Of a DNA stretch of 64,000 nt, positions 1 through 64,000 are shown piece after piece. Where the stretch lies: contig CAWHPT010000013.1 in assembly GCA_963831225.1 (NCBI GenBank), forward strand, positions 12,916 to 76,915, in the 5' to 3' direction. This DNA comes from an uncultured Alphaproteobacteria bacterium (lineage in GTDB: Bacteria; Pseudomonadota; Alphaproteobacteria; Rhizobiales; Xanthobacteraceae). Position numbers and translations under genes: made by a program. Within the stretch, counting starts at the first letter, position 1, and each line of letters opens with the position of its first letter. The notes under the pieces were generated by a model, which did no database searches, was not told the DNA's origin, and was given only the letters and a program-made list of their open reading frames with translations.

Positions 1-634
1 CGCGCGCGCCATCGCCCATATCGGCGGCATCGGCTCGCTGCGCGGCGTGCACAATGCGCAGAACGCCGCCTGTGCCGCGGGCGCGGCGCTGGCGCTCGGG
101 CTCTCCGCGCAGGCGATCCAGCAAGGACTGCGTCTCGTTTCCCGGCCTCGCGCACCGCATGGAGCAGGTCGGGCGCAAGGGGCGCGTGCTGTTCGTCAAC
201 GATTCCAAGGCCACCAATGCGAATTCGGCCGCCCAGGCGCTGGCCTGCTTCTCCGACATTTTCTGGATCGCGGGCGGCAAGCCGAAGACCGGCGGCATCG
301 CCTCGCTCGCCGGCTTCTTCCCGCGCATCCGCAAGGCCTATCTGATCGGCGAGGCCGCCGCCGGCATTTGCCGCCGAGCTCGAAGGGCAGGTGCCGCATG
401 TCGTCGCCGGAACGCTCGAGCGTGCGGTCGCGCTGGCCGCCCGCGATGCCGAGGCGTCCGATGTCGCAGGAGCCGGTCGTGCTGCTGTCGCCGGCCTGCG
501 CCTCGTTCGACCAGTATCGCAATTTCGAGGTGCGCGGCGACGCGTTCCGCGAGCTGGTGCTGGCGCTGCCGGGCATGGCGCCGATGATTCTTCGCGTTAA
601 CGGGCCGTCAACCACCGACAGGGCACCACTGTAG
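1..634 (+). pseudogene. murD: UDP-N-acetylmuramoylalanine--D-glutamate ligase MurD, 3' part (5' end outside window), frame broken about 3 times
   Basis: MurD C-terminal peptides lie in three frames: [30 protein letters not shown] and [12 protein letters not shown] (ORF 54..587), [22 protein letters not shown] (ORF 391..600), [28 protein letters not shown] (ORF 47..634). It sits directly upstream of ftsW. Confidence 0.85.
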
Positions 635-717
635 CGGTTCCGGCGACGTGAGACCGTCTCTGACGAGCGCAATGCAGCTTGCATCGGTCTTGCGCTTCGC
701 CTCGGGGGGGGGATGCC

Positions 718-1879
718 ATGGTTTCGCGCCTCGAACGCACGTCTTTTGCCGCCTGGTGGTGGACGGTCGACCGCTTGCTGCTGGCGGCGCTGCTGGCGCT
801 CATGCTCGCCGGAATCGTGCTCTCGCTGGCCGCAAGTCCGCCGGTCGCGTCGCGGCTGGGGCTGGAGCCGTTCTATTTCGTCAATCGCCACGTGCTCTAC
901 CTGGTGCCGGCGCTCGTCGGTGCTGCTCGCGACCTCGTTCCTGCCGCTGCGATATGTCCGCCGGCTCTCGCTGGTGGTGTTCGTGCTGAGCCTCGTGCTC
1001 ATCGTCGCCACCCTGCATTTCGGTGCCGAAGTGAAGGGCGCGCGCCGTTGGATCGTCCTTTTCGGGGTCAACCTGCAGCCGTCGGAGTTCCTCAAGCCTG
1101 CCTTCGTCATCCTGATCGCCTGGCTGTTCGGCGAATCCGCGCGCCGGCCGGAAATGCCGGCCAATGCCATGGCGCTTGCGCTGCTCGTGCTGTCGATCAG
1201 CCGGCCTCGTGCTGCAGCCGGATTTCGGGCAGACCATGCTGGTCGCGCTGGTCTGGAGCGCACTGTTCTTTCTCGCCGGGATGCGGCTGGTCTGGGTGGC
1301 CGGCCTCGGCGGCGCGGCCGCGGTCGGGCTCGTCAGCGCCTACATGCTCATTCCGCATGTCGCGCGACGCATCGAGCGCTTCCGCGATCCCTCATCCGGG
1401 GATACGTTCAATATCGACCAGGCGATCGAATCCTTTCAACGCGGCGGCTGGTTCGGAAGGGGACCGGGCGAGGGAACGGTCAAGCGCATTTTGCCCGAGA
1501 GCCATACCGACTTCGTGTTCGCGGTCGCGGCCGAGGAGTTCGGCATCGTGCTGTGCCTGCTGCTGCTCGTCTTTGTTCACTTTCATCGTGCTGCGCGCCT
1601 TGCGCCATGCGATGCGGAACGAAGACCCCTTCGCGCGCTTCGCAACCGCCGGCCTTGCGATCCTGTTCGGCCTGCAATCGGCCATCAATATGGGAGTAAA
1701 TCTGCATCTCATGCCGGCCAAGGGCATGACGCTGCCGTTCATCTCCTACGGCGGTTCATCGATGATCTCGCTCGCCTACGGCATGGGAATGCTGCTCGCT
1801 TTGACGCGCGAGCGCCCGCGCGCCGAGCTGCTGGCGAGCCATGGCGGGTTCGCAGCCGCCGGGAGCCGCGGTCCGATGA
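718..1879 (+). pseudogene. ftsW: Peptidoglycan glycosyltransferase / lipid II flippase FtsW, frameshifted several times
   Basis: ATG 718 opens MVSRLERTSFAAWWWTVDRLLL. SEDS motifs LQPSEFLKPAFVILIAW, LQPDFGQTM, PESHTDFVFAVAAEEFG and MPAKGMTLPFISYGGSS are spread over ORFs 679, 713, 1164 and 679 again. The likely stop, TGA 1877-1879, overlaps the murG ATG. Confidence 0.85.
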
Positions 1880-2999
1880 GCGACGGCGATGGCGCGCCGC
1901 TCGTTCTGCTGGCCGCCGGCGGAACCGGCGGGCACCTGTTTCCGGCCGAAGCGCTCGCGCAGGCGCTCACACGCCGCGGCGTCACCGTCGATCTCGCAAC
2001 CGATGACGCGGGCCGAGCGCTACGGCAAGCGAATTCCCGGCCCGCCAAATTCACATCATCGCGAGCGAGACCGTGCGGGGACGCGATCCGATATCGCTGG
2101 CGCGCACCGCCGCAATGCTGGGCATCGGCAGCATGCAGGCCCTGCGCCTGCTCGGACGCATCAAGCCGTCGCGCCGTGGTCGGTTTCGGCGGCTATCCGA
2201 CGGTGCCGCCGGTTCTGGCGGCGAGGCTGCGCAGAATCCCGACCCTCATCCATGAGCAGAACGCGGTCATGGGACGCGCCAACCGTTTCCTTGCACCGCG
2301 GGTGACGCGCAATCGCGACCGGCTTTGCCGGCGTGCTCGAGCGCGAGCCGCAGCTCGCCGCCAAATCGACACGGACCGGCAATCCGGTCCGGCCGCAGGT
2401 GATCGCGGCGGCGGCAATGCCTTACGTGGCGCCGGAGGCTTCCGGAGCCCCTGCGTCTGATCGTGTTCGGCGGCAGCCAGGGGGCGCGCATCATGGCCGA
2501 CATCGTGCCGCCTGCGCTCGAGCGGCTCGAGCCACATCTGCAGTTGCGCCTCTCGATCGTGCAACAGGCCCGTGAAGAGGATCTCGAGCGGGTCAAGGAC
2601 CGTCTATGCGCGCGCGCGAATTGCGTCCGAAGTTGCGCCGTTCTTCACCGATCTTCCTGCGCGGATCCAGCCAGCCATATCGTCGTGGCGCGTTCCGGCG
2701 CGTCGACCGTGGCCGAGGTTGCCACGATAGGGAGGCCCGCTATCCTGGTGCCGTTGCCGCATGCCCTCGATCAGGACCAGTCGGCCAATGCTGGCGTGCT
2801 GGCGGACGCCGGAGCAGCAATTCGCCTGCCGCAGGGCGAATTCACACCCCATCGGCTCGCGGCTGAAATCAGCGCACTTGCAAGCTCGCCGCAAAAGCTC
2901 GTAGCAATGGCCGCGGCCGCACGCTCGCAGGGCTCCACCAATGGTGCCGAGCGGCTCGCCGATCTGGTGGAGAAAGTGGCCGGCCTCGCAGCTGCCTAA
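1876..2999 (+). pseudogene. murG: Undecaprenyl-PP-MurNAc-pentapeptide GlcNAc transferase MurG, frameshifted several times
   Basis: Motifs LLAAGGTGGHLFPAEAL, GFGGYPTVPPVLAA, IHEQNAVMGRANRFLAP, VFGGSQGA and ARSGASTVAEVATIGRPAILVPLP lie in at least four frames (ORFs 679, 1889, 2073, 2463, 2606). It falls between ftsW and murC. Confidence 0.85.
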
Positions 3000-3057
3000 T
3001 TCGGCTGGCATCGGGCCATTTTGCTGCGATCCGACCGAGTCACAGAGGGACCCCGAC

Positions 3058-4470
3058 ATGAAACTGCCGCGCGACATCGGTCCGATCCACTTCGTCGGCA
3101 TCGGCGGCATAGGCATGAGCGGCATCGCCGAGGTGCTGATCAATCTCGGCTATGCGGTGCAGGGCTCCGACGCCGCGGAGAGCGCCAATGTCAAGCGCTT
3201 GCGCGAGAAGGGTGCCAGGATCGCCGTGGGCCATTCCGCCGGTGCCCTCGGCGACGCCGAGGTGGTCGTGGTTTCGACCGCGATCAAGCGCGACAACCCG
3301 GAGCTTGCCGCGGCGCGGGCGAAACGGCTGCCGGTGGTGCGCCGCGCCGAGATGCTGGCCGAGCTGATGCGGCTCAAGCGTTGCATCGCGGTCGCCGGGA
3401 CTCACGGAAAGACCACGACCACATCGCTCGTTGCCGCGCTGGTCGATGCCGGCGGGTTCGATCCGACGGTCATCAATGGCGGCATCATCAACGCCTATGG
3501 CACCAATGCACGGCTCGGCGCCGGCGACTGGATGATCGTCGAGGCCGACGAATCCGACGGCACCTTTCTGAAGCTTCCGGCCGACGTCGCCATCGTCACC
3601 AATGTGGATCCCGAGCACCTCGATCATTTCAAGACCTTCGAAGCCGTGCAGGAAGCATTCCGTGCCTTCGTCGAGAACGTGCCCTTCTACGGCTTCGCGG
3701 TGATGTGCACGGATCATCCGGTGGTGCAGCAGCTCGTCGGGCACATCACCGACCGTCGGCTCATCACCTATGGTGAGAACCCGCAGGCGGATGTGCGGCT
3801 CACAGATCTCGACCATGCCAACGGGCAGTCGCGCTTCGCCATCGTGTTCCGCGATCGTGCCGGTGAGACGATGCACGAGATCGGCGGCCTGACGTTGCCG
3901 ATGCCCGGGCAGCACAACGCGCTCAACGCGACCGCCGCGATCGCGGTCGCGCGCGAGCTCGGTATTTCGGACGACATGATCCGCAAAGCCCTGCAGGGCT
4001 TCGGCGGGGTGCGGCGGCGTTTCACCCGTACCGGCGAGTGGAACGGCGTCTCGATCATCGACGACTACGGCCATCACCCCGTGGAGATCGCCGCCGTCCT
4101 GCGCGCTGCGCGCGAATCGAACCAGGGGCACGTGATTGCCGTCATGCAACCGCACCGCTATACGCGGCTTGCGTCGCTGTTCGAGCAGTTCTCGACCTGC
4201 TTCAACGACGCCGACACCGTCATCGTCGCGCCGGTCTATGAGGCCGGCGAGGCGCCGGTTCCCGGCGCCGACCGTGACTCGCTGGTTCAGGGGCTGCGCG
4301 CACACGGCCATCGGCAGGTGATTCCCCTCGACGGAGCCCAGGACCTCGCCTGCATGGTGAGGCGTCTGGCGCAGCCCGGCGACATGGTGGTCTGCCTCGG
4401 CGCCGGCAATATCACGCAATGGGCCTATGCCCTGCCGGGCGAGCTCGCGGCGCTCGGGGCGGTGGCATGA
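3058..4470 (+). CDS. murC: UDP-N-acetylmuramate--L-alanine ligase MurC (intact, 470 aa)
   Basis: ATG 3058 lies within ORF 2941..4470. Motifs: [31 protein letters not shown] (P-loop), Mur ligase middle and C-terminal domains. dcw position. Confidence 0.95.
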
Positions 4471-4584
4471 TGGAAGCGAAGGTCGGCGAGCGTCGCCGCG
4501 ATCGTAGGGTGGCAACCACGAAGTTGCCGTTGCCCACCCTGCTCTCTAACGTGAGCGCGCACAGCAGCTTGAAGGAATGCTTCA

Positions 4585-4806
4585 ATGAACAAGGCATTGT
4601 TGACTGAGCTTCTCGAGTTGACTCCTGCGGAGCGGATCCAACTCGCTGAGGACCTGTGGGACAGCATTGCTCCGGAAGAAATGCCTACCCTGACCCACGA
4701 GCAACAGCAGGAGATCGGACGGCGTATCGCAGAGCATGCGCGTGATCCATCGAGAGCGTCCAACTGGGAGGACGTTAGAGCGCGCCTTTGGGCGCGGTTC
4801 GGATGA
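4585..4806 (+). CDS. Addiction-module antitoxin (Unstab_antitox / TIGR02574-like), 73 aa
   Basis: ORF 4585..4806: LTPAERIQLAEDLWDSI...EQQQEIGRRIAEH is typical of this antitoxin family. Its TGA overlaps the ATG of the downstream toxin (ATGA at 4803-4806). GC looks lower than in the flanking mur genes. Confidence 0.8.
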   Translation: MNKALLTELLELTPAERIQLAEDLWDSIAPEEMPTLTHEQQQEIGRRIAEHARDPSRASNWEDVRARLWARFG

Positions 4807-5102
4807 CCCGACAGTTGATCCTTGCACCGGAGGCAGAAGCCGAGATCGCAGAAGCGGCCAGCTGGTATGAGTTGCGTGGTCGAGGACTCGGCCCTGAATT
4901 CCTTCGCGCCGTCGAAGCTGTGCTGGAAACCGTTCAGCGTAATCCTCAACAATATCAAGTTGTATTCCGAGATTTGCGTCGAGCGCCACTCAGGCGTTTC
5001 CCTTTCAGCGTGATGTATATTTTATCGGAGAGCGAGATCGTGGTGCTGGCGTGCATTCACGGCCGACGGAGTCCCAAGCATTGGAAAGAAAGAGCGCCTT
5101 GA
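4803..5102 (+). CDS. RelE/ParE-family type II toxin (plasmid stabilisation protein-like), 99 aa
   Basis: ATG 4803 lies inside ORF 4788..5102. Motifs AEAEIAEAASWY...NPQQYQVV...LRRAPLRRFPFSVMYILSESEIVVLACIHGRR resemble ParE_toxin (PF05016). There is a 4-nt overlap with the antitoxin. Confidence 0.8.
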   Translation: MTRQLILAPEAEAEIAEAASWYELRGRGLGPEFLRAVEAVLETVQRNPQQYQVVFRDLRRAPLRRFPFSVMYILSESEIVVLACIHGRRSPKHWKERAP

Positions 5103-5174
5103 GCAAATGCCTCCGGCCCGCGTCCGATCCCGACGCAGGACTCCCCCAGAGTTGCTAACTACGGTGCCGCTCGC

Positions 5175-6110
5175 ATGACGCTCCCGCTCCCAGATCTCGT
5201 TCCGGACCTTGCCGCGAAGATGACGCAGCTGCGCGGGCGGCTGCTGGCCAACCAGTCGCTCGCCGAGCTGACCTGGTTTCGTGTCGGCGGACCGGCGCAG
5301 GTTTTGTTCATGCCGGAGGACGAGGCGGACCTGGCCTATTTCCTCGAGCATCTGCCAGGCGAAATTCCGGTGACGGTGATTGGGCTCGGCTCCAATCTCA
5401 TCGTGCGTGACGGCGGTGTGCCCGGCGTGGTCATTCGCCTTGGGCGGGGCTTCAATGAAGTCAAAGTCGAGTCAGGCGCTCGCGTTCGTGCCGGCGCTGC
5501 CGTGCCGGATGTCAAGGTGAGCCGGGCCGCGCAGGAGGCGGCGATCGCGGGACTCGCGTTCTTTCGCGGCATTCCGGGGGGGATCGGCGGCGCTTTGCGC
5601 ATGAACGGCGGCGCCTACGGCCGCGAGACCAGGGATGCGCTGATCGAGGTGCGCGGTATCGATCGGCAGGGCCGTTTGCACATCCTCTCCAATGACGACA
5701 TGCATTACAGCTATCGCCATTGCGGCGCGTCCGAGGACATCATCTTCACCGATGCGCTGTTTCAGGGCACCCTGGGCGATCCGAATCAGATCGCCGCCGA
5801 GATGGACAAAATTACCCATTCGCGCGAGGCCACCCAGCCGATCAAGAGCCGTACCGGCGGCTCGACCTTCAAGAACCCGCCCGGTCACAAGGCTTGGCAA
5901 CTCGTCGACGCCGCCGGGTGCCGTGGTCTAAAGCTCGGCGACGCGCAGGTCTCACCAATGCACTGCAATTTTCTCATCAATCTCGGAGCGTCCACGGGCG
6001 CCGACATCGAAACGCTCGGCGAGGCGGTGCGCGAGCGCGTCAGGGAGCATTCCGGTGTCGAGCTTGAATGGGAGATCAAGCGCATCGGGGTCGCGAAACC
6101 ATCGACATGA
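5175..6110 (+). CDS. murB: UDP-N-acetylenolpyruvoylglucosamine reductase MurB (intact, 311 aa)
   Basis: ORF 5175..6110: [49 protein letters not shown]-binding PCMH fold. dcw position. Confidence 0.95.
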
Positions 6111-7321
6111 GCCAGCCCATCCTCATCGCCGGCGGGGGGCTCGGCGGGCTTACGGCCGCGCTCGGCGCTGGCGCGCCGGGGATGGCAGGTCCGCGTGCTG
6201 GAAGGCGCTTCCGACTTCGGCGCGATCGGATACGGCATCCAGTTCGGGCCCAATGTCTTTCACGTCCTGGATCAGATCGGGGTGAGCGAGGCGGTCTTGC
6301 AGCAGGCGGATTGTCCGCCCGCGGTGCTGATGCTCGATGCATTCACCGGTAACGAGGTGACGCGAGTGCCGACCGCAGCGTCGTTCCGCAGGCGGTTCAA
6401 ATTTCCATACATCATCGTCCACCGGACCGACCTGCACCTCGCGCTCCTCGAGGCCTGCAGGGACAGCAGCGAGATCGAGCTGGTGCCCGACGCCATGGTG
6501 TCGGGGTTTGCCGAGCACGACGGCCTGGTGATGGCGACCACCGAGGACGGGCGTCAGTTTCGCCGGCTCGGCTCTCATCGGTGCCGACGGCCTGCGCTCG
6601 CGCGTTCGCGCCCAGCTGCTCGGCGACGGCGATCCGCGTCCGATCGGCTTCGTGGCGCACCGCACCATCGTTCCGATGCGCGATCTCACAGCAGAAGTGA
6701 GCAGGGACTGCGTCGTGCTCTGGGGCGGGCCGGGCTTTCACATCATCCATTATCCGCTGCGTCACGGAACGCTGTTCAACATCGTCGCGGTATTCCGCAG
6801 CTCCACCCATTCGGAGCGAGGCGACGTCGCCTCCTACCGGGCCGAGCTCGACGCAAACCTACCGCTCGGCACATCCCTCGATGAAGGCGCTGCTCGCCAT
6901 GATGGACCTGGAGCGGCGCTGGGCGGTCGGGGATCGGGACCCGATCCGGCATTGGCACAAGGGCCGGGTGGTGCTGCTCGGCGATGCGGCGCATCCCACG
7001 TTGCAATCGCTTGCGCAAGGCGCCTGCATGGCGATCGAGGATGGCCTTTGCCTGGCGGAGCTGATGCATTCGATGCCAGGCGACTTCGACCGGGCATTCC
7101 GGCGCTATGCGGCCGCCCGCGCGGTGCGGACTGCGCGCGTGACCCTGGAATCGCGTCATCTCTGGGACGTCTATCACGCGGACGGAATTGCGCGAGAGGT
7201 GTATCGGCAAATGCTGGGCGAACGATCCGAGCGCGACGTCTTCCAGTGTCTGGCCTGGCTCTACGACGGCTTCGTCATGCCCGACGGCCGCGGTCCCGTT
7301 GATGGGGACGCTCCGGGATAG
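6107..7321 (+). pseudogene. FAD-dependent aromatic-ring monooxygenase (3-hydroxybenzoate 6-hydroxylase / salicylate hydroxylase-like), about 3 frameshifts
   Basis: ATG 6107 overlaps the murB TGA (ATGA). Motifs ILIAGGGLGGLTAAL (GxGxxG), GADGLRSRVR and LLGDAAHPTLQSLAQGACMAIEDG lie across ORFs 6068, 6195, 6652 and 6881. Confidence 0.7.
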
Positions 7322-7545
7322 TCCCGGCCGGTTCCCGGACGACGGCAACCGAGGTTCCTCAATCGTCGAGCCGCCAGGCCGCCAGCCAGCTTCACGCGGT
7401 CCGCCCAGCCTGATTCTTCCCAAATGAGGGAGGTGTCTGCGCTGATGGACGTCGTCGCGATGGACGTCTTGGACTCTCGACGCGCCGCTCAATCTCGATT
7501 CTATTGGGCGTGAAACGAATCAGCGCCAGGCCGGTCGGAGGCGGC

Positions 7546-8466
7546 ATGAGCAAGCACGTGGCCGTACTGATGGGGGGCTGGTCGGCCGAGCGCGACGTGT
7601 CCTTGCGCTCCGGCAAGGCCTGCGCCGAGGCGCTCACGCGTCTGGGTTATCGGGTCACCCGCATCGACGTCGGACGCGACATCGCCACCGTGCTCGCTAC
7701 CGTCAAGCCTGACATCGCGCTCAACGTCCTGCACGGCCGGCCGGGCGAGGACGGGACGCTGCAAGGCATCCTGGAAATTCTCGCCATCCCCTACACTCAT
7801 TCCGGAGTGATGGCGTCGGCGGTGGCCATGCAGAAGGACGTCGCCAAGGACCTGCTGCGCGCCGCTGCGGTGCCGGTGCCGGAGGGCGTCGTGGCTTCCC
7901 GCTTCGAAGCAGCCAGGAGCCACGTGCTGCCGCCGCCCTACGTCATAAAGCCGATCGCGGAGGGGTCGAGCGTCGGCGTATTCATCGTAAACGCCGACCA
8001 CGCCCATCCGCCGCAGGAGCTCAACCGGGAGGATTGGACCTTCGGCGACCGGGTCATTGTCGAGCGATACATTCCCGGCAAGGAGCTGACCTGCGCCGTC
8101 GTCGGTGACGAGGCGCTCGGCGTGATCGAGATCGTGCCGATGGTGCGCTTTTACGACTATGAGGCGAAATATGCACCAGGCGGCTCTAAACATCTGCTGC
8201 CGGCGCCAATTTCATCCTTTGTTTACCAACAGGTCCGAAGACTAGCGTCGGGCGGCGCATCGCGCGCTGGGCTGCCGGGGCGTGAGCCGAGCGGACTTCC
8301 GCTACGACGACCGCATCGAAGGGACGGGGGGTCTGTCTGTCTCGAGGTCAACACGCAACCCGGCATGACCGAGACGTCGCTCGTGCCCGAGCTCGCGGCT
8401 CACGCGGGCATTACGTTCGATGAGCTGGTGCGATGGATGATCGAGGACGCCTCGCTCAATCGCTGA
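7546..8466 (+). pseudogene. ddl: D-alanine--D-alanine ligase Ddl, with a short out-and-back frameshift near 8220-8330
   Basis: ATG 7546 in ORF 7504..8466: VAVLMGGWSAERDVSLRSG, LHGRPGEDGTLQGILE, EVNTQPGMTETSLVPE. The segment SGGASRAGLPGREPSGLPLRR replaces the expected ...HRALGCRGVSRADFRYD... read in another frame. Confidence 0.9.
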
Positions 8467-9410
8467 AGGGGATGCCGCGACGGCGCTCGCCGGTCGGCCG
8501 GCACGCGGCTGCGCGCGCCGCCCCAATGCGTGCAGGCGCCGAGAGTCGGCGGGGCTGCGGAGCAGATGCTCGATCGCTGGTTGTCGCTTGCTCGAAAGAT
8601 GGATGCGGCGCGGGGTGGCCCTGTCCGTGAGCTCGTGTTTCGTTCTGGCGAGCGGCATCTACGGTGTGGTCGAAGGCGGTCATCTGCCGATCATCGGCCA
8701 ATCGATACGAGATGCGCGCGACGAGGCCGCCAACGCCGCCGGCTTCCGTATCGTGACGATCGCGCTCGCAGGAAATCGTCAGCTGAGTCGCGAAGAAGTG
8801 CTCGCCACCGCCGGCGATCACCGGCATCACGTCGCTCCTGTTCCTCGATGTCGAACAGGCGCGCGCGCGACTCAAGGCCAATCCTTGGATTGCGGATGCC
8901 ACTGTGCTCAAGCTCTATCCCGGCCAGCTGCAGATCGGCGTGACGGAGCGAACGCCCTTTGCGCTGTGGCAACATCGCCGGCGGCTCTCCGTCATCGCGG
9001 ACGATGGCACGGTGCTCGAGCCCTACGTGCCCGCTCGTCTTGCCCATCTGCCGCTGATAGTGGGCCAGGGGGCGGACACCAGGGCCAAGCAGTTCCTGGC
9101 TTTGCTCGACCGTCACCCGCTCCTGCGCGACCACGTGCGCGCATCGGTCCTGGTCGGCGAGCGGCGCTGGAACCTGCGGCTCAAGAACGGCATCGACGTG
9201 CGGCTTCCGGAGCTGGAGATTGCCGCCGCGGTCGAACGGTTGGTGGCGCTCGAACGCCAGAAGCACCTGATCACCCGCGACATCGTTGCTATCGATCTCA
9301 GGCTGCCGGACCGGGTAACGGTGCGGCTCTCGGATGCAGCTGCGCAAGCGCGCACCGATGCGCTCAAGGACACGCTCAAGGACAAGCCGAAAAATCGGGG
9401 GCCGGCATGA
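8433..9410 (+). pseudogene. ftsQ: Cell division protein FtsQ, frameshifted; start uncertain (8433 or 8472)
   Basis: The TM region GVALSVSSCFVLASGIYGVVEGGH is in the ORF 8588 frame. The POTRA/FtsQ core ...DVEQARARLKANPWIADATVLKLYPGQLQIGVTERTPFALW...ERRWNLRLKNGIDVRLPE is in ORF 8904..9410. The stop overlaps the ftsA ATG. Confidence 0.8.
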
Positions 9411-10727
9411 GCGCGCTGCAGTTGGGCCTGACCCCGAAGATGAGGCCGCTGTCGCCCAAGCGCTCGGTGCTCGTCGCAGCGCTCGATGTCGGGACCAGCA
9501 AGATCGCCTGCGTGATCGGGCGTCTCAAGCGCCGGCAGCCCGAGGAAGTGCCGTCTCTGCGCAGCCACTCCATCGACGTCGTAGGGTTCGGACACACGGT
9601 TGCCCGCGGCATGAAGGCGGGCGGGGTGGTGGATCTCGGTGAGGCCGAAGCTGCGGTTCGGCAATGCGTGGATCTTGCCGAGCGTTCGGCGAAATTGCAG
9701 CTCGAACTCGGTGATCGTCTCGGTTTCTGCCGGTCGTCCCACGAGCGAGCGCATCTCCGCGTCCATCGAGGTCGCCGGCTCCGCTATCGGCGAGCATGAC
9801 GTTGCGCGCGTGCTGACCGCCGCGAGGCGCCATTCCGTGCGCGCGGGCCGTGCCGTGCTTCATTCGCTGCCGATCGGCTATGTGGTCGACGGCGCCGGCG
9901 GGGTGCGTGATCCGCGCGGCATGCTCGCCGGTCGCTTCAGCAGCGAGATGCATGTGGTGACCACGGACATTTCGGTAGCCCGCAATCTCATGCTGGCGAT
10001 CGAGCGTTGCCATCTCGATGTCGAGGCGATGGTGGCGAGCCCGTATGTGGCGGGACTGTCGGTGCTTGCCGAGGACGAAGCCGAGCTCGGCGCGGCCGTG
10101 ATCGATATCGGCGCGGGCACGACGACGACTGCGGTATTCGCGGGCAGCCGTTTCGTTCATGCCGATGGTTTTGCGCTCGGCGGGCTGCACGTCACCATGG
10201 ATCTCGCACGCGGGCTCAACGCCCGGGTTTCCGACGCCGAGCGCATCAAGACCTTGTACGGCAGCGTGCTTACCGGAGCGTCCGACGATCGCGACATGAT
10301 CGCGGTGCCGCCGGTGGAAGGCGACGAGCGCGAGGCGCCGCAATTCGTTTCCCGAGCCAAGCTGGTGCGCATCATCAAGCCACGCCTGGAAGAAATTCTG
10401 GAAATGGTGCGTGACCGCCTCGCGGCATCGCCGTTTGCAGCCGAGCCGCGCGGCCGCGTCGTGCTTGCCGGCGGGGCGAGCCAGCTCACGGGCCTGGTCG
10501 AGCTCGCTGCGCAAATACTCGGCCGGCCGGTGCGGCTCGGCCGGCCGCTCGGCATTGGCGGCCTGCCCGAGGAAGCCAAGGGACCGGCCTTCGCCGTTGC
10601 AACCGGCCTGCTGGTCTACCCGCAGACGGCGCATTTCGAGCATTTTGAACCGCGGCGAACGCGGCACGCGGCGACAGGAGGCGGCTATATCGCACGGGTC
10701 GGACGATGGCTGCGCGAAAGCTTCTGA
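9407..10727 (+). pseudogene. ftsA: Cell division protein FtsA, frameshift near 9680-9720
   Basis: ATG 9407 forms an ATGA overlap with ftsQ. AALDVGTSKIACVIG is in the ORF 8588 frame; DIGAGTTTTAVF, GGLHVTMDLARGL and VLAGGASQLTGLVELA are in ORF 9639..10727. Confidence 0.9.
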
Positions 10728-10806
10728 AGACTCGACATGGAAATTCCCGTCGGCCGGTGGCGGACCGGCCTGACCGGGCGGCGACGTCCGCGGATGAGAG
10801 GCTAAC

Positions 10807-12483
10807 ATGAGCATCAACCTGAAAATTCCCGACATTCGTGAGCTCAAGCCACGGATCACCGTGTTCGGGACCGGCGGCGCCGGCGGCAACGCCGTCAACA
10901 ACATGATCACGAGCGGGCTCCAGGGCGTCGACTTCGTCGTCGCCAATACCGACGCCCAGGCGCTCACCATGTCGAAGGCCGAGCGCATCATCCAGATGGG
11001 CGTGGCGGTCACCGAGGGATTGGGCGCCGGCTCGCAGCCCGAGGTCGGGCGGGCGGCGGCCGAGGAGGTCATCGACGAGATTCGCGATCATCTCCAGGGC
11101 GCCCACATGGTCTTCGTGACCGCCGGCATGGGCGGCGGGACCGGCACCGGGGCAGCGCCGGTGGTGGCACGGTGTGCGAAAGAAGCCGGCATCCTCACGG
11201 TGGGTGTCGTCACCAAGCCGTTCCACTTCGAAGGCGTGCGGCGGATGCGCGTCGCCGAGAACGGCATCACCGAGTTGCACAAGGTGGTGGACACGCTGCT
11301 CATCATTCCGAACCAGAATCTGTTCCGGGTGGCGAACGAAAAGACGACCTTCGCCGATGCGTTCGCAATGGCCGATCAGGTGCTCTATTCCGGGGTAGCC
11401 TGCATCACCGATCTGATGGTGAAAGAAGGCCTGATCAATCTCGACTTTGCCGACGTTCGAGCCGTGATGCGCGAGATGGGCAAGGCGATGATGGGTACCG
11501 GTGAAGCCTCTGGGGAGAAGCGCGCGCTCTCGGCCGCCGAGGCGGCGATCTCCAACCCCCTCATCGACGATGCGTCGATGAAGGGAGCGAGGGGCCTGCT
11601 CATCTCGATCACCGGCGGTAAGGATCTCACCCTGTACGAGGTCGACGAGGCGGCGACCCGCATCCGCGAGGAGGTGGACCAGGACGCCAACATCATCGTG
11701 GGTGCGACGTTCGACGAGAGCCTCGATGGTATCATTCGCGTTTCGGTGGTGGCCACGGGCATCGACCAGGCGTCAATGTCGCGGCCGGCGACGGTGCCCG
11801 AGGCGCGGATTGCGGAGCTTACACAGAAGCTGCGCGCCGAGCAGCAGCGTGGCGGCATCGAGCGCCACGAGATCCGGGCACTCCGTGCAACTCCGACGGT
11901 GCCGCCCATCCCGCCGCAGCAGATGCCGGAAGCGATCGAAAATGCCGCCAAGGCTGCCGTCGCGGCCGCGGTCCTGCCGATGGTCGAGGAGGTGACCATC
12001 CGTCCGATCCCACCCAAGCCTTCGCTGTTTCCGGAGCAGACCGCGAACCAGTCAGAATCCCCGCCGGTCCCGCGCGCTTTCATTCCGCCGGCCCCAGAAC
12101 GCACGCCCCAGCGGGCGCGGCGCATGCCTGATATCGACGAGCTCCCGCGTCCGGCTCAGGCCGAGCTGCGCGCCAAGCGCGGCGAGCAGGCGGGCGGCGA
12201 CAATCCTGAAAAGCGCAAGGTCGGCCTGTTGCGCCGCCTCGCCGCCGTCGGCCTCGGCCGTCGTGAAGAGGAAGAGGAGCCCGACAAGCTCCCGGTAAAT
12301 GTCCGACCGGTTCGTCCGGTGCCACGTCCGGCCGACCGGACGCCACAAGCGCCGCGCGCGCCCATGCTGCCGCCAGTGCCGCGTATGTCGGAGCCGGTGT
12401 CGGAATACGCCAAGCGTCCGAATCAGCAAGGGCTCGACGCTCTCGGCCGGCAAGTCCCTGTGAACAATTCCGCGCGACGATGA
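10807..12483 (+). CDS. ftsZ: Cell division GTPase FtsZ; the ORF as written lacks the conserved C-terminal peptide, which lies out of frame up to 12526
   Basis: ORF 10807..12483: [28 protein letters not shown] (tubulin signature), long Pro-rich linker. [16 protein letters not shown] is encoded at 12476-12526 in the +1 frame. Confidence 0.95.
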
Positions 12484-12963
12484 CCAACTCGACATTCCTG
12501 CGTTTCTGCGACGGCAGGCAAACTGACTGCCGAAGGCTCGCTTGCATGACCGGTCCCGGCGCGACTTGCCGGGACCGCCGGCTCCGGAGCGCGCCGGCCC
12601 GTCAAGACAACATTAGTCCTGAAAATTCATAGGCTATCGCCGGCGTGGCGAGCTCGCTTCCGGCCCGGCACCGGCCGCCTTTGCGCTGCGCGCGACGCTT
12701 CGGGTACCGCCGACTGCGACCGCGGAGGGCTCGTATTGCGGCCGCTTGGTGGTAACAGTCGGTAAAAAAGCGTGAGTTGGCCAGTTGGCAAACCGCCGCT
12801 AAGCTTCCCATGCAAAAGGGGTTTTTGTCGGGGGACAGCGCGGTCGAAGTCTTGCCGCGGGCGTGTACAGCCTTACCGATGGCAGGAATGCAGCCGTTGT
12901 TGCCCGCGTGATCCGACGCGTGCCGCTCAGCGGTCGCGGCTGGAGAAAATGTGGGGCGGGAGC

Positions 12964-13917
12964 ATGAAAGCCGTCAGGCAAACGACGCTTCGCGACCACA
13001 CCGCGTTGTTCGGTGTCGGCGTCCATTCGGGCTTGCCGGTCACGCTGACCCTGCATCCAGCCGATGCCGGTACCGGCCTGCGGTTCATTCGAACGCGCAT
13101 CGATGGCCGGGAAGATCTCGAGATTCCCGCCGACATGGGCGCGGTCACAGCCACCGAATTCGCCACCGTGCTGGGCGACGCGTCAGGGCCGCTGGTTTCG
13201 ACCGCCGAGCATGTTCTGGCGGCGCTTGCCGGTCTCGGCGTCGACAACGCCGTGGTCGAGATCGACGGTCCGGAAGCGCCGATCATGGACGGCAGCGCGG
13301 CTCCCTTCGTCGCGGCCGATCGACCTGGTCGGGCTCGAGACGCTCGATCAGCCCCGACGCTATCTCAAGGTGCTCAAGCCGGTCCGGGTCGCGCTCGGCG
13401 ACGCCTTCGGCGAGCTCCGGCCCAATGCGCGCGGCTTCCGCATCGAAGCCGAGGTCGAGTTCGACCATGCGCTGATCGGCCGGCAAGTCGCTGGCGATCG
13501 ACGTGAAGCCGGACACTTTCCGCCGCGAGATCGCGCGCGCGCGCACCTTCGGCTTCATGCGCGACGTGACGACCCTGTGGAACTCGGGCTACGCGCTCGG
13601 CGCTTCGCTCGAGAACACGCTGGTCGTCAGCGACAAGCGCATCCTCAATCCGGAAGGCACGCGCTTCCCGGACGAGTTCGTGCGCCACAAGGTGCTCGAC
13701 GCGATCGGCGATCTGGCGCTTGGCCGGCGCGCCCTTGCTCGCGCACCTACCGCTCGGTGCGCGGCGGCCACAAGCTCAACCATGCGGTGCTGTGTGCGCT
13801 GATGTCCGACGCCGAGCGCCTGGACCTGGGTCGAAGGCGAGACGCCGCGCGCCCGCATCGCGGCCATGCCGAGGTCGCCGGGCGCCTGGCGCCGGCCTTC
13901 GGGCCCGAATTTCCTGA
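12964..13917 (+). pseudogene. lpxC: UDP-3-O-acyl-GlcNAc deacetylase LpxC, several frameshifts; 3' end inferred
   Basis: ATG 12964. Motifs VGVHSGLPVTLTLHPA, STAEHVLAALAGLGVDNA, FGFMRDV, FVRHKVLDAIGDLAL, GGHKLNHAVL and SAWTWVEGE are spread over ORFs 12772, 13064, 13503 and 13866. A family-typical ending ...AFGPEF(S)* would use TGA 13915-13917. Confidence 0.8.
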
Positions 13918-14080
13918 GTCCGGTCGTCGCGCGCCCCGCAGGGCTGCGCTCTCGGCCCGCCACATTCCGGGCGGAATGTCCGCCTATTTCCTTGCCTCAG
14001 GCGGGGCTTGATCGGATTACGACGGCGAGCGGCGCACGCGGCCGGCCGAACCTCGCTGAGGGGACGGGATATATCCGACC

Positions 14081-14936
14081 ATGGTTTGTCGCTTGGCACG
14101 ACGCAGGCCTCGAGCGGCGGCGCCGCGTGTCGCGCGGCTTGCGGCGCTTGCTTCTGGTCGCGCTTCGCGCTCGGCGGCTGCAGCATGTTCGACAAGGACG
14201 TGCCGTCCTCGACGAGCCGGCCGACAAGCTCTACAACGAGGGTCTCTACCTCCTGAACAACAAGAAGGATCCCAAGACCGCGGCCAAGAAGTTCGAGGAG
14301 GTCGACCGCCAGCATCCTTATTCCGAATGGGCGCGCAAGTCCCTGATCATGACCGCCTTCGCCTATTACGAGGCCGGCGCCTACGACGAATGCATCAAGT
14401 CCGCGCGGCGCTACGTGTCGCTTGCATCCGGGCAGCCCGGATGCCGCCTATGCGCAGTTCCTGATCGGCTCGTCCCATTTCGACCAGATCCCCGAAATCT
14501 CGCGCGACCAGGATCGCACCGAGAAGGCGGTGCAGACCCTCGAGGAGGTGGTTCGGAAATATCCCAACTCCGAATATGCCGCCGCCGCCAAGCAAGAAGA
14601 TCGAGATCGCGCGCGATCAGCTCGCCGGCAAGGAGATGGATGTCGGGCGCTGGTACATGCAACGGCGCAACTACACCGGCGCGATCAACCGCTTCAAGGT
14701 CGTGGTGACGCGCTATCAGACGCACGCGCCATGTCGAGGAAGCGCTGCTGCGGCTGACCGAGGCCTATATGTCGCTCGGCATCGTCGAGGAGGCGCAGAC
14801 CTCGGCCGCCGTGCTCGGCCACAACTTCCCCGACAGCCGCTGGTACAAGGACGCCTTCGCGCTGATGCAGTCGAAGGGCCTGCAGCCGAACGAGAACAAG
14901 GGCTCCTGGATCAGCCGGGCCTTCAAGCTCGGCTAA
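14081..14936 (+). pseudogene. bamD: Outer-membrane assembly lipoprotein BamD (ComL/YfiO), many frameshifts; start approximate
   Basis: Lipobox ALGGCS (ORF 14008 frame). TPR-like core [45 protein letters not shown] (ORF 13866 frame). Also [15 protein letters not shown] (14422), [25 protein letters not shown] (14576), and a tail ...[14 protein letters not shown]... ending at TAA 14934-14936. Confidence 0.8.
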
Positions 14937-15178
14937 GCTCGGAATCGCCGCTCGTTCTTGCACAAGGCAACCTCCGCTGCGCAAGCTCTCCCCACCGTGA
15001 TAACGGTCCGGTACTGTCATCGCGCATCCGCCATCGGCGTGAATGCACCGGCAATGAAGGCTCCGGTTGCGGCGCTTATTGTGATGCGTTCGACTTGGGC
15101 ACGAATCCGGGCATGGTCCGCTCGGCTAGAATCGGAAATCGCGGTTCAGCATGAACGGATTCGCGCTAGGAGCCAAGC

Positions 15179-16854
15179 ATGCTGGCCCGGCTCTCGATCC
15201 GCGACATCGTCCTGATCGACCGGCTCGACATCGACTTCACGCCGGCCTGTCCGTGCTCACCGGCGAGACCGGCGCCGGCAAATCCATCCTGCTCGATGCC
15301 TTCGCGCTCGCGCTCGGCGCGCGCGGCGATCGTCGCGCTGGTGCGGCAGGGCGCCGAGCAGGGGCAGGTGACGGCCGCCTTCGAGCTGCCGAACGGCCAC
15401 CCCGTGCGCGCGCTGCTGGCCGCCAACGACATCCCGGCGGAGGACGAGCTCATCCTGCGCCGCGTGCAATTCGCCGACGGCCGCACCCGCGCCTTCGTCA
15501 ACGATCAGCCGGTCAGCGCGCAGGCGCTCAAGGTGCTGGGCGCGGCGCTGGTCGAGATCCACGGCCAGCATGACGAGCGCGCATTGGTCGACGTGGCGAC
15601 GCATCGCCGCCTGCTCGATGCCTTCGGCGGGCTCGAGGCCGCAGGCCGCCGAGGTCGAGCGGCTTTGGGACGAGCGGCGTGCGCGCGAAAGCGAGGTGGC
15701 GGCGCACCGCGCCGAGGTCGAGCGCGCGCAGCGCGAGGCCGATTGGCTGCGCCACGCGGTCGAGGAGCTCGACCCGGCTCGCACCCGAGCCGATCGGAGG
15801 AGACCGCGCTGGCCGAACGGCGCACCGCCATGATGCAGGCGGAGAAGGTCGCCGGCGACCTGCGCGACGCCCATGAGGCGGTGGCGGGCGCGCGCTCGCC
15901 GGTGCCGGCGCTCGTCCGCCGCGGTGCGCCGGCTGGAACGTCGCGGCGCTGCAGGCGCCGGCGCTGATCGAGCCGGCGGTGAAGGCGCTCGACGCCGCGC
16001 TCTCCGCGCTCGACGAGGCGCGCGCACATCTCGATGCCGCATTGCGGGCGGCCGATCACGATCCGCGCGAGCTCGAGCGCATCGAGGAACGGCTGTTCGC
16101 GCTGCGGGCGGCTGCCCGCAAATACAACGTTCCGGTCGATGAGCTCGATGCGCTGGCCACCCGCTATGCCGCCGAGCTCGAACTGATCGATGCCGGCGCC
16201 GAGCGGCTGGCGGCTGTCGAGGCCGCTGCGGGCGAGGCCGGCGCCAGCTATCGTGCGGCAGCTGACGTATTGTCCAAAGCGCGCCGGAAGGCGGGGAAGA
16301 TGCTCGACCATGCGGTCAACGGCGAGCTCGCGCCGCTCAAGCTCGAACGCGCCAACTTCTCCACCGAGATCGCCGCCGAGGCGTCGGCGCCCGGCCCGAA
16401 TGGCATCGACCGCGTCGATTTCTGGGTGCAGACCAATCCCGGCACCCGACCGGGGCCGCTGATGAAGGTCGCTTCAGGCGGCGAGCTGGCGCGCTTTCTT
16501 CTGGCGCTCAAGGTCGTGCTGGCCGATCGCGGCTCGGCGCCCACGCTGGTCTTCGACGAGGTCGACACCGGCGTGGGCGGCGCGGTTGCCGATGCGATCG
16601 GGGTGCGGCTGGCCCGCCTCGGCTACCGCGTCCAGGTCATCGCGGTGACGCATGCGCCACAGGTGGCTGCCCGCGCCGACCGGCACTATCTCATCAGCAA
16701 GAGCGCGATCGACAACGGCAAGCGCGTCGCCACCCGGGTCGCCGAGGTCGCCGCCGACAAGCGCCGCGAGGAGATCGCGCGCATGCTCGCCGGCGCCGAG
16801 ATCACGGCCGAGGCGCGCGCCGCCGCCGATCGCCTGATCAAGGCGGCCGGCTGA
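15179..16854 (+). pseudogene. recN: DNA repair protein RecN, about 6 frameshifts
   Basis: ATG 15179 follows AGGAG. Walker A LTGETGAGKSILLDA is in the ORF 15151 frame. Coiled-coil segments lie in ORFs 15179, 15570 and 15873. ASGGELARF and PTLVFDEVDTGVGG are in ORF 15979..16854. Confidence 0.9.
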
Positions 16855-16870
16855 GCGGCTGGCATCCGCG

Positions 16871-19025
<2,155 letters not shown>

Positions 19026-19047
19026 TAGGCAGAGCTCCACTATCGAA

Positions 19048-20301
19048 TCAGCGCCGGACCAGGACGAAAACGGCGGCCGCCGTCGCCAGGCCGAACGCAA
19101 GCATCAGCAGCAGCATCGGCATCGCATCGGAGGCGCCGGCAATCACCTGTGCCGCCAGCTGGGCGGCGCCGGCGCCGATCGACATCTGGATGAAGCCGGT
19201 CATGCCCGAGGCGGTGCCGGCGACCTGCGGGCGGATGCTCACGGCGCCGGCGACCGCCGTCGGCAGCAGCAGGCCGTTGCCGAAGTCCGATGACGACCTG
19301 GGGAAGAAAGATCGTCATCATCTCCCAGCCGGGAAACGCGACATAGACCGCGATGCTCGAGCAGGCAGCCGATTATGGTCAGCGCAATTCCCCACCAGAT
19401 CAACGCGTCGATGCCGAAGCGCACGCTGAGCCGCGACGACCGCGAAATTGCCCGCCATGAAACCGATCGAGGGAACGAAGAACCACAGCCCGTACTCGGC
19501 CGACGTGCGCCCGAGCATGCTCACCACGACGTAAGGCGCGCCGCCGAGGAGGCTGAAGAACGGCGCCGAGCCGAAGCCGGCGCACAGCGCGTAGCCGAAG
19601 AACCGCGGGCTGGCCGCAAGCGCCGCAAGGTCGGCGCGGAAATGACTGCGCTCGCCGGGCTCGCTCGGAGAGCGCGCCGCGTTTCCGGCAGATCGAGCAC
19701 CGCCCAGACGAATACCGCAGACGCTCAGAACCGCCGTGAAGATGAAGATCGATTCCCAGCCGAACAGCGTATCGAGAATGCCGCCGATGAGCGGCGCCGC
19801 CATCGGCATGAGCACCACGACCGAGGTGACCAGCCCGATCATGGAGGCGGCGTGCTCGCGGTCGTAAAGATCGCGGATGATGGCGCGGCCGATGGTCTGT
19901 CCGGTGGAGGCGCCGAGCGACTGGGCGACGCGCGCGGCGATGAGCCCGGCGATGCTCGACGGCGAAGATGGCGACGGTGCTGGCGATCGTCGCAATGCGC
20001 GAGCCCGGCCAGCACAACCGGACGCCGCCCGAAGCGATCGGACAGCGGACCGAACACGAGTTGCGCGACCGCAAGGCCGAGCAGATAGAGCGAGACGGTG
20101 AGCTGCGACGTTGGCGGGATCGGTGGCGAACTTGATCGCCAGGCTGGGAATCGCCGGCACCAGGATGTTGAGCGAGACCGAGCTCACCCCGGTCATTGCG
20201 ATCAGCAATGCAAGCAGCCGCCATGGTCTGCGGCGCGCCTGATCCTGGGCGGAATGGTCCTTGCTGCCGGGTCGAGCAAATGCGTGCGCCGACGAGTTCA
20301 A
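19048..20301 (-). pseudogene. MFS transporter, Bcr/CflA drug-resistance subfamily, frameshifted; start uncertain (20224-20301)
   Basis: Minus-strand peptides: [43 protein letters not shown] (MFS motif A), [20 protein letters not shown], and the C-terminus in ORF 19048..19242. Confidence 0.75.
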
Positions 20302-22144
20302 TCCCGCCCGAGCGGGCGAGTTGCGGCTGCGAGCCACGCGCGCGTCTCGGCGTCGAGTAGCGGCGCCAGCGTTCGCGCTACGCGCGCGTGATAGCGATCG
20401 AGCCAGGCGGTTTCCTCTGGCGGTGAGCATCTCGGCCACGATCAGCCGCGGTCGATCGGCGCAAGCGTGAGAGTCTCGAAGGCGTTGAGCCGCTTTTCGC
20501 CGCGCCGGCGACGGCGGTCGGCCTCGACCACCAGCACCAGATTCTCGATGCGGATGCCGTAGGCGCCGGCTTTGTAATAGCCCGGCTCGTTCGACAGGAT
20601 CATGCCGCGCTCGAGCGCGACGGTTCCGAGCTTGGAGATGCGTGCCGGCCCTTCGTGCACCGAGAGATAGCTGCCGACGCCGTGGCCGGTGCCGTGGTCG
20701 AAATCGAGGCCGCCGGCCCACAGGAATTGGCGCGCGAACGAGTCGAGCTGCGCGCCGGTGGTGCCCTCGGGAAACACCGCGCGCGCGATCGCGATATGTC
20801 CCTTGAGCACGCGGGTGAAGCGGTCGCGCATCTCGGCGGTCGGCTCGCCGACGGCGACGGTGCGGGTGATGTCGGTGGTGCCGTCCTCGTATTGGCCGCC
20901 GGAATTGATCAGAAACAGTTCGCCCGGCGCGATCACGCGATTGGTCTTGCTGGTGACGCGGTAATGCACGATGGCGCCGTCGGGACCGGCGCCGCGCGAT
21001 GGTCGGAAAAGAAATGTCCTTGAGCAGGCCGGTGTCGCGGCGAAAGCTTTCGAGCGCTGCGACGGCGTCGATCTCGGTGAGCTTGCCGCGCGGCGCTTCG
21101 CGATCGAACCAGGCGAGGAAGCGCACAACGGCGGCGCCGTCGCGGACGTGCGCCGCGCGCGCGCCGGAAATCTCCGCATCGTTCTTCACCGCCTTCATCA
21201 GCGCGATCGGATCTGCGCCGCGGGCAGCCTTGCCGCCGTGCGGCCGTGATCACGCGTGCCAGCGCGTCGGCGGCGGTGGCCTGGTCGAGCCGCACCGTTT
21301 TCTTCTCCCGGCCGAGCGCGCTCAGCGCCGGCACGAAATCGGCCGGCTCGCGCACATCGGCGAGCGCTTCGAGACGGTTGCGCACGTCGTTCGAAAGCTT
21401 GCGGCCATCCACGAAGAGGGATGGGCGGCCCGCCTGCGGAACGATGGCGAAGGCGAGCGGCAGCGGCGTGTGCGCCACGTCGGCGCCGCGGATGTTGAAC
21501 GCCCAGGCGACCGCATGCGGATCGGAGACGACGAGCGCGTCGGCGCGCAGCTTGCGCGACTTCGCGTGCGGATGCGCGCGAGCTTGGCCTCGGCGGCCTC
21601 GCCGGCGAAGCGCAGGTCGTGCAGCGTGACCGCGCCCGAGCGGCGGCGGCGGGCGATCGCTCCAGATCGCGTCGATCAGGTCGGGCTCGACCGCGACCAG
21701 CGTGGCGCCGGCAGCGGCGCAGGCCTTGCTCAATCGCTCCGCGTCTTCGACCGTGTGCAGCCAGGGATCGTAGCCGATGCGGTCGCTGCTGCCGAGATTG
21801 TTCTCGATCCAGCGGTCGGGCGGCGTCTCGACGAGATGCTCGACGGCAAACAGCGAGGCATCGACCTGCTCGCGCGCCTGCAGCGTGTAGCGGCCGTCGA
21901 CGAACAGGACCGCGCGCTCCATGAGGACGATCGCGGCGCCGGCGGAGCCGGTGAAGCCGGTGAGCCAGGCCAGCCGCTCCTCGCAAGCCGGCAAGATATT
22001 CGTTCTGGTGGCGATCGGTGCGCGGCACGATCAGGCCGGTCAGAGCCGCGCCGCGCCAATTCGGTGCGCAGCGCCGCGAGCCGCGAGCCCGCTTGCGGCG
22101 CGTTCGGCTCGGTCCTCGAACGACTGGAAGCGTGCCTCGAACAT
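20298..22144 (-). pseudogene. pepP: Aminopeptidase P family (M24B Xaa-Pro aminopeptidase), several frameshifts
   Basis: N-terminus MFEARFQSFEDRAEP (ATG 22144). ERLAWLTGFTGSAGAAIVL is in ORF 20933..21994. The catalytic domain YEDGTTDITRTV...FDHGTGHGVGSYLSVHEGP...ILSNEPGYY is in ORF 20442..21179. The tail ...EETAWLDRYHARV...PLGRD* is in a further frame. Confidence 0.85.
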
Positions 22145-22251
22145 GATGGCAATCTATGGGGTGGCCGGTGCTCCGGCAATGCTCGTGCGAGGTCGAAGAA
22201 TTCCGGCTTGGCGATAGGTGCCCAAGCCTGGACGTCGTGGCGGTGAATGCG

Positions 22252-23249
22252 TCAATTGCGGACCGGACGGCGCCACCGCGCGCGTTTGCTGACGGGGCGG
22301 GCAAGCACCAGCGTGGTCCAGCCTTCCAGCCTGATGCGGCGTGCGAGCACGAGGCCGCGCGCGCGATATGAGGCGAGCGCGGCGCGCGGCCTGCGCGGAC
22401 AGCAATCCCGAGAGCACGATTTCCCCGTTCGGCGCGACCAACCGAGCCATCGGGGTCGCGAGCTCCTGCAGCGGCTGGAGCAGAATATTGGCAAAGATCA
22501 ATGCGAACGGTGCTCGCTGGCGGAACTTGCGCGCTCCCAAGCCGGCGGCATGAATGACCTCGACGTATGAAGCCATGCCGTTGATCTGAGCATTCTCGCG
22601 CGCGATCTTGACCGCGCGTGCGTCGATGTCGCTCGCAAGCACCGGCCGGCGCAGGGCTTTGGCCGCAGCGAGCGCCAACACGCCGGTGCCGGTGCCGATG
22701 TCGAGCACGCTCGACTTCCTGCGCCGCCTGCCAGTGGCGCCGATGCTGCGTCTGCGGGTTTGCTTCTTGGCGATCCGGTCGAGCGCCAGGAGGCAGCCGC
22801 GCGTGGTGCCGTGGTGGCCGGTGCCGAATGCGAGCGCGGCCTCGATCTTGACGCCGATGCGGTTCGCGCGTACTCGCCCGGCGTCGTGCGCGCCGTGCAC
22901 GGCAAAACGGCCGGCTTCGACCGGCTCGAGCGCCTCGAGGCCCTTGCGCACCCAGTCGGTGGGCGCGAGCGTGTCGAAGACCAATGTGTCTGCCGTGGCC
23001 GCGCCGGCTGCCGCTGCAATCAGCGCGCGCAGCGGCGCTTCGTCGGGCAGATGCCGGAAATGGACGGCGACCGACCAGCGTCCGTCCGGCTCTTCGAATG
23101 CCGCAGCAGCGGCCTGTTCGGCAGCGAAGCTTTCGGCGATCGCATCGATGATCTTGCGAGCGGCAGCGGCATCGGTCGAACAGCCGGGCGACCGCGGTTT
23201 CGGCGGCGTCGGGCGAACCTCCCGGCATGGCTCGGAAATTCTCCCTCAT
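22252..23249 (-). pseudogene. prmA: Ribosomal protein L11 methyltransferase PrmA, about 2 frameshifts; start 23249 or 23228
   Basis: ORF 22154..22984: FAVHGAHD...ALAFGTGHHGTTRGCLLAL, VLDIGTGTGVLALAAAK (SAM motif I), LIFANIL. The C-terminus ...YRARGLVLARRIRLEGWTTLVL is in ORF 22252..22494. Confidence 0.85.
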
Positions 23250-23527
23250 CCCCGATATTATCCGTCCCTTATCCCCGGCTCACTCTGGCAATTCACCAAG
23301 CGATCCACAGTTTATCCTGGACTTGTCGACAAGTCTGTCCACCGGCTCATGTACGCGCGCTTCCAGCCTTGCTGGCAGCGTCTGGTCCGCCGTCATCTTG
23401 CACGACCCCGCCGGCCACGCTCGCCCTCGCAACCGCCTGCTATAGGCAAAGTCTAGCCCCGCGAGTATAGCGACATCGCAGATGGCAATGTCGATGCCGC
23501 GCTGGCGATCCTCCACGAAGCGGGATC

Positions 23528-24824
23528 GTGCAATCCATCGAAACCAGATCATCCTGGATCGTCGCGACCGTCGTGCTGGTGATCCTGGCGGTGTCGTTCG
23601 GCGCGCCCTGGATCACCATCGTCGCACTCAAGCCGATCGCCGCCGAAACCGCGGCCTGCGCTCGGTTCCGGCGTTGGCGAGCTCGCTCGCCTGGCTCGGC
23701 TTCGGCGCCGGCGGCATTGTCATGGGCTACATCGCCGAGCGTATCGGCGTGCGCTGGACGGTCATGTTCGGCGCGGTGATGATCTGCATCGGGCTTGCGC
23801 TGTCGACCGGCGGCGAGACCTGGCAGCTCTATCTGGGCCAGGGACTGTTCATGGGATTTCTCGGAATCGGCGGCATGAATGCGCCGTTCTACGTCTATGT
23901 CAGCCGCTGGTTCGACCGCCGCCGCGGCTCGGCGCTGGCGTTGATCTCGAGCGGCAGCTACGTCGCCGGCGCGATCTGGCCGCCGATTTTCGAGCGCGCG
24001 ATCGCCTATGCCGGCTGGCAGAAGACCATGCTCTATTACGGCCTGTTCGAGGTCGCCGTGGTTGTTCCGCTGGCGGCGATCTTTCTGCGCGCGCCGCCCG
24101 AGATGTCGCTGCCGGGCGGCGCGCTCGGGACCGCGCCTTCGCGCCGATGCCGTGATGGGATGGCCGCCCAATCTGGTGTTCGCGCTGTTGGCGCGTGGCG
24201 GTCATCTTCTGCTGCATCCCGATGGCGATGCCGCAGGCGCATCTGCCCGCGCTCTGCAGCGATCTCGGCATTCTCGCATCCCACGGCGCGGCAATGCTGT
24301 CGGTGCTGCTGGGCACGGCCTTCATCAGCCGCCAGTTCTGGGGCTGGGTCTCCGATCGCATCGGCGGCCTCAAGACGGTGCTGGTCGGATCGGCGTTCCA
24401 GATCCTCGCGATGACGGCCTTCATGCTCACGCAGGACGAGGTCGGCCTGTTCACGGTCGTCGGCCGCATTCGGGCTGGGCTTTGCCGGCATCATCCCGGC
24501 CTACATCCTGGCGATCCGGGAGCTGTTTCCGGCTGCGGAAGCTTATTGGCGGATACCCGGCATTCCTGTTGTGCAGCGGCATCCGGCATGGCGATCGGCG
24601 GCTGGCTGGCCGGCGTGCTCTACGATACACTTCGGCTTCTATGCGCCGGCCTTCGCCGCCGGCGTCGTCGCCAACGCGGTCAATCTCGTGATCATCGGCA
24701 CGCTGGTGTTGCGACGAAAATCGGCCGGCGCGTTCGACCTGACAGTTCGGAGTGCCAATTGCTTGACCTCGCCACCTCGCGGCTCTCAATCTCGACACCA
24801 TTCAGACGGAGAAAACGGTCATGA
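23528..24824 (+). pseudogene. MFS transporter (oxalate/formate antiporter-like), about 4 frameshifts; 3' end inferred
   Basis: TM-rich peptides lie across ORFs 23528, 23482, 24195 and 24571 (e.g. GLFMGFLGIGGMNAPFYVYVSRWFDRRRGSALAL). The likely stop, TGA 24822-24824, overlaps the next gene's ATG. Confidence 0.7.
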
Positions 24825-25679
24825 CTTTCCGCATCGCAGTGGTGCAGCCGATCTGCCACCGGCCCGGCGAGGACGAAGCCAATGTCGCCGACGCGGTGCG
24901 CGCGATCGAGCGCGCGGCGGGCGAGGGCGCGCAGTTCGTCTGCTTCCCCGAGACCTATCCCGGTCCGTGGCGGATGCCGGCGACGTTCGATCCGACCGCG
25001 GCCATGGTCGAGGCGGCGGCGAAGCACAAGACGCATGTGGTGTTCGGCACCATCGCGCCGATCGATGACAAGGCCGCGACCGCCTACAATCTCGATCTGC
25101 ATGGCCTATCCCGACGGCCGCGCGCCCGCGCGCTACCGCCGCACCCATCCGAACGGCCCGTGGATCTATACCGGCGGCACGGCCTGGGAATTCCAATGGG
25201 TGCCGGGCGACGAATTCCCGGTGTTCGACACCGTGCACGGCAAGGTCGGGCTCGCGATGTGCAGCGAGGTCTATATGCCGGAGGTCGCTCGCGCGCTGGC
25301 GCTGCGCGGTGCCGAGCTGATCTTCATGCCGGCGGGCAAGGACAAGAACAAGCTGTGGGCGACCTGGCGCACGCTGATCTGGGCGCGCGCGATCGAGAAC
25401 CTCGCGATCGTGGTGACCACGCAGAACCTGTTCGATCATTCCGAGCGCGGGCTCGCCATGGTGGCGGGCCCCGAGGAGATCCTGTTCGAGAGCACGATCG
25501 CCGGCACGACCGTCGTTGACGTGAGCCTCGAGCGCGTGCGCTACCTGCGCTCGACCCGCGACGTGGTCGGCTCGTCGGATCAATGCGCGGTCAAGCAGGG
25601 GCTGCTCGGCCCGCAATGGCAGCGGCCGGAGCTCTACGACCTGATCCATCCGCGTCCGCTGCGCGAGGCTGCGGAGTAG
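24821..25679 (+). pseudogene. Carbon-nitrogen hydrolase (nitrilase superfamily), one frameshift near 25095
   Basis: ATG 24821 follows GGAGA. RIAVVQP...FVCFPETYPGPW is in ORF 24821; GLAMCSEVYMPE (catalytic Cys context) and ...LIFMPAG... are in ORF 24882..25679. Confidence 0.75.
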
Positions 25680-25692
25680 GGCAGGCAGCGCG

Positions 25693-25851
25693 GCCGAGTG
25701 CGATGATCCTGCCATCGCGCACCGCCATCGCCTCCGCTGTGGGCGCGGCGGATTCGAGCGTTACGATCTTGCCGTTGAGGAAGATGGTGTCGGCGCCCTG
25801 TGCGTGCGCCCGCGGTCCTGCCGCCGCGGCCAGCGAAAGGCCGAGAAGCAT
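25693..25851 (-). pseudogene. 5' remnant of an amidohydrolase (Amidohydro_3-type) gene: signal peptide plus about 35 residues only
   Basis: ORF 25591..25851: LGLSLAAAAGPRAHAQGADTIFLNGKIVTLESAAPTAEAMAVRDGRIIALG matches the usual N-terminus of periplasmic amidohydrolases. Similarity stops where the ORF meets the end of the C-N hydrolase gene. Confidence 0.45.
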
Positions 25852-25923
25852 GGTGATTGCAGCCTTCAGCAGGTCCTCCCGACTGTCGTGCGTCGCCCTG
25901 TCAGGCGCGTGCGGAGCTCGAGC

Positions 25924-26784
25924 CTAGTCTTTCATCGTGCGGCGTTCGATGTCCAACAGGCGGTCGAGGCCGGTGATCGCCATTGCCGCCTTCATCTCCT
26001 GCTCGACATTGCCCTTGCCGATGAATGGGTCGATCCTGCCCTGGGCGAGGCATTCGTAGGATTGGCGCACAGCTTTGACCATGGCCGCGAATGCCGTCCC
26101 TGACGAAGCGGCGAGCCGGAAACCGAGCGCGGCAAGATCCCGCTCCTTCAGGGGGAAGTCGGCAAAGCCGTCGGCCGGGGCGAAGGTCATCAGCGGAGGC
26201 GGCAGCCGTTCACCCACGAGGCGAATCTCCTCGGCGCTGCGCGTGAACACGAACACCATGTCGGCGCCGGCTTTCTTGAACGCCTCGCCACGGCGAATAG
26301 CTTCATCGAGCCCGTAGAGGCGCCCAGCATTGGTGCGGGCCACGATCAGGAATTCCGGGTCGGTGCGCGCAGCAACGGCCGCCTTGACCTTTTCCACCAT
26401 GAATTCGGTGGTGACCAGGTGCTCGATGCCGACGTGATGCTCGACCCGGCGGGGGAGTACCTGGTCCTCGATCTCGATCGCGGCGAAGCCCGCGGCTTGC
26501 GACAGCGCGATGGTGCGGTGCATGTGCATCGGGTCGCCCCAGCCGCCGCCGGCATCGAGCACGATCGGCAGCTGGCAGGCGGCGCGGATGTCGAGCGCCA
26601 ACTGCGCCATCTCGGGCAGCGTGATGTTGGCCTCGGTTACGCATTTGTACCAGCCGAGCGAGCCGCCGCTCATATAGATCGCCTTGAACCCGGCCTCCTC
26701 AGCGAGCCGCGCCATGATCGGATTGAGTGCCACCGGCGCGACGACGAGATCATCGCCGCGGACGAGCTCATTCAGCTTTTGCAA
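25924..26784 (-). CDS. Isocitrate lyase / PEP mutase family enzyme (carboxyvinyl-carboxyphosphonate phosphorylmutase / oxaloacetate decarboxylase-like), intact, 286 aa
   Basis: ORF 25924..26784 has a TTG start 6 nt after AGGAG. Motifs: GFKAIYMSGG, PIVLDAGGGWGDP, GFAAIEIEDQV. Confidence 0.8.
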   Translation of the reverse strand: MQKLNELVRGDDLVVAPVALNPIMARLAEEAGFKAIYMSGGSLGWYKCVTEANITLPEMAQLALDIRAACQLPIVLDAGGGWGDPMHMHRTIALSQAAGFAAIEIEDQVLPRRVEHHVGIEHLVTTEFMVEKVKAAVAARTDPEFLIVARTNAGRLYGLDEAIRRGEAFKKAGADMVFVFTRSAEEIRLVGERLPPPLMTFAPADGFADFPLKERDLAALGFRLAASSGTAFAAMVKAVRQSYECLAQGRIDPFIGKGNVEQEMKAAMAITGLDRLLDIERRTMKD

Positions 26785-26872
26785 GCAAAGCTCCTGATTC
26801 CGGAAATACCGCGCAGAGCGGCGGCCCCAATCATAGCTTCATCGTCTGGCCGGCGTTAAAGTTTGGCAACTG

Positions 26873-27882
26873 CTAATCATTCTTGATGCCGCTGGCCTTG
26901 ATCGGGACCGCCCATTTCTCGATTTCAGCTTCGACGAACTGCTGCAGATAGGCCGGTGAGCGGCGCTCCGGCGCCACTACGATCAGCCCAAGCGTGTGCA
27001 GGCGCTCGCGGAAGGCGGATTGTCCATCACCGCCATCAAGGCGTCGTTGAGCCTTTTCACCACCGCGGCAGACGTGCCTTTCGGGAGGAACACTGCGTTC
27101 CAGGTATAGGCGTCGAAATTTTCGAGGCCCTGCTCGTGCGCGCTCGGTAAATCCGGCAGCACCGGCGAGCGGGCTCGGGTGAGCGCTGCGATCGCCTTGA
27201 TCTGCCTGGCTTCGAGCGCTGGACCGACCGTCGAAGCGATGTTGCAGATGTAGTCGACGCGCCCGGCGATCAGATCAGCCATTGCCGGCCCGCCGCCGCG
27301 ATAGGGAACATGAGTGATGTCTACGCCGATGGTCTGGTTGAGCAGCACGCAGCCGATATGGGAGGAGGTGCCGGTCCCGCCGGAAGCGAACTGCATCCTG
27401 CCCTGATTTGCTCTTGCATACGCGATGAACTCTTGCAGGCTGCCGGCAGCAAGATCGTTGCGCGTGATCAGCACCAGGCCGACGTCGGCGATCAGCGCCA
27501 CCGGCGCGAAATCGGTTGGCGCGTTGTAGAGCGGCTTCTTGTAGAGCGTTTGGTTGAGCGCATGGGTGCCGATGCTGCCGAGAACGAACGTGTAGCCGTC
27601 GGGTGCGGCTTGCGAGACCCGCAGCGAGCCGGTCATCCCGCCTGCGCCGCTCACGTTTTCCACCACCAGCTGCTTGCCGATCACCTCGGCCAGGTGCTGC
27701 GCCAGAATGCGCCCGAGAGTATCGACCGGCCCGCCTGCCGCGAACGGAACCAGCATGGTGACCGGCCGGGTCGGCCAGTCCTGGGTCGGCGATTGTGCTC
27801 GTGCCGCCGCTGCTGCAACCACGGCACCGGCGGCGAGTGCGATTGCGAGCATGCTGAATTTCCGCAATTCCTCCTCCCTCAT
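26873..27882 (-). pseudogene. Bug-family (TctC-like) tripartite tricarboxylate transporter substrate-binding protein, one frameshift near 27015
   Basis: ORF 26983..28032: signal peptide, WPTRPVTMLVPFAAGGPVDTLGR, VENVSGAGG, HVPYRGGGPAMADL. The C-terminus ...FRERLHTLGL...EIEKWAVPIKASGIKND* is in another frame and ends at 26873. Confidence 0.85.
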
Positions 27883-28175
27883 TTCTTCCGGAAACGACCC
27901 CGCCGACGCGTCACCGCAATGCGGAGCGATTCTCGATCCAACGCGCACTCGAGCATTTTCCGGAAAAGTGGAGACCGGTTTTCCGCAGAAAATGCGACCA
28001 ACTAAAGAAGTTAGAGCGCGTTTCCGATTCAACCTAATCGAAACGCGCTCTAGCCTGTACTTCTGACTTCTTCTTGACCCTGCGTCGAGCCGAGGTCTGA
28101 TATCTATTGAGCCTTCGAGTTCCGGAGCCCCCCGAGGTTATGACGATCGGAGGCGCTGCCGGAGGAGCAAGAACC

Positions 28176-29185
28176 ATGTTCGACCGCATAGGCTGCTGCG
28201 TTCCCATTCAAGCGAAATGGCGTTGTGTCCTGGCCGCCGCGCCGGCGGCGCTCGCATTGCTGCTCGCTGCCGCTCCGTTGCTCGCCGCCTATCCGGAGCG
28301 GGTAATCACGCTGGTGGTGCCATTCGCAGCGGGTGGTCCGACCGACATCATTGCGCGCATCGTCTCGGTCGCGTTGTCGAAATCGCTCGGCCAGTCGGTC
28401 GTCGTCGAAAATCGTGGCGGTGGGGGTGGCAATCCGGGCATGGGCATGGTGGCCCGCGCCACGCCTGACGGCTACACGCTGCTGCTCACATCGACCGCCA
28501 TCGCCGTAAATCCGGCGCTCTACAAAAATCTGCCCTACGACCCATTCAAGGATTTCGCTCCGATCTGCGAATTGGTCAATGCACCGAACGTGATCTTCGT
28601 GCGCTCGGATTCCAGCATCAAGTCGCTCGCCGACCTGATCGCAGCGCGCAAAGTCCGCGCCGGGATCGCTCAACTATTCGAGCCCGGGCGTCGGCACCAA
28701 GTCGCATCTCACCGGCGAGCAGCTCAAGCTGCGGGCCGGCGTCGACATGGTTCATATTCCTTACCGCGGCGGCGGTCCCGCCACCATGGCGGTGCTGGAT
28801 GGTACGGTGCATGTCGGTTCGGTGGCGCTCGCGCCGGTCGAGCCGCTGGTCAAGGAAGGCAAGTTCAGGGCGCTCGCGGTCACCGGGCCGGAGCGCTGGT
28901 TCTCACTGCCCGACGTTCCCACCATGATCGAATCCGGTTTTCCAGGTTTCGTTTCTGACACGTTCAACGCGCTGTTCGCGCCAGCCGGAACGCCGCCGGC
29001 CATCGTGGCGCTGCTGTCCAGAGAGAGCCAGGCCGCGCTCGAGACGCCGGAGGCCCGCGACCAGGCGCGCCGCGCCGGCTATCAGATCGTCGCCGGAACG
29101 CCAGAGCAGCTGGCGGCACGAGCTCGCTTCGGAAATTCCCGCCGTCAAGGAGCTGGTGGGCAGACTTGGTATCAAGCCGGAATAG
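28176..29185 (+). pseudogene. Bug-family (TctC-like) substrate-binding protein, about 2 frameshifts
   Basis: ATG 28176 follows GGAGGAG. YPERVITLVVPFAAGGPTDIIAR and VENRGGGGG are in ORF 28107; HIPYRGGGPATMAVL is in ORF 28747. The tail ends at TAG 29183-29185. Confidence 0.85.
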
Positions 29186-29266
29186 TGGCCGGAGAGCAAC
29201 TTGTCGCGGCTCGCGCGGTCGATGCTTCTGCTATAGTTCGTCATTCCATTGCATGGAGACAAAAGG

Positions 29267-30245
29267 ATGAATCGCTCAGCACTGGCGTTGCGCGCGCTGA
29301 TCTGCTCGGCAATGCTCGCGGCGGCAACTCTTGCTTCCCAGGCGCAGACCTATCCGGGCAAGCCGATCCGGCTCATTCTGCCCGTACGTCCCCGGCGGCA
29401 TCATCGACACCACCGGCCGCAATCTGGCGGTGCGGCTCGGCGAGGCGATGGGAGTGTCGGTGGTGGCGGAGAATCGTCCAGGCGCCGGCGGCACCGTGGG
29501 CGTCGATGTGGCTCGCACGCTCGACGCCGGACGGCTACACGATCGTGTTGACCGATCCCGGCGTCGTGTCCAATCCGACGCTGCTGAAGGACGTGCCTTA
29601 CGATCTGTTCAAGGGCCTGCAGGCGGTCTCCATCATCGGCTCCTCGCCGGCGGTGATCGTTTCGTCGCTGCATTTGCCGGTGAAGACGTTTGCCGAGCTC
29701 ATCGCCTATGCCAAGGCCAATCCCGGCAAGCTCAATTTCGCGTCCGCCGGGATCGGGACGGCGCCGCATCTGGCCGGCGAGATGATCAAGCTGCAAACCG
29801 GCATCGACATGACTCACGTGCCATATCGCGGCATCGGCGCCGCCTATCCCGACGTGCTGAGCGGCAAGGTGCAGCTGGCGTTCTCCAGCATCGCGGGAGC
29901 GGTGCCGTTCACCAGCGACAATCGCGTGCGCCGCTCGCCACCACCAGGGCGGTGCGCAGCCCGGTCTATCCCAACGTGCCGACGGTCGCGGAGTCCGGCC
30001 TTCCCGGCTTCGACGTCGACCTCTGGCTCGGCATCTTCGCGCCCGCCGGCATGCCTCCCGCAGTGCTTGCGAAGCTCAACGGCGAGATCAACAAGGTGCT
30101 GCAGCATCCCGAGATGAAGGCGGCCATGGCCAAGATCGGCGTCGAGCCGCGCGGGACCAGCCCGGAGGAGGCTGCCGCCATCACGCGCTCCGAATACGAG
30201 AAATGGAAAAAGGTCATCGTCGAAGGCAAGATCAAGCCGGAGTAG
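29267..30245 (+). pseudogene. Bug-family (TctC-like) substrate-binding protein, about 3 frameshifts
   Basis: Signal peptide MNRSALALRALICSAMLAAATLASQA (ATG 29267). YPGKPIRLILP, VPGGIIDTTGR, ENRPGAGG and HVPYRGIGAAYPDVL lie across ORFs 29249, 29331, 28747 and 29331. Confidence 0.85.
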
Positions 30246-30756
30246 GCGATTGGCGTGCCCAACCTGAAATTATCTGCGAATTGGATCGGTTGGCGGAACA
30301 AGCATCACGTCTCACGCATTGTCGAGGGCACTACCTTGATCGGCGCATACAGCGTGGCGGACGGGATCGTTCCGAACGCTGCTGACTGTACCGCTCGTGC
30401 TCACGCTGCTGACAGGTTGCTTCCAGCATGTGAGCCTCGCGCCTCGACCGCCCCAAACCGGTCGGCGTGATCGAATGGTAAGTGGACACAGCTCATTGCT
30501 CGAACCGATCCGCAAGAGTTCGATCGTTCCCGAGTCGTCATTTTGGGCGACGTCGACCATTTCGGTAAGCCGGTCATTCGCCATGCCTATGAGCAATGCG
30601 GTGATCTGAAACCGATGATTCGCGATGGCCGCTTTACGTAATCCAAGTCGAGGATCACAAAAGTTCAATCTACGTCGTCGAGTGCAACTGAGTTCGGTGG
30701 CTATGCGCGCATGGCGGGCAGCGCGCGTCTCATTGGGTGGAAAAGTAGCCAATAAA

Positions 30757-30786
30757 GAAGGGCCGCCCTCGCGAGGGCGGCCCTTC
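30757..30786 (-). terminator. Intrinsic terminator for a minus-strand transcript
   Basis: GAAGGGCCGCCCT-CGCG-AGGGCGGCCCTTC forms a perfect 13-bp GC-rich stem with a 4-nt loop. On the minus strand it is followed by TTTATT (30756-30751). There is no U-tract on the plus strand. Confidence 0.7.
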
Positions 30787-30824
30787 CATTGTCGAGCCGT
30801 GGTCCGGCAAAAGCCGTGCAACGC

Positions 30825-30902
30825 CTAGGCGGCGTGGACCCCCACAGAGGCTAGGATCCAGTTCACGGATGCCGGCGACCGCGGCGATAGACAATGAGAC
30901 AC
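30825..30902 (-). CDS. Candidate 25-codon micro-ORF (MSHCLSPRSPASVNWILASVGVHAA) behind an extreme Shine-Dalgarno
   Basis: The GTG start (30902-30900) overlaps the end of the minus-strand GAAAGGAGGTGATCCAG (30918-30902). The stop TAG is at 30827-30825. A promoter-like motif lies upstream and a terminator downstream. No homology was recognised. Confidence 0.3.
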   Translation of the reverse strand: MSHCLSPRSPASVNWILASVGVHAA

Positions 30903-30946
30903 TGGATCACCTCCTTTCGATGACGAGACCTAGCTTTGGCAGCCCT

Positions 30947-30975
30947 AGATAGGCCCGTGATTGCGATGTTTTCAA
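30947..30975 (-). promoter_or_regulatory. Sigma70-like promoter candidate for the micro-ORF unit
   Basis: The minus strand reads TTGAAA (30975-30970), N17, CTATCT (30952-30947), close to the alphaproteobacterial CTTGAC-N17-CTATAT consensus. Confidence 0.35.
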
Positions 30976-31231
30976 GTATTGTGAGGGCAGCGGCTGCCGT
31001 ACGCTACCCAGCGGCAGCTTGCCGGAGGACATTCCGTCCCCCATTAGCGAGTCACCGCTGCGCGTAATATAGCACGGTCGGCCGGAATCGCATCCCTTGC
31101 CGAGAACTCTGCAATTTCGAGCATTTCCCGGTGGCAGCCTCCGTCCACCCCCGACACGCGGCGGCAGGCGGCCCGCGTTGGAGCCGTTCCCAGAACCGTC
31201 GTTTTAGTCTCGAACGACAGGGTCCAGTGAC

Positions 31232-31318
31232 TTAGAACCAGCGCCCCCTGCCATACCAGCCACCGCCGAGCAGAAGCACAAGCAAGATGACGATGATTAG
31301 GAGAGTGGTGTTGTCCAT
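31232..31318 (-). CDS. 28-aa hydrophobic membrane micropeptide MDNTTLLIIVILLVLLLGGGWYGRGRWF
   Basis: ATG 31318 lies 6 nt after AGGAGG, inside ORF 31232..31462. The peptide has one TM helix followed by a Gly/aromatic/Arg tail. It recalls small DUF3309-like peptides of Rhizobiales (from memory, not searched). Confidence 0.5.
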   Translation of the reverse strand: MDNTTLLIIVILLVLLLGGGWYGRGRWF

Positions 31319-31600
31319 TGTCGCCTCCTGTCCAACCTTACCAAAACACGGGCGTGGGCGCACCAGCCGCTTTCTGCGTCTGTGAATAACCGGCCCCGCA
31401 CGGGCACCTTCCCAGGGTAGCAGTCCCACTAGCCATGCCGGCCGCAACGTTGGAGATTGCAACTTACAGCCAGAGGGCCGGTGGGGTTATCGCGAGAGCA
31501 GCCTTTCATAGTGATGATCGGATAGTTCAGTGTGTAGAGCAGGAGAAAAAAGGATCACGCCCGCCACACCCGATCTAAGCGAATGAGCGCCTGCGACGAG

Positions 31601-31807
31601 CTATTTTTTCTTACTGACCTCGGCAGTGTCCCGGGCCAGCCTGAGGGCCCGTAGCCGGGCGGTCTTTTCCTGGACGGCCCGACGGTCGGCCCGGTATTCC
31701 GCCATGGCCTTCTGACCGTCTAGCAGTCGTTCTTCTTTCTTTTTGAATGCTGCTTCGGCACGTTCCGCAACCTGCAAATTCCTGGTCAATTCCACACTCC
31801 TTGGCAA
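31601..31807 (-). CDS. Small basic coiled-coil protein, function unknown (62-68 aa)
   Basis: ORF 31601..31807 has a TTG start. An alternative TTG at 31789 lies 7 nt after AAGGAG. The sequence ...AEAAFKKKEERLLDGQKAMAEYRADRRAVQEKTARLRALRLARD... has a pattern seen in small Rhizobiales hypotheticals. Confidence 0.45.
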   Translation of the reverse strand: MPRSVELTRNLQVAERAEAAFKKKEERLLDGQKAMAEYRADRRAVQEKTARLRALRLARDTAEVSKKK

Positions 31808-32111
31808 GCCCGAGCATCGCGAGGAGCGAAATTTTCTTCCCGCTGTGCTGATATGAAGGGACGAACCTCAACGCCCGGTAGCTGACTTTGTTCCTCGATT
31901 CGGGATTGTGCTTGCTGTTCCCACCGCCTTGTCTGCTATTTGAGGGCAGTTACGGCCACTGCCTCACTGCGGGGAGCGGGAGTGCGAACCCGCTCGCCGG
32001 ACTATTGGCCAGAAGCCATTCGGGGTTCGAGCGCGTGCTGGTGACGCATCGGATTAGGATCTAAACCTTCTCTGCAGAATCAGGTCCGAAGGCGGTTGAT
32101 GGGAGGATGAA

Positions 32112-33089
32112 ATGCGTTTTCCGCGAACGATCGGTGTGATCATTCTTCCGATCGCGCTGTCCTGGCTGACGGCATGCTCCGCCGCTGCGCAGGAGTTCCC
32201 CACCCGCGTTATTCGCATCGTGGTCGCTTTCCCGGCCGGCGGGCCGACCGATTTCGTCGCGCGTCTGATTGCCGACAATGTCAAGGCGCAGTTGGGCCAG
32301 AACGTCATCATCGAGAACAGGCCCGGCGCCAATGGCGCGATCGGCGCCGAATTCGTCGCGCGTGGGGAACCCGACGGCCACCTGCTTTTTCTCACCACGG
32401 TGGGTGCCGTCGCCATCACGCCACATCTGAGCAAGCCGAATTACGATTCGCTGCGCGACTTCGCACCGGTCACGCTGGTCGTTCGTAACACCACGATCCT
32501 GGTGGTCAAGCCGGACATGCCGGTTGGTTCGGCCAAAGAGTTGGCCGCGCGCGCCAAGGACAACCCGGGCGCAATTCCGTTCGCCTCGACCGGCTCCGGC
32601 AGCATGCCGCACCTGGCGCTCGAGCTTTATCAGGCCGCAGCTGGCGTGAAATTCCTGCATGTTCCTTATCGCGGCGCCGCTCCGGCCTTGACCGATCTGC
32701 TCGGTGGTCAGGTGCAGGCGCTGTTCGCCGATACGCCGGTGCTGCTGCCGCACATCCAGGGCGGCAAGCTCAAGCCGATCGCTGCCGCTTCAGCCCACCG
32801 CAATCCGCGGCTGGCGGACGTGAGCACGCTGGCGGAGCAGGGCTTTGCCGACACCGTCGCCGACAATTGGTACGGGTTGCTCGCGCCCGCCAAGACGCCG
32901 CTTGCCGTCATCGCCAAGCTGCGCGATGCCGTGGTAGCGGCAATCGAGGCGCCCGAAATCCACGCCAAGCTGGTGCAGTCGGGCGCAGTTCCGGCGCCCA
33001 CCTCGAGCGACGTTTTCGGCACGCTGCTGCGCGATGAGCACGCGCGCTGGGGCCGGGTGGTGCGGGAAAAGAGCATCAAGGAGGAGTGA
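32112..33089 (+). CDS. Bug-family (TctC-like) substrate-binding protein (intact, 325 aa)
   Basis: ORF 32112..33089 follows GGGAGG. Signal peptide, FPTRVIRIVVAFPAGGPTDFVAR, ENRPGANG, HVPYRGAAPALTDLL. Confidence 0.9.
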   Translation: MRFPRTIGVIILPIALSWLTACSAAAQEFPTRVIRIVVAFPAGGPTDFVARLIADNVKAQLGQNVIIENRPGANGAIGAEFVARGEPDGHLLFLTTVGAVAITPHLSKPNYDSLRDFAPVTLVVRNTTILVVKPDMPVGSAKELAARAKDNPGAIPFASTGSGSMPHLALELYQAAAGVKFLHVPYRGAAPALTDLLGGQVQALFADTPVLLPHIQGGKLKPIAAASAHRNPRLADVSTLAEQGFADTVADNWYGLLAPAKTPLAVIAKLRDAVVAAIEAPEIHAKLVQSGAVPAPTSSDVFGTLLRDEHARWGRVVREKSIKEE

Positions 33090-33131
33090 AGCGTGCTGCG
33101 CCGAATCGTCGACAAGACAGCGGAGGACGTC

Positions 33132-34093
33132 GTGAACAAGATCCTTGCATTGATGATCGGCTTGACCTCGATCGTCGCGGCGCAGAGCGCAGTCGCCGAA
33201 ACCCTGAAAGTCGCGGTGGCGCAGCGCGGCTTCTGGAACAGCACCTTCATCGAGGTCGGGCTCAAGCAGGGTTTCTTCAAGGAGGCCGGCCTCGACATCG
33301 AGATCCTCTACACCGAGGGCGGCGCCTCGACGCTCACTCCGGTGATCGCCGGCAGCATCGACATCGCGATGACCAACGGCATCCTCGGCGTGGTCGCCGC
33401 CTACGCCAAGGGCATGCCGGTGAGGATCATCAGCGCGGAAGCGACCGGGGCCGCCGAAGCGTTCTGGTATGCGCGGCCGGAAAGCGGCATCAAGCGTCTG
33501 GCTGATACCAACGGCAAGACCGTTGCGTTCTCCTCGCCCGGCTCCTCGACCAATCTCATTCTTCTGCAACTCGTCAACCAGGCGAAGGTCGACGCCCAAG
33601 CTGGTCGCCACCGGCGGCGCGCCCGGGCACCCTCACGCAGGTGATGTCGGGACAGATCGACGTCGGCTGGTCGGTGCCGCCGTTCGTGCTGCAGCACCTG
33701 GCCGACGGCCGGCTCGTCATCATCGCGCGCGGCAGCGACGTCGCGGCGCTCGCCGAGCAGACCATCCGAGTCAATGTCGCCAACGCCAATGCGCTCAAGC
33801 AGAAGCGCGATGCTTTCGTCCGCTTCGTCAAAGTCTTGAGCCGCTCGATCGACTGGGCCTATTCCGATCCCACCGCGATCGACAATTACGCCGAGATCGC
33901 CAAGGTGCCGCGCGCGCTGGCGCAGCAGACGCGCGACGAATTCTTTCCGAAGCAGGCGTTGCAACTGGCCGAGGTGAGGGGGCTCGAAATCACTCTCAAG
34001 CAGGCACTCGAGTTCAAATACATCACGGCGCCAATGAGCGTGACCGATGTGCAGGGCCTGCTCGATATCCTCTACCGGCCCGACCAGAAATGA
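33132..34093 (+). pseudogene. Orphan ABC-transporter periplasmic binding protein (NMT1/THI5, nitrate/sulfonate/taurine-like), about 2 frameshifts near 33590-33650
   Basis: The GTG at 33132 follows GGAGGA (the ORF opens at 33093). Signal peptide NKILALMIGLTSIVAAQSAVA, then TLKVAVAQRGFWNSTFIEVGLKQGFFKEAGLDIEI. The C-terminal half is in ORF 33641..34093. No permease or ATPase gene is adjacent. Confidence 0.7.
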
Positions 34094-34192
34094 CTTCCTC
34101 AGGCGTGATCTCGCAGGGGTTTCGCGGACCGCGAATGCCATAGCTGTGGCCGCGCTACTGGGCCGTGTTATGCGGGACTCGTCGTGTGTCGA

Positions 34193-34441
34193 TCAATGGC
34201 GTCTCGCCTGAACGAGATACCCGAAAATCATCTTCTCGCCGAGCTGCTTGCATGCTTCCAATCGGTGCAATCCTTCCACCAGCACGAAGCGTTCGCCGTC
34301 GCGTCGCACCAGGATCGGACTTTGCTGGCCTACCTGAAGGATGCTCTCGGCGAGCTCCTGCGCTTTCTTCGGATCGAGCGTTGCCCGCCGCTTCGCCGGC
34401 ACATAAATGTTGGCGATCGCGAACGCTTCGCGCTTCATCAT
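34193..34441 (-). CDS. ParB N-terminal (ParB/Srx nuclease-like) domain miniprotein, 82 aa
   Basis: ORF 34193..34441: IYVPAKRRATLDPKKAQELAESILQVGQQSPILVRRDGERFVLVEGLHRLEACKQLG is the ParBc core pattern. There is no HTH or dimerisation domain. Confidence 0.7.
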   Translation of the reverse strand: MMKREAFAIANIYVPAKRRATLDPKKAQELAESILQVGQQSPILVRRDGERFVLVEGLHRLEACKQLGEKMIFGYLVQARRH

Positions 34442-34901
34442 GAGTGCAGTCCTTCCGTTCTCCTTCCGTCGGAACTGATCACGCTCTGCCGGCCCAGTGG
34501 CCGAGCGCGCTGCGTGTTAAGAGCAGCGTGCTCCCGATCTCGGCATTCCCCGAAGCTCAACTCCGCGCAACAGTCGAAGTCGGAGTCCAGCCGCTCCAAT
34601 ACGGTCGTCGCGGGCCCGCCCTATTACCGTGCCAGCGGATCCGGGCGCAGCTGAGCGCATTATCCCTGCATAGTCCTGGCCGCTCGGCAATGGTTCAGCG
34701 GCCTTGCCTCGACCCACCCTCGACCCTGGGGGTCATCGACTTTTCAGGATCCTGCTCTAAATATACTGGAACGAAGCGCTGAGACGGTAGTTATATACGG
34801 TGGCGGGCGAAACAGCCGCTGTGGAACCCGACCGCCAAGACAGTTCCGACATGACGCGGGAGCGCCCGCGTCCCGCGGCCGCGCATTGACGCGCCGTTTG
34901 T

Positions 34902-34934
34902 GCGAAGGACCGCAACCGCGGTCCTTCGCTTTAT
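34902..34934 (+). terminator. Intrinsic terminator or attenuator on the plus strand, 88 nt upstream of the PHA-system gene
   Basis: GCGAAGGACCGC-AACC-GCGGTCCTTCGC forms a perfect 12-bp stem, followed by TTTAT. Confidence 0.65.
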
Positions 34935-35021
34935 GGCGAGTTCGATCTCAAGGGAAACGGCTTCTTCCATCCGCCCGCGTGTTTCCCATATCAGGCGGCG
35001 GATCTGCAGTGGGAAGCTTGC

Positions 35022-35333
35022 ATGTCTAAGCCGTTTATCGTGTCGATTCCGCACCGCCTGGGCCGTGAGGAGGCTGCGCGCCGCATCAAATCGGGCCTTG
35101 CCGTAGCCCGCGCGAACTATTCGTCGCTGCTCACTTTTCACGAGGAGAGTTGGGCGGGCGAGCAGCTTGCGTTCAACGTCAGCGCGCTTGGGCAAAACGC
35201 CGCTGGCCTGATCGACATCGCCGACGATCACGTGCGCCTCGAAGTCACGCTGCCGTGGCTGCTCGCCAAGCTCGCGGAGAAGATCGCGCCTGCGATCCGC
35301 AAGGAAGGCACGCTCATGCTGGAGAAGAAGTGA
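35022..35333 (+). CDS. Polyhydroxyalkanoic acid system protein (PHA_gran_rgn / TIGR02610-like), 103 aa
   Basis: ORF 35022..35333: the pattern MSKPFIVSIPHRLGREEAARRIK...GLIDIADDHVRLEVTLPWLLAKLAEKIAPAIRKEG fits this family. Confidence 0.65.
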   Translation: MSKPFIVSIPHRLGREEAARRIKSGLAVARANYSSLLTFHEESWAGEQLAFNVSALGQNAAGLIDIADDHVRLEVTLPWLLAKLAEKIAPAIRKEGTLMLEKK

Positions 35334-35385
35334 GCCGGCCGGCGGGTGCCCCGTCGCTGTCAAGCCAGCTCCGACAGAGCAACGC

Positions 35386-36268
35386 GTGATCCACAAATCT
35401 GATCCGCCCGCGCGCGGCCGGCTGGCAATGTTCGGTCCGGTCCTGCTCGGCGCCTCGTCGTTCGCCTGTGCCGACGTGACCAGCAAGATGGTGCTCAGGA
35501 CGGCGCCGATGTGCTCACAACTGCGACCATTCGCGGCTTTGTCGGACTGGCGCTCATGTATCTCTGGCTGCGGCTGGGCCGACCTCCGGTGTCGCTTGGC
35601 TCCGCGCAGCGAAATGGGTTTCGCTCGGACTCGGCACGCTGTTCGCGGGCAATGTGTTTCTGCTGTTCAAGGCGATCGAGACGATCGAGGTGCCGATCGC
35701 GATCCTCACTTACTTCGTCTATCCGGTGCTCACCGGCTTGGCGGCGGCGGCCACCGGCCTCGAAAGAATGACCTGGAAGGGCGCCGCCGCGGCCATTGCC
35801 GCGTTTCTCGGCCTGGCGTTGATGATCGGCGTGCATCCAACCGGGCTCGCGGTCGTCGGCATCGTCGCCGCGCTCGCCGCCGCGCTCTGCCGGGTGGCGA
35901 TGCTGCTGGTGACGCGCGCCAAGCTGCAAGGCGCCGATCCGCTGCTGATCACCTGGTACTCTCTCGTTTCCTCGACCGTGCTGTTCGCGCTGGTGTCGCT
36001 CGCTACCTTGAACTGGCAGCCGCCTGTGAGCGCGTATGGCTGGGCGACGCTGCTGGTTCTCGGCATCGCAATCACCACCGGAATCCTGGGCGTGTTCGCC
36101 TCGACCATGCGCATCGGACCATTCCGCACCGCGCTGTTCATGAATCTCGAGCCGCCGCTCGCCACCGTCGGGAGCGCACTGTTGCTGGGCGAGGTGATCA
36201 CGCCGCTGCAGGCGCTCGGCGGCACGGTCATGCTCGCGGCGCTGGTGGCATTTCAGGTGCGCAGATGA
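35386..36268 (+). pseudogene. EamA/DMT-family transporter, about 2 frameshifts in the first third
   Basis: TM-rich peptides lie across ORFs 35386 (GTG start), 35511 and 35654..36268 (e.g. PIAILTYFVYPVLTGL, LFMNLEPPLATVGSALLLGEVITPLQALGGTVMLAAL). Confidence 0.75.
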
Positions 36269-36421
36269 TCGACCGCAACCACGGCCGGACGAATGGTATG
36301 TCAGGAAGGCGAGGTTATGGCTGCCGAGTGGTGCTCGTGTACCTTGATTCGGTCGCAGCTTAACCCCTCGTTAACCATACCCGCGGCAGGGTCGGACGAC
36401 GCCCAACCAGGGAGCGCACCG

Positions 36422-37103
36422 ATGAACGTCATCACGCTCGCCTCACGCAAGGGCGGCGCCGGCAAGAGCACGCTCACCGCCCATCTCGCCGCCTGCGCCC
36501 ACGCCGCCGGCCGGCGCTGTCTGTTGATCGACGCCGATCCGCAGGGTTCGCTCACGCTCTGGCAATCGCTGCGGAAGGACGGCCAGCCGCCGCTCGCAGA
36601 GCGCCGCGCGCGGCATCGACCGCGCACTCGCCTTCGCCGGCATCGACGGCTTCGACTGGGTGTTCATCGACACCGCGCCCACCATGTGGGTGGTGGTGCA
36701 GGAGGCGATCCGCGCCGCCACTCTGGTGGTGATTCCGGCGCGGCCCGGCTTCTTCGATCTCAACGCCGTGCGCGAGACGGTGGCGACCGCACGCGAGCGC
36801 GACAAGCCCTACGCCGTGGTGCTCAATGCCGCGCCGTCCAAGCGCGACGACAAGGAAGCGCCGGTGGTCGCACATTCGCGCGCCTTTCTCGACAAGCACG
36901 GCATTCCAGTGTGGCACGGCCAGATCAGCCAGCGCGCCGCTTACGCGCTCACGCTCGCTGCCGGCGCCAGCGCCTGCGAGCTGGCGACGGAATCCGCGGC
37001 CGCCGCCGAGGTCGCGGGACTATGGTCGGCGGTCGAGCGCTCGGTCGAGGCGATCAATGCGGCGCATGCCGCCGCCCGCATCGAGGAGGGCAGGGCGGCC
37101 TGA
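36422..37103 (+). pseudogene. Orphan ParA/MinD-like P-loop ATPase (small plasmid-type ParA), frameshift near 36600-36660
   Basis: ATG 36422: VITLASRKGGAGKSTLTAHLA (deviant Walker A) and LLIDADPQGS are in the ORF 36293 frame. FIDTAPTMW and the remainder are in ORF 36660..37103. No full-length parB is adjacent. Confidence 0.8.
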
Positions 37104-37153
37104 GCAGCCGCATGGTATGGAGACGATGCGACCAAGATTGATCGTGAAATCGA

Positions 37154-37636
37154 CTACAACGAGAAATCACGCGAAACGATGTCGCTCCATGAGTAGGGGC
37201 ATGTCTCCGGAAACCGTTCCGCTTCGATATCCGTCTCCTTGATCGCCCTCAACCGCGCTCGGCGATATGCCCGTATGATCGCTTCATCGACCCGAGGGCG
37301 CAAGCCCGGATTGTCCGTAAGCACGTCGTGGAGTCGCAAACGCTGCTCACCAATCGAGGCCCACCAGGAGCGACCGCGACGTTCGGCCTGATGGTCCCAT
37401 TTCAGCATGTGTAGCATCAGCACGCGCAACGCGCTTTCCAACTTGTTGAACTGTTCGCGCCCCAAAGATTCGATCTCCTCGGCAAGATTCTCACGGTCGA
37501 GCGCGTTCCACCGGCCTTCGCGCACATGGCTAGCCTGCTCCATCAGCCATGAATAGAAATCGCGATCGTAGTCGGCCCGCAGCGGCTCGTCGGCAGGCGC
37601 GAGATCGATCTCGGGTTCAGTCGGACGTCCGGCCAT
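37154..37636 (-). CDS. DUF29 family protein, 160 aa
   Basis: ORF 37154..37636: YDRDFYSWLMEQASHVREGRWNALDRENLAEEIESLGREQFNKLESALRVLMLHMLKW...RGRSWWASIGEQR is the characteristic DUF29 pattern. GC is lower than in the neighbours. Confidence 0.8.
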   Translation of the reverse strand: MAGRPTEPEIDLAPADEPLRADYDRDFYSWLMEQASHVREGRWNALDRENLAEEIESLGREQFNKLESALRVLMLHMLKWDHQAERRGRSWWASIGEQRLRLHDVLTDNPGLRPRVDEAIIRAYRRARLRAIKETDIEAERFPETCPYSWSDIVSRDFSL

Positions 37637-37697
37637 GAATTCACCTCTGATGCAAGATAGCAGACTTGCTCACGCCTCAAGCGAGGAGGGAACAATC

Positions 37698-40336
37698 TCA
37701 CGAGCGCTCGACGTAACTGTCCACAACCCGCTTCTCGCCGGCCTTGTCGAATTCGACGATGAGCTTGTTGCCGTCGATGGCGGTGATGTTGCCGTTGCCG
37801 AATTTCTGGTGAAACACACGGTCTCCGATGGAGAATGCGGAGATCGTGCCGGTGGATTTTGCGACCAGCTCCCCCTCGATGGTGAGCGGGAGCCGCGTGC
37901 GCGCCCGGTGACCGAAGGCGCCCCGCCTCGGCGCTGAATCGAAGCCTGCGGGGCCGCCGGCATCTTCGCGAACGGAGCTCGCGTCGTACGAAAAATCCGG
38001 GCCGTCTTGGTCGAAACCCCTGCCACCGCTGCGGTCCTTGTTTCGCTGCGCACGCTGCCACCCGGGCGTGGTGTAGCTGGAGCCGAAATGGGTCATCTCG
38101 TCGAACCGCGATGCCCCGGCATAGCCGGAAAATCCGCCTTTCAATTCCTTCACCTCAACATTCGCTTCGGGCAATTCGTCGAGAAAGCGTGAGGGGATAT
38201 TCGACGACCAGGTGCCGTGCATGCGCCGATTGGCGGCGAAGTAGATTTCTGCCCGCCGCCGCGCCCGCGTGAGCCCGACATGAGCCAGGCGCCGCTCCTC
38301 TTCGAGCCCGGCCCGGCCCTGGTCATCCAAGGAACGTTGATGGGGGAACAGTCCTTCTTCCCAACCCGGAAGGAAAACAGTGTCGAATTCGAGTCCCTTG
38401 GCGGAATGCAACGTCATGATCGACACCGCCTCGCCTTCGCTGTTGTCAGTATCCATGACCAGAGAGATGTGCTCGAGGAAGCCGGCGAGATTCTCGAACT
38501 CCTCCATCGAGCGGATCAACTCTTTGAGGTTTTCGAGACGTCCGGCGGCATCGGCGCTGCGGTCCTTCTGCCACATCTCGGTATAGCCGCTCTCGTCGAG
38601 CACGATCTCGGCGAGTTGGGTGTGGGGCAGGACTTCCTTCTGCGCGCGCCAACGCTCGAACGCGGCAAGCACGTCGCGCAGTGCCCCGCGCGGTTTCGGC
38701 TTCAACTCATCGGTCTCGATCACCGCGCGCGCGGCGGCGGTGAGCGGAACCCGCTTCTTGCGGGCATGGTCGTGCAGCAGCGCCACCGTGGCATCGCCGA
38801 GGCCGCGCTTGGGCACATTGACGATGCGCTCGAAGGCGAGGTCGTCCGCAGGCGAATAAATCACGCGCAGGTAAGCGAGCGCGTCGCGGATTTCCTGTCG
38901 CTCGTAGAAGCGCGGCCCGCCGATCGACCCGATAGGGGAGGCCGAGCGTGACGAAACGATCCTCGAACTCGCGCATCTGAAAGGAGGCGCGCACCAGGAT
39001 GGCGATCTCGTCGAGCGGGTGCGGCTTGCCGCTGCCGTCGTCACGCTGAAGCTGCTCGATCTCCTCGCCGATGGCACGCGCTTCCTCCTCGGAATCCCAG
39101 CAGGAGGAGACCTGCACCTTTCGGCCCGGCTCGTCCTCGGTGCGAAGGGTCTTGCCGAGGCGGCCTTCATTGTGCGCGATCAGATGCGAGGCGGCAGCGA
39201 GGATATGGCCGGTGCTGCGATAGTTTCTTTCCAGCCGAATGATTCTTGGCGCCAGGAAAGTCATGTTCGAAACGCAGAATGTTGTCCACTTCAGCCCCAC
39301 GCCAGCCGTAGATCGACTGATCGTCATCGCCGACGCAGCAGATATTCTTCGCAGGCAGCCTCGGAGCTGCCGGTCCGGTTTCCGGTTGGGCTCCCTGATC
39401 GGCCCTTTCGACTCCGCCGGCGGCTCGTTCGGCAGCTCCGGGCTCGGCGACGCCCGCGCCTCCTTCACCGGCTGGTTGCGGGGTCGAGGGCCCTTGATGG
39501 CGATCCTCCTGCGTTGTTTGGCTCCGCTGCGCCAGCAGCCGCAGCCAGAGATACTGCGCGACGTTGGTGTCTTGATACTCGTCGACGAGGACGTAGCGGA
39601 ACCGGCCCTGGTACTGGCGCAGCAACTCGGGGTGCTCGCGCAGCAGCCGGATGCATTCGAGCAGGAGGTCACCGAAGTCGGCGGCGTTGAGGACCTTGAG
39701 CCGCTCCTGGTAGGCGGCATAGAGCTTCTTGCCCTTGCCGCCGGCGAAGCTCGCGGACTCCCCGGCCGGCACCTGGTCGGGCGTGAGGCCGCGGTTTTTC
39801 CAACTGTCGAGCAGGCCTGCCAGCACGCGCGCCGGCCAGCGCTTCTCGTCGATGTTCTCGGCTTCGAGCAACTGCTTGAGCAGGCGGATCTGATCGTCGA
39901 CGTCGAGGATGGTGAAGTCGGGCTTCAAGCCGACCAGCTCGGCGTGGCGGCGGAGAATTTTCACGCCGATCGAATGGAATGTGCCGAGCCACGGCATTCC
40001 CTCGACGACCTGCCCGACCATGGCGCCGACGCGCTGCTTCATCTCGCGCGCCGCCTTGTTGGTGAAGGTGACCGCCAGGATGTCGCCGGGACGCGCACGT
40101 CCGGTGGCAAGAATGTGCGCGATCCGCGTGGTCAGGACGCGGGTTTTTCCGGTGCCGGCGCCGGCCAGAACCAGCACCGGCCCATCCAGCGTCTCGACTG
40201 CTTCGCGCTGCTCCGGATTGAGATCGCTGAGATAAGGCGCCGCCGCTGCCGCGCGCGCGCGCGCGGCGATCCCGCCGGGTTGCGGCAGCCTCGGCGCATG
40301 ATCGGGATCGCGCGGCGATTTGCCCGGCTCGGCCAT
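37698..40336 (-). pseudogene. uvrD: ATP-dependent DNA helicase UvrD (helicase II), about 2-3 frameshifts
   Basis: Motifs LAGAGTGKTRVL, DEYQDTN and GDDDQSIYGWRGA are in ORF 39167..40678. LERNYRST is in ORF 38707..39720. TLHSAKGLEFD, VGLTRAR and the C-terminal GDRVFHQKFGNGNI domain are in ORF 37698..39170. ATG at 40336. Confidence 0.9.
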
Positions 40337-40538
40337 TTCCTGATCCGATGATCGCGCCGGCGACCAGCGTCGGCGCGCAGTGTTGCAGCGAATCCTCGAC
40401 CTAAGATGGCATTCGCGCAGGCCCATGGGGAGGGGTTGCGCACGAATGCCTTGTGCGTGCGGTGCAATCTCACCCGTCTTGGCCGAGCGACCGCAGGGGA
40501 CAAAAGCCTGACTTGGCGCATCCACGCGAGCGGAAGGG

Positions 40539-41084
40539 CTAGCTCTTCCCCGGCATTGCAATTCGCCGCCCGGCCGCTTCCGGCCGCGGCAGATGGGCGT
40601 GCGATGCCTGCATGCGAGCAAGGCGCTTGGCGACCTCGCCGGGAAAGGGCGCGGTCTTGCCCGCCGCCATATCGACATGCAGCGACATGTTCTCGGAGGT
40701 TGCGGAAACCCAGCCCGCTTCGGCGTGGAACAGCTGCTCGAAATAGTGCATGCGCTTGGCGTCGTAATCGAGCAGCTGGAAAGTCACCCGCACGGGGTCG
40801 CCGACGTGCAGCTCGCGCAGATAGCGGACATGCACTTCGGCGGTGAAACAAGAATGCCTGCGGGTGTTCACGTAATCGACGCCACAGCCGAGCAGCTCGA
40901 AGGCCTCGTCGACGGCGCGGTCGAACAGCACGTTGTAATAGGCCATATTGAGATGGCCGTTGTAGTCGATCCAGGCAGGCTCGACCCGCATCACCGAGGA
41001 GACGAAGGGAGCAAAGAACAGCGGTTCGATTTCGACACGGTCGAGCATGGGCAATCTTACAATGCCGGCGTTGCGCTCGTCCAT
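40539..41084 (-). CDS. Acyl-CoA thioesterase (hotdog fold, 4HBT/YbgC-like); start 41084 or 41048
   Basis: ORF 40539..41321: VMRVEPAWIDYNGHLNMAYYNVLFDRAVDEAF...AEVHVRYLRELHVGDPVRVTFQLLDYDAKRMHYF. Confidence 0.75.
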   Translation of the reverse strand: MDERNAGIVRLPMLDRVEIEPLFFAPFVSSVMRVEPAWIDYNGHLNMAYYNVLFDRAVDEAFELLGCGVDYVNTRRHSCFTAEVHVRYLRELHVGDPVRVTFQLLDYDAKRMHYFEQLFHAEAGWVSATSENMSLHVDMAAGKTAPFPGEVAKRLARMQASHAHLPRPEAAGRRIAMPGKS

Positions 41085-41162
41085 TCCCCCGGCACTTGCG
41101 GATGTTTGGTTGTAAGCCCACTTCCCTCGGATTGCGCCGGACGACGGAAGATTGAAAAAAGC

Positions 41163-42611
41163 ATGGTCAATGTGAGCTGGTTGCCGCCTTTTTTCGCGCA
41201 CGCTTCCGGGCGGCTGGCCAGCAATCTCGGCGAGCTTGCCGCCGGCGGTGCCACGGTTTGGCTCGCGGTCACCGGGCTCAGTCGTTCCGGCAAGACCGTC
41301 TTCATCACCAGCCTGATCCATAATCTGCTCAGCTCACTGCACAATCCGAACCGGATGCCGCTCCTCAATGTGGTCGGCGAGCGCCGGCTGCTGGCGGCCA
41401 ACCTCGAATCCGCCAAGGCGCTTCGGCTGCCGCGATTTCCTTATCGCATCAACATCGAGAAAATGGCCGGCAACCTGCCGGACTGGCCGGAGCGCACCGC
41501 CGACATCAGCGAGATCGGGCTCGAGGTCCGCTTCGTGCCGGCCAATGCCCTGGGCCGGTTTCTGAGCGAGATCACGGGCAACCCAGCGAGCCTGACAATC
41601 CGCATCGTCGATTATCCCGGCGAGTGGCTGCTCGACTTGCCCCTGCTCACGCAAAGTTACGCCGAATGGTCGCGTGCGACGCTTGCCGCGTTTCGCCGGG
41701 GCGTGCGCGCCGAGATCGCGCGCGACTTTCTCGCCTTCATCGCTCAGCACCGGCCGCATGAGGCAGCCAGCGAGGAGGTCGCGAAAAAGGCGCATGATCT
41801 CTATCGCGCGTGTCTCGTGGAGGCGCGTGACCGGCATGGGCTGAGCTTCCTGCAACCCGGCCGCTTCCTGTGCCGGGGCGCATTGGGCGACGTGCCTTAT
41901 CTCTGGTTCGCACCAATCGATGTCGGAGAGGGCTCCGACACATTTGCACCGGCAACGCTGGGCGCCTTGATGAGCGAGCGCTTCGAGGTCTACAAGCGCG
42001 AGGCAGTGACCGGATTCTACGAGCAGCACTTCCGGCACTATGCACGGCAGATCGTTCTGGTGGATGTGCTCCGGGCGCTGTTGGCCGGTCGCGACGCCTT
42101 CGACGACACCAGGCTCGCGCTCGACGCTATTCTCGAAAGCTTCCGCTATGGGCACGGCGGCATCGTATCCAAGCTGTTTCTCGGCCCGCACATCGACAAG
42201 GTGTTGTTTGCGGCGACCAAGGCCGACCATGTCCCCGACATCCAGCGCGACCACCTGGCCGCGCTCCTGCGCAACATGGCGGCGTTCCCCGCCCTGGAAA
42301 TGAAAAGCAGCAATGCGCATTTGGATGTGACCGCGCTCGCCTCCGTGATCTCGACGGCGGAAGACAGCCAGGAGATCGAGGGACAGCGGCTGCAGGTCGT
42401 GGTCGGCAGGCCGGTCGGTGCCCAAAGGCAATCGAAGTTCTTCGTCGGCAATGTGCCGATCCGGCCGCCACGGCCCGAAGCGTGGGGCTCGCCCTTCCTC
42501 AACGTGCCGGTGTTCGAGCCGCCCGCCATAGATCGGTCCCCGGTCGAGGGCATTCCCCACATCAATCTCGACCTGGCACTCGAATTCCTGGTGGGAGACC
42601 GGCTGCGATGA
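41163..42611 (+). CDS. ycjX: YcjX-like P-loop NTPase (DUF463), intact, 482 aa
   Basis: ATG 41163 in ORF 40593..42611: LAVTGLSRSGKTVFITSLIHNL (Walker A), IVDYPGEWLLDLPLL, VLFAATKADHV. Confidence 0.85.
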   Translation: MVNVSWLPPFFAHASGRLASNLGELAAGGATVWLAVTGLSRSGKTVFITSLIHNLLSSLHNPNRMPLLNVVGERRLLAANLESAKALRLPRFPYRINIEKMAGNLPDWPERTADISEIGLEVRFVPANALGRFLSEITGNPASLTIRIVDYPGEWLLDLPLLTQSYAEWSRATLAAFRRGVRAEIARDFLAFIAQHRPHEAASEEVAKKAHDLYRACLVEARDRHGLSFLQPGRFLCRGALGDVPYLWFAPIDVGEGSDTFAPATLGALMSERFEVYKREAVTGFYEQHFRHYARQIVLVDVLRALLAGRDAFDDTRLALDAILESFRYGHGGIVSKLFLGPHIDKVLFAATKADHVPDIQRDHLAALLRNMAAFPALEMKSSNAHLDVTALASVISTAEDSQEIEGQRLQVVVGRPVGAQRQSKFFVGNVPIRPPRPEAWGSPFLNVPVFEPPAIDRSPVEGIPHINLDLALEFLVGDRLR

Positions 42612-43646
42612 GCGATCCCTTGCGCGCTCCTGACACTGCATTCGCCCCGCGCGTGATCGAGGCGGACAGCCGACAATGGCGCCGCTGCGCCCGCCGCGGC
42701 CGCAGGTCATCGTGACCGAGCAAACGGATCCGATCACACCGAGCGACCGGGCGGTCGTGCCATCAACTCCGCCGGAGCCGGTACGCCGCCGCGACCGCGT
42801 CATCACTCTCGGCATCGCCGGCGTCACCGTGTTCTTCGTCGGGTGGCTGGCGGTTGATGCGGCCGGATGGGTATCCGCCGCGTTCGAGCGCAGCGCGACT
42901 TTGGGAGTGCTCGCGGCAACGGCAGTCACGGCTGGGGTGGCCGGTGCGGGGGTGGTGATTGCGCGCGAGGTGGTGAGCCTGTTTCGCCTCAAGAACGTCG
43001 AGGAAATTCATCGCCGGTTCGCCGACGAAGGTGTGGCACCGGCCGCAGCCCGGCAGGCGATCGCCGATGTGCTGGCGGTGGTCCCGCGCGAGCGCGAGAT
43101 CGAAGCTGCGATCGAGGTGTTTCAACGGCAGGTGCAGCTTCACCATTCCACCGGGCAGCAAGTAGAGCTCCTGTCGCGCACGGTGATGAAGCCGCTCGAT
43201 CGCCGCGCCGAGGCGCATGTGCGCACCGCCGTGTTACGTGCCTTCGGCATCACCGCCATCAGCCCGACGGCGCTGACCGATGCCGTATTCTTTCTTGCCT
43301 GCGGCGTGCGCATGGTGCGCGGGATCGCCGCCTCCTATGGCCACCGGCCGACTGCGGCCACGACCATTCATCTGCTGCGGCGGCTGGTGCTGGAAGCCGG
43401 CAAGCTCGGCGCGGTCGACATCGCCACCACCTCGCTGATGCAGCACCTCGGCGGTGCCGTGACCGAGCGGCTCGCAACCAGCGCCGCCGACGCGCTTTAT
43501 GCCGCCTATCGCATGGCCCGGCTGGGAATCATCGTGATGGACTTGTGCCGGCCGATTCCATTTGCGCAGGATGATGTCCCAAGCGTGGCTTCACTGGTCG
43601 CCAATGTGCTGCGGCGGCGATCGGATCCTCGCTCCGATCTGCCTGA
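42608..43646 (+). pseudogene. ycjF: YcjF-like membrane protein (UPF0283/TIGR01620), frameshift near 42675; 3' end unresolved (43646 or 43675)
   Basis: ATG 42608 forms an ATGA overlap with ycjX. TM pair ITLGIAGVTVFFVGWLAVDAAGW / LGVLAATAVTAGVAGAGVVIA, then ...ISPTALTDAVFFLACGVRMVRGIAASYGHRP.... The written frame has no stop and runs into the sigma gene. Confidence 0.75.
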
Positions 43647-43836
43647 TTTCCCGGCTGCAGCAGTCGACACGTTGACGATCGCCGGATGCGCATCGAACAC
43701 CGCGCGGGGTTGCCGATCCGGCCCCAATCCGCACTCGGCCGTTCTCCCCAGCTCGATCTGCCAAAAGGGCATTGACCCGGAACCATTTTCCGTCGAACGC
43801 ATTGTTGGATCGGGACGTGATAGCAGGGGACAAGCC

Positions 43837-44442
43837 ATGACATGTCGCTTTTACCCGGACGGGATCAGCCGCCGCAGTGCGTTCGCATGCAGCGGCGACG
43901 GAATCTTCCTCGGACGAGAGTTGCTGATCGCTCGGATCGCAGCCGGCGATCAACTCGCCATGCGAACGCTTTTTGCGCGATATCGGTCGCCGTTGTTTCG
44001 ATGGATGCATTCGCATCGTTCAGGAATGAGGCGCTGGCGGAAGACCTCTTGAGCGATGTTTTTCTCGATGTCTGGCGGCAAGCCGCGTCGTTCGAGGCGC
44101 GCTCCTCGGTTTCGACCTGGCTGCTGGCGATCGCGCGCTACAAGGCGCTGTCGGCGCGCCGCCGCCGCACCGACGCGGCACTGGACGACGAAGTCGCATC
44201 CGCAATTCCCGGACCCGACGGACGATCCGGAGATCGTGCTGCAGAAGAAGGATCGCGGCGAAGTGCTGCGCAATTCCCTGGCCAAGCTCTCGCCGGAGCA
44301 CAGCGAAGTGATCGACCTCGTCTACTATCATGGCAAATCGATCAAGGAAGTTGCCGAGATCGTCGGGACCGCCGAGGCCACCGTCAAAACGCGCATGTTC
44401 TACGCGCGCAGGAAGTTGGCCGAATTGGTCGAGGCGGCATAG
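43837..44442 (+). pseudogene. ECF (sigma-70 group 4) RNA polymerase sigma factor, about 2 frameshifts
   Basis: Region 2 (LLIARIAAGDQLAMRTLFARY... / EALAEDLLSDVFLDVWRQAASFEARSSVSTWLLAIARYKA) and region 4 (LSPEHSEVIDLVYYHGKSIKEVAEIVGTAEATVKTRMFYARRKL) lie across ORFs 42676, 43842 and 44056..44442. Confidence 0.85.
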
Positions 44443-44627
44443 CTCCGCTGGCGCTAAACTCAACCAAGCCAACAGATTTATCCACCGGCAGACTTGCCTG
44501 TTGCGATTGGTTCGGAACAAAATTGCAGGCGCACCTCCCCTGGGGGCGATCTCCCCAAGGTCCACATGTGCTGCCGGCTGGGATGACGATATCCGGACAG
44601 CCGTCCTCTGGTATTCGGAGCATCGCA

Positions 44628-45139
44628 ATGCGTGACATAAGCGTCCTGGTCGCTACTGTCTGTCGCGGTCCTTTTGGCCGGATGTTCCGACGCCCCCAGG
44701 CAGGGCGACGCGGGGCCGCCTGGACCTGCCGGGCCGCAAGGCGTGGCAGGTCAGCAAGGACCTGGTGGTCCGCAAGGTCCTCCGGGACCGCCCGGGCCGG
44801 CGGGTCCGCAGGGCGAGGCAGGGTTGCAGGGGCCTGCAGGTCCGCAAGGTGTCAGGGGCGAGATCGGGCCTCCGGGGGCGGCGGGAGCTAAAGGCGATCG
44901 CGGCGAGGCTGGTCCTTTGCGGGGAGGCGGGTAAGACTGGAACGGCGGGTCCTCCCGGTCCAGGCCCGCAGGCCCGAAAGGCGACCGCGGCGAACCAGGG
45001 CCTGCGGCGCAGGCGGCCGCGCTGCGCGTATGTCGAAGCTTCCGGAGATGTTGTCGCATGCAACGAAGGCGAAGTGCTGGTGTCGGTGATTTGCAGGGAA
45101 GGCGCTGCCAGCCTTGCAAGGAGCGGGGGCGAAGTGTAG
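44628..45139 (+). pseudogene. Collagen-like (Gly-X-Y repeat) lipoprotein with a small Cys-containing C-terminal domain, about 4 frameshifts
   Basis: ATG 44628, then lipobox LLAGCS (ORF 44674 frame). [71 protein letters not shown] continues in shifted frames as [28 protein letters not shown]. The tail is [28 protein letters not shown]... Confidence 0.75.
44704..45003 (+). repeat. 9-nt-periodic GGN-NNN-NNN (Gly-X-Y) coding repeat tract
   Basis: About 30 consecutive GXY triplets rich in Pro, Ala and Gln are visible in the translations of ORFs 44674..44934 and 44765..45139. Confidence 0.85.
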
Positions 45140-45210
45140 TGCAGCCGGGGGAGTTGGACTGTGCATGCGAAGGTAGCCAATGACCATGTTGGGCCAGTTG
45201 TGCGGCGGGC

Positions 45211-45717
45211 TTGCACTGTGCGACGGCGATGTTCGCGCAGACGTTCGTTTCGACCGCGAGCCATGCCGCTGAAGAGCCCGATCTGATCTTCAGGCGGTCC
45301 ACGGTTTTCAAGTGGCTCACGCCGAACGACAAGCTGGCGACCTACGGCCTTGATGATCCCGAGGTGGATGGCGTGGCGTGCCATTTCACCGTGCCGGAAC
45401 GCGGCGGCGTTACGGGTTGGCTCGGGGTAGCCGAGGAAGTTTCGGACATTTCACTCGCCTGCCGCCAAGTCGGGCCAATTCACTTCAAAAGGAAGTTGGA
45501 GCAAGGGGAGGACATGTTTCGTCGGCGGCGCTCGTTATTCTTCAAGCGAATGCAGATCGTGCGCGGCTGCGACGCCAAACGCAATGTTCTGGTCTACATG
45601 GTCTATTCCGACAAGCTGATCGAAGGCTCGCCGAAGAATTCGACCTCCTCGGTGCCGATCATGCCTTGGGGCGCGGCCGCGCAGGTCCAGAGGTGCGCCG
45701 ATTGGATCGAGGGATGA
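45211..45717 (+). CDS. creA: CreA family periplasmic protein; start uncertain (TTG 45211, or ATG 45180 with one more frameshift)
   Basis: ORF 45211..45717: [45 protein letters not shown]...[43 protein letters not shown] closely parallels E. coli CreA. Confidence 0.85.
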
Positions 45718-45789
45718 GAAACGTCGCCGCGAGAGCGGGACGGCTGATCTGATATCCACGACACGCAGGCGTCGTCACATGACGCTCCA

Positions 45790-47202
45790 ATGGCAATGAT
45801 ATTGGCCGCGATCCGCCGCGATTCCCGGGCGGTCGAAACCGTCGTTCGCGCGCTCGCCTCCCGCTTCGGCAATCGGATGGTGACTTCGCAGGCGATGCGC
45901 GAGCAGCACGCCAACACCACGACCTGGATCGCGAACGAGCCTCCGGACGCCGTGGTATTTCCGCAGACGAGCGAAGACGTGCAGGACATCGTGCGCATCT
46001 GCGCCGCGCACCGCGTGCCGGTGATCCCTTTCGGCACCGGCACCTCCCTGGAGGGGCATGTCAATGCCCCGCACGGCGGGGTCTCGATCGACCTCCGCGA
46101 TATGAATCGCGTGCTGGCAGTGAACTCCCAGGACCTGGACTGCGTGATCGAGCCAGGCATCACGCGCAAGCAGCTCAACGAGCATTTGCGTGACCAGGGC
46201 TTGTTCTTTCCGCTCGATCCCGGTGCCGATGCCTCGCTCGGCGGCATGGCTGCCACCCGCTGTTCCGGCACCAATGCGGTGCGCTACGGCACCATGAAGG
46301 ACAATGTGCTCGCGCTCAAGGTGGTGATGCCGAATGGCGAGCTGATGACGACCGCGCGCCGCGCCAGAAAATCATCGGCCGGCTACGACCTCACGCGCCT
46401 GATCGTCGGCTCGGAAGGCACGCTCGGCGTGATCACCGAGCTCACGCTCAAGCTCTCCGGGATCCCCGAAGCGATTTCGGGCGGCGTCTGTCCTTTCCCC
46501 TCGGTCGAGGCGGCGTGCAATGCGGCCATTGCGACCATTCAGTCCGGCATTCCGGTTGCGCGCATCGAGCTGCTCGACGAGTTGCAGGTGAGGGCGACCA
46601 ACCTCTATTCCAAGCTGGCGCTCCCGGAAGTGCCGATGCTGTTCGTCGAGTTCCACGGCTCCCCGGCGGGTGTCGCCGAGCAATCCGAACGGTTCGACGA
46701 GATTGCCCGCGATCTCGGCGGCGGTCCGTTCGAATGGGCGACCAAATCAGAGGATCGCAACCGCTTGTGGCAGGCGCGCCACGATGCCTATTGGGCCGGG
46801 CGGGGGCTGCGTCCCGGTGCGCAAGCCGTGGCAACCGATGTATGTGTCCCGATCTCGCGCCTCGCTGAATGCGTCACCGAAACGCAGCGCGACATCGCCG
46901 ACCGAGGTCTCGTCGCGCCAATTCTCGGCCACGTCGGCGACGGGAATTTTCATCTCACCTTACTGGTCGACATGGCCGACGCAGCAGAGCTCGAGGCCGC
47001 AAGAATTCTATGCGAACGGCTGGTCGAGCGCGCCCTTGCCATGGACGGCACCTGCACGGGCGAGCACGGCGTAGGACAGGGCAAGATGAAGTATCTCGGT
47101 AGCGAGCTCGGCCGGCCGGCGCTGGCGGCGATGGCCGCCATCAAGCGGGCGCTCGATCCCCACGACATCATGAATCCGGGCAAGATCATCGCCGTCGATT
47201 GA
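45790..47202 (+). CDS. FAD-linked oxidase, D-lactate dehydrogenase (cytochrome)/GlcD-like, intact, 470 aa
   Basis: ORF 45790..47202: PVIPFGTGTSLEGH, RCSGTNAVRYGTMKDNVL, KSSAGYDLTRLIVGSEGTLGVITE, GEHGVGQGKMKYL, DPHDIMNPGKI. Confidence 0.85.
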   Translation: MAMILAAIRRDSRAVETVVRALASRFGNRMVTSQAMREQHANTTTWIANEPPDAVVFPQTSEDVQDIVRICAAHRVPVIPFGTGTSLEGHVNAPHGGVSIDLRDMNRVLAVNSQDLDCVIEPGITRKQLNEHLRDQGLFFPLDPGADASLGGMAATRCSGTNAVRYGTMKDNVLALKVVMPNGELMTTARRARKSSAGYDLTRLIVGSEGTLGVITELTLKLSGIPEAISGGVCPFPSVEAACNAAIATIQSGIPVARIELLDELQVRATNLYSKLALPEVPMLFVEFHGSPAGVAEQSERFDEIARDLGGGPFEWATKSEDRNRLWQARHDAYWAGRGLRPGAQAVATDVCVPISRLAECVTETQRDIADRGLVAPILGHVGDGNFHLTLLVDMADAAELEAARILCERLVERALAMDGTCTGEHGVGQGKMKYLGSELGRPALAAMAAIKRALDPHDIMNPGKIIAVD

Positions 47203-47566
47203 GCGCAATCATCGCGGAGCCATCGCTGAATTGTGCGGCGCGGCCGTCATTGTGGCCAAATCGATGGCGCGGTCAGCCGGATTCATGAGGTTGTCGCTCC
47301 TCCGCAATGCGCATCAATTCTCCGGACATTGTTCTAACCTATTGCCGACCGACATAGATTTGCCGTCAATTCGCCCGATGGTGAGGCCACGCTTCGGCGA
47401 TCCTGAGGGTGGGGCGGCACGGGCCAAGGGGAACTGCGGGGCAAGTCCCAGCCGGATGCTTGGTCCGGCCTTAAACAATCTTGCTCAAGTCTTTGGTGTT
47501 TCAGGCCCTGTAGACCGCGCACTTCCCAGTGCGAGCGGACTCGACCGGGTCTGTAGCGAGGACGGC

Positions 47567-50500
47567 GTGCAGACGACGCTGCTCAGTTTCGCGGTTGCGA
47601 TCATCCTGGCGCTGCTGGCGGCGCTGGTCGGACCTTTTTTCATCGACTGGAGCAGCTATCGCGGAGAGCTCGAGACCCGGGCCAGCCGACTGACCGGGCT
47701 CGACTTTCGCGTTACCGGGTCCATCGAAGCCCGCCTGCTGCCCACTCCGACCTTGACCCTGCGAGGGATCGAGCTCGGCCGGCCGGAGGAAGGCGAAAAC
47801 GTACGGGCGCGCGCCCTGCGGGTGGAGTTCGCGCTCGGCGCCTTGGTACGCGGGGAATGGCGCATAGCCGATGCACGGCTCGAAGAGCCGCAATTTGCGG
47901 CAGGCCTGGACACGTCAGGACGCTTGGCCTTGCCGTTTCCGCAAGTCGGTTTCGATCTTGAAGGGGTGTCGATCGAACGACTCACGGTCCAGGACGGCCG
48001 CGCCATTCTCGCCGACGCTGCGAGCGGGTCGCGCCTCGTGCTCGAGAAGCTGGAATTCACCGGCGAACTGCGCTCGCTTGCCGGACCTTCCAAAGGCGAA
48101 GGTTCTTTCGTGGTCGGCGGTCAGCACTTCCCTTATCGGCTTTCGACCGGTCGCATTGCCCCGGGCGGTTCCGTCAAGGTGCGTCTGGCAATCGAGCCGA
48201 CCGATCGGCCGATGACGGCGGAAGCTGACGTTTCGATCTGGATGGACCGTGGCATGCCCCGTTTCGAGGGCAACGTCCAGCTTGCTCGTTCGGTCGGTCG
48301 CGCGCCTGCGGGTGCGCAATCACTGATCATCGAGCCGTGGCGCGTCAGCACCAGGATCAAGGGAGACGGTTCAGCAGCCGTGCTGGAGCAGATCGAGTTT
48401 CAATACGGCCCGGACGATCGAGCGGTCAAGCTGCGTGGCAATGCCCGGCTGTCATTCGGCGCGCAACCGGAGCTCCACGGCGTGCTTTCTTCGGCGCATG
48501 TCGATCTCGATCGTTGGCTCGGACTCCCTGAACCGATGCGCCGCCGTCCCGTGAACGCCATCAAGCATCTGGCAGAGAATTTCTCCGCAGCGATGCGTAT
48601 TCCGATCCTCACGACGCTGAGCATCGGTGTCGAGTCGGTTACTCTTGGAGGCGCAACGCTCGCGCGCGTCGGCGTCGACATCAAGGCTGGTGGCGAGCAC
48701 CTCGATATCACGACGATGGAATTCCGCGCACCCGGCGCGACCCACGTGCGCCTCAGCGGGCGCCTTGGTGCAGGTGCCGGCGGCACGTCATTCATCGGAT
48801 CGACCCGTGTCGAGGCGAACGATCCGCGCGCTCTGCATGCTTGGCTGGCGGACCGCACCGATAGCCAGGCGATCCCCGCCGGCCCGTTGCGTATGGGCGG
48901 CGACATCAGGATCGGCAATGCCGAGATCGCTGTCGATCGACTCAAGCTCGAGCTCGATCGCGTGACCGTAGAAGGCCGTCTGGCCTATGCCTGGGCAAAC
49001 GATGACCGGCCGGCGCGGCTCGAAGCCGTGCTGGCGGCGCCTGAAATCGATCTCGACCGCGTGCATGCCTTTGCCTCGGCCGCGCTCGGCGAAGCGACCT
49101 TCGACTGGCCGCGCGAGGGCAAGCTCTCGCTCAAGATTGCCCGCGCCGTGGTCGCCGGGATCGAGGCCAGGCAAGCCGATGTCGATATGCGCATCGATGC
49201 CAACGGGATCGACATCGCGCAACTGGTGATCGCGGATTTCGGCGGCGCCGCGATCGCAGTCAAAGGACGCATCGATATCCATGCGAAAGCGCCGCGCGGG
49301 GCATTGACCATCGACATCGATGCGCGCTCGGTCGACGGTGTATTGATGCTGGTCGAGAAAGTCGCGCCGCAGGCCGCACAGGAGCTTCGCCGGTCGGCGG
49401 GACAGATTGCGCCCTTGATGTTGCGGGCGTCGCTCGCCGTTGTTCCGACCGCCGGCAGTGGAATCGGCGCCAGCGTGGCGAGGTACAAGATCGATGGCCG
49501 TTCCGGCATGTTCCGGGTCGCGCTCCAAGGCGACGCCGACATCTCGAGCGATGCCTTCAAGACCGGCGGGCTCGGCAGGCTTGGTGCGGCCAGGATAAAT
49601 CTCTCGGGTCGGATCGAAGCCGAGGATGGGAGAGCGTTGTTCGAAGCGATCGGGCTCGACCGCTACATTCATGTCGAGCCGCGGCCAGCGCGTTTCGCCC
49701 TCACCGCGAAAGGACCACTCGACGGAGAGCTTGCCGTCGACGGCCACCTCGTTGCCGGTGCGCTCGGCATTTCGTCCAATGGCAACGTCCGCATCGCCAA
49801 CCGTGCCCGTCCGACGGCGAATCTTCAGTTGAAAATCACCAACGCGAGCATTCGTTCGCCGCGCCCGGCGACGGCGAGGCGCTCGCCCGAATTGCTGCCC
49901 GCCTCGATGAATGCGCGGCTCGCCCTGAGTGATGAAATCCTGCGCTTTACCGATCTCACAGGCACGGTTGCAGGTACGACCGTGGGCGCGCGGCTCACCA
50001 TTGCCATGCAGCCGCCGTTCACCTTCGATGGCGAGATGGAATTGGGCGCCGTGGACCTGCCGGCGATGATTGCGACCGCGCTCGGGATACCTGAGCAGGG
50101 CGGGGTTGCGGGTGGAACTGCATCCGTTGCGTGGCCGGCAGAACCTTTCGAGCCGCCGCCGTATCGGCTCAACGGCAAAATCACGCTCACGTCGGGGCGC
50201 GTCACGCTAACGCCGAGGCTTGCCACGCGTGATTTCCGCAGCGTGCTTCGGTTCGACGATTCCGAGTTCGCCCTGCAGGGAGCTGAGGCCAATCTCGCTG
50301 GCGGGCGCATCGCCGGCGATCTGGTGTTCCTGCGGGGCCCGGAGGGCCTCGCGGCTCGCGGCAGACTCAAGCTGGCCAATGCCAACGCCGCGGAACTGCT
50401 GCCCGGTAGCGGAGTGCAGTCGGGCCGGGTTTCGGTCGATGTCGCCGCCGAGGGCAGCGGGATGAGCGCGGTCGGGCTGGTAGGCTCGCTTGCAGGCAAT

Positions 50501-51302
50501 GGCAGCTTCGTGCTTGAAACCGCAAGGCTCGCACGGCTTGATCCGTCGGCATTCAACAACGTGATTCGTGCCATCGAGCAGGGTCTTCCGATCGATTCCG
50601 TCGGGGTCGGCAACCGGATGGATTCCGCGCTTGCAGCGGGCGGCCTCACGATCCCGCGCGCCGAGGGCTCGCTCACCATCAACGCCGGACAGGTGCGGGT
50701 GAGCAACGCGATCGTGCGTGCACAGGGAGCCGATCTCGGCGTGGTGGGGAGCGTCGAATTTGGCAGAAGGCACGATCGATACACGGCTGACCTTGTCAGC
50801 AGCTGCTGCGGGCGCGCCCGCGAGCACAAGGCCGGAGATCGGCATCGCGCTCAAGGGACCGATCGACACCCCCAAACGGACGATCGATGTTGCGACACTG
50901 ACGAGCTGGCTCGCAATGCGCGCAATCGAGCAGCAGTCGAAAAAACTCGACCTGCTCGAGGGGCGCGCGTCCACACCGAAAATCGCTCCGACCGTGCCTG
51001 AGGGACCCGAACAAGCTGTGGTGCCGGAGATGCCTGCGGCCGGCGCAGGTGCGGCGGCACCTGCGCGCACCGAGCCGGCGCCGCCCCGCACGCGTCCGGT
51101 TGCACGGCCCAAGGCCAAGCCGACGCCGCCCGAGCAAGCTCAGCCGTTGGCACCGCCAATCGACATTCGCCCGCTACCGGCGGCCCGCGCGGCGCCCCGA
51201 CCGGCCGGAGCGCAGGCGGCGCCTGCCCCGCCGCAGGCGAAACCGCAAGCGTCGGCGCCATCGCGGCCGCGCTCGTTGTCCGAAATACTGTTCGGCAACT
51301 AA
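47567..51302 (+). pseudogene. AsmA-family outer-membrane biogenesis protein (about 1240 aa), one frameshift near 50760
   Basis: The GTG at 47567 opens VQTTLLSFAVAIILALLAALVGPFFIDWSSYR, a typical AsmA N-terminal anchor, in ORF 47231..51001. The C-terminus, with a Pro/Ala-rich tail, is in ORF 50718..51302. Confidence 0.75.
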
Positions 51303-51583
51303 TCTACCTGTTCTGCGTGCCGCGGTGTCGCCCGGTCGGATTCGCCTTTCTCGTGTTTGTCTCCCGCCTGCTGATTGCGGTAGTAATCGAGCACGAACAG
51401 GCGAATGGCCGACGAAAGATTGCCGTGCCTGCGCTCGCTGTCGATTGCAGCGACCAAATCGGACATGCTCGTATCACGACCTCCGGCGATCTCCTTGAGC
51501 GCCTTCCAGAACGCGTCCTCCAGGCTGACGCTCGTCTTGTGCCCAGCGATGACGATGGACCTCTTGACGACTGCGGATTTCAT
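51299..51583 (-). CDS. Ribbon-helix-helix protein (RHH_4 / PF13467-like), 94 aa
   Basis: ORF 51299..51583: KRSIVIAGHKTSVSLEDAFWKALKEIAGGRDTSMSDLVAAIDSERRHGNLSSAIRLFVLDYY is the family pattern. Its stop codon overlaps the convergent asmA stop. Confidence 0.8.
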   Translation of the reverse strand: MKSAVVKRSIVIAGHKTSVSLEDAFWKALKEIAGGRDTSMSDLVAAIDSERRHGNLSSAIRLFVLDYYRNQQAGDKHEKGESDRATPRHAEQVD

Positions 51584-51768
51584 TCCTTGTCCCCCGTCTC
51601 GATCCGGTGAGCGTCGAGATCGCGGCTGTTCTTGGCGTTGCGGGAAAGGTCGCTCTTGCGCTGCGCTTTGCTGCGGCCGTGCAGCTGTCGGTTGGCCGCA
51701 GCCTTCCGTTCAGCCGACTGGCGCTCGGCTCGCTTGCGCTCTCTGCGAAGATTGACGATTTCGCCCAT
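51580..51768 (-). CDS. DUF4169 family protein, 62 aa, very basic
   Basis: ORF 51580..51768: MGEIVNLRRERKRAERQSAERKAAANRQLHGRSKAQRK.... There is an ATGA overlap with the downstream RHH gene. Confidence 0.75.
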   Translation of the reverse strand: MGEIVNLRRERKRAERQSAERKAAANRQLHGRSKAQRKSDLSRNAKNSRDLDAHRIETGDKE

Positions 51769-52029
51769 TCCTGCACTCCGCGCGCCTCCACCGGGTGATG
51801 CAGGTTTCTCCGCGTGTTCAGGGCCGCAAAGGGCCCTGGGTGGCAGCGAAGATGCCTGGCAAGCTCCCCGCCGGTGCAGCTTCTTGCGCCGAATTTCTGC
51901 GTTGCCTGCCGAAGCCGGTAGCGGTCGACCACTTACTCGTCAGATGCGCCGAGACATCTGTGCCGGGTTGCAGTCAATAACGCGAAAATCGATGACGCGT
52001 ATATGATGGCTGTTCTAGCAGGCAAGGGT

Positions 52030-53418
52030 TCAAGCTGGGCCGATCATTCGTTCCGGCCGCACCAAGCGGTCGAACTCCGCCGGCGAAACGTAGCCGAGGC
52101 TGATTGCCTCTTCGCGCAAGGTCGTGCCGCTGGCGTGCGCGCGCTTAGCGATCTCGGCCGCCCGATCATAGCCGATCTTTGGTGCGAGGGCGGTGACCAG
52201 CATGAGAGAATCTCGCAGCAGCTCGCCGATGCGGGTCTCGTTGGCGCGGATGCCGGAGACGCAGTTGTCGGCGAACGAGGCCGCGGCATCGGCCAGCAGT
52301 CGGATGGATTGGAGCATGGCATAGGCGATCACAGGCTTGTAAACGTTGAGCTCGAAATGCCCCTGGCTTGCTGCGACCGTGATCGTGGTGTGGTTGCCGA
52401 ACACCTGGCAGCAAACCATCGTCAAGGCTTCCGCCTGGGTCGGGTTCACCTTGCCGGGCATGATGGAGGAACCCGGCTCGTTCTCCGGCAGCAGGAGCTC
52501 ACCGAGGCCCGAGCGCGGCCCCGAGCCGAGCAGCCGGATATCATTTGCGATCTTGAACAAGCCGGTGGCGACCGAGCTGAGTGCTCCATGCGCGAATACG
52601 ATCGCATCATGAGCCGCCAATGCCTCGAACTTGTTCTCGGCGGTGACGAAGGGCAGGTGGGTCAGGCCGGCGATCTTCGCGGCAACGAGCTTGGCGAATT
52701 GCGGCTTGGCATTGAGCCCGGTGCCGACCGCGGTGCCGCCCTGCGCCAGCGGATAAAGTTCCTCCAGCGCGGCATTGAGTCGTGTTCGCCCCAGCTTCAC
52801 CTGCGCCGCGTATCCCGAAAATTCCTGTCCGAGAGTGAGCGGCGTCGCGTCCTGTCCGTGAGTGCGCCCGATCTTGATGATGCCAGCGAATTCATTCGAC
52901 TTCTGCTCGAGGGCTGCCTGCAGGCTGGCCAGCGCCGGCATCAACCGGTGAACAATTTCCTCCACCGCCGCGATATGCATCGCGGTCGGAAAACAGTCGT
53001 TCGAGGACTGGCTCATGTTGACGTGATCATTCGGATGCACCGGCGATCTTGCTCCGCGCTCGGCGCCGAGCATCTCGTTCGCGCGCGCTGCGATCACCTC
53101 GTTGACGTTCATGTTGGTCTGAGTGCCGGATCCGGTCTGCCACACCATAAGCGGAAAGTTTTCGTCGAGCTTGCCCTCGATCACCTCCTGTGCTGCGGGC
53201 GCGATCGCGTCGGCGCGTCGGGCGTCGAGCGATCCGAGCTCGTGGTTGACCTCGGCGGCCGCCCGCTTGATGACGCCGAGCGCACGGATGATCGGCTTCG
53301 GCATGCGCTCCTCGCCGATGCGGAAATTGCGGCGCGAACGCTCGGTCTGAGCACCCCAGTGGCGGTCGGCCGCCACCTCGATCGGGCCGAACGTGTCGCT
53401 CTCCGTGCGGGTCTTCAT
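52030..53418 (-). CDS. fumC: Class II fumarate hydratase FumC (intact, 462 aa)
   Basis: ATG 53418 in ORF 52030..53817: [43 protein letters not shown] (fumarate lyase signature). Confidence 0.95.
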
Positions 53419-53479
53419 GGTTTTTTCCGGCCGCAAGATGAAGGACGACAGTGGGCCGGAACACGTCCGTCCCCGACCG

Positions 53480-54052
53480 TCACCTTTTTCGGAAACGGTC
53501 CAGCCGCACGACCTCGCCCCCGCCTGTCGGCTTGCCTTCGCCCGCGTCGGGGCTCGCGGCCGGGTCGGCATTGGCCGGGGCAGGCACCGCAGCGCGGCCT
53601 TGCGGGATGCGCTTTTGCTCCGCGGGCGGGCGATCAATACCAAGATCCCTGCTTCTGGCAGCGCTCTCCTCCTCCTGGGTGTCCTCGCCGGGCTCGCCGG
53701 CATCTTCGAACTGCAGGCCGAACTGCACCGAAGGATCGAAAAATCCTTTGATCGCCGCGAACGGCACAGCCAATCGCTCCGGAACGCCCCCGAAGGAAAC
53801 GCCGACCTCGAAGCCATCTTCCGTTACCACCAGATCCCAGAACTGATGCTGCAACACGACCGTCATTTCCTCGGGATATTGCGCGAGCATGCGAGGCGAG
53901 AGCCGGACCCCCTCGGCCTGGGTATCGAACGAAATGTAAAAGTGATGGCTGCCTGGCAGGCCGTCCTTTGCGGCATCTCGGAGCACCGCGCGCACGACGC
54001 CCCGCAATGCCTCCTGGGCCAGAATATCGTAGCGGATGTGATCGACGGCCAT
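53480..54052 (-). CDS. sspB: ClpXP adaptor SspB (alphaproteobacterial type), 190 aa
   Basis: ATG 54052 in ORF 53480..54172: [24 protein letters not shown]...HHFYISFDT...[12 protein letters not shown], an acidic/Pro-rich linker, and a C-terminal [10 protein letters not shown] tail. Confidence 0.8.
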
Positions 54053-54174
54053 GGCCAGGGATCCATTTCCTAGTCTAGTTGACCGGCCACCCCGGACCGA
54101 ACACCCGGGACTCACCTGACGAATGCTACGCGCGCAACGGTGTACGCGCCAGTCCGCAAGCTCGTCTTCCAATA

Positions 54175-54548
54175 TGTAAGTGGAGGCTTCTGTTGCCAGG
54201 TGCCTCCGAACCCCGCCTGCCGGAGCTTAACCCGTCAGGGCTTCAAGTCGGTATTCCAAACCGCGTTACGCGGCCTGGGCAACCGGAGCATAGTTGTCGT
54301 TGGCAACTATGGATTTGGCCCGATAACGGTGGAACCATGCCGAGCGAAAGCATGCCCTTTACGCCCTCGTCGATCCTGTTTCGCCCCCGTGTCCGGGATC
54401 AGAGATCAGTGGTCGGTGACCAGAAACATCCGATGACCGACTTCTGACCGCTGACCCCCTTATGGTGGAGGCGCCGGGTACTGCCCCCGGGTCCGAAAGG
54501 TTTATTACGACAGCCATTTATCGCCATAGCCGGCTTGCGCCGGCACCC
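54175..54548 (-). ncRNA. ssrA: Two-piece (circularly permuted) tmRNA gene, tag ANDNYAPVAQAA; ends approximate
   Basis: The minus strand shows: -10 CTATAT (54558-54553); an acceptor piece ending with a T-arm CCGGG-GGCAGTA-CCCGG plus CGCCTCC-A-CCA (CCA ends at 54463); a 74-nt spacer; a coding piece starting GGGGGCG at 54388, which pairs with CGCCTCC and gives G3:U. The tag ORF is GCC AAC GAC AAC TAT GCT CCG GTT GCC CAG GCC GCG TAA (54304-54266). Confidence 0.85.
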
Positions 54549-54720
54549 CTCGATATAGGCACGCAATGGTGTCGAAAAAAGAGCCGAATGCGGGATAACT
54601 GGCTGGAGCCCGCGGGTCCGGGTCAATTCTTATTCGGCCAAGCCTTATCCGGCCCAAATCATAGGGAGCCTTTCCGACAAATCGATGGTTCACTGATGGG
54701 ACCAGTCCTAATCTTCCGCC

Positions 54721-55308
54721 ATGCCCGAGACAGTTTCCGCGCGCCGACAGGCACCCGCTCCTGCTTCGCAGTTGCCATCACCCACTCTGCTGGAGCTCTT
54801 CGTCGCCTTCGCTCTGATCTCGCTTTGCGGCTTCGGCGGGGTGTTGGCCTGGTCGCGGCGGATGCTGGTCGAGCAACGCAGGTGGATGACGGCTGAGGAG
54901 TTCAACGACGCCTACGCGCTGTGCCAATTTCTGCCAGGACCGAACGTTGTCAATCTATCGGTCGTGTTCGGCCGGCGCATACGCGGACCGGTTGGCGCGG
55001 CGGTCGCGTTCGTAGGACTGGTCGGCCCCCCTTTCGTCATTGTTTCAATCATCGGCTTCTTCTATGCGCAGTTCGGCGAGATGGCCGCGCTGCAAGGCAT
55101 GCTGGCCGGGGTCGCGGCGGCGGCAGCCGGACTGGTCATGGGAACTTGCGCCAAGATGGCGGTTCCAGTGTTGAAGGATCGGCTCGGCTTGGCTCCCCTG
55201 ATTGCGCTCGCCACCTTCGCTTCAGTCGGGATTCTGCGCTGGCCGCTCTACTGGGCGTTGGCGGTGCTGGTGCCAGTGAGCATCGCGATGGCCTGGTTGC
55301 GGCGATGA
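54721..55308 (+). CDS. chrA: Chromate transporter family protein (ChrA half-size, N-type), 195 aa
   Basis: ORF 54721..55308: LELFVAFALISLCGFGGVLAWSRRMLVEQRRWMTAEEFNDAYALCQFLPGPNVVNL (PF02417 pattern). Confidence 0.85.
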   Translation: MPETVSARRQAPAPASQLPSPTLLELFVAFALISLCGFGGVLAWSRRMLVEQRRWMTAEEFNDAYALCQFLPGPNVVNLSVVFGRRIRGPVGAAVAFVGLVGPPFVIVSIIGFFYAQFGEMAALQGMLAGVAAAAAGLVMGTCAKMAVPVLKDRLGLAPLIALATFASVGILRWPLYWALAVLVPVSIAMAWLRR

Positions 55309-55832
55309 AGGACGCAACGCTGCTGACCCTGGCGGGCTATTTTGCGCTGATGTCGCTGTTCGCAATCGGCGGCGCCAATTCGGCCGTCCCGGAAATGCAC
55401 CGCTTGGCGGTCGAGGTGGAACACTGGATGACCGAGCGGCAGTTCATGGACACGTTTGCGATGGCGCAGGTGACGCCGGGCCCGAACGTCATCATCGTCA
55501 CCTTGATCGGCTATCATGTAGCCGGTCTCCTCGGCGCCGTGGTCGCAACCGCTGCCATGTGCGGTCCTACTTGCGTCTTCGCTTTTTACGTTGGACATGC
55601 CTGGGAGCGTTTCAAGGATGCGCCCTGGAGGGCATGCGTGCAGGCCGGACTGCTTCCGGTCTCGATCGGCCTCATTGCGGCGAGCGCTTTCGTTGTGGCA
55701 TCGGTGGCCGTGCACAACGCGGTGGCCGTTGCACTGATGGCGATCACGGCGGCCATTTCCTATGCGACGAGGTTGAATCCGCTGTGGATTTTTGCGGCCG
55801 CTGCGTTGCTCGGCCTCGCCGGCTGGCTTTGA
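55305..55832 (+). CDS. chrA: Chromate transporter family protein (ChrA half-size, C-type), 175 aa
   Basis: ATG 55305 forms an ATGA overlap with the previous gene: LFAIGGANSAVPEMHRLAVEVEHWMTERQFMDTFAMAQVTPGPNVI. Confidence 0.85.
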   Translation: MKDATLLTLAGYFALMSLFAIGGANSAVPEMHRLAVEVEHWMTERQFMDTFAMAQVTPGPNVIIVTLIGYHVAGLLGAVVATAAMCGPTCVFAFYVGHAWERFKDAPWRACVQAGLLPVSIGLIAASAFVVASVAVHNAVAVALMAITAAISYATRLNPLWIFAAAALLGLAGWL

Positions 55833-55941
55833 TCTTAAATTTGTCGCACTTGCTTCCCGCCGCCCACCTGAATGTGCTACTGAAAAAGTGCCAAGGGGGC
55901 GGAAGTTTCCCGGCGCACCGCGGGTCCGAGGGGTAGTTATT

Positions 55942-56619
55942 ATGTCCGAGGGCGTCAATACGTCCCCGAAGCAATCAGATATCGGTACGCCCCCGAAGCA
56001 ATCAGATATTGGGTTCCTATCCCGAAACGCGAGTAATTTGAGGGGCGGACTGCTGGTCGCCCTTTTGTCTCTCGGGCTTTTTGTTGGCACCTTCTACATC
56101 ATCAGCCCGACAGTTCCGCGGATCATCTCAGGTGCCTTGATTCTGGTTGGGGTAGCGGTGGCGGCGCGCCTCGTGCGGGTGCGCGCTCCGCAGGACTTCT
56201 ATGGCGGGCTGGTCCTCATCATGGTGGCATGCCTGGCCTTGGTAGCCTCCGCTGAGTTGCCCGGGCAACGCGGCTTTGCCTTCGGTCCCGGGACTGCCCC
56301 CCGGCTGTTTGCAGGTCTTCTGGTTGCGCTCGGCACCGCGGTGGCATTCACCGGCCTCATTGCCGAAGGACCCCGCATCGAAAAATACAACATCCGCGGG
56401 CCGGTCCTGGTGATCGGCGCGATTCTCGGCTTCTCTGCAATGATCCGTCCGCTCGGCCTCATCATCGCGAGCTACGTGACTTTCGTTGTCGCGATCCTGG
56501 GATCCAAGGAAGTACGCATAGTGGAAGCCTTGATCGGCGCCGCGGTAATGACCGCTTTTTGCGTCCTGCTGTTCGTCTACTTGCTCAATCTGCCGTTCCA
56601 ACTCTGGCCGCGGTTTTGA
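55942..56619 (+). CDS. tctB: Tripartite tricarboxylate transporter small membrane subunit TctB, 225 aa
   Basis: ATG 55942 in ORF 55792..56619. Four predicted TM segments, directly upstream of tctA. The N-terminus carries a duplicated PKQSDIG motif. Confidence 0.75.
   Translation: MSEGVNTSPKQSDIGTPPKQSDIGFLSRNASNLRGGLLVALLSLGLFVGTFYIISPTVPRIISGALILVGVAVAARLVRVRAPQDFYGGLVLIMVACLALVASAELPGQRGFAFGPGTAPRLFAGLLVALGTAVAFTGLIAEGPRIEKYNIRGPVLVIGAILGFSAMIRPLGLIIASYVTFVVAILGSKEVRIVEALIGAAVMTAFCVLLFVYLLNLPFQLWPRF
55964..56009 (+). repeat. Tandem duplication, 27-nt period, 19-nt perfect core CCCCGAAGCAATCAGATAT x2
   Basis: The core occurs at 55964-55982 and 55991-56009, encoding PKQSDIGTP / PKQSDIGFL in tctB. 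Confidence 0.9.
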
Positions 56620-56636
56620 TGCGGGAGGTGTAAGTC

Positions 56637-58142
56637 ATGTCTGACCTACTCGCGAACCTTGCGCTGGGTTTTGGGGTCGCGGCGCAGCCTTGGAACATCG
56701 CGTTCTGTTTGCTCGGCGCACTGGTCGGCACCCTTGTCGGAGTGCTCCCGGGCATCGGCACGGTCGCCACCATTGCCATGCTGCTGCCGATCACCTTCGG
56801 GCTGCCGCCGGTCGGAGCCTTGATCATGCTCGCCGGCATCTATTACGGCGCGCAATATGGCGGCTCGACCACCTCGATCCTGGTCAATATTCCGGGTGAG
56901 GCGACCTCCGTGGTTACCGCACTCGACGGCCACCAGATGGCCCGGCAGGGACGGGCTGGGGCGGCGCTGTCGATCGCGGCCATCGCGTCATTTTTTGCGG
57001 GCTGCGTGGCGACCGTGCTGGTCGCCGCGCTCGGCGCCCCCCTGACGAGCATGGCGCTGCTGTTCGGACCAGCCGAATATTTTTCACTTATGACTCTGGG
57101 TTTGATCTTCGCGGTGGTCCTGGCCAAGGGCTCCGTGCTCAAGGCGATTGCGGTCATCGTTCTGGGACTGCTCCTGTCGATGGTCGGCTCCGACCTCGAG
57201 ACCGGCGCGGGACGAATGACTTTCGACCTGCCGGAGCTCGCCGACGGCATCGGCTTTGCCAATATCGCGATGGGGGTCTTTGGATTCGCCGAGATCGTTC
57301 GCAACCTCGAGTTGCCGCCAGAGAGCCGAGATGTCCTCAATGCCAAGGTCAGCGGCCTGATGCCGACGCGCAAGGATCTCATCGATTCCTCCAGCGCCAT
57401 CGCCCGCGGCACGGTGGTTGGATCGCTGTTGGGCATCCTGCCGGGTGGCGGCGCGGTGATCGCGTCTTTCGCGGCCTACACTTTCGAGAAAAGGATGAAC
57501 AAGTCACCGGAGCGCTTCGGCCGCGGCGCTATCGAAGGGGTGGCCGCCCCCGAAAGCGCCAATAATGCCGCCGCGCAGACCTCGTTCATCCCGCTGCTCA
57601 CGCTCGGCATCCCTCCTAACGCGGTGATGGCGCTGATGGTGGGTGCCATGACCATCCACGGCATCGTGCCGGGTCCGCAGGTCATGACCAAGCAACCAGA
57701 CCTGTTCTGGGGCATGATTGCTTCGATGTGGCTCGGCAATTTGATGCTCGTCGTCATCAATCTGCCGCTGGTGGGAGTGTGGGTCACCCTGCTGCGAGTG
57801 CCTTACCGGCTGCTGTTTCCCTCCATCATCGTGTTCTGCTGCATCGGCGTCTATTCCATCAACAACTCGCCGTTCGACGTCCAGATCGCAGCGGCCTTCG
57901 GCCTGATCGGCTATTGGCTGCTCAAGCACGATTTCGAGCCGGCGCCCATGCTGCTCGGGTTCGTGCTCGGACCGCTGATGGAGGAGAACCTCCGCCGCGC
58001 CATGCTGATCGCCCGCGGCGATGCGACGGTGTTCTTCACTCGGCCGATCTCGGCGGTGTTGCTGAGCATCGCAATCATTCTGCTCGTCATCGCCGCAATG
58101 CCGAAGATTCGCCGCCGCCGCGACGAAGTGTTCGTGGAATAG
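56637..58142 (+). CDS. tctA: Tripartite tricarboxylate transporter permease TctA (intact, 501 aa)
   Basis: ORF 56637..58142 follows GGGAGG: GVLPGIGTVATIAMLLP, YYGAQYGGSTTSILVNIPGE, LGILPGGGAVIASF, PESANNAAAQTSFIPLLTLGIP. Confidence 0.9.
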   Translation: MSDLLANLALGFGVAAQPWNIAFCLLGALVGTLVGVLPGIGTVATIAMLLPITFGLPPVGALIMLAGIYYGAQYGGSTTSILVNIPGEATSVVTALDGHQMARQGRAGAALSIAAIASFFAGCVATVLVAALGAPLTSMALLFGPAEYFSLMTLGLIFAVVLAKGSVLKAIAVIVLGLLLSMVGSDLETGAGRMTFDLPELADGIGFANIAMGVFGFAEIVRNLELPPESRDVLNAKVSGLMPTRKDLIDSSSAIARGTVVGSLLGILPGGGAVIASFAAYTFEKRMNKSPERFGRGAIEGVAAPESANNAAAQTSFIPLLTLGIPPNAVMALMVGAMTIHGIVPGPQVMTKQPDLFWGMIASMWLGNLMLVVINLPLVGVWVTLLRVPYRLLFPSIIVFCCIGVYSINNSPFDVQIAAAFGLIGYWLLKHDFEPAPMLLGFVLGPLMEENLRRAMLIARGDATVFFTRPISAVLLSIAIILLVIAAMPKIRRRRDEVFVE

Positions 58143-58377
58143 GGGCTTGGCTGCGTCGCGGGCCCTGTATTCGCCGCAGCGCAGGTAGCAAGGCTGCGGC
58201 GCGCTGCGAGGCGGAGTCGTCAGCAGATTTTTATGGCCCGCAGCCGCTTGCTTGCAACCGGTTTACTGCTCCGGGCAAGAGCGCTCATGCCGACTGCAGC
58301 GATAACAGTCTGTTGAGAAGTGTTGACTGGACCCAGCGGACGAAGGCGTCACAAGATGGGGCGAGCTTCCTGGGAGG

Positions 58378-58850
58378 ATGCCTTGGCGCGGTCTGTTGCG
58401 ATCGTTGAAGTTGTCGTAATGGCGGCTTGGGCCAGCTTGGCTTTGGCCATGCCGCCATCGCCCGCGCGCCGGAAGTCTATACCGGCCTGCTGTCCTCCAC
58501 CGCGCTCGGCGGCTACGATCCGGTCGCCTATTTCACCGAAGGCAAGCCGGTGGCGGGCAAGCCGCGACATCACTTTCATCTGGAAGGACGTGACTTGGCG
58601 GTTCGCCACCGAAAAGAATCGCGAGCTTTTCAAGGAAAAGCCCGAGGCCTACGCGCCCCAATATGGTGGCTATTGCGCGTGGGCGGTGTCGCGCGGTTAC
58701 ACCGCCAAGGGCGATCCGAGATATTGGAAGGTCGTCGATGGCAAGCTCTACCTGAACTATGACGCCGGCGTTCAGAAGGATTGGGAGAAGGATATCCCCG
58801 GCAACATCGGCAAGGGCGACAAGAACTGGCCGAAGGTGCTCGACAAATAG
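58378..58850 (+). pseudogene. YHS-domain periplasmic protein, about 3 frameshifts in the first half
   Basis: ATG 58378 follows GGGAGG. LGGYDPVAYFTEGKPVAGKP is in ORF 58427; ITFIWKDVTWRFATEKNRELFKEKPEAYAPQYGGYCAWAVSRGY...YWKVVDGKLYLNY is in ORF 58320..58850. Confidence 0.75.
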
Positions 58851-58954
58851 ATCGCGGCCGGAGGCGCTTCCTCCGGCGGCCAATTTCACTGGACGAACGG
58901 CAAGCTGGGTTAGACTGCGCTCCCGAGTCGCTCATCGCCGCGGAGGCCCTGTCG

Positions 58955-59750
58955 ATGCGCCAGTACCTCGATCTGATGGAACGGATCCTCGCCGAAGGCG
59001 TGGAGAAGCAGCGATCGCACCGGCACCGGCACGCTCTCGGTCTTCGGCCACCAGATGCGCTTCGACCTCGGCGAGGGCTTTCCACTCACGACCACCAAGA
59101 AGCTGCACCTGAAATCGATCATCCATGAGCTGCTCTGGTTCCTGGCCGGCGACACCAACGTCGAATATCTGAACCAGCACGGGGTCACGATCTGGGACGA
59201 GTGGGCCGACGCCGCCGGCGAGCTCGGACCGGTCTACGGCCGGCAATGGCGCTCGTGGCCGACGCCCGGCGGCGGCACCATCGATCAGATCGCAAATGTC
59301 GTTTCCGCCATCCGCCGCAATCCGGATTCGCGCCGCCTCATCGTCACCGCCTGGAATCCGGCGGATGTCGACAAAATGGCGCTGCCGCCGTGCCATTGCC
59401 TGTTCCAGTTCTATGTCGCCAAGGGGCGGCTCTCCTGCCAGCTCTATCAGCGCTCAGCCGATGTCTTTCTCGGCGTGCCCTTCAACATCGCTTCCTATGC
59501 GTTGCTGACGGCGATGGTGGCGCAGGTGACCGGCCTCACAGCCGGCGAGTTCGTGCACACGCTCGGCGACGCCCACCTTTACCTCAATCATCTCGAGCAG
59601 GCGCGACTGCAGCTTCGCCGGTTGCCGCGTCGAATGCCCACAATGGTGCTCGATCCCGCGGTGACCGATCTTTTCGTCTTCCGCCACGAGCATTTCTCAC
59701 TCGAAGGCTACGACCCGCACCCGCACATCAAGGCCGAGGTGGCGGTCTAA
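58955..59750 (+). pseudogene. thyA: Thymidylate synthase ThyA, one frameshift near 59005-59015
   Basis: [18 protein letters not shown] (ATG 58955, ORF 58781 frame), then ...[19 protein letters not shown] and [11 protein letters not shown] (catalytic Cys), [18 protein letters not shown] in ORF 59055..59750. Confidence 0.9.
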
Positions 59751-60038
59751 CCATGACCCCTTTACCGCGAGATACTCTGCAGCAATTGGCCCTCGCAAAA
59801 GTTGACGATGCTCGAGAGATGGCGCGCGCACTGGATGCCAAAGGCGATCTGCGCAAGCGCCTTGACCTCGCAAGGGTGAGTTGGTCCCTCCGTCCGACCG
59901 GATGTTAGGGGCGATTGGTAGAGCGGTACGAGTAGATGGGCTCAGCACCGTTAGATTCAGCCGGAATGTCGTCAATGGCATGTATATTGACGATGCCCTG
60001 ATATACCGTTTGGCCGCGTAACCCATTGCGATCGTCAG

Positions 60039-60554
60039 ATGTCACGGCTGGATTTGCAGATCGCGCTCGTCCACGTTGCAGCGGTGGCGGAGAATGGCGT
60101 CATCGGGCAGCTCGGCAAGCTGCCGTGGCGGCTCAAATCCGAAATGGCGCATTTCCGCAGCATCACCATGGGCAAGCCGGTGATCATGGGGCGCAAGACA
60201 TACCTGTCCATCGGCAAGCCGCTTGCTGGCCGTACCAACATCGTGGTGAGCCGTGCAAAGTGCTTCGCCGCTCCCGGCGTGCTGGTGGCGCCCAGCATCC
60301 AGGCTGCGCTGATCGCCGCGCGGGGCGATGCGTTGCGGCGCGGCGCCCGCGAGATCGCCATCATCGGCGGCGCCGAGATCTACGCAGAGACGATGGCCGT
60401 CGCGGACCGCCTGATCATCACGCGGGTGCACCTGCGGCCGGAGGGCGACACGAGATTTCCTGCGATCGAACCTGACATCTGGCGGGAAATGAAGCGAACC
60501 GAGCACTGCGCGGGCCCCGATGACGAAGCGAGCTTCACGGTGCTCGATTTATGA
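60039..60554 (+). CDS. folA: Dihydrofolate reductase FolA (intact, 171 aa)
   Basis: ORF 60039..60554: VAAVAENGVIGQLGKLPWRLKSEMAHFRSITMGKPVIMGRKTYLSIGKPLAGRTNIVVS...IIGGAEIY. Confidence 0.9.
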   Translation: MSRLDLQIALVHVAAVAENGVIGQLGKLPWRLKSEMAHFRSITMGKPVIMGRKTYLSIGKPLAGRTNIVVSRAKCFAAPGVLVAPSIQAALIAARGDALRRGAREIAIIGGAEIYAETMAVADRLIITRVHLRPEGDTRFPAIEPDIWREMKRTEHCAGPDDEASFTVLDL

Positions 60555-60728
60555 GCGACGTGCCGCCCAGCTCAGCGGGTCTGGAATGAATTGCGCGTAT
60601 TTCAAGGCCATGCGTTCCCACGCCGCACGCGCTCCAGCCGCGTTGTAACGCGGTGACTCCTCCCCTATAACCGCATCAACCGAACAACGCGCCGCGGCAC
60701 GTGCGCCGGCGCAGCGAGGAGATAGCCG

Positions 60729-61870
60729 ATGCCGTGGAGCAATCAGGGCGGCGGGCCTTGGGGATCAGGAGGCGGCGGCGGAGGAGGCGGCAAGGGCCCC
60801 TGGGGCTCCGGGCCGCAACAGTCGGGGCCGACGCCGCCCGATCCTCGAGGAGTTTCTGCGCCGCAGCCAGGACAAGCTGCGCACCGTGCTTCCCGGCGGA
60901 AATCTCGGCGGTAAGGGGCTCAGCCTGATCGTGCTTGCCGCAGTTGCCATCTGGGGATTTTCCGGCTTCTTCCGGGTCGATCCCGACGAGCTCGGCGTGG
61001 TGCTGCGGTTCGGCAAATATGTGCGCGACGCCAAGCCCGGCCTCAATTATCATCTGCCCTATCCGATCGAGACGGTGCTCACTCCCAAGGTTACCCGGGT
61101 CAACCGCATCGACATCGGCATGCGTCTCGTCGAAGATCTGCGCCGCGGCACCACCATCCGCGATGTGCCGGAGGAGAGCTTGATGCTCACCGGTGACGAG
61201 AACATCGTCGACGTCGATTTCTCGGTGTTCTGGCTGATCAAGCCCGACGGCGCCGGCGATTATCTGTTCAATATCCAGCAGCCGGAAGGCACGGTAAAGG
61301 CAGTTGCCGAAAGCGCGATGCGCGAGATCGTCGGCCGCTCCAACATTCAGCCGATCCTCACCGGCGCGCGGCAGAATATCGAGACCGGCGTCCAGGAACT
61401 GATGCAGATCCACGCTCGACCAGTACGGTGCAGGAATTCAAGTGACCCAGGTGCAACTGCAGAAGGTCGACCCGCCGTCGCAGGTGATCGATTCGTTCCG
61501 CGATGTTCAGGCCGCCCGCGCCGACCTCGAACGCTCGCAGAACGAAGCGCAGACTTATGCCAATCAGGGTGGTCCCGGAGGCGCGCGGCCGCGCCTCGCA
61601 AATCATCCAGAACGCCGAAGCTTATCGCGAGCAGGCCGTGGCCGAAGCCACCGGTGGCACAGTCGCGCTTCATCAAGGTGTTGGATGAATACAAGAAAGC
61701 CCCCGACGTGACGCGCCAGCGCATGTATCTGGAGACCATGGAACGGCTGTTCGGTGGAACTGACAAGATCATCATGGATTCCGGAGCCACGGGCGGAGTC
61801 GTGCCCTATCTGCCGCTCGATCAGTTGACAAGGCGGCCGCCGGCGCCGCAGACGGGAGGCCCCGCGATGA
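60729..61870 (+). pseudogene. hflK: FtsH modulator HflK (SPFH/band-7), about 4 frameshifts
   Basis: ATG 60729 follows GAGGAGA. Gly-rich N-terminus MPWSNQGGGPWGSGGGGGGGG. The SPFH core is in ORFs 60886, 61442 and 61503 (VVLRFGKYVRDAKPGLNYHLPYPIE, QVQLQKVDPPSQVIDSFRDVQAARAD). The likely stop, TGA 61868-61870, overlaps the hflC ATG. Confidence 0.85.
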
Positions 61871-62823
61871 GACTCAATCTTTTCGGCGGCATCATCGCCG
61901 CCCTCATCGTCGCGGCGCTGATCGTCGCCTATGGCGCGATGTTCACGGTCTATCAAACTCGGCAGGCGCTCGTGGTCCGGCTCGGCCAGCCGGTGCGAGT
62001 GGTCACCCAGCCCGGGATTGCATTTCAAAGTTCCGCTGATCGACAGCGTCATCCATATCGACAAGCGCATCCTCGACCTCGAGAACCCGGCGCAAGAAGT
62101 GATTGCCTCGGACCAGAAGCGGCTCGTGGTCGATGCCTTTCGCCCGCTATCGCATCAGGGATGCGTTGAGATTCTACCAATCGGTCGGCACCGTGGAAGG
62201 GGCCAATTCACGGCTTTCCACCCTGCTCAATTCGGCGCTGCGGCGGGTGCTCGGCGAGTCGACACTGACGCAGGTCGTGCGCGATCAGCGTGAGCAGCTG
62301 ATGGCGCGTGTGCGCGATCAACTCGACAACGAGGCGCAGGCATTCGGAATCTCCATCGTCGATGTGCGCATCCGTCGGGCCGATCTGCCCGAGCAAAACA
62401 GCCAGGCGGTCTATGAACGCATGAAAACCGAGCGTCAGCGGGAGGCACAGGAATTCCGCTCGCAAGGCCTCCAGCGCGCGCAGGAAATCCGAGCGAAGGC
62501 CGATCGCGACGTCACCATTCTTCTGGCCGAAGCGCAGTCGAAAGGCGAACAGACGCGCGGCGAGGGCGATGGTGAGCGCAACCGGATCTACGCCGAGGCC
62601 TATAGCCGGGATCCTGATTTCTTCTCGTTCTATCGGTCGATGCAGGCCTACGAAGCCGGGATGAAGCGCCAACGACACCCGCATGCTGCTCACGCCGGAT
62701 TTGGATTTTTTCCGCTATTTCGTCGATCCCTCGGGCAAGATGCGCGAAGGAGCGGCAAGCGCGGGCAGGAATCGCAATGGAGCCGCTACCTCCGGTACCA
62801 CGGCGGAACCTGCTCCAAGGTAG
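61867..62823 (+). pseudogene. hflC: FtsH modulator HflC (SPFH/band-7), about 3 frameshifts
   Basis: MRLNLFGGIIAALIVAALIV (ATG 61867), LHFKVPLIDSV (ORF 61931), ARYRIRDALRFYQSVG...IVDVRIRRADLPEQNSQAVYERMKTERQREA (ORF 62103). The tail ...DTRMLLTPDLDFFRYF... ends at TAG 62821-62823. Confidence 0.85.
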
Positions 62824-62858
62824 CAGCGTTGTTTGCCGGACGGCACCGGTTAGGCAAC

Positions 62859-63045
62859 ATGGCCCAGTTCGTCGTTGCGATCGGACTCGTGCTGGTGATC
62901 GAAGGACTGCTGTTTGCGGCTTTTCCCGGCGCCGCCAAGCGGCTTGGCCGCGACCGCGCTCGAAAGTCCGGAAACATCGCTTCGGGTTGCAGGAATCGTG
63001 TCTGCTGTGCTGGGAACAGTCCTTATCTGGATCGTGCGCGGATGA
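62859..63045 (+). pseudogene. DUF2065 small membrane protein, one frameshift
   Basis: MAQFVVAIGLVLVIEGLLFAAFPGAAKRL (ATG 62859), then ...LRVAGIVSAVLGTVLIWIVRG* in the +1 frame (stop 63043-63045). It has the usual position after hflC. Confidence 0.7.
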
Positions 63046-63189
63046 ACACGAATGCTGCCGGCGGGACTGCGCTGGTCCCGATTCCGCCCCAATCCGGAGC
63101 GTACTTTGGCCGATTCGAGACCGCCCCTTGCGTCCATTCCCGCACGGGAGCACTGTCTCGCCCTCTCGACCGCAGGAGCTTAGACGACC

Positions 63190-64000
63190 ATGCTCGGCAC
63201 CGTCGCAAACTTCGCCCGGCGGATCCGCCGGCCTACCCTGGCCGCGGTTGCAGCGGCCGCGATGATCTTGCCGACGCTCCCGTCCGCGTCGGTCGCGCGC
63301 GGACCGGATGCGATCTCCGAAGTCGCCGAGAAGGTGATCGACGCGGTGGTCAACATCTCCACTTCGCAAAAGGTGGAGTTGCGCAATACCCCGATGCCGC
63401 AACTGCCCAACGATCCGCAGCTGGACGAGCTGTTCCGGGACTTTTTCAATCGGCGCGGGCAGCAGGGCGACAATCAGAATCCTCAGCGTGGGCCGCGACG
63501 CGTCAGTTCGCTCGGCTCCGGCTTCATAATCGATGCTTCGGGCATCGTCGTTACCAACAATCACGTCATCTCGGAAGCCGATGAGATTACTGTCATCCTC
63601 AACGACGGTGCGCGCCTGAAAGCCGAGTTGATCGGCAAGGATCAGAAGACCGATATCGCGCTTCTCAGGGTGAAGAGCGACAAGCCGCTCAAGGCCGTGA
63701 AGTTCGGCGATTCGGAAAGACTGCGGCTCGGCGAATGGGTGATCGCCATCGGCAATCCGTTCAGCCTCGGCGGTACCGTGACCGCGGGCATCGTTTCAGC
63801 GCGCAACCGCGACATCAATTCGGGGCCATACGACAATTATATCCAGACCGATGCCTCGATCAACCGCGGCAATTCGGGAGGGCCTCTGTTCAACCTCGAC
63901 GGTGAAGTGATCGGCGTCAACACCGCGATCATCTCTCCTTCCGGCGGTTCGATCGGGATCGGCTTTGCAGTCCCGTCGAAGACGGCGCTGCCCGTGATCG
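63190..64000 (+). CDS. DegP/DegQ/HtrA-family periplasmic serine protease, 5' part (runs off the window)
   Basis: My own translation from ATG 63190 gives a signal peptide, VVTNNHV (His), KTDIALLRV (Asp) and TDASINRGNSGGPLFN (Ser). The frame stays open to 64000. This ORF is not in the supplied track because it has no stop. Confidence 0.85.
   Translation, partial: MLGTVANFARRIRRPTLAAVAAAAMILPTLPSASVARGPDAISEVAEKVIDAVVNISTSQKVELRNTPMPQLPNDPQLDELFRDFFNRRGQQGDNQNPQRGPRRVSSLGSGFIIDASGIVVTNNHVISEADEITVILNDGARLKAELIGKDQKTDIALLRVKSDKPLKAVKFGDSERLRLGEWVIAIGNPFSLGGTVTAGIVSARNRDINSGPYDNYIQTDASINRGNSGGPLFNLDGEVIGVNTAIISPSGGSIGIGFAVPSKTALPVI

Follow-up and report, generated by a model that had tools for sequence, protein, structure and literature searches.

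The 64,000-nucleotide stretch of DNA analysed here, referred to as the window, carries frameshifts in about 60% of its genes (~32 of 54, from a DNA-level indel tally together with codon-usage Viterbi junctions in an unknown gene at 19.05–20.3 kb), and these frameshifts are very probably an artefact, consensus errors in the deposited sequence and not mutations in the organism. Broken together are the indispensable genes ftsW, murG, ddl, ftsQ, ftsA, lpxC, bamD, ligA and thyA; in the organism itself, ftsW, murG, ddl, lpxC, ligA and thyA are almost certainly intact, as are the other genes listed as broken. The single-base indel error proposed in an initial annotation of this DNA is supported by conspecific assemblies that lack the indels and by genes that are otherwise intact. 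All the genes it had named as broken proved to be so, including tctC-1, tctC-2 and tctC-3, and the affected share is larger than the half that it had given. Its 'several dozen' shifts exist, at a number that was too low: frame-disrupting indels are estimated at ~100–150 per 64 kb for the whole window.

Three independent methods agree on the coordinates at which frames break: codon statistics, protein alignment that allows for frameshifts, and DNA-level comparison with conspecific assemblies. The codon-usage Viterbi path has 89 same-strand frame junctions, most of them a few bases from a window-specific indel in the DNA alignment; a plain GC3 plot gave too much noise for frame calls. Proteins were compared with a purpose-built frameshift-aware dynamic-programming aligner, which replaced tblastn, unusable with all raw ORFs of relatives owing to the low-complexity off-frame ORFs of GC-rich DNA; aligned in this way to ORFs of related genomes, positions 1–23 kb show events that are reproducible with up to 10 references. 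Pfam scans of three-frame translations (submitted with X replacing stops) placed one family in two or three frames in MFS, CN_hydrolase, two tctC genes, the NMT1-like and ParA-like genes, uvrD (three frames), thyA, hflK, hflC, DUF2065 and the ECF sigma factor. Indels were called by pairwise gap-friendly blastn, MAFFT multiple alignment having under-called 1-base gaps. Against at least two independent conspecific assemblies over ~53 kb, the window-specific single-base indels comprise 88 insertions and 22 deletions (~4:1); at 46.6–64 kb, covered by a single close reference, indel polarity comes partly from reading-frame evidence. The frequency of frameshifts is far above chance expectation. A comparison of longest open frames after 'repair' of the window was uninformative, since off-frames stay open in 65% GC DNA, and one such repair disrupted ftsZ.

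End-to-end alignment of 21 broken genes to intact homologues (70–100% identity, 76 frameshifts) contains no in-frame stop and no gap of 5 aa or more, bearing out for these genes the earlier remark that premature stops and large deletions were not seen. Codon position 3 carries 63–71% of substitutions relative to conspecifics, which indicates that selection has preserved exactly those frames that the indels disrupt. Were the window instead part of a decaying lineage with real frameshifts in half its genes, it would resemble Mycobacterium leprae or recent endosymbionts in the large fraction of genes frameshifted, and the indels are truly in the deposited sequence, two of them common to other assemblies. 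Unlike such genomes, it has accumulated more than 100 frameshifts without an in-frame stop, a large deletion or loss of protein conservation, its third-position bias is at odds with relaxed constraint, and essential genes of cell division, the envelope and replication are affected. The indels are biased towards insertion, whereas gene decay in bacteria is biased towards deletions, as Mira, Ochman and Moran reportedly found in 2001. They are also not reproducible across assemblies, each conspecific assembly lacking them and having a different set of its own. Massive pseudogenisation is thus exceedingly improbable, and has in practice already been refuted.

The assemblies compared are other strains from other samples, with 94–98% nucleotide identity, and do not represent the same DNA. 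Conspecific contigs belong to ENA analyses ERZ250395xx and carry Flye-style names, and in GTDB the closest relatives are MFD MAGs; among the ftsZ matches listed, relatives have 80% nucleotide identity or less, except for one short 84% segment (L026). The indels of the window are absent from conspecific contigs of at least five other ENA assemblies, and the three in eamA are absent from all of 12 further assemblies, five of which are Logan/JGI contigs taken as short-read. Recurrence of the indels in independent data, which the initial annotation had held would speak against error, was looked for, and neither the at least five ENA assemblies nor the presumed short-read contigs have them. JGI contigs taken as short-read encode an unbroken RecN of 570 aa and LigA of 724 aa, against which the window has 7 and 10 shifts, respectively. 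Every long-read assembly has its own broken set, with ftsW and murG intact in L085 and L088, ftsZ broken in L085 and fumC shattered in L100; errors of the sibling assemblies include fused SspB–FumC and HflK–HflC and a shattered fumC or asmA. Only two of more than 100 shifts are common to another assembly (27020 in tctC-1 and 38924 in uvrD). The exact ORFs of the window, including a 458-aa DUF697 product, occur on a publicly deposited contig of 80,093 bp, and the errors therefore sit in the deposited sequence.

Table 1 Features of the 64-kb window and the state of their reading frames
Feature	Coordinates	Strand	State
murD 3' part, ftsW, murG	1..2990	+	Broken block; ~16 single-base indels, almost all +1
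murC, 0.7-kb stretch of small ORFs, murB	2991..6162	+	Clean; 0 window-specific indels
FAD-binding monooxygenase, ddl, ftsQ, ftsA	6163..9707	+	Moderately broken
ftsA 3' part, ftsZ	9708..12472	+	Clean
lpxC to CN_hydrolase	12473..25093		Most heavily broken block; 34–108 mismatches/kb
PEP mutase, tctC-1	25094..28642	-	Clean; sole frameshift a 1-base deletion at 27020
tctC-2, tctC-3	28643..30474	+	Broken; Pfam TctC split between frames
Non-coding stretch with sRNA CC2171; intact tctC-4 (32112-33089)	30475..33590	+	Clean; 0–3 mismatches/kb
NMT1-like substrate-binding protein gene (33093-34090)	33591..33622	+	Broken by 2 single-base insertions
eamA	35495..35608	+	3 indels: -1 at 35496, +1 at 35601, +1 at 35607
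ParA-like ATPase gene (36422-37100)	36576..36641	+	Frame change(s)
uvrD	37707..40345	-	Three frames; Pfam UvrD-helicase and UvrD_C split
DUF697 3' end, ECF sigma factor, collagen-repeat ORF	43600..45300	+	Broken, highly divergent
asmA-like gene (1256 aa), RHH/DUF4169, fumC, sspB, tmRNA, two chromate-transporter genes, tctB, tctA	46982..58356		Longest clean block
YHS-like gene, thyA, hflK, hflC, DUF2065	58357..63070	+	Broken block

At the start of the window is a block that is 4–11% divergent from conspecific assemblies (39–111 mismatches/kb). Its protein-level events (919, 1199, 1569, 2005, 2030, 2169, 2308, 2447, 2595 and 2669) recur as window-specific extra bases relative to L085, L087 and L088, and frameshift-aware protein alignment assigns 3–4 shifts to ftsW and 7 to murG. 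The murC and murB genes that follow each have a full-length NCBIfam match in one frame, within a block of 2–9 mismatches/kb relative to L085. Further along, the FAD-binding monooxygenase has 3 shifts, ddl has +1 at 8247 and -1 at 8331, ftsQ is shifted at 8558/8586 and 8815, and ftsA at 9707. FtsZ matches TIGR00065 in one frame, which is lost only at the extreme C-terminus (+1 at 12473 and -2 at 12477; events 12463–12477). In the most heavily broken block the shifts number 6 in lpxC, 5–6 in bamD, 7 in recN, 10 in ligA, 8–10 in the pepP-like M24 peptidase, 2–3 in prmA, about 4 in the MFS transporter, 1–2 in CN_hydrolase and at least 6 in the unknown minus-strand gene, as derived from protein alignments with as many as 10 related genomes, Pfam splits and, where references exist, DNA-level indels.

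In the middle of the window, PEP_mutase is matched by Pfam in a single frame. In tctC-2 there are insertions (+1) at 28645 and 29122, and in tctC-3 at 29380 and 29514 with a deletion (-1) at 29929, all backed by three of three references; tctC-4 covers TctC profile positions 1–272 of 274 in one frame, and its block is 99.7% identical, without gaps, to a short-read SPAdes contig (L084). The N- and C-terminal parts of Pfam CbiA lie in different frames in the ParA-like gene, a shift confirmed against an intact 227-aa orthologue, and the r2 and r4 domains of the ECF sigma factor are likewise separated. The uvrD gene has window-specific indels at 39244 (+1) and 39404 (-1) in addition to the +1 at 38924, which is common to contig_115888; L090 encodes an intact UvrD of 879 aa that is 99% identical.

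Within genes of the longest clean block the Viterbi path has no frame change. AsmA and its L100 counterpart are equal in length, and the tmRNA is a full-length Rfam match. Three apparently window-specific indels in asmA were dismissed as alignment noise, the ORF being unbroken. Mismatches relative to L086 amount to 2–17/kb over 51–58 kb and 11–42/kb over 47–51 kb, where the window is still frame-consistent. In the block that follows, thyA has +1 at 59012, hflK about 5 shifts and hflC 3, folA is intact except for an indel at its 3' end, and the Pfam matches to Thymidylat_synt, Band_7 and DUF2065 each switch frame. For each of the Viterbi junctions at 59011, 61411, 61568, 61668, 62019, 62138 and 62667, a window-specific extra base lies no more than 5 bases away.

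The blocks are real, the per-kb index of dispersion (3.19) exceeding the highest value obtained in 10,000 simulations (1.88), in agreement with the clustering first described by eye. Event-free stretches (2668–6162, 9708–11882, 25094–28642, 30475–33590 and 46982–58356) match and extend the intervals that had been noted as reading cleanly. Clean and broken stretches alternate in step with the local divergence between the window and strains that co-occur or are conspecific: clean blocks are ~99.5–100% identical to other assemblies and broken blocks 3–11% divergent, and indel density rises from 0.48/kb in bins with fewer than 5 mismatches/kb to 7.0/kb where mismatches exceed 60/kb (Spearman 0.62, p = 8e-13). 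The divergence of broken blocks falls mostly at third codon positions and is thus natural divergence, and the coupling of indels to divergence is also present within other assemblies.

Gene-fragmenting indel errors in long-read assemblies were reportedly described by Watson and Warr in 2019. Such indels are documented for Nanopore assemblies and MAGs by the IDEEL test (PMC9262707; also PMC8103633, PMC12007338), and R10.4 assemblies need about 40x coverage to avoid them (PMC9262707). The window lies on an 80-kb contig of an uncultured soil Xanthobacteraceae bacterium, taken from a metagenome assembly. That assembly appears to be of this kind, built from Nanopore reads with Flye plus Medaka, of the Microflora Danica long-read type (ENA project PRJEB58634); the MFD-LR pipeline comprises Flye in meta mode and one Medaka round, and according to its authors Nanopore-associated errors occur in MAGs of low coverage (PMC12313526). 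As in that class of error, single-base consensus indels split intact genes and vanish in independent or better-covered assemblies, and frequency in the known cases depends on read depth. We lean, by a little, towards low read depth or a mixture of strains as the cause. Consensus quality would then vary along the contig, placing errors in blocks: stretches near-identical to a commonly sampled strain probably had many supporting reads and came out clean, and lineage-private stretches, 3–11% divergent, probably had few reads or mixed strains and may have kept roughly raw-read indel levels, up to 7/kb.

The earlier proposal of uneven consensus quality accords with an indel density that follows local divergence, and polishing as such would be only a putative cause. 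If uneven short-read polishing or hybrid gap filling had corrected the clean blocks with Illumina reads and left the broken blocks as they were, clean and dirty sequence would alternate on the kilobase scale, as seen here. Yet polishing alone would not make the clean blocks the ones that nearly match other strains, and the probable pipeline, if rightly assigned, has no short-read polishing (PMC12313526); we consider this explanation improbable. It is possible, although we rate it well below even, that depth was not limiting and that reads of an abundant sister strain mapped onto the divergent blocks, the polisher emitting extra bases from mixed pile-ups. Indels cluster in the parts of the contig that are 3–11% divergent from the common strain, the same coupling exists in other assemblies, and one sample can contain two contigs of the species that span a single locus (ERZ25039504, ERZ25039591), which means that strains co-occur; mixed pile-ups might also account for the dominance of insertions. 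Against this, there is no excess of mismatches within 2 bases of insertions, and the extra bases are unlike adjacent SNP alleles. A merger of two neighbouring SNP alleles as the origin of the extra bases is, for the same reason, not supported.

The error spectrum differs from the classic Nanopore one, which is centred on homopolymers and consists mostly of deletions: 80% of the indels in the window are insertions, 71% of the inserted bases lie outside runs and no motif marks them. This departure from the textbook spectrum, at four insertions to one deletion, counts against an artefact. The homopolymer context suggested in the initial annotation was not seen, as 67 of 94 inserted bases (71%) have run length 1, compared with 58% of background positions, and only 4 of 94 lie in runs of 3 or more; the indels therefore do not show the placement expected of classic homopolymer-type Nanopore, 454 or Ion Torrent error. 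No 4-mer at indel sites survives multiple-testing correction, GATC is not enriched there, and a systematic basecalling error at methylation motifs was accordingly rejected. TCGA is weakly enriched at indel sites (p = 0.029, uncorrected), and insertions show a weak preference for GG to GCG and CC to CGC. Programmed recoding, in which ribosomal frameshifting or transcriptional slippage would read through the shifts, finds in its favour only the existence of +1 shifts; the sites have no slippery or homopolymer context, one gene has up to 10 of them, and they are not conserved in conspecifics or relatives. Missing conservation and missing motif refute it, and we give it virtually no credence.

Also counting against error are the two shared shifts, 27020 and 38924, which random error does not explain. 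At 27020, AAA becomes AA on the coding strand of tctC-1 and the Pfam match loses only its C-terminal end; the window lacks the base, as do contig_115888 and L083, and both L090 and contig_150034 have it. These few shifts might be real segregating alleles, and the block mosaic real recombination between co-existing soil Xanthobacteraceae lineages and not a chimeric consensus, a reading that we hold to be rather unlikely and under which one lineage would carry an inactivated uvrD. Alternation of ~99.5–100% identical and 3–11% divergent blocks, and the occurrence of more than one contig of the species per sample, also recall strain-collapsed or strain-mosaic metagenome contigs, in which shared segments are collapsed and private ones thinly covered, a likeness limited by the fact that the mosaic is equally compatible with real recombination in a low-abundance lineage.

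The biological interest of the frameshifts is small, but they are a necessary caveat for all other findings in the window: apparent pseudogenes, gene fusions, truncated products and odd ORFs, here and in the sibling assemblies, are all suspect. Being insertion-biased and not bound to homopolymers, the errors would be missed by homopolymer-aware fixes, and because they concentrate in strain-private parts of contigs, the most variable parts of population genomes, where interest is greatest, are the least reliable. Their type and placement may help those who build or use long-read MAG catalogues. Public protein collections already contain frameshift fragments from such contigs and possibly frameshift-extended products; the DUF697 product of 458 aa, compared with 344 aa in the orthologue, is attributed to either a frameshift or divergent downstream sequence.

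The window, with a G+C content of 65% over its 64 kb, opens on a division and cell-wall cluster (murD 3′ end, ftsW, murG, murC, murB, ddl, ftsQ, ftsA and ftsZ, then lpxC, bamD, recN and ligA), and the rest carries transporters (four tctC paralogues, tctB and tctA), uvrD, fumC, sspB, tmRNA, thyA, folA, hflK and hflC, the names being drawn from the window annotation and from Pfam families annotated on sibling contigs. About 32 of the 54 genes are affected by frameshifts, and this disruption is an artefact of consensus building. Its error spectrum is unusual, being insertion-biased and not homopolymeric, and has a clear link to strain-level divergence.

Three lines of evidence locate the breaks. 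A codon-usage Viterbi model, trained on long clean ORFs, found 89 direct frame changes on the same strand of the window. A purpose-written frameshift-aware protein-to-DNA aligner, run with the ORFs of 11 related loci, returned about 55 event clusters in 1–23 kb, each seen in 3–17 alignments and with up to 10 reference loci, with positions agreeing between alignments within a few codons. Short-read soil contigs from JGI encode intact RecN (570 aa) and LigA (724 aa), each 85% identical to the window, and comparison with these gives 7 and 10 shifts, respectively, at the same coordinates as with the ORFs of the related loci. In Pfam scans of three-frame translations with stops masked, single families pass between frames at matching profile positions, as observed for MFS_1 (36–184 in one frame, 200–289 in another), CN_hydrolase (1–84 and 94–227), TctC (1–103 and 98–255), Band_7 of HflK (2–127 and 128–175) and UvrD_C (1–100 and 100–342, the helicase N-domain occupying a third); Sigma70 r2 and r4 lie in separate frames, and the main frame of thymidylate synthase is without the first 15 profile positions. 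Viterbi junctions, protein-level events and DNA-level indels coincide, usually within 5–20 bases. The list of broken genes in the initial annotation is confirmed, but its tally of ‘several dozen’ shifts was too low, window-specific frame-disrupting indels numbering ~100 in genes and ~147 with intergenic DNA counted. Its observation that in-frame stops and large deletions are absent holds for 21 broken genes, which match intact homologues over their whole length at 70–100% identity, with no gaps of at least 5 aa and no in-frame stops. ftsZ reads clean except at its extreme end, where two shifts leave the last codons out of frame, so that the conserved C-terminal peptide is mis-read (see table).

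Clean proteins of the window, and the members of their 90% clusters, were looked up by exact sequence to find comparison contigs. The contigs obtained comprise same-species ones with Flye-style names from five other ENA assemblies (ERZ25039504, -536, -547, -586 and -591), together with short contigs from JGI metagenomes, Logan assemblies of SRA runs and one SPAdes contig; identity to the window is mostly 94–98% at the DNA level, and 83–92% for L088, L100 and L101. ORFs identical to those of the window are recorded in public protein data of NCBI and ENA, where their contig measures 80,093 bp. Among the matches listed, the nearest genomes of the GTDB set are uncultured Xanthobacteraceae and ‘Alphaproteobacteria’ MAGs of at most 80% nucleotide identity, with the exception of one short segment at 84% (L026).

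The breaks of the window are not common to the comparison contigs. Intact copies are found for ftsW (385–400 aa) and murG (372 aa) in L085 and L088, for ftsA (439 aa) in L085, for lpxC, bamD and ddl in L087, and for uvrD (879 aa) in L090. Every long-read contig has a private, differing set of breaks: these affect ftsZ in L085, the genes from murD to murC in L087, and ddl, ftsA and bamD in L088; L086 has asmA in three pieces and SspB–FumC and HflK–HflC fused, and in L100 fumC and tctA are shattered. The frameshift problem is general to these sibling long-read assemblies (L085–L100). In pairwise alignments, two or more independent references were available over ~53 kb of the window. An indel was counted if every reference supported it or, at sites with four or more references, if at least 75% did; this yielded 88 single-base insertions, 22 single-base deletions, 12 two-base events and 4 events of at least 3 bases, all specific to the window. 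In eamA, the three indels of the window are absent from 12 of 12 other assemblies, including three Logan and two JGI contigs. The initial annotation had proposed single-base indel error and had named recurrence of the indels in independent data as the observation that would speak for real gene loss; the other assemblies favoured error.

Clustering of the indels is strong, in agreement with the earlier impression that the breaks come in blocks. Per kb, their index of dispersion reaches 3.19, above the value of any of 10,000 random placements (maximum 1.88), with 23 empty 1-kb bins (6.4 expected) and six event-free gaps of at least 2 kb (1.4 expected). A new finding is that the indel blocks coincide with the divergent parts of the sequence. 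Relative to conspecific assemblies, most clean stretches (3–6, 27–28.6, 31–33 and 52–58 kb) have 0–9 mismatches per kb, whereas broken stretches (0–3, 13–16, 21–26 and 29–30 kb) have 34–111. Binned at 500 bases, the window has 0.48 indels per kb where mismatches are below 5 per kb, and the value climbs steadily to 7.0 per kb where they exceed 60; the Spearman correlation between the two densities is 0.62 (p = 8e-13). The mismatches themselves are natural: third codon positions take 63–71% of them and protein identity is 91–100%, which also shows that the frames now ‘broken’ were under purifying selection throughout strain divergence.

The coupling of indels to divergence is also seen within other assemblies, the private insertions of L081 lying in the two 1-kb bins in which it diverges from L083. 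The assembly of one sample (ERZ25039504) contains two different same-species contigs at the same locus (L082/L094 versus L090), and a second case is provided by L083 versus L091 (both ERZ25039591); closely related strains thus co-occur in single samples. The most economical reading is that segments common to an abundant strain would gather many reads and be well polished, and that segments private to the lineage of the window would receive few or mixed reads and keep near-raw indel rates.

The 76 shifts in the 21-gene set comprise 61 of +1, 10 of −1, 4 of +2 and 1 of −2, and at the DNA level insertions outnumber deletions 4:1 (sign test on 88 versus 22, z ~6.3 by our own arithmetic). Sequence context was taken from an earlier DNA comparison with 94 single-base insertions, single-reference regions included. 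Of these, 67 extend no run, the background being 58% of all positions in runs of length 1, and only four lie in runs of at least 3; G or C accounts for 73% of the inserted bases in a sequence of 65% G+C. No 4-mer is significant at the insertions after correction, and GATC, TCGA and CGATCG have no convincing enrichment there. Run lengths and k-mers together therefore rule out errors of the classical homopolymer type, most inserted bases being outside runs, and of the methylation-motif type. Context departs from expectation in one respect only, GG to GCG and CC to CGC changes being ~two-fold in excess (22 of 94, ~9 expected). A variant in which each extra base would arise from both alleles of a SNP being written next to each other is unsupported, as mismatches are not enriched beside insertions.

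Two shifts, in tctC-1 and uvrD, are shared with other assemblies and are not explained by random error. They could represent true alleles of dispensable genes, or could stem from shared reads if two of the contigs derive from one sample. A segment within the MFS transporter gene marks a genuine structural difference between strains. The stretch separating murC and murB contains, in the annotation of L087, a small PF09720 (Unstab_antitox) ORF, suggesting a toxin–antitoxin-like insertion in the dcw cluster.

The names of the sibling contigs, their series of ENA accessions and the MFD... MAGs that are the nearest relatives listed from GTDB suggest as probable source the Microflora Danica long-read project, in which Nanopore reads were assembled with Flye in meta/nano-hq mode and given one Medaka round and no short-read polishing (PMC12313526); its authors describe Nanopore-associated errors in lower-coverage MAGs (PMC12313526). 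Fragmentation of genes by Nanopore consensus indels below about 40x coverage is established (PMC9262707), and tools for detecting such consensus errors exist (PMC12007338). Whatever looks like a pseudogene, a fusion or a truncated or extended ORF in the window should be given no biological interpretation without read-level support.

Coordinates of individual features in the window, with their state in comparison contigs where relevant
Feature	Position	Strand	Observation
Eight-G run just upstream of ftsW start	705–713		Followed by window-specific extra A at 713
Stretch between murC and murB	4472–5155		~0.7 kb; in window, L085 and L087; absent in more distant L088
End of ftsZ	12463–12523		+1 at 12473, −2 at 12477; ORF stop at 12483, alignment of relatives’ proteins extends to 12523
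Segment within MFS transporter gene	24027–24736		709 bp; absent from three conspecific contigs (L081–L083), where the gene is truncated (≤167 aa)
tctC-1 shift	27020	−	Base missing (AAA to AA on coding strand) in window, contig_115888 and L083; present in L090 and contig_150034 (frame intact)
Stretch without coding signal	30243–32129		1.9 kb; lower G+C (about 60%)
sRNA match	30759–30926	−	Caulobacter family CC2171; 85 bits, gathering threshold 75
uvrD shift	38924	−	Extra base in window and contig_115888; absent in L090 and L093 (frame intact)
Collagen-repeat ORF	~44700–44860	+	Triple-helix (G-X-Y) repeats, Pfam PF01391
tmRNA	54179–54584	−	Rfam RF01849, 297 bits

The extra A near the ftsW start is among the few indels adjoining a long homopolymer. 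The tmRNA, full-length and of the alphaproteobacterial two-piece form, adjoins sspB inside the longest clean block, and its tag peptide is read by ARAGORN as ANDNYAPVAQAA. The sRNA match falls inside the stretch without coding signal. The collagen-repeat ORF, which an ECF sigma factor adjoins, lies in a region of strong divergence from sibling contigs, where L090 is only 87% identical.

Follow-up and report, generated by a model that had tools for sequence, protein, structure and literature searches.

A mini-gene with a 17-nt Shine-Dalgarno region is a conserved member of the alphaproteobacterial rre/CC2171 family of small mRNAs

The rre small mRNAs and comparable systems

The rre genes (rreB, rreR, and further rre loci) specify mRNAs of ~165 nt in which a 17-nt extended Shine-Dalgarno (SD) element, the 17c-region, ends in the G of the GTG that opens a very short open reading frame (sORF) (Hahn et al., RNA Biol 2017, PMC5711450). 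The sORF encodes 14 aa in rreB and 18 aa in rreR, and the layout occurs in Caulobacterales, Rhizobiales, Rhodobacterales (rreR), and Rhodospirillales (PMC5711450). The 17c-region of rreB shows perfect complementarity to the B. japonicum 16S rRNA 3' end, and the full-length rreB RNA co-sediments with 30S subunits. Translation of rreB is weak, being impeded both by the extended SD and by the GTG, and the RNA is stabilized when the start codon is changed to a stop codon. Growth was unaffected by overexpression of rreB or by a construct expected to overproduce RreB (PMC5711450). The CC2171 sRNA, first discovered in C. crescentus, was found by Northern blotting to be expressed in M. extorquens (M. 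extorquens preprint). Neither that preprint nor Hahn et al. (PMC5711450) states that rre and CC2171 are equivalent, and Hahn et al. mention neither CC2171 nor Rfam. Our literature search found no functional study of the rre genes, and the papers found to cite Hahn et al. were the authors' own later ones.

Comparable behavior has been described for the SD stabilizer of B. subtilis hbs. There, a strong 5'-proximal SD holds a ribosome or 30S subunit and RNA stability is tied to occupancy, as for rre (PMC5737220). The hbs-type elements shield a long downstream mRNA from RNase J1 in Firmicutes, whereas the rre transcript consists of the mini-gene alone. Moreover, loss of the start codon stabilizes rreB rather than destabilizing it, unlike the situation with hbs-type SD stabilizers. 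The STAB-SD of cryIIIA is another 5'-proximal stabilizer with a strong SD. The S. meliloti rnTrpL/peTrpL system resembles the unit described below in being a small, structured alphaproteobacterial transcript with a very short ORF and a terminator, and in that system both the RNA and the peptide can matter (PMC6614838, PMC7298713). The present unit differs in having neither a regulatory codon run nor a downstream operon, and an extreme SD is not known as a feature of rnTrpL-type leaders.

Family membership and conservation of the unit

The locus studied here lies on the minus strand of the window, i.e., the whole 64-kb stretch of DNA that was analyzed, and its features are collected in Table 1. 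The unit matched the Rfam model of the CC2171 sRNA over its entire length and above the gathering score. The consensus of this model contains the 17-mer (AucGAAAGGAGGUGAUCCAGUGUCUCAU) and GUGUCUCAU, and the Rfam family and the window unit are alike in their P1 closing helix, variable middle, and terminator as well. Units of the rreB, rreR, and Gemmatimonadales types also matched the model at full length, but with sub-threshold scores running from 47 down to 28 bits, whereas the window unit scored above the threshold. CC2171 is a non-coding sRNA in Rfam and in the M. extorquens preprint, in contrast to the sORF-bearing rre mRNAs; rreB, rreR, and CC2171 nevertheless constitute one superfamily, in which the "non-coding sRNA" and "small mRNA" descriptions coincide.

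Table 1. Features of the mini-gene, in window coordinates
Feature	Position	Strand	Remarks
Putative -35 box, TTGAAA	30970-30975	minus	Inferred from sequence; 17-nt spacer to CTATCT
Putative -10 box, CTATCT	30947-30952	minus	34 nt upstream of 17-mer; read from sequence
Predicted 5' leader	30919-30940	minus	Transcription start site (TSS) near 30940 inferred by distance from -10 box
17c-region (17-mer), GAAAGGAGGTGATCCAG	30918-30902	minus	Read from sequence; canonical SD AGGAGG within
sORF, GTG start, 25 codons, peptide MSHCLSPRSPASVNWILASVGVHAA	30902-30825	minus	Stop codon TAG at 30827-30825
P1 helix, 5' strand, CAUUGUC	30890-30896	minus	Codons 3-5; MFE fold, Rfam consensus structure, 55-sequence consensus fold
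Internal CUGGAUCC	30854-30861	minus	Holds conserved in-frame Trp codon; copies part of 16S tail
P1 helix, 3' strand, GACAAUG	30787-30793	minus	MFE fold, Rfam consensus structure, 55-sequence consensus fold
Intrinsic terminator hairpin, GAAGGGCCGCCCU-CGCG-AGGGCGGCCCUUC	30786-30757	minus	13 perfect pairs, CGCG loop
T-tract, TTTATT	30756-30751	minus	Directly after terminator stem
RF01867 (CC2171 sRNA), full-length match	30759-30926	minus	85.3 bits vs gathering score 75; E = 4e-16; model 1-159 of 159

A scan of species-representative genomes recovered at least 120 loci, nearly all of them from Alphaproteobacteria among the matches listed. The closest relatives of the unit were alphaproteobacterial and included Pseudolabrys and Xanthobacteraceae MAGs, with BLAST similarity spanning positions 30755 to 30919; the host is likewise alphaproteobacterial, and the window contains a two-piece tmRNA of the alpha type. 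With rreB and rreR, the window unit shares the identical 17-nt region whose last G is the GTG's first base, a very short sORF, a length of ~165 to 190 nt with a promoter and an intrinsic terminator (both predicted in the window), and an alphaproteobacterial host, Rhizobiales and Caulobacterales being among the orders named by Hahn et al. (PMC5711450). It differs from them in its sORF of 25 codons (MSHC...WILAS...) versus 14 in rreB and 18 in rreR, with unrelated peptides; in its SD, which is predicted to be less sequestered; and in its setting between TctC-family genes, whereas rreB adjoins a tRNA-Gly gene. These results indicated that the window unit is a real, conserved mini-gene of an already published alphaproteobacterial family, the rreB/rreR small mRNAs represented by RF01867. 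The first-pass annotation of this DNA had proposed a self-contained minus-strand unit with a predicted transcript of roughly 190 nt, which the conserved block, the Rfam match, and the published work on rreB all support; its interpretation of the unit thus stood, while membership in a family already described had escaped it.

The same annotation had placed on the minus strand a 17-mer complementary to the 16S tail, and direct reading confirmed both position and strand: the plus strand at 30902 to 30918 reads CTGGATCACCTCCTTTC, and the final G of the 17c-region is base 1 of the GTG start codon (30902-30900). The 17-mer is identical to the 17c-region of rreB-type Bradyrhizobium loci, and from this identity we infer its complementarity to the 16S tail, the host's own 16S gene lying outside the window; the fetched loci of relatives contained no 16S 3' end for direct comparison. 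Relatives had been put forward as a check, with absence or lack of conservation counting against the unit. The unit proved to be conserved, with the 17-mer, the sORF frame, and the RNA fold all kept and no synonymous-site signature. In a metagenome retrieval in which the SD was left out of the query, 100 of 115 relatives had a perfect 17-mer, and conservation in this SD-independent set of 115 units collapsed at the next base upstream of the 5' edge. The 17-mer bases outside the search pattern were conserved as well (G in 102/116, A in 105/116, and A in 112/116), and the adjoining base was variable. Conservation of the 17-mer ends precisely where its complementarity to the 16S tail does. A variant of the 17c-region, CCGAGGAGGTGATCCAG, occurs in Gemmatimonadales.

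The view that the element arose by chance, or is left over from 16S or internal transcribed spacer (ITS) sequence, would draw its sole support from the 17-nt identity itself. The 64-kb window holds a single exact copy of the 17-mer, and shuffled versions of the window give an expectation of 0.10 matches even when up to 3 mismatches are allowed. No match to small-subunit (SSU) rRNA reached the gathering threshold anywhere in the window, and no similarity to 16S or ITS sequence extended beyond the 17-mer, in keeping with the earlier view that the element is not an rRNA remnant. The flanks are also unrelated to 16S: the sequence reads ...GACAATGAGACA|CTGG..., which over 200 loci conserve within the sORF, whereas alphaproteobacterial 16S should read ...CCTGCGG|CTGG... 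at this position. In every one of these >200 homologous loci, the 17-mer abuts TG and an sORF. An origin by chance or from rRNA is so improbable that we ruled it out, on the basis of the shuffle expectation and the lack of an rRNA match. A second match in the window (53176-53192, 3 mismatches) was dismissed as a coincidence; it sits within a fumarase-like coding sequence.

Transcript architecture and the sORF

The TTGAAA and CTATCT hexamers are present with the 17-nt spacing claimed for them, and a scan of the window for E. coli-type promoters called neither; the boxes are a consensus-like match. Among 172 relatives, 120 have a CTAnnT/TAnnnT box 24 to 28 nt upstream of the 17-mer, with a peak at 25 to 26 nt; the putative -10 box of the window unit lies 8 nt further upstream than this family mode. 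The rreB-type loci carry CCTATAT where Hahn et al. (PMC5711450) place the mapped rreB promoter and TSS. Relatives have a CA-rich stretch, CAAC(A/C)A, at the position of the leader, and the RF01867 model begins 8 nt upstream of the 17-mer. At the other end of the unit, the perfect 13-bp hairpin followed by TTTATT is found as previously annotated, and its helix shows many compensatory pairs among relatives, making the terminator a strong, conserved prediction. The P1, P2, and terminator helices are all supported across 55 sequences; the P1 pairs are canonical in 50 to 53 of the 55, with a few compensatory changes.

The predicted fold of the window RNA has a z-score of -3.85 and leaves the core of the 17-mer largely unpaired. 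By sequence, the internal CUGGAUCC could base pair with the GAUCCAG in the 17c-region; in the MFE fold, that segment pairs locally instead. The median predicted pairing probability of AGGAGG is 0.73 in the rreB type, 0.99 in the rreR type, and 0.54 in the window's type, and with a more sequestered SD predicted for rreB and rreR, initiation kinetics may differ from those of the window's type.

The Rfam label raises the possibility of a trans-acting sRNA in which the conserved, purine-rich 17-mer or the internal loops base pair with other RNAs and the ORF is incidental. Rfam lists the family as an sRNA, the conserved structure is strong and shows covariation, and the transcript is predicted to stand alone and to end in a terminator. 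However, the conserved single-stranded element is an exact match to the 16S tail, with conservation ending where the tail ends, and rreB is physically on 30S subunits (PMC5711450). The frame and the start codon are conserved too, neither of which a pure riboregulator would need. We therefore regard this role as quite unlikely.

The GTG-opened ORF of 25 codons ending in TAG is present as first described. Its frame is kept through 3-nt indels in relatives, as judged from the offsets of CTGG from the GTG, which stay in frame: CTGG lies at offset 26, 29, 32, 35, 38, or 41 in 98 of 103 units and at in-frame offsets in 56 of 61 relatives of the genome set. By length, the sORFs form three classes, with 14 aa in the rreB type, 18 aa in the rreR type, and 21 to 26 aa in the window's type; the peptides of these classes are unrelated to one another, and stop codons alternate among TAG, TAA, and TGA across relatives. 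No 3-nt periodicity of variability was detected in the rreR, rreB, or window-type sORFs, the three codon positions being equally variable. Ordinary protein-coding selection on the peptide was rejected on this basis in all three classes, which leaves it that the peptide may be irrelevant or that constraints on the RNA mask coding constraints. Exact look-ups of seven peptides in a collection of 15 billion proteins gave no match, as expected for ORFs of <30 aa.

These observations bear directly on whether the 25-aa peptide is itself the effector, the RNA being the mRNA for a micropeptide made efficiently only under some condition. Maintenance of the frame through 3-nt indels argues for this, as do the recurring motif MSHC...(T/S)W-I-L-A-S-x-E-V, the fixed stop position in the rreR and rreB classes (where TAG, TAA, and TGA are swapped and a sense codon never appears), and the conservation of the small proteins within clades noted by Hahn et al. 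(PMC5711450). Yet the three codon positions vary to the same extent, and the conserved residues overlap RNA elements, with the Trp codon lying in CUGGAUC and His-Cys in a P1 strand. Moreover, the three classes have unrelated peptides even though their RNAs match one model, and synthetic RreB and RreR were unstructured, with the construct expected to overproduce RreB having no effect on growth (PMC5711450). A peptide effector is, in our judgment, unlikely, if still to be kept in mind. Rather, selection appears to act less on peptide chemistry than on the 17-mer, the start codon, the folding of the RNA, and an open frame of defined length.

Proposed mode of action and genomic context

The best explanation, to which we assign a probability of roughly 80%, is that the unit is a stand-alone rre/CC2171 small mRNA that probably holds 30S subunits, initiates slowly, and is weakly translated, with its ribosome behavior transferred from rreB. 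Family membership, conservation, and the fold come from the present analysis; binding to 30S subunits, weak translation, and stability that depends on the start codon come from rreB only (PMC5711450), and rreB, from which we infer these properties for the window locus, itself matches RF01867 below the threshold. A sigma-70-type promoter would direct synthesis of a transcript of ~190 nt (30940-30751), whose single-stranded 5' leader, together with a GAAAG "toehold," would recruit the 30S subunit. The 17c-region could then form up to 17 bp with 16S rRNA, taking in all of its free 3' tail, and the GUG start codon would have its first base inside this duplex. Passage from 30S binding into elongation would be slowed by the over-long SD:anti-SD duplex, by the weak GUG, and by the P1 helix beginning at codon 3, and as a consequence of these three features the RNA would stay on 30S subunits and the 25-codon sORF would be weakly translated. 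Translation of the sORF would in turn govern turnover of the RNA.

Three roles had been suggested for the unit at the outset. By analogy with the rreB data (co-sedimentation with 30S subunits and weak, impeded translation), a stalled-initiation or ribosome-associated regulatory element is probably the best fit of the three. A hyper-initiated micropeptide is contradicted by the weak translation of rreB. The third role, 30S sequestration in the sense of a sponge that lowers translation capacity by titrating subunits, seems very unlikely: a duplex of up to 17 bp could form and rreB does co-sediment with 30S (PMC5711450), but overproduced rreB RNA had no effect on growth, and ribosomes were judged to outnumber the RNA by far (PMC5711450), which would disfavor bulk titration.

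The surroundings of the unit were considered as well. Downstream on the minus strand, no recognizable gene was found within ~500 nt and no Pfam match on either strand, and the ORFs of the ~2-kb gene-poor region around the unit likewise had no Pfam match. Synteny was not conserved in the window class, in which no arrangement was common to more than 11 of 64 loci; in 9 of the 64, the unit is followed by a YaiI/YqxD gene.

The situation in Rhodobacterales is different: rreR lies directly upstream of arfB, the gene for the alternative ribosome-rescue factor, on the same strand, in 27 of 35 loci counted at the species level, and the arfB ATG is usually only tens of nucleotides past the rreR terminator. 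This layout suggests that the window unit might act in cis on a downstream gene, as a leader or attenuator. However, the minus strand beyond the window unit lacks a recognizable gene over that ~500 nt, the window class has no conserved synteny, and tblastn found arfB in Rhodobacterales loci alone, it being absent from the window and from all window-type and rreB-type loci. In addition, many arfB genes have a -10-like box 6 to 8 nt before the ATG, as read from the sequence, suggesting a leaderless promoter of their own. Folding under an arfB attenuator model paired the SD with a copy of the 16S tail that lies inside the RNA, beside the terminator, but the folds contained no antiterminator alternative to the terminator. 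A cis-acting role for the window unit is thus hardly credible, and its identification as an attenuator (leader peptide) was rejected with respect to both the downstream gene and a terminator/antiterminator pair.

As an extension of the preferred reading of a ribosome-held small mRNA, rre RNAs may conceivably regulate through their engagement with ribosomes, in connection with ribosome rescue. Each would serve as a slow-clearing or stalling substrate, with its fate on the ribosome reporting or tuning the capacity for rescue or for initiation, and the window copy would act in trans as an orphan. We offer this extension at long odds. It draws on the apparent selection for the full-tail SD duplex, the GUG, and a translated frame of defined length rather than the peptide sequence, and on the placement of rreR before arfB.

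The window locus itself adds only one more member to the known rre/CC2171 family. The 17c-region, complementary to the whole free 3' tail of 16S rRNA, is among the most extreme of natural SD interactions, and this extreme element is conserved across several orders of Alphaproteobacteria. The rreR-arfB synteny in Rhodobacterales, possibly a new lead, gives a concrete genetic hypothesis for the rre family.

The unit in the window and its family

The first-pass annotation had described a self-contained minus-strand minigene whose leader is complementary to 17 nt of the 16S rRNA 3' tail, and this observation was confirmed: the 17-mer, the GTG, the 25-codon open reading frame, and the 13-bp hairpin with its TTTATT were all read from the sequence as described. 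The exact 17-mer has one copy in the window; when up to three mismatches were allowed (0.10 matches expected from shuffles), the sole 3-mismatch match was at 53176-53192, within a fumarase-like coding sequence. Moreover, AAGGAGGT had no second occurrence across the 64 kb, and no rRNA was detected in the window.

Features of the unit and its flank, in window coordinates
Feature	Position	Strand	Basis
17-mer, plus-strand reading CTGGATCACCTCCTTTC	30902-30918	plus	direct reading
17-mer, minus-strand reading GAAAGGAGGTGATCCAG; final G is the first base of GTG	GTG 30902-30900	minus	direct reading
sORF, 25 codons, peptide MSHCLSPRSPASVNWILASVGVHAA, TAG stop	30902..30825	minus	ORF reading
Hairpin GAAGGGCCGCCCU-CGCG-AGGGCGGCCCUUC, 13 bp perfect, then TTTATT	30786-30757	minus	sequence and fold
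TTGAAA	30975-30970	minus	sequence
CTATCT, 17-nt spacer from TTGAAA	30952-30947	minus	sequence
P1 (closing helix), CAUUGUC with GACAAUG; closes multibranch domain	30896-30890 with 30793-30787	minus	fold
About 500 nt of lower GC (55-59%), between TctC gene and unit's terminator	30245-30750		

The Rfam family RF01867 ("caulobacter sRNA CC2171") matched over its full model at 30759-30926 on the minus strand (85.3 bits; E = 4e-16; gathering score, 75). Its consensus contains AucGAAAGGAGGUGAUCCAGUGUCUCAUuGuC; therefore, a curated RNA family has the 17-mer as its conserved core. CC2171, first discovered in Caulobacter crescentus, has been confirmed in Methylorubrum extorquens by Northern blotting, and no condition is known to affect it (bioRxiv 10.1101/2022.01.24.477521). 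Exactly the arrangement found here was also described by Hahn et al. (RNA Biol 14:1353; PMC5711450), in whose work the 165-nt rreB mRNA of Bradyrhizobium japonicum carries a "17c-region" of 17 nt that is perfectly complementary to the 16S 3' end and takes in the initial base of the GTG that starts a 14-aa sORF. BLAST of the 16S tail led those authors to analogous genes of Caulobacterales, Rhizobiales, Rhodobacterales (rreR, 18 aa), and Rhodospirillales; their paper makes no mention of CC2171 or Rfam. Through the rre genes and CC2171, this kind of unit is already known, with the window supplying one further member, and the interpretation in the first-pass annotation was essentially right.

Relatives and limits of the conserved element

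A scan for AGGAGGTGATCCAGTGTC, with one genome per species, returned at least 120 loci, nearly all of those listed being from Alphaproteobacteria, and three classes were distinguished. Among the matches listed, hosts of the window's type included Rhizobiales, Caulobacterales, Acetobacteraceae, and others. The rreB type adjoins a tRNA, as published (PMC5711450).

Classes of related units (variability at codon positions 1/2/3; pairing probability of AGGAGG as predicted)
Class	sORF	Peptide	Loci	RF01867 (bits)	Variability	AGGAGG pairing
rreB type (Bradyrhizobium-like)	14 aa	MSxxKRCHLAGIAR	at least 14	47, 42 (full-length, subthreshold)	0.25 / 0.24 / 0.15	0.73
rreR type (Rhodobacterales)	18 aa	MSRxxLERGVGT......	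at least 35	37, 32.5, 30 (full-length, subthreshold)	0.77 / 0.69 / 0.68	0.99
Window's type	21-26 aa	MSHC...W-I-L-A-S...	at least 64	81-120 (above gathering score)	1.38 / 1.53 / 1.49	0.54

A Gemmatimonadales variant (L006) likewise matched RF01867 at full length below threshold (28 bits). These full-length matches in all types make CC2171, rreB, and rreR a single superfamily. The rre-like unit of Gemmatimonadales, found beyond Alphaproteobacteria in the MAGs L006, L017, and L094, combines CCGAGGAGGTGATCCAG with a GTG-initiated 14-aa sORF (MSxDxxKARIAGSx) and a terminator of its own; its 5' extension is CCG and not GAA. At L061, on the chromosome of Streptomyces sp. NBC_00019, the 17-mer followed by TG precedes a 51-aa Cys/Ser/Thr-rich ORF, MSISIELLQELPSTEEASLAAADCCWSSILDGCQFFSLTISSCHSCTNTGS, that gives the impression of a lanthipeptide-type precursor and has no relation to the architecture of rre RNAs.

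Since the genome scan had demanded part of the 17-mer, its conservation was checked in two ways independent of that demand. Among the matches listed, the bases that complete the complementarity outside the search pattern were G in 102, A in 105, and A in 112 of 116, and the next base upstream was variable (C, 48; T, 38; G, 15; A, 15). A metagenome scan free of the Shine-Dalgarno (SD) sequence, with the pattern GTGTCTCATTGTC-N70-100-GACAATGGAAGG, yielded 115 distinct units, in which the 16 nt upstream of GTG were perfect in 100 and had one mismatch in 10 more; conservation likewise dropped off at the base just upstream of the 17-mer. When the window was compared with its relatives by BLAST, similarity spanned 30755-30919, with the terminator at one end and the 17-mer's 5' edge at the other; conservation of the unit and 16S-tail complementarity therefore stop at the same point.

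The TTGAAA/CTATCT pair, proposed earlier as the promoter, was not called in the window by an E. coli-type promoter scan. A CTAnnT/TAnnnT box was nevertheless present in 120 of 172 relatives, with a sharp peak 25-26 nt upstream of the 17-mer, and rreB-type loci have CCTATAT at the corresponding position, where the rreB promoter and transcription start site have been mapped (PMC5711450). In the window, CTATCT is 34 nt upstream of the 17-mer, and the closest relative has CTACCT at an equal position. The proposed promoter is thus plausible, with a leader that would be about 8 nt longer than usual. Separately, a TTGACA box in rreR-type loci (e.g., L001 and L029) is followed by a conserved ACACAAAATCTGTGGCA, some 25-45 nt upstream of the 17-mer; this motif may serve as a promoter or operator peculiar to rreR of Rhodobacterales.

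Peptide, frame, and RNA fold

The evidence on peptide versus RNA selection was mixed. A conserved CTGG, the TGG of which is a Trp codon, lay at GTG offset 26, 29, 32, 35, 38, or 41 in 98 of 103 metagenome units and in frame in 56 of 61 units of the genome set (among the matches listed), indicating that indels come in multiples of three. The stop position was fixed in the rreR class (TAG/TAA/TGA, 16/8/6) and the rreB class (5/5/4), with neither TGG nor any other sense codon there among the matches listed for these classes. Ordinary peptide selection was disfavored by variability that was equal across codon positions in all three classes, by the overlap of conserved residues with RNA elements (His-Cys in the P1 strand, Trp-Ile in CUGGAUC), and by the mutually unrelated peptides of the three classes. 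We infer that selection acts on the translation of a frame of set length as well as on RNA sequence and fold and that peptide chemistry counts for less. The MAG locus L004 is an exception in frame, having two extra bases relative to a close relative, each in a homopolymer run; this frameshift may be a sequencing error and is a caution for statistics based on frame.

The 196-nt RNA of the window, counted from its inferred start, folded at -93.7 kcal/mol (z-score, -3.85), with the 17-mer core predicted to be largely unpaired and the terminator directly after P1. A consensus fold of 55 sequences kept P1, P2, and the terminator; P1 had canonical pairs in 50-53 of the 55 with a few compensatory changes, and the terminator had many compensatory pairs. 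The predicted pairing of AGGAGG in the rreB type agrees with the prediction of Hahn et al., and in the rreR type its predicted partner is an internal 16S-tail copy, CCaCCUCCU, beside the terminator. Analogous to this copy is GGGAUCACCUCC, inserted in the middle domain of the Caulobacteraceae-type L066 and the near-identical L048, a perfect 11-nt 16S-tail copy for which pairing with the SD region is predicted at a probability of about 0.8. In all three types the 5' GAAAG was predicted to be freer than AGGAGG, which fits the published "seed" idea (PMC5711450).

Genomic neighborhood and proposed mechanism

The unit sits within a gene-poor, lower-GC stretch of about 2 kb flanked by TctC-family genes. 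Relatives have the same TctC neighborhood without the roughly 500 nt preceding the terminator, which are missing from the syntenic loci L214, L010, L208, and L178 and whose ORFs had no Pfam match. The two tandem TctC-family (tripartite tricarboxylate receptor) genes at 28107-30245 (plus strand) are apparently split across frames, with profile segments 1-103, 34-171, and 175-271 spread over three ORFs, and may be pseudogenes or reflect assembly indel errors. A 28-aa hydrophobic sORF, MDNTTLLIIVILLVLLLGGGWYGRGRWF, at 31232-31318 (minus strand) has AGGAGG upstream at good spacing and no Pfam match. A two-piece (permuted) alphaproteobacterial tmRNA gene (54179-54584, minus strand; 297 bits) lies 23 kb from the unit, with no evident link to it.

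In 27 of the 35 Rhodobacterales loci listed (e.g., L029, L096, L019, and L007), rreR is flanked by a queuosine-precursor transporter gene (yhhQ-like) and arfB, the product of which is an alternative ribosome-rescue peptidyl-tRNA hydrolase. ArfB was identified via NCBIfam (181 bits; cutoff, 100); from the rreR terminator to the arfB ATG downstream, the distance is usually only tens of nucleotides. In many arfB genes, a -10-like box precedes the ATG by 6-8 nt, and these genes may therefore be transcribed from a promoter of their own as leaderless mRNAs. No arfB was found in the window or in any listed locus of the window's type or the rreB type. Hahn et al. (PMC5711450) do not mention arfB, and they speculated that rreB cleavage and rescue result once a ribosome is trapped; a connection of rreR-arfB to ribosome rescue is a lead, not a finding.

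The best-supported account of the unit is the published rreB mechanism carried over by homology. Full-length rreB RNA is recovered in P100, the pellet of ribosomes and membranes, and cosediments with 30S subunits, its egfp fusions are weakly translated, and conversion of its start codon to a stop codon stabilizes the RNA (PMC5711450). Bulk titration of ribosomes by the unit's RNA is unlikely, as rreB overexpression gave no growth phenotype (PMC5711450). By the rreB mechanism, a 30S subunit would be recruited by the 5' toehold, and the 17c-region would then pair with the full 16S tail. The overlong duplex and the GUG start, both demonstrated as brakes on rreB (PMC5711450), would hold translation weak, with the P1 helix, located at codon 3, as a probable third brake added here to the published two, so that the RNA would stay on 30S subunits. 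Its decay would depend on the start codon and thus on events at the ribosome.
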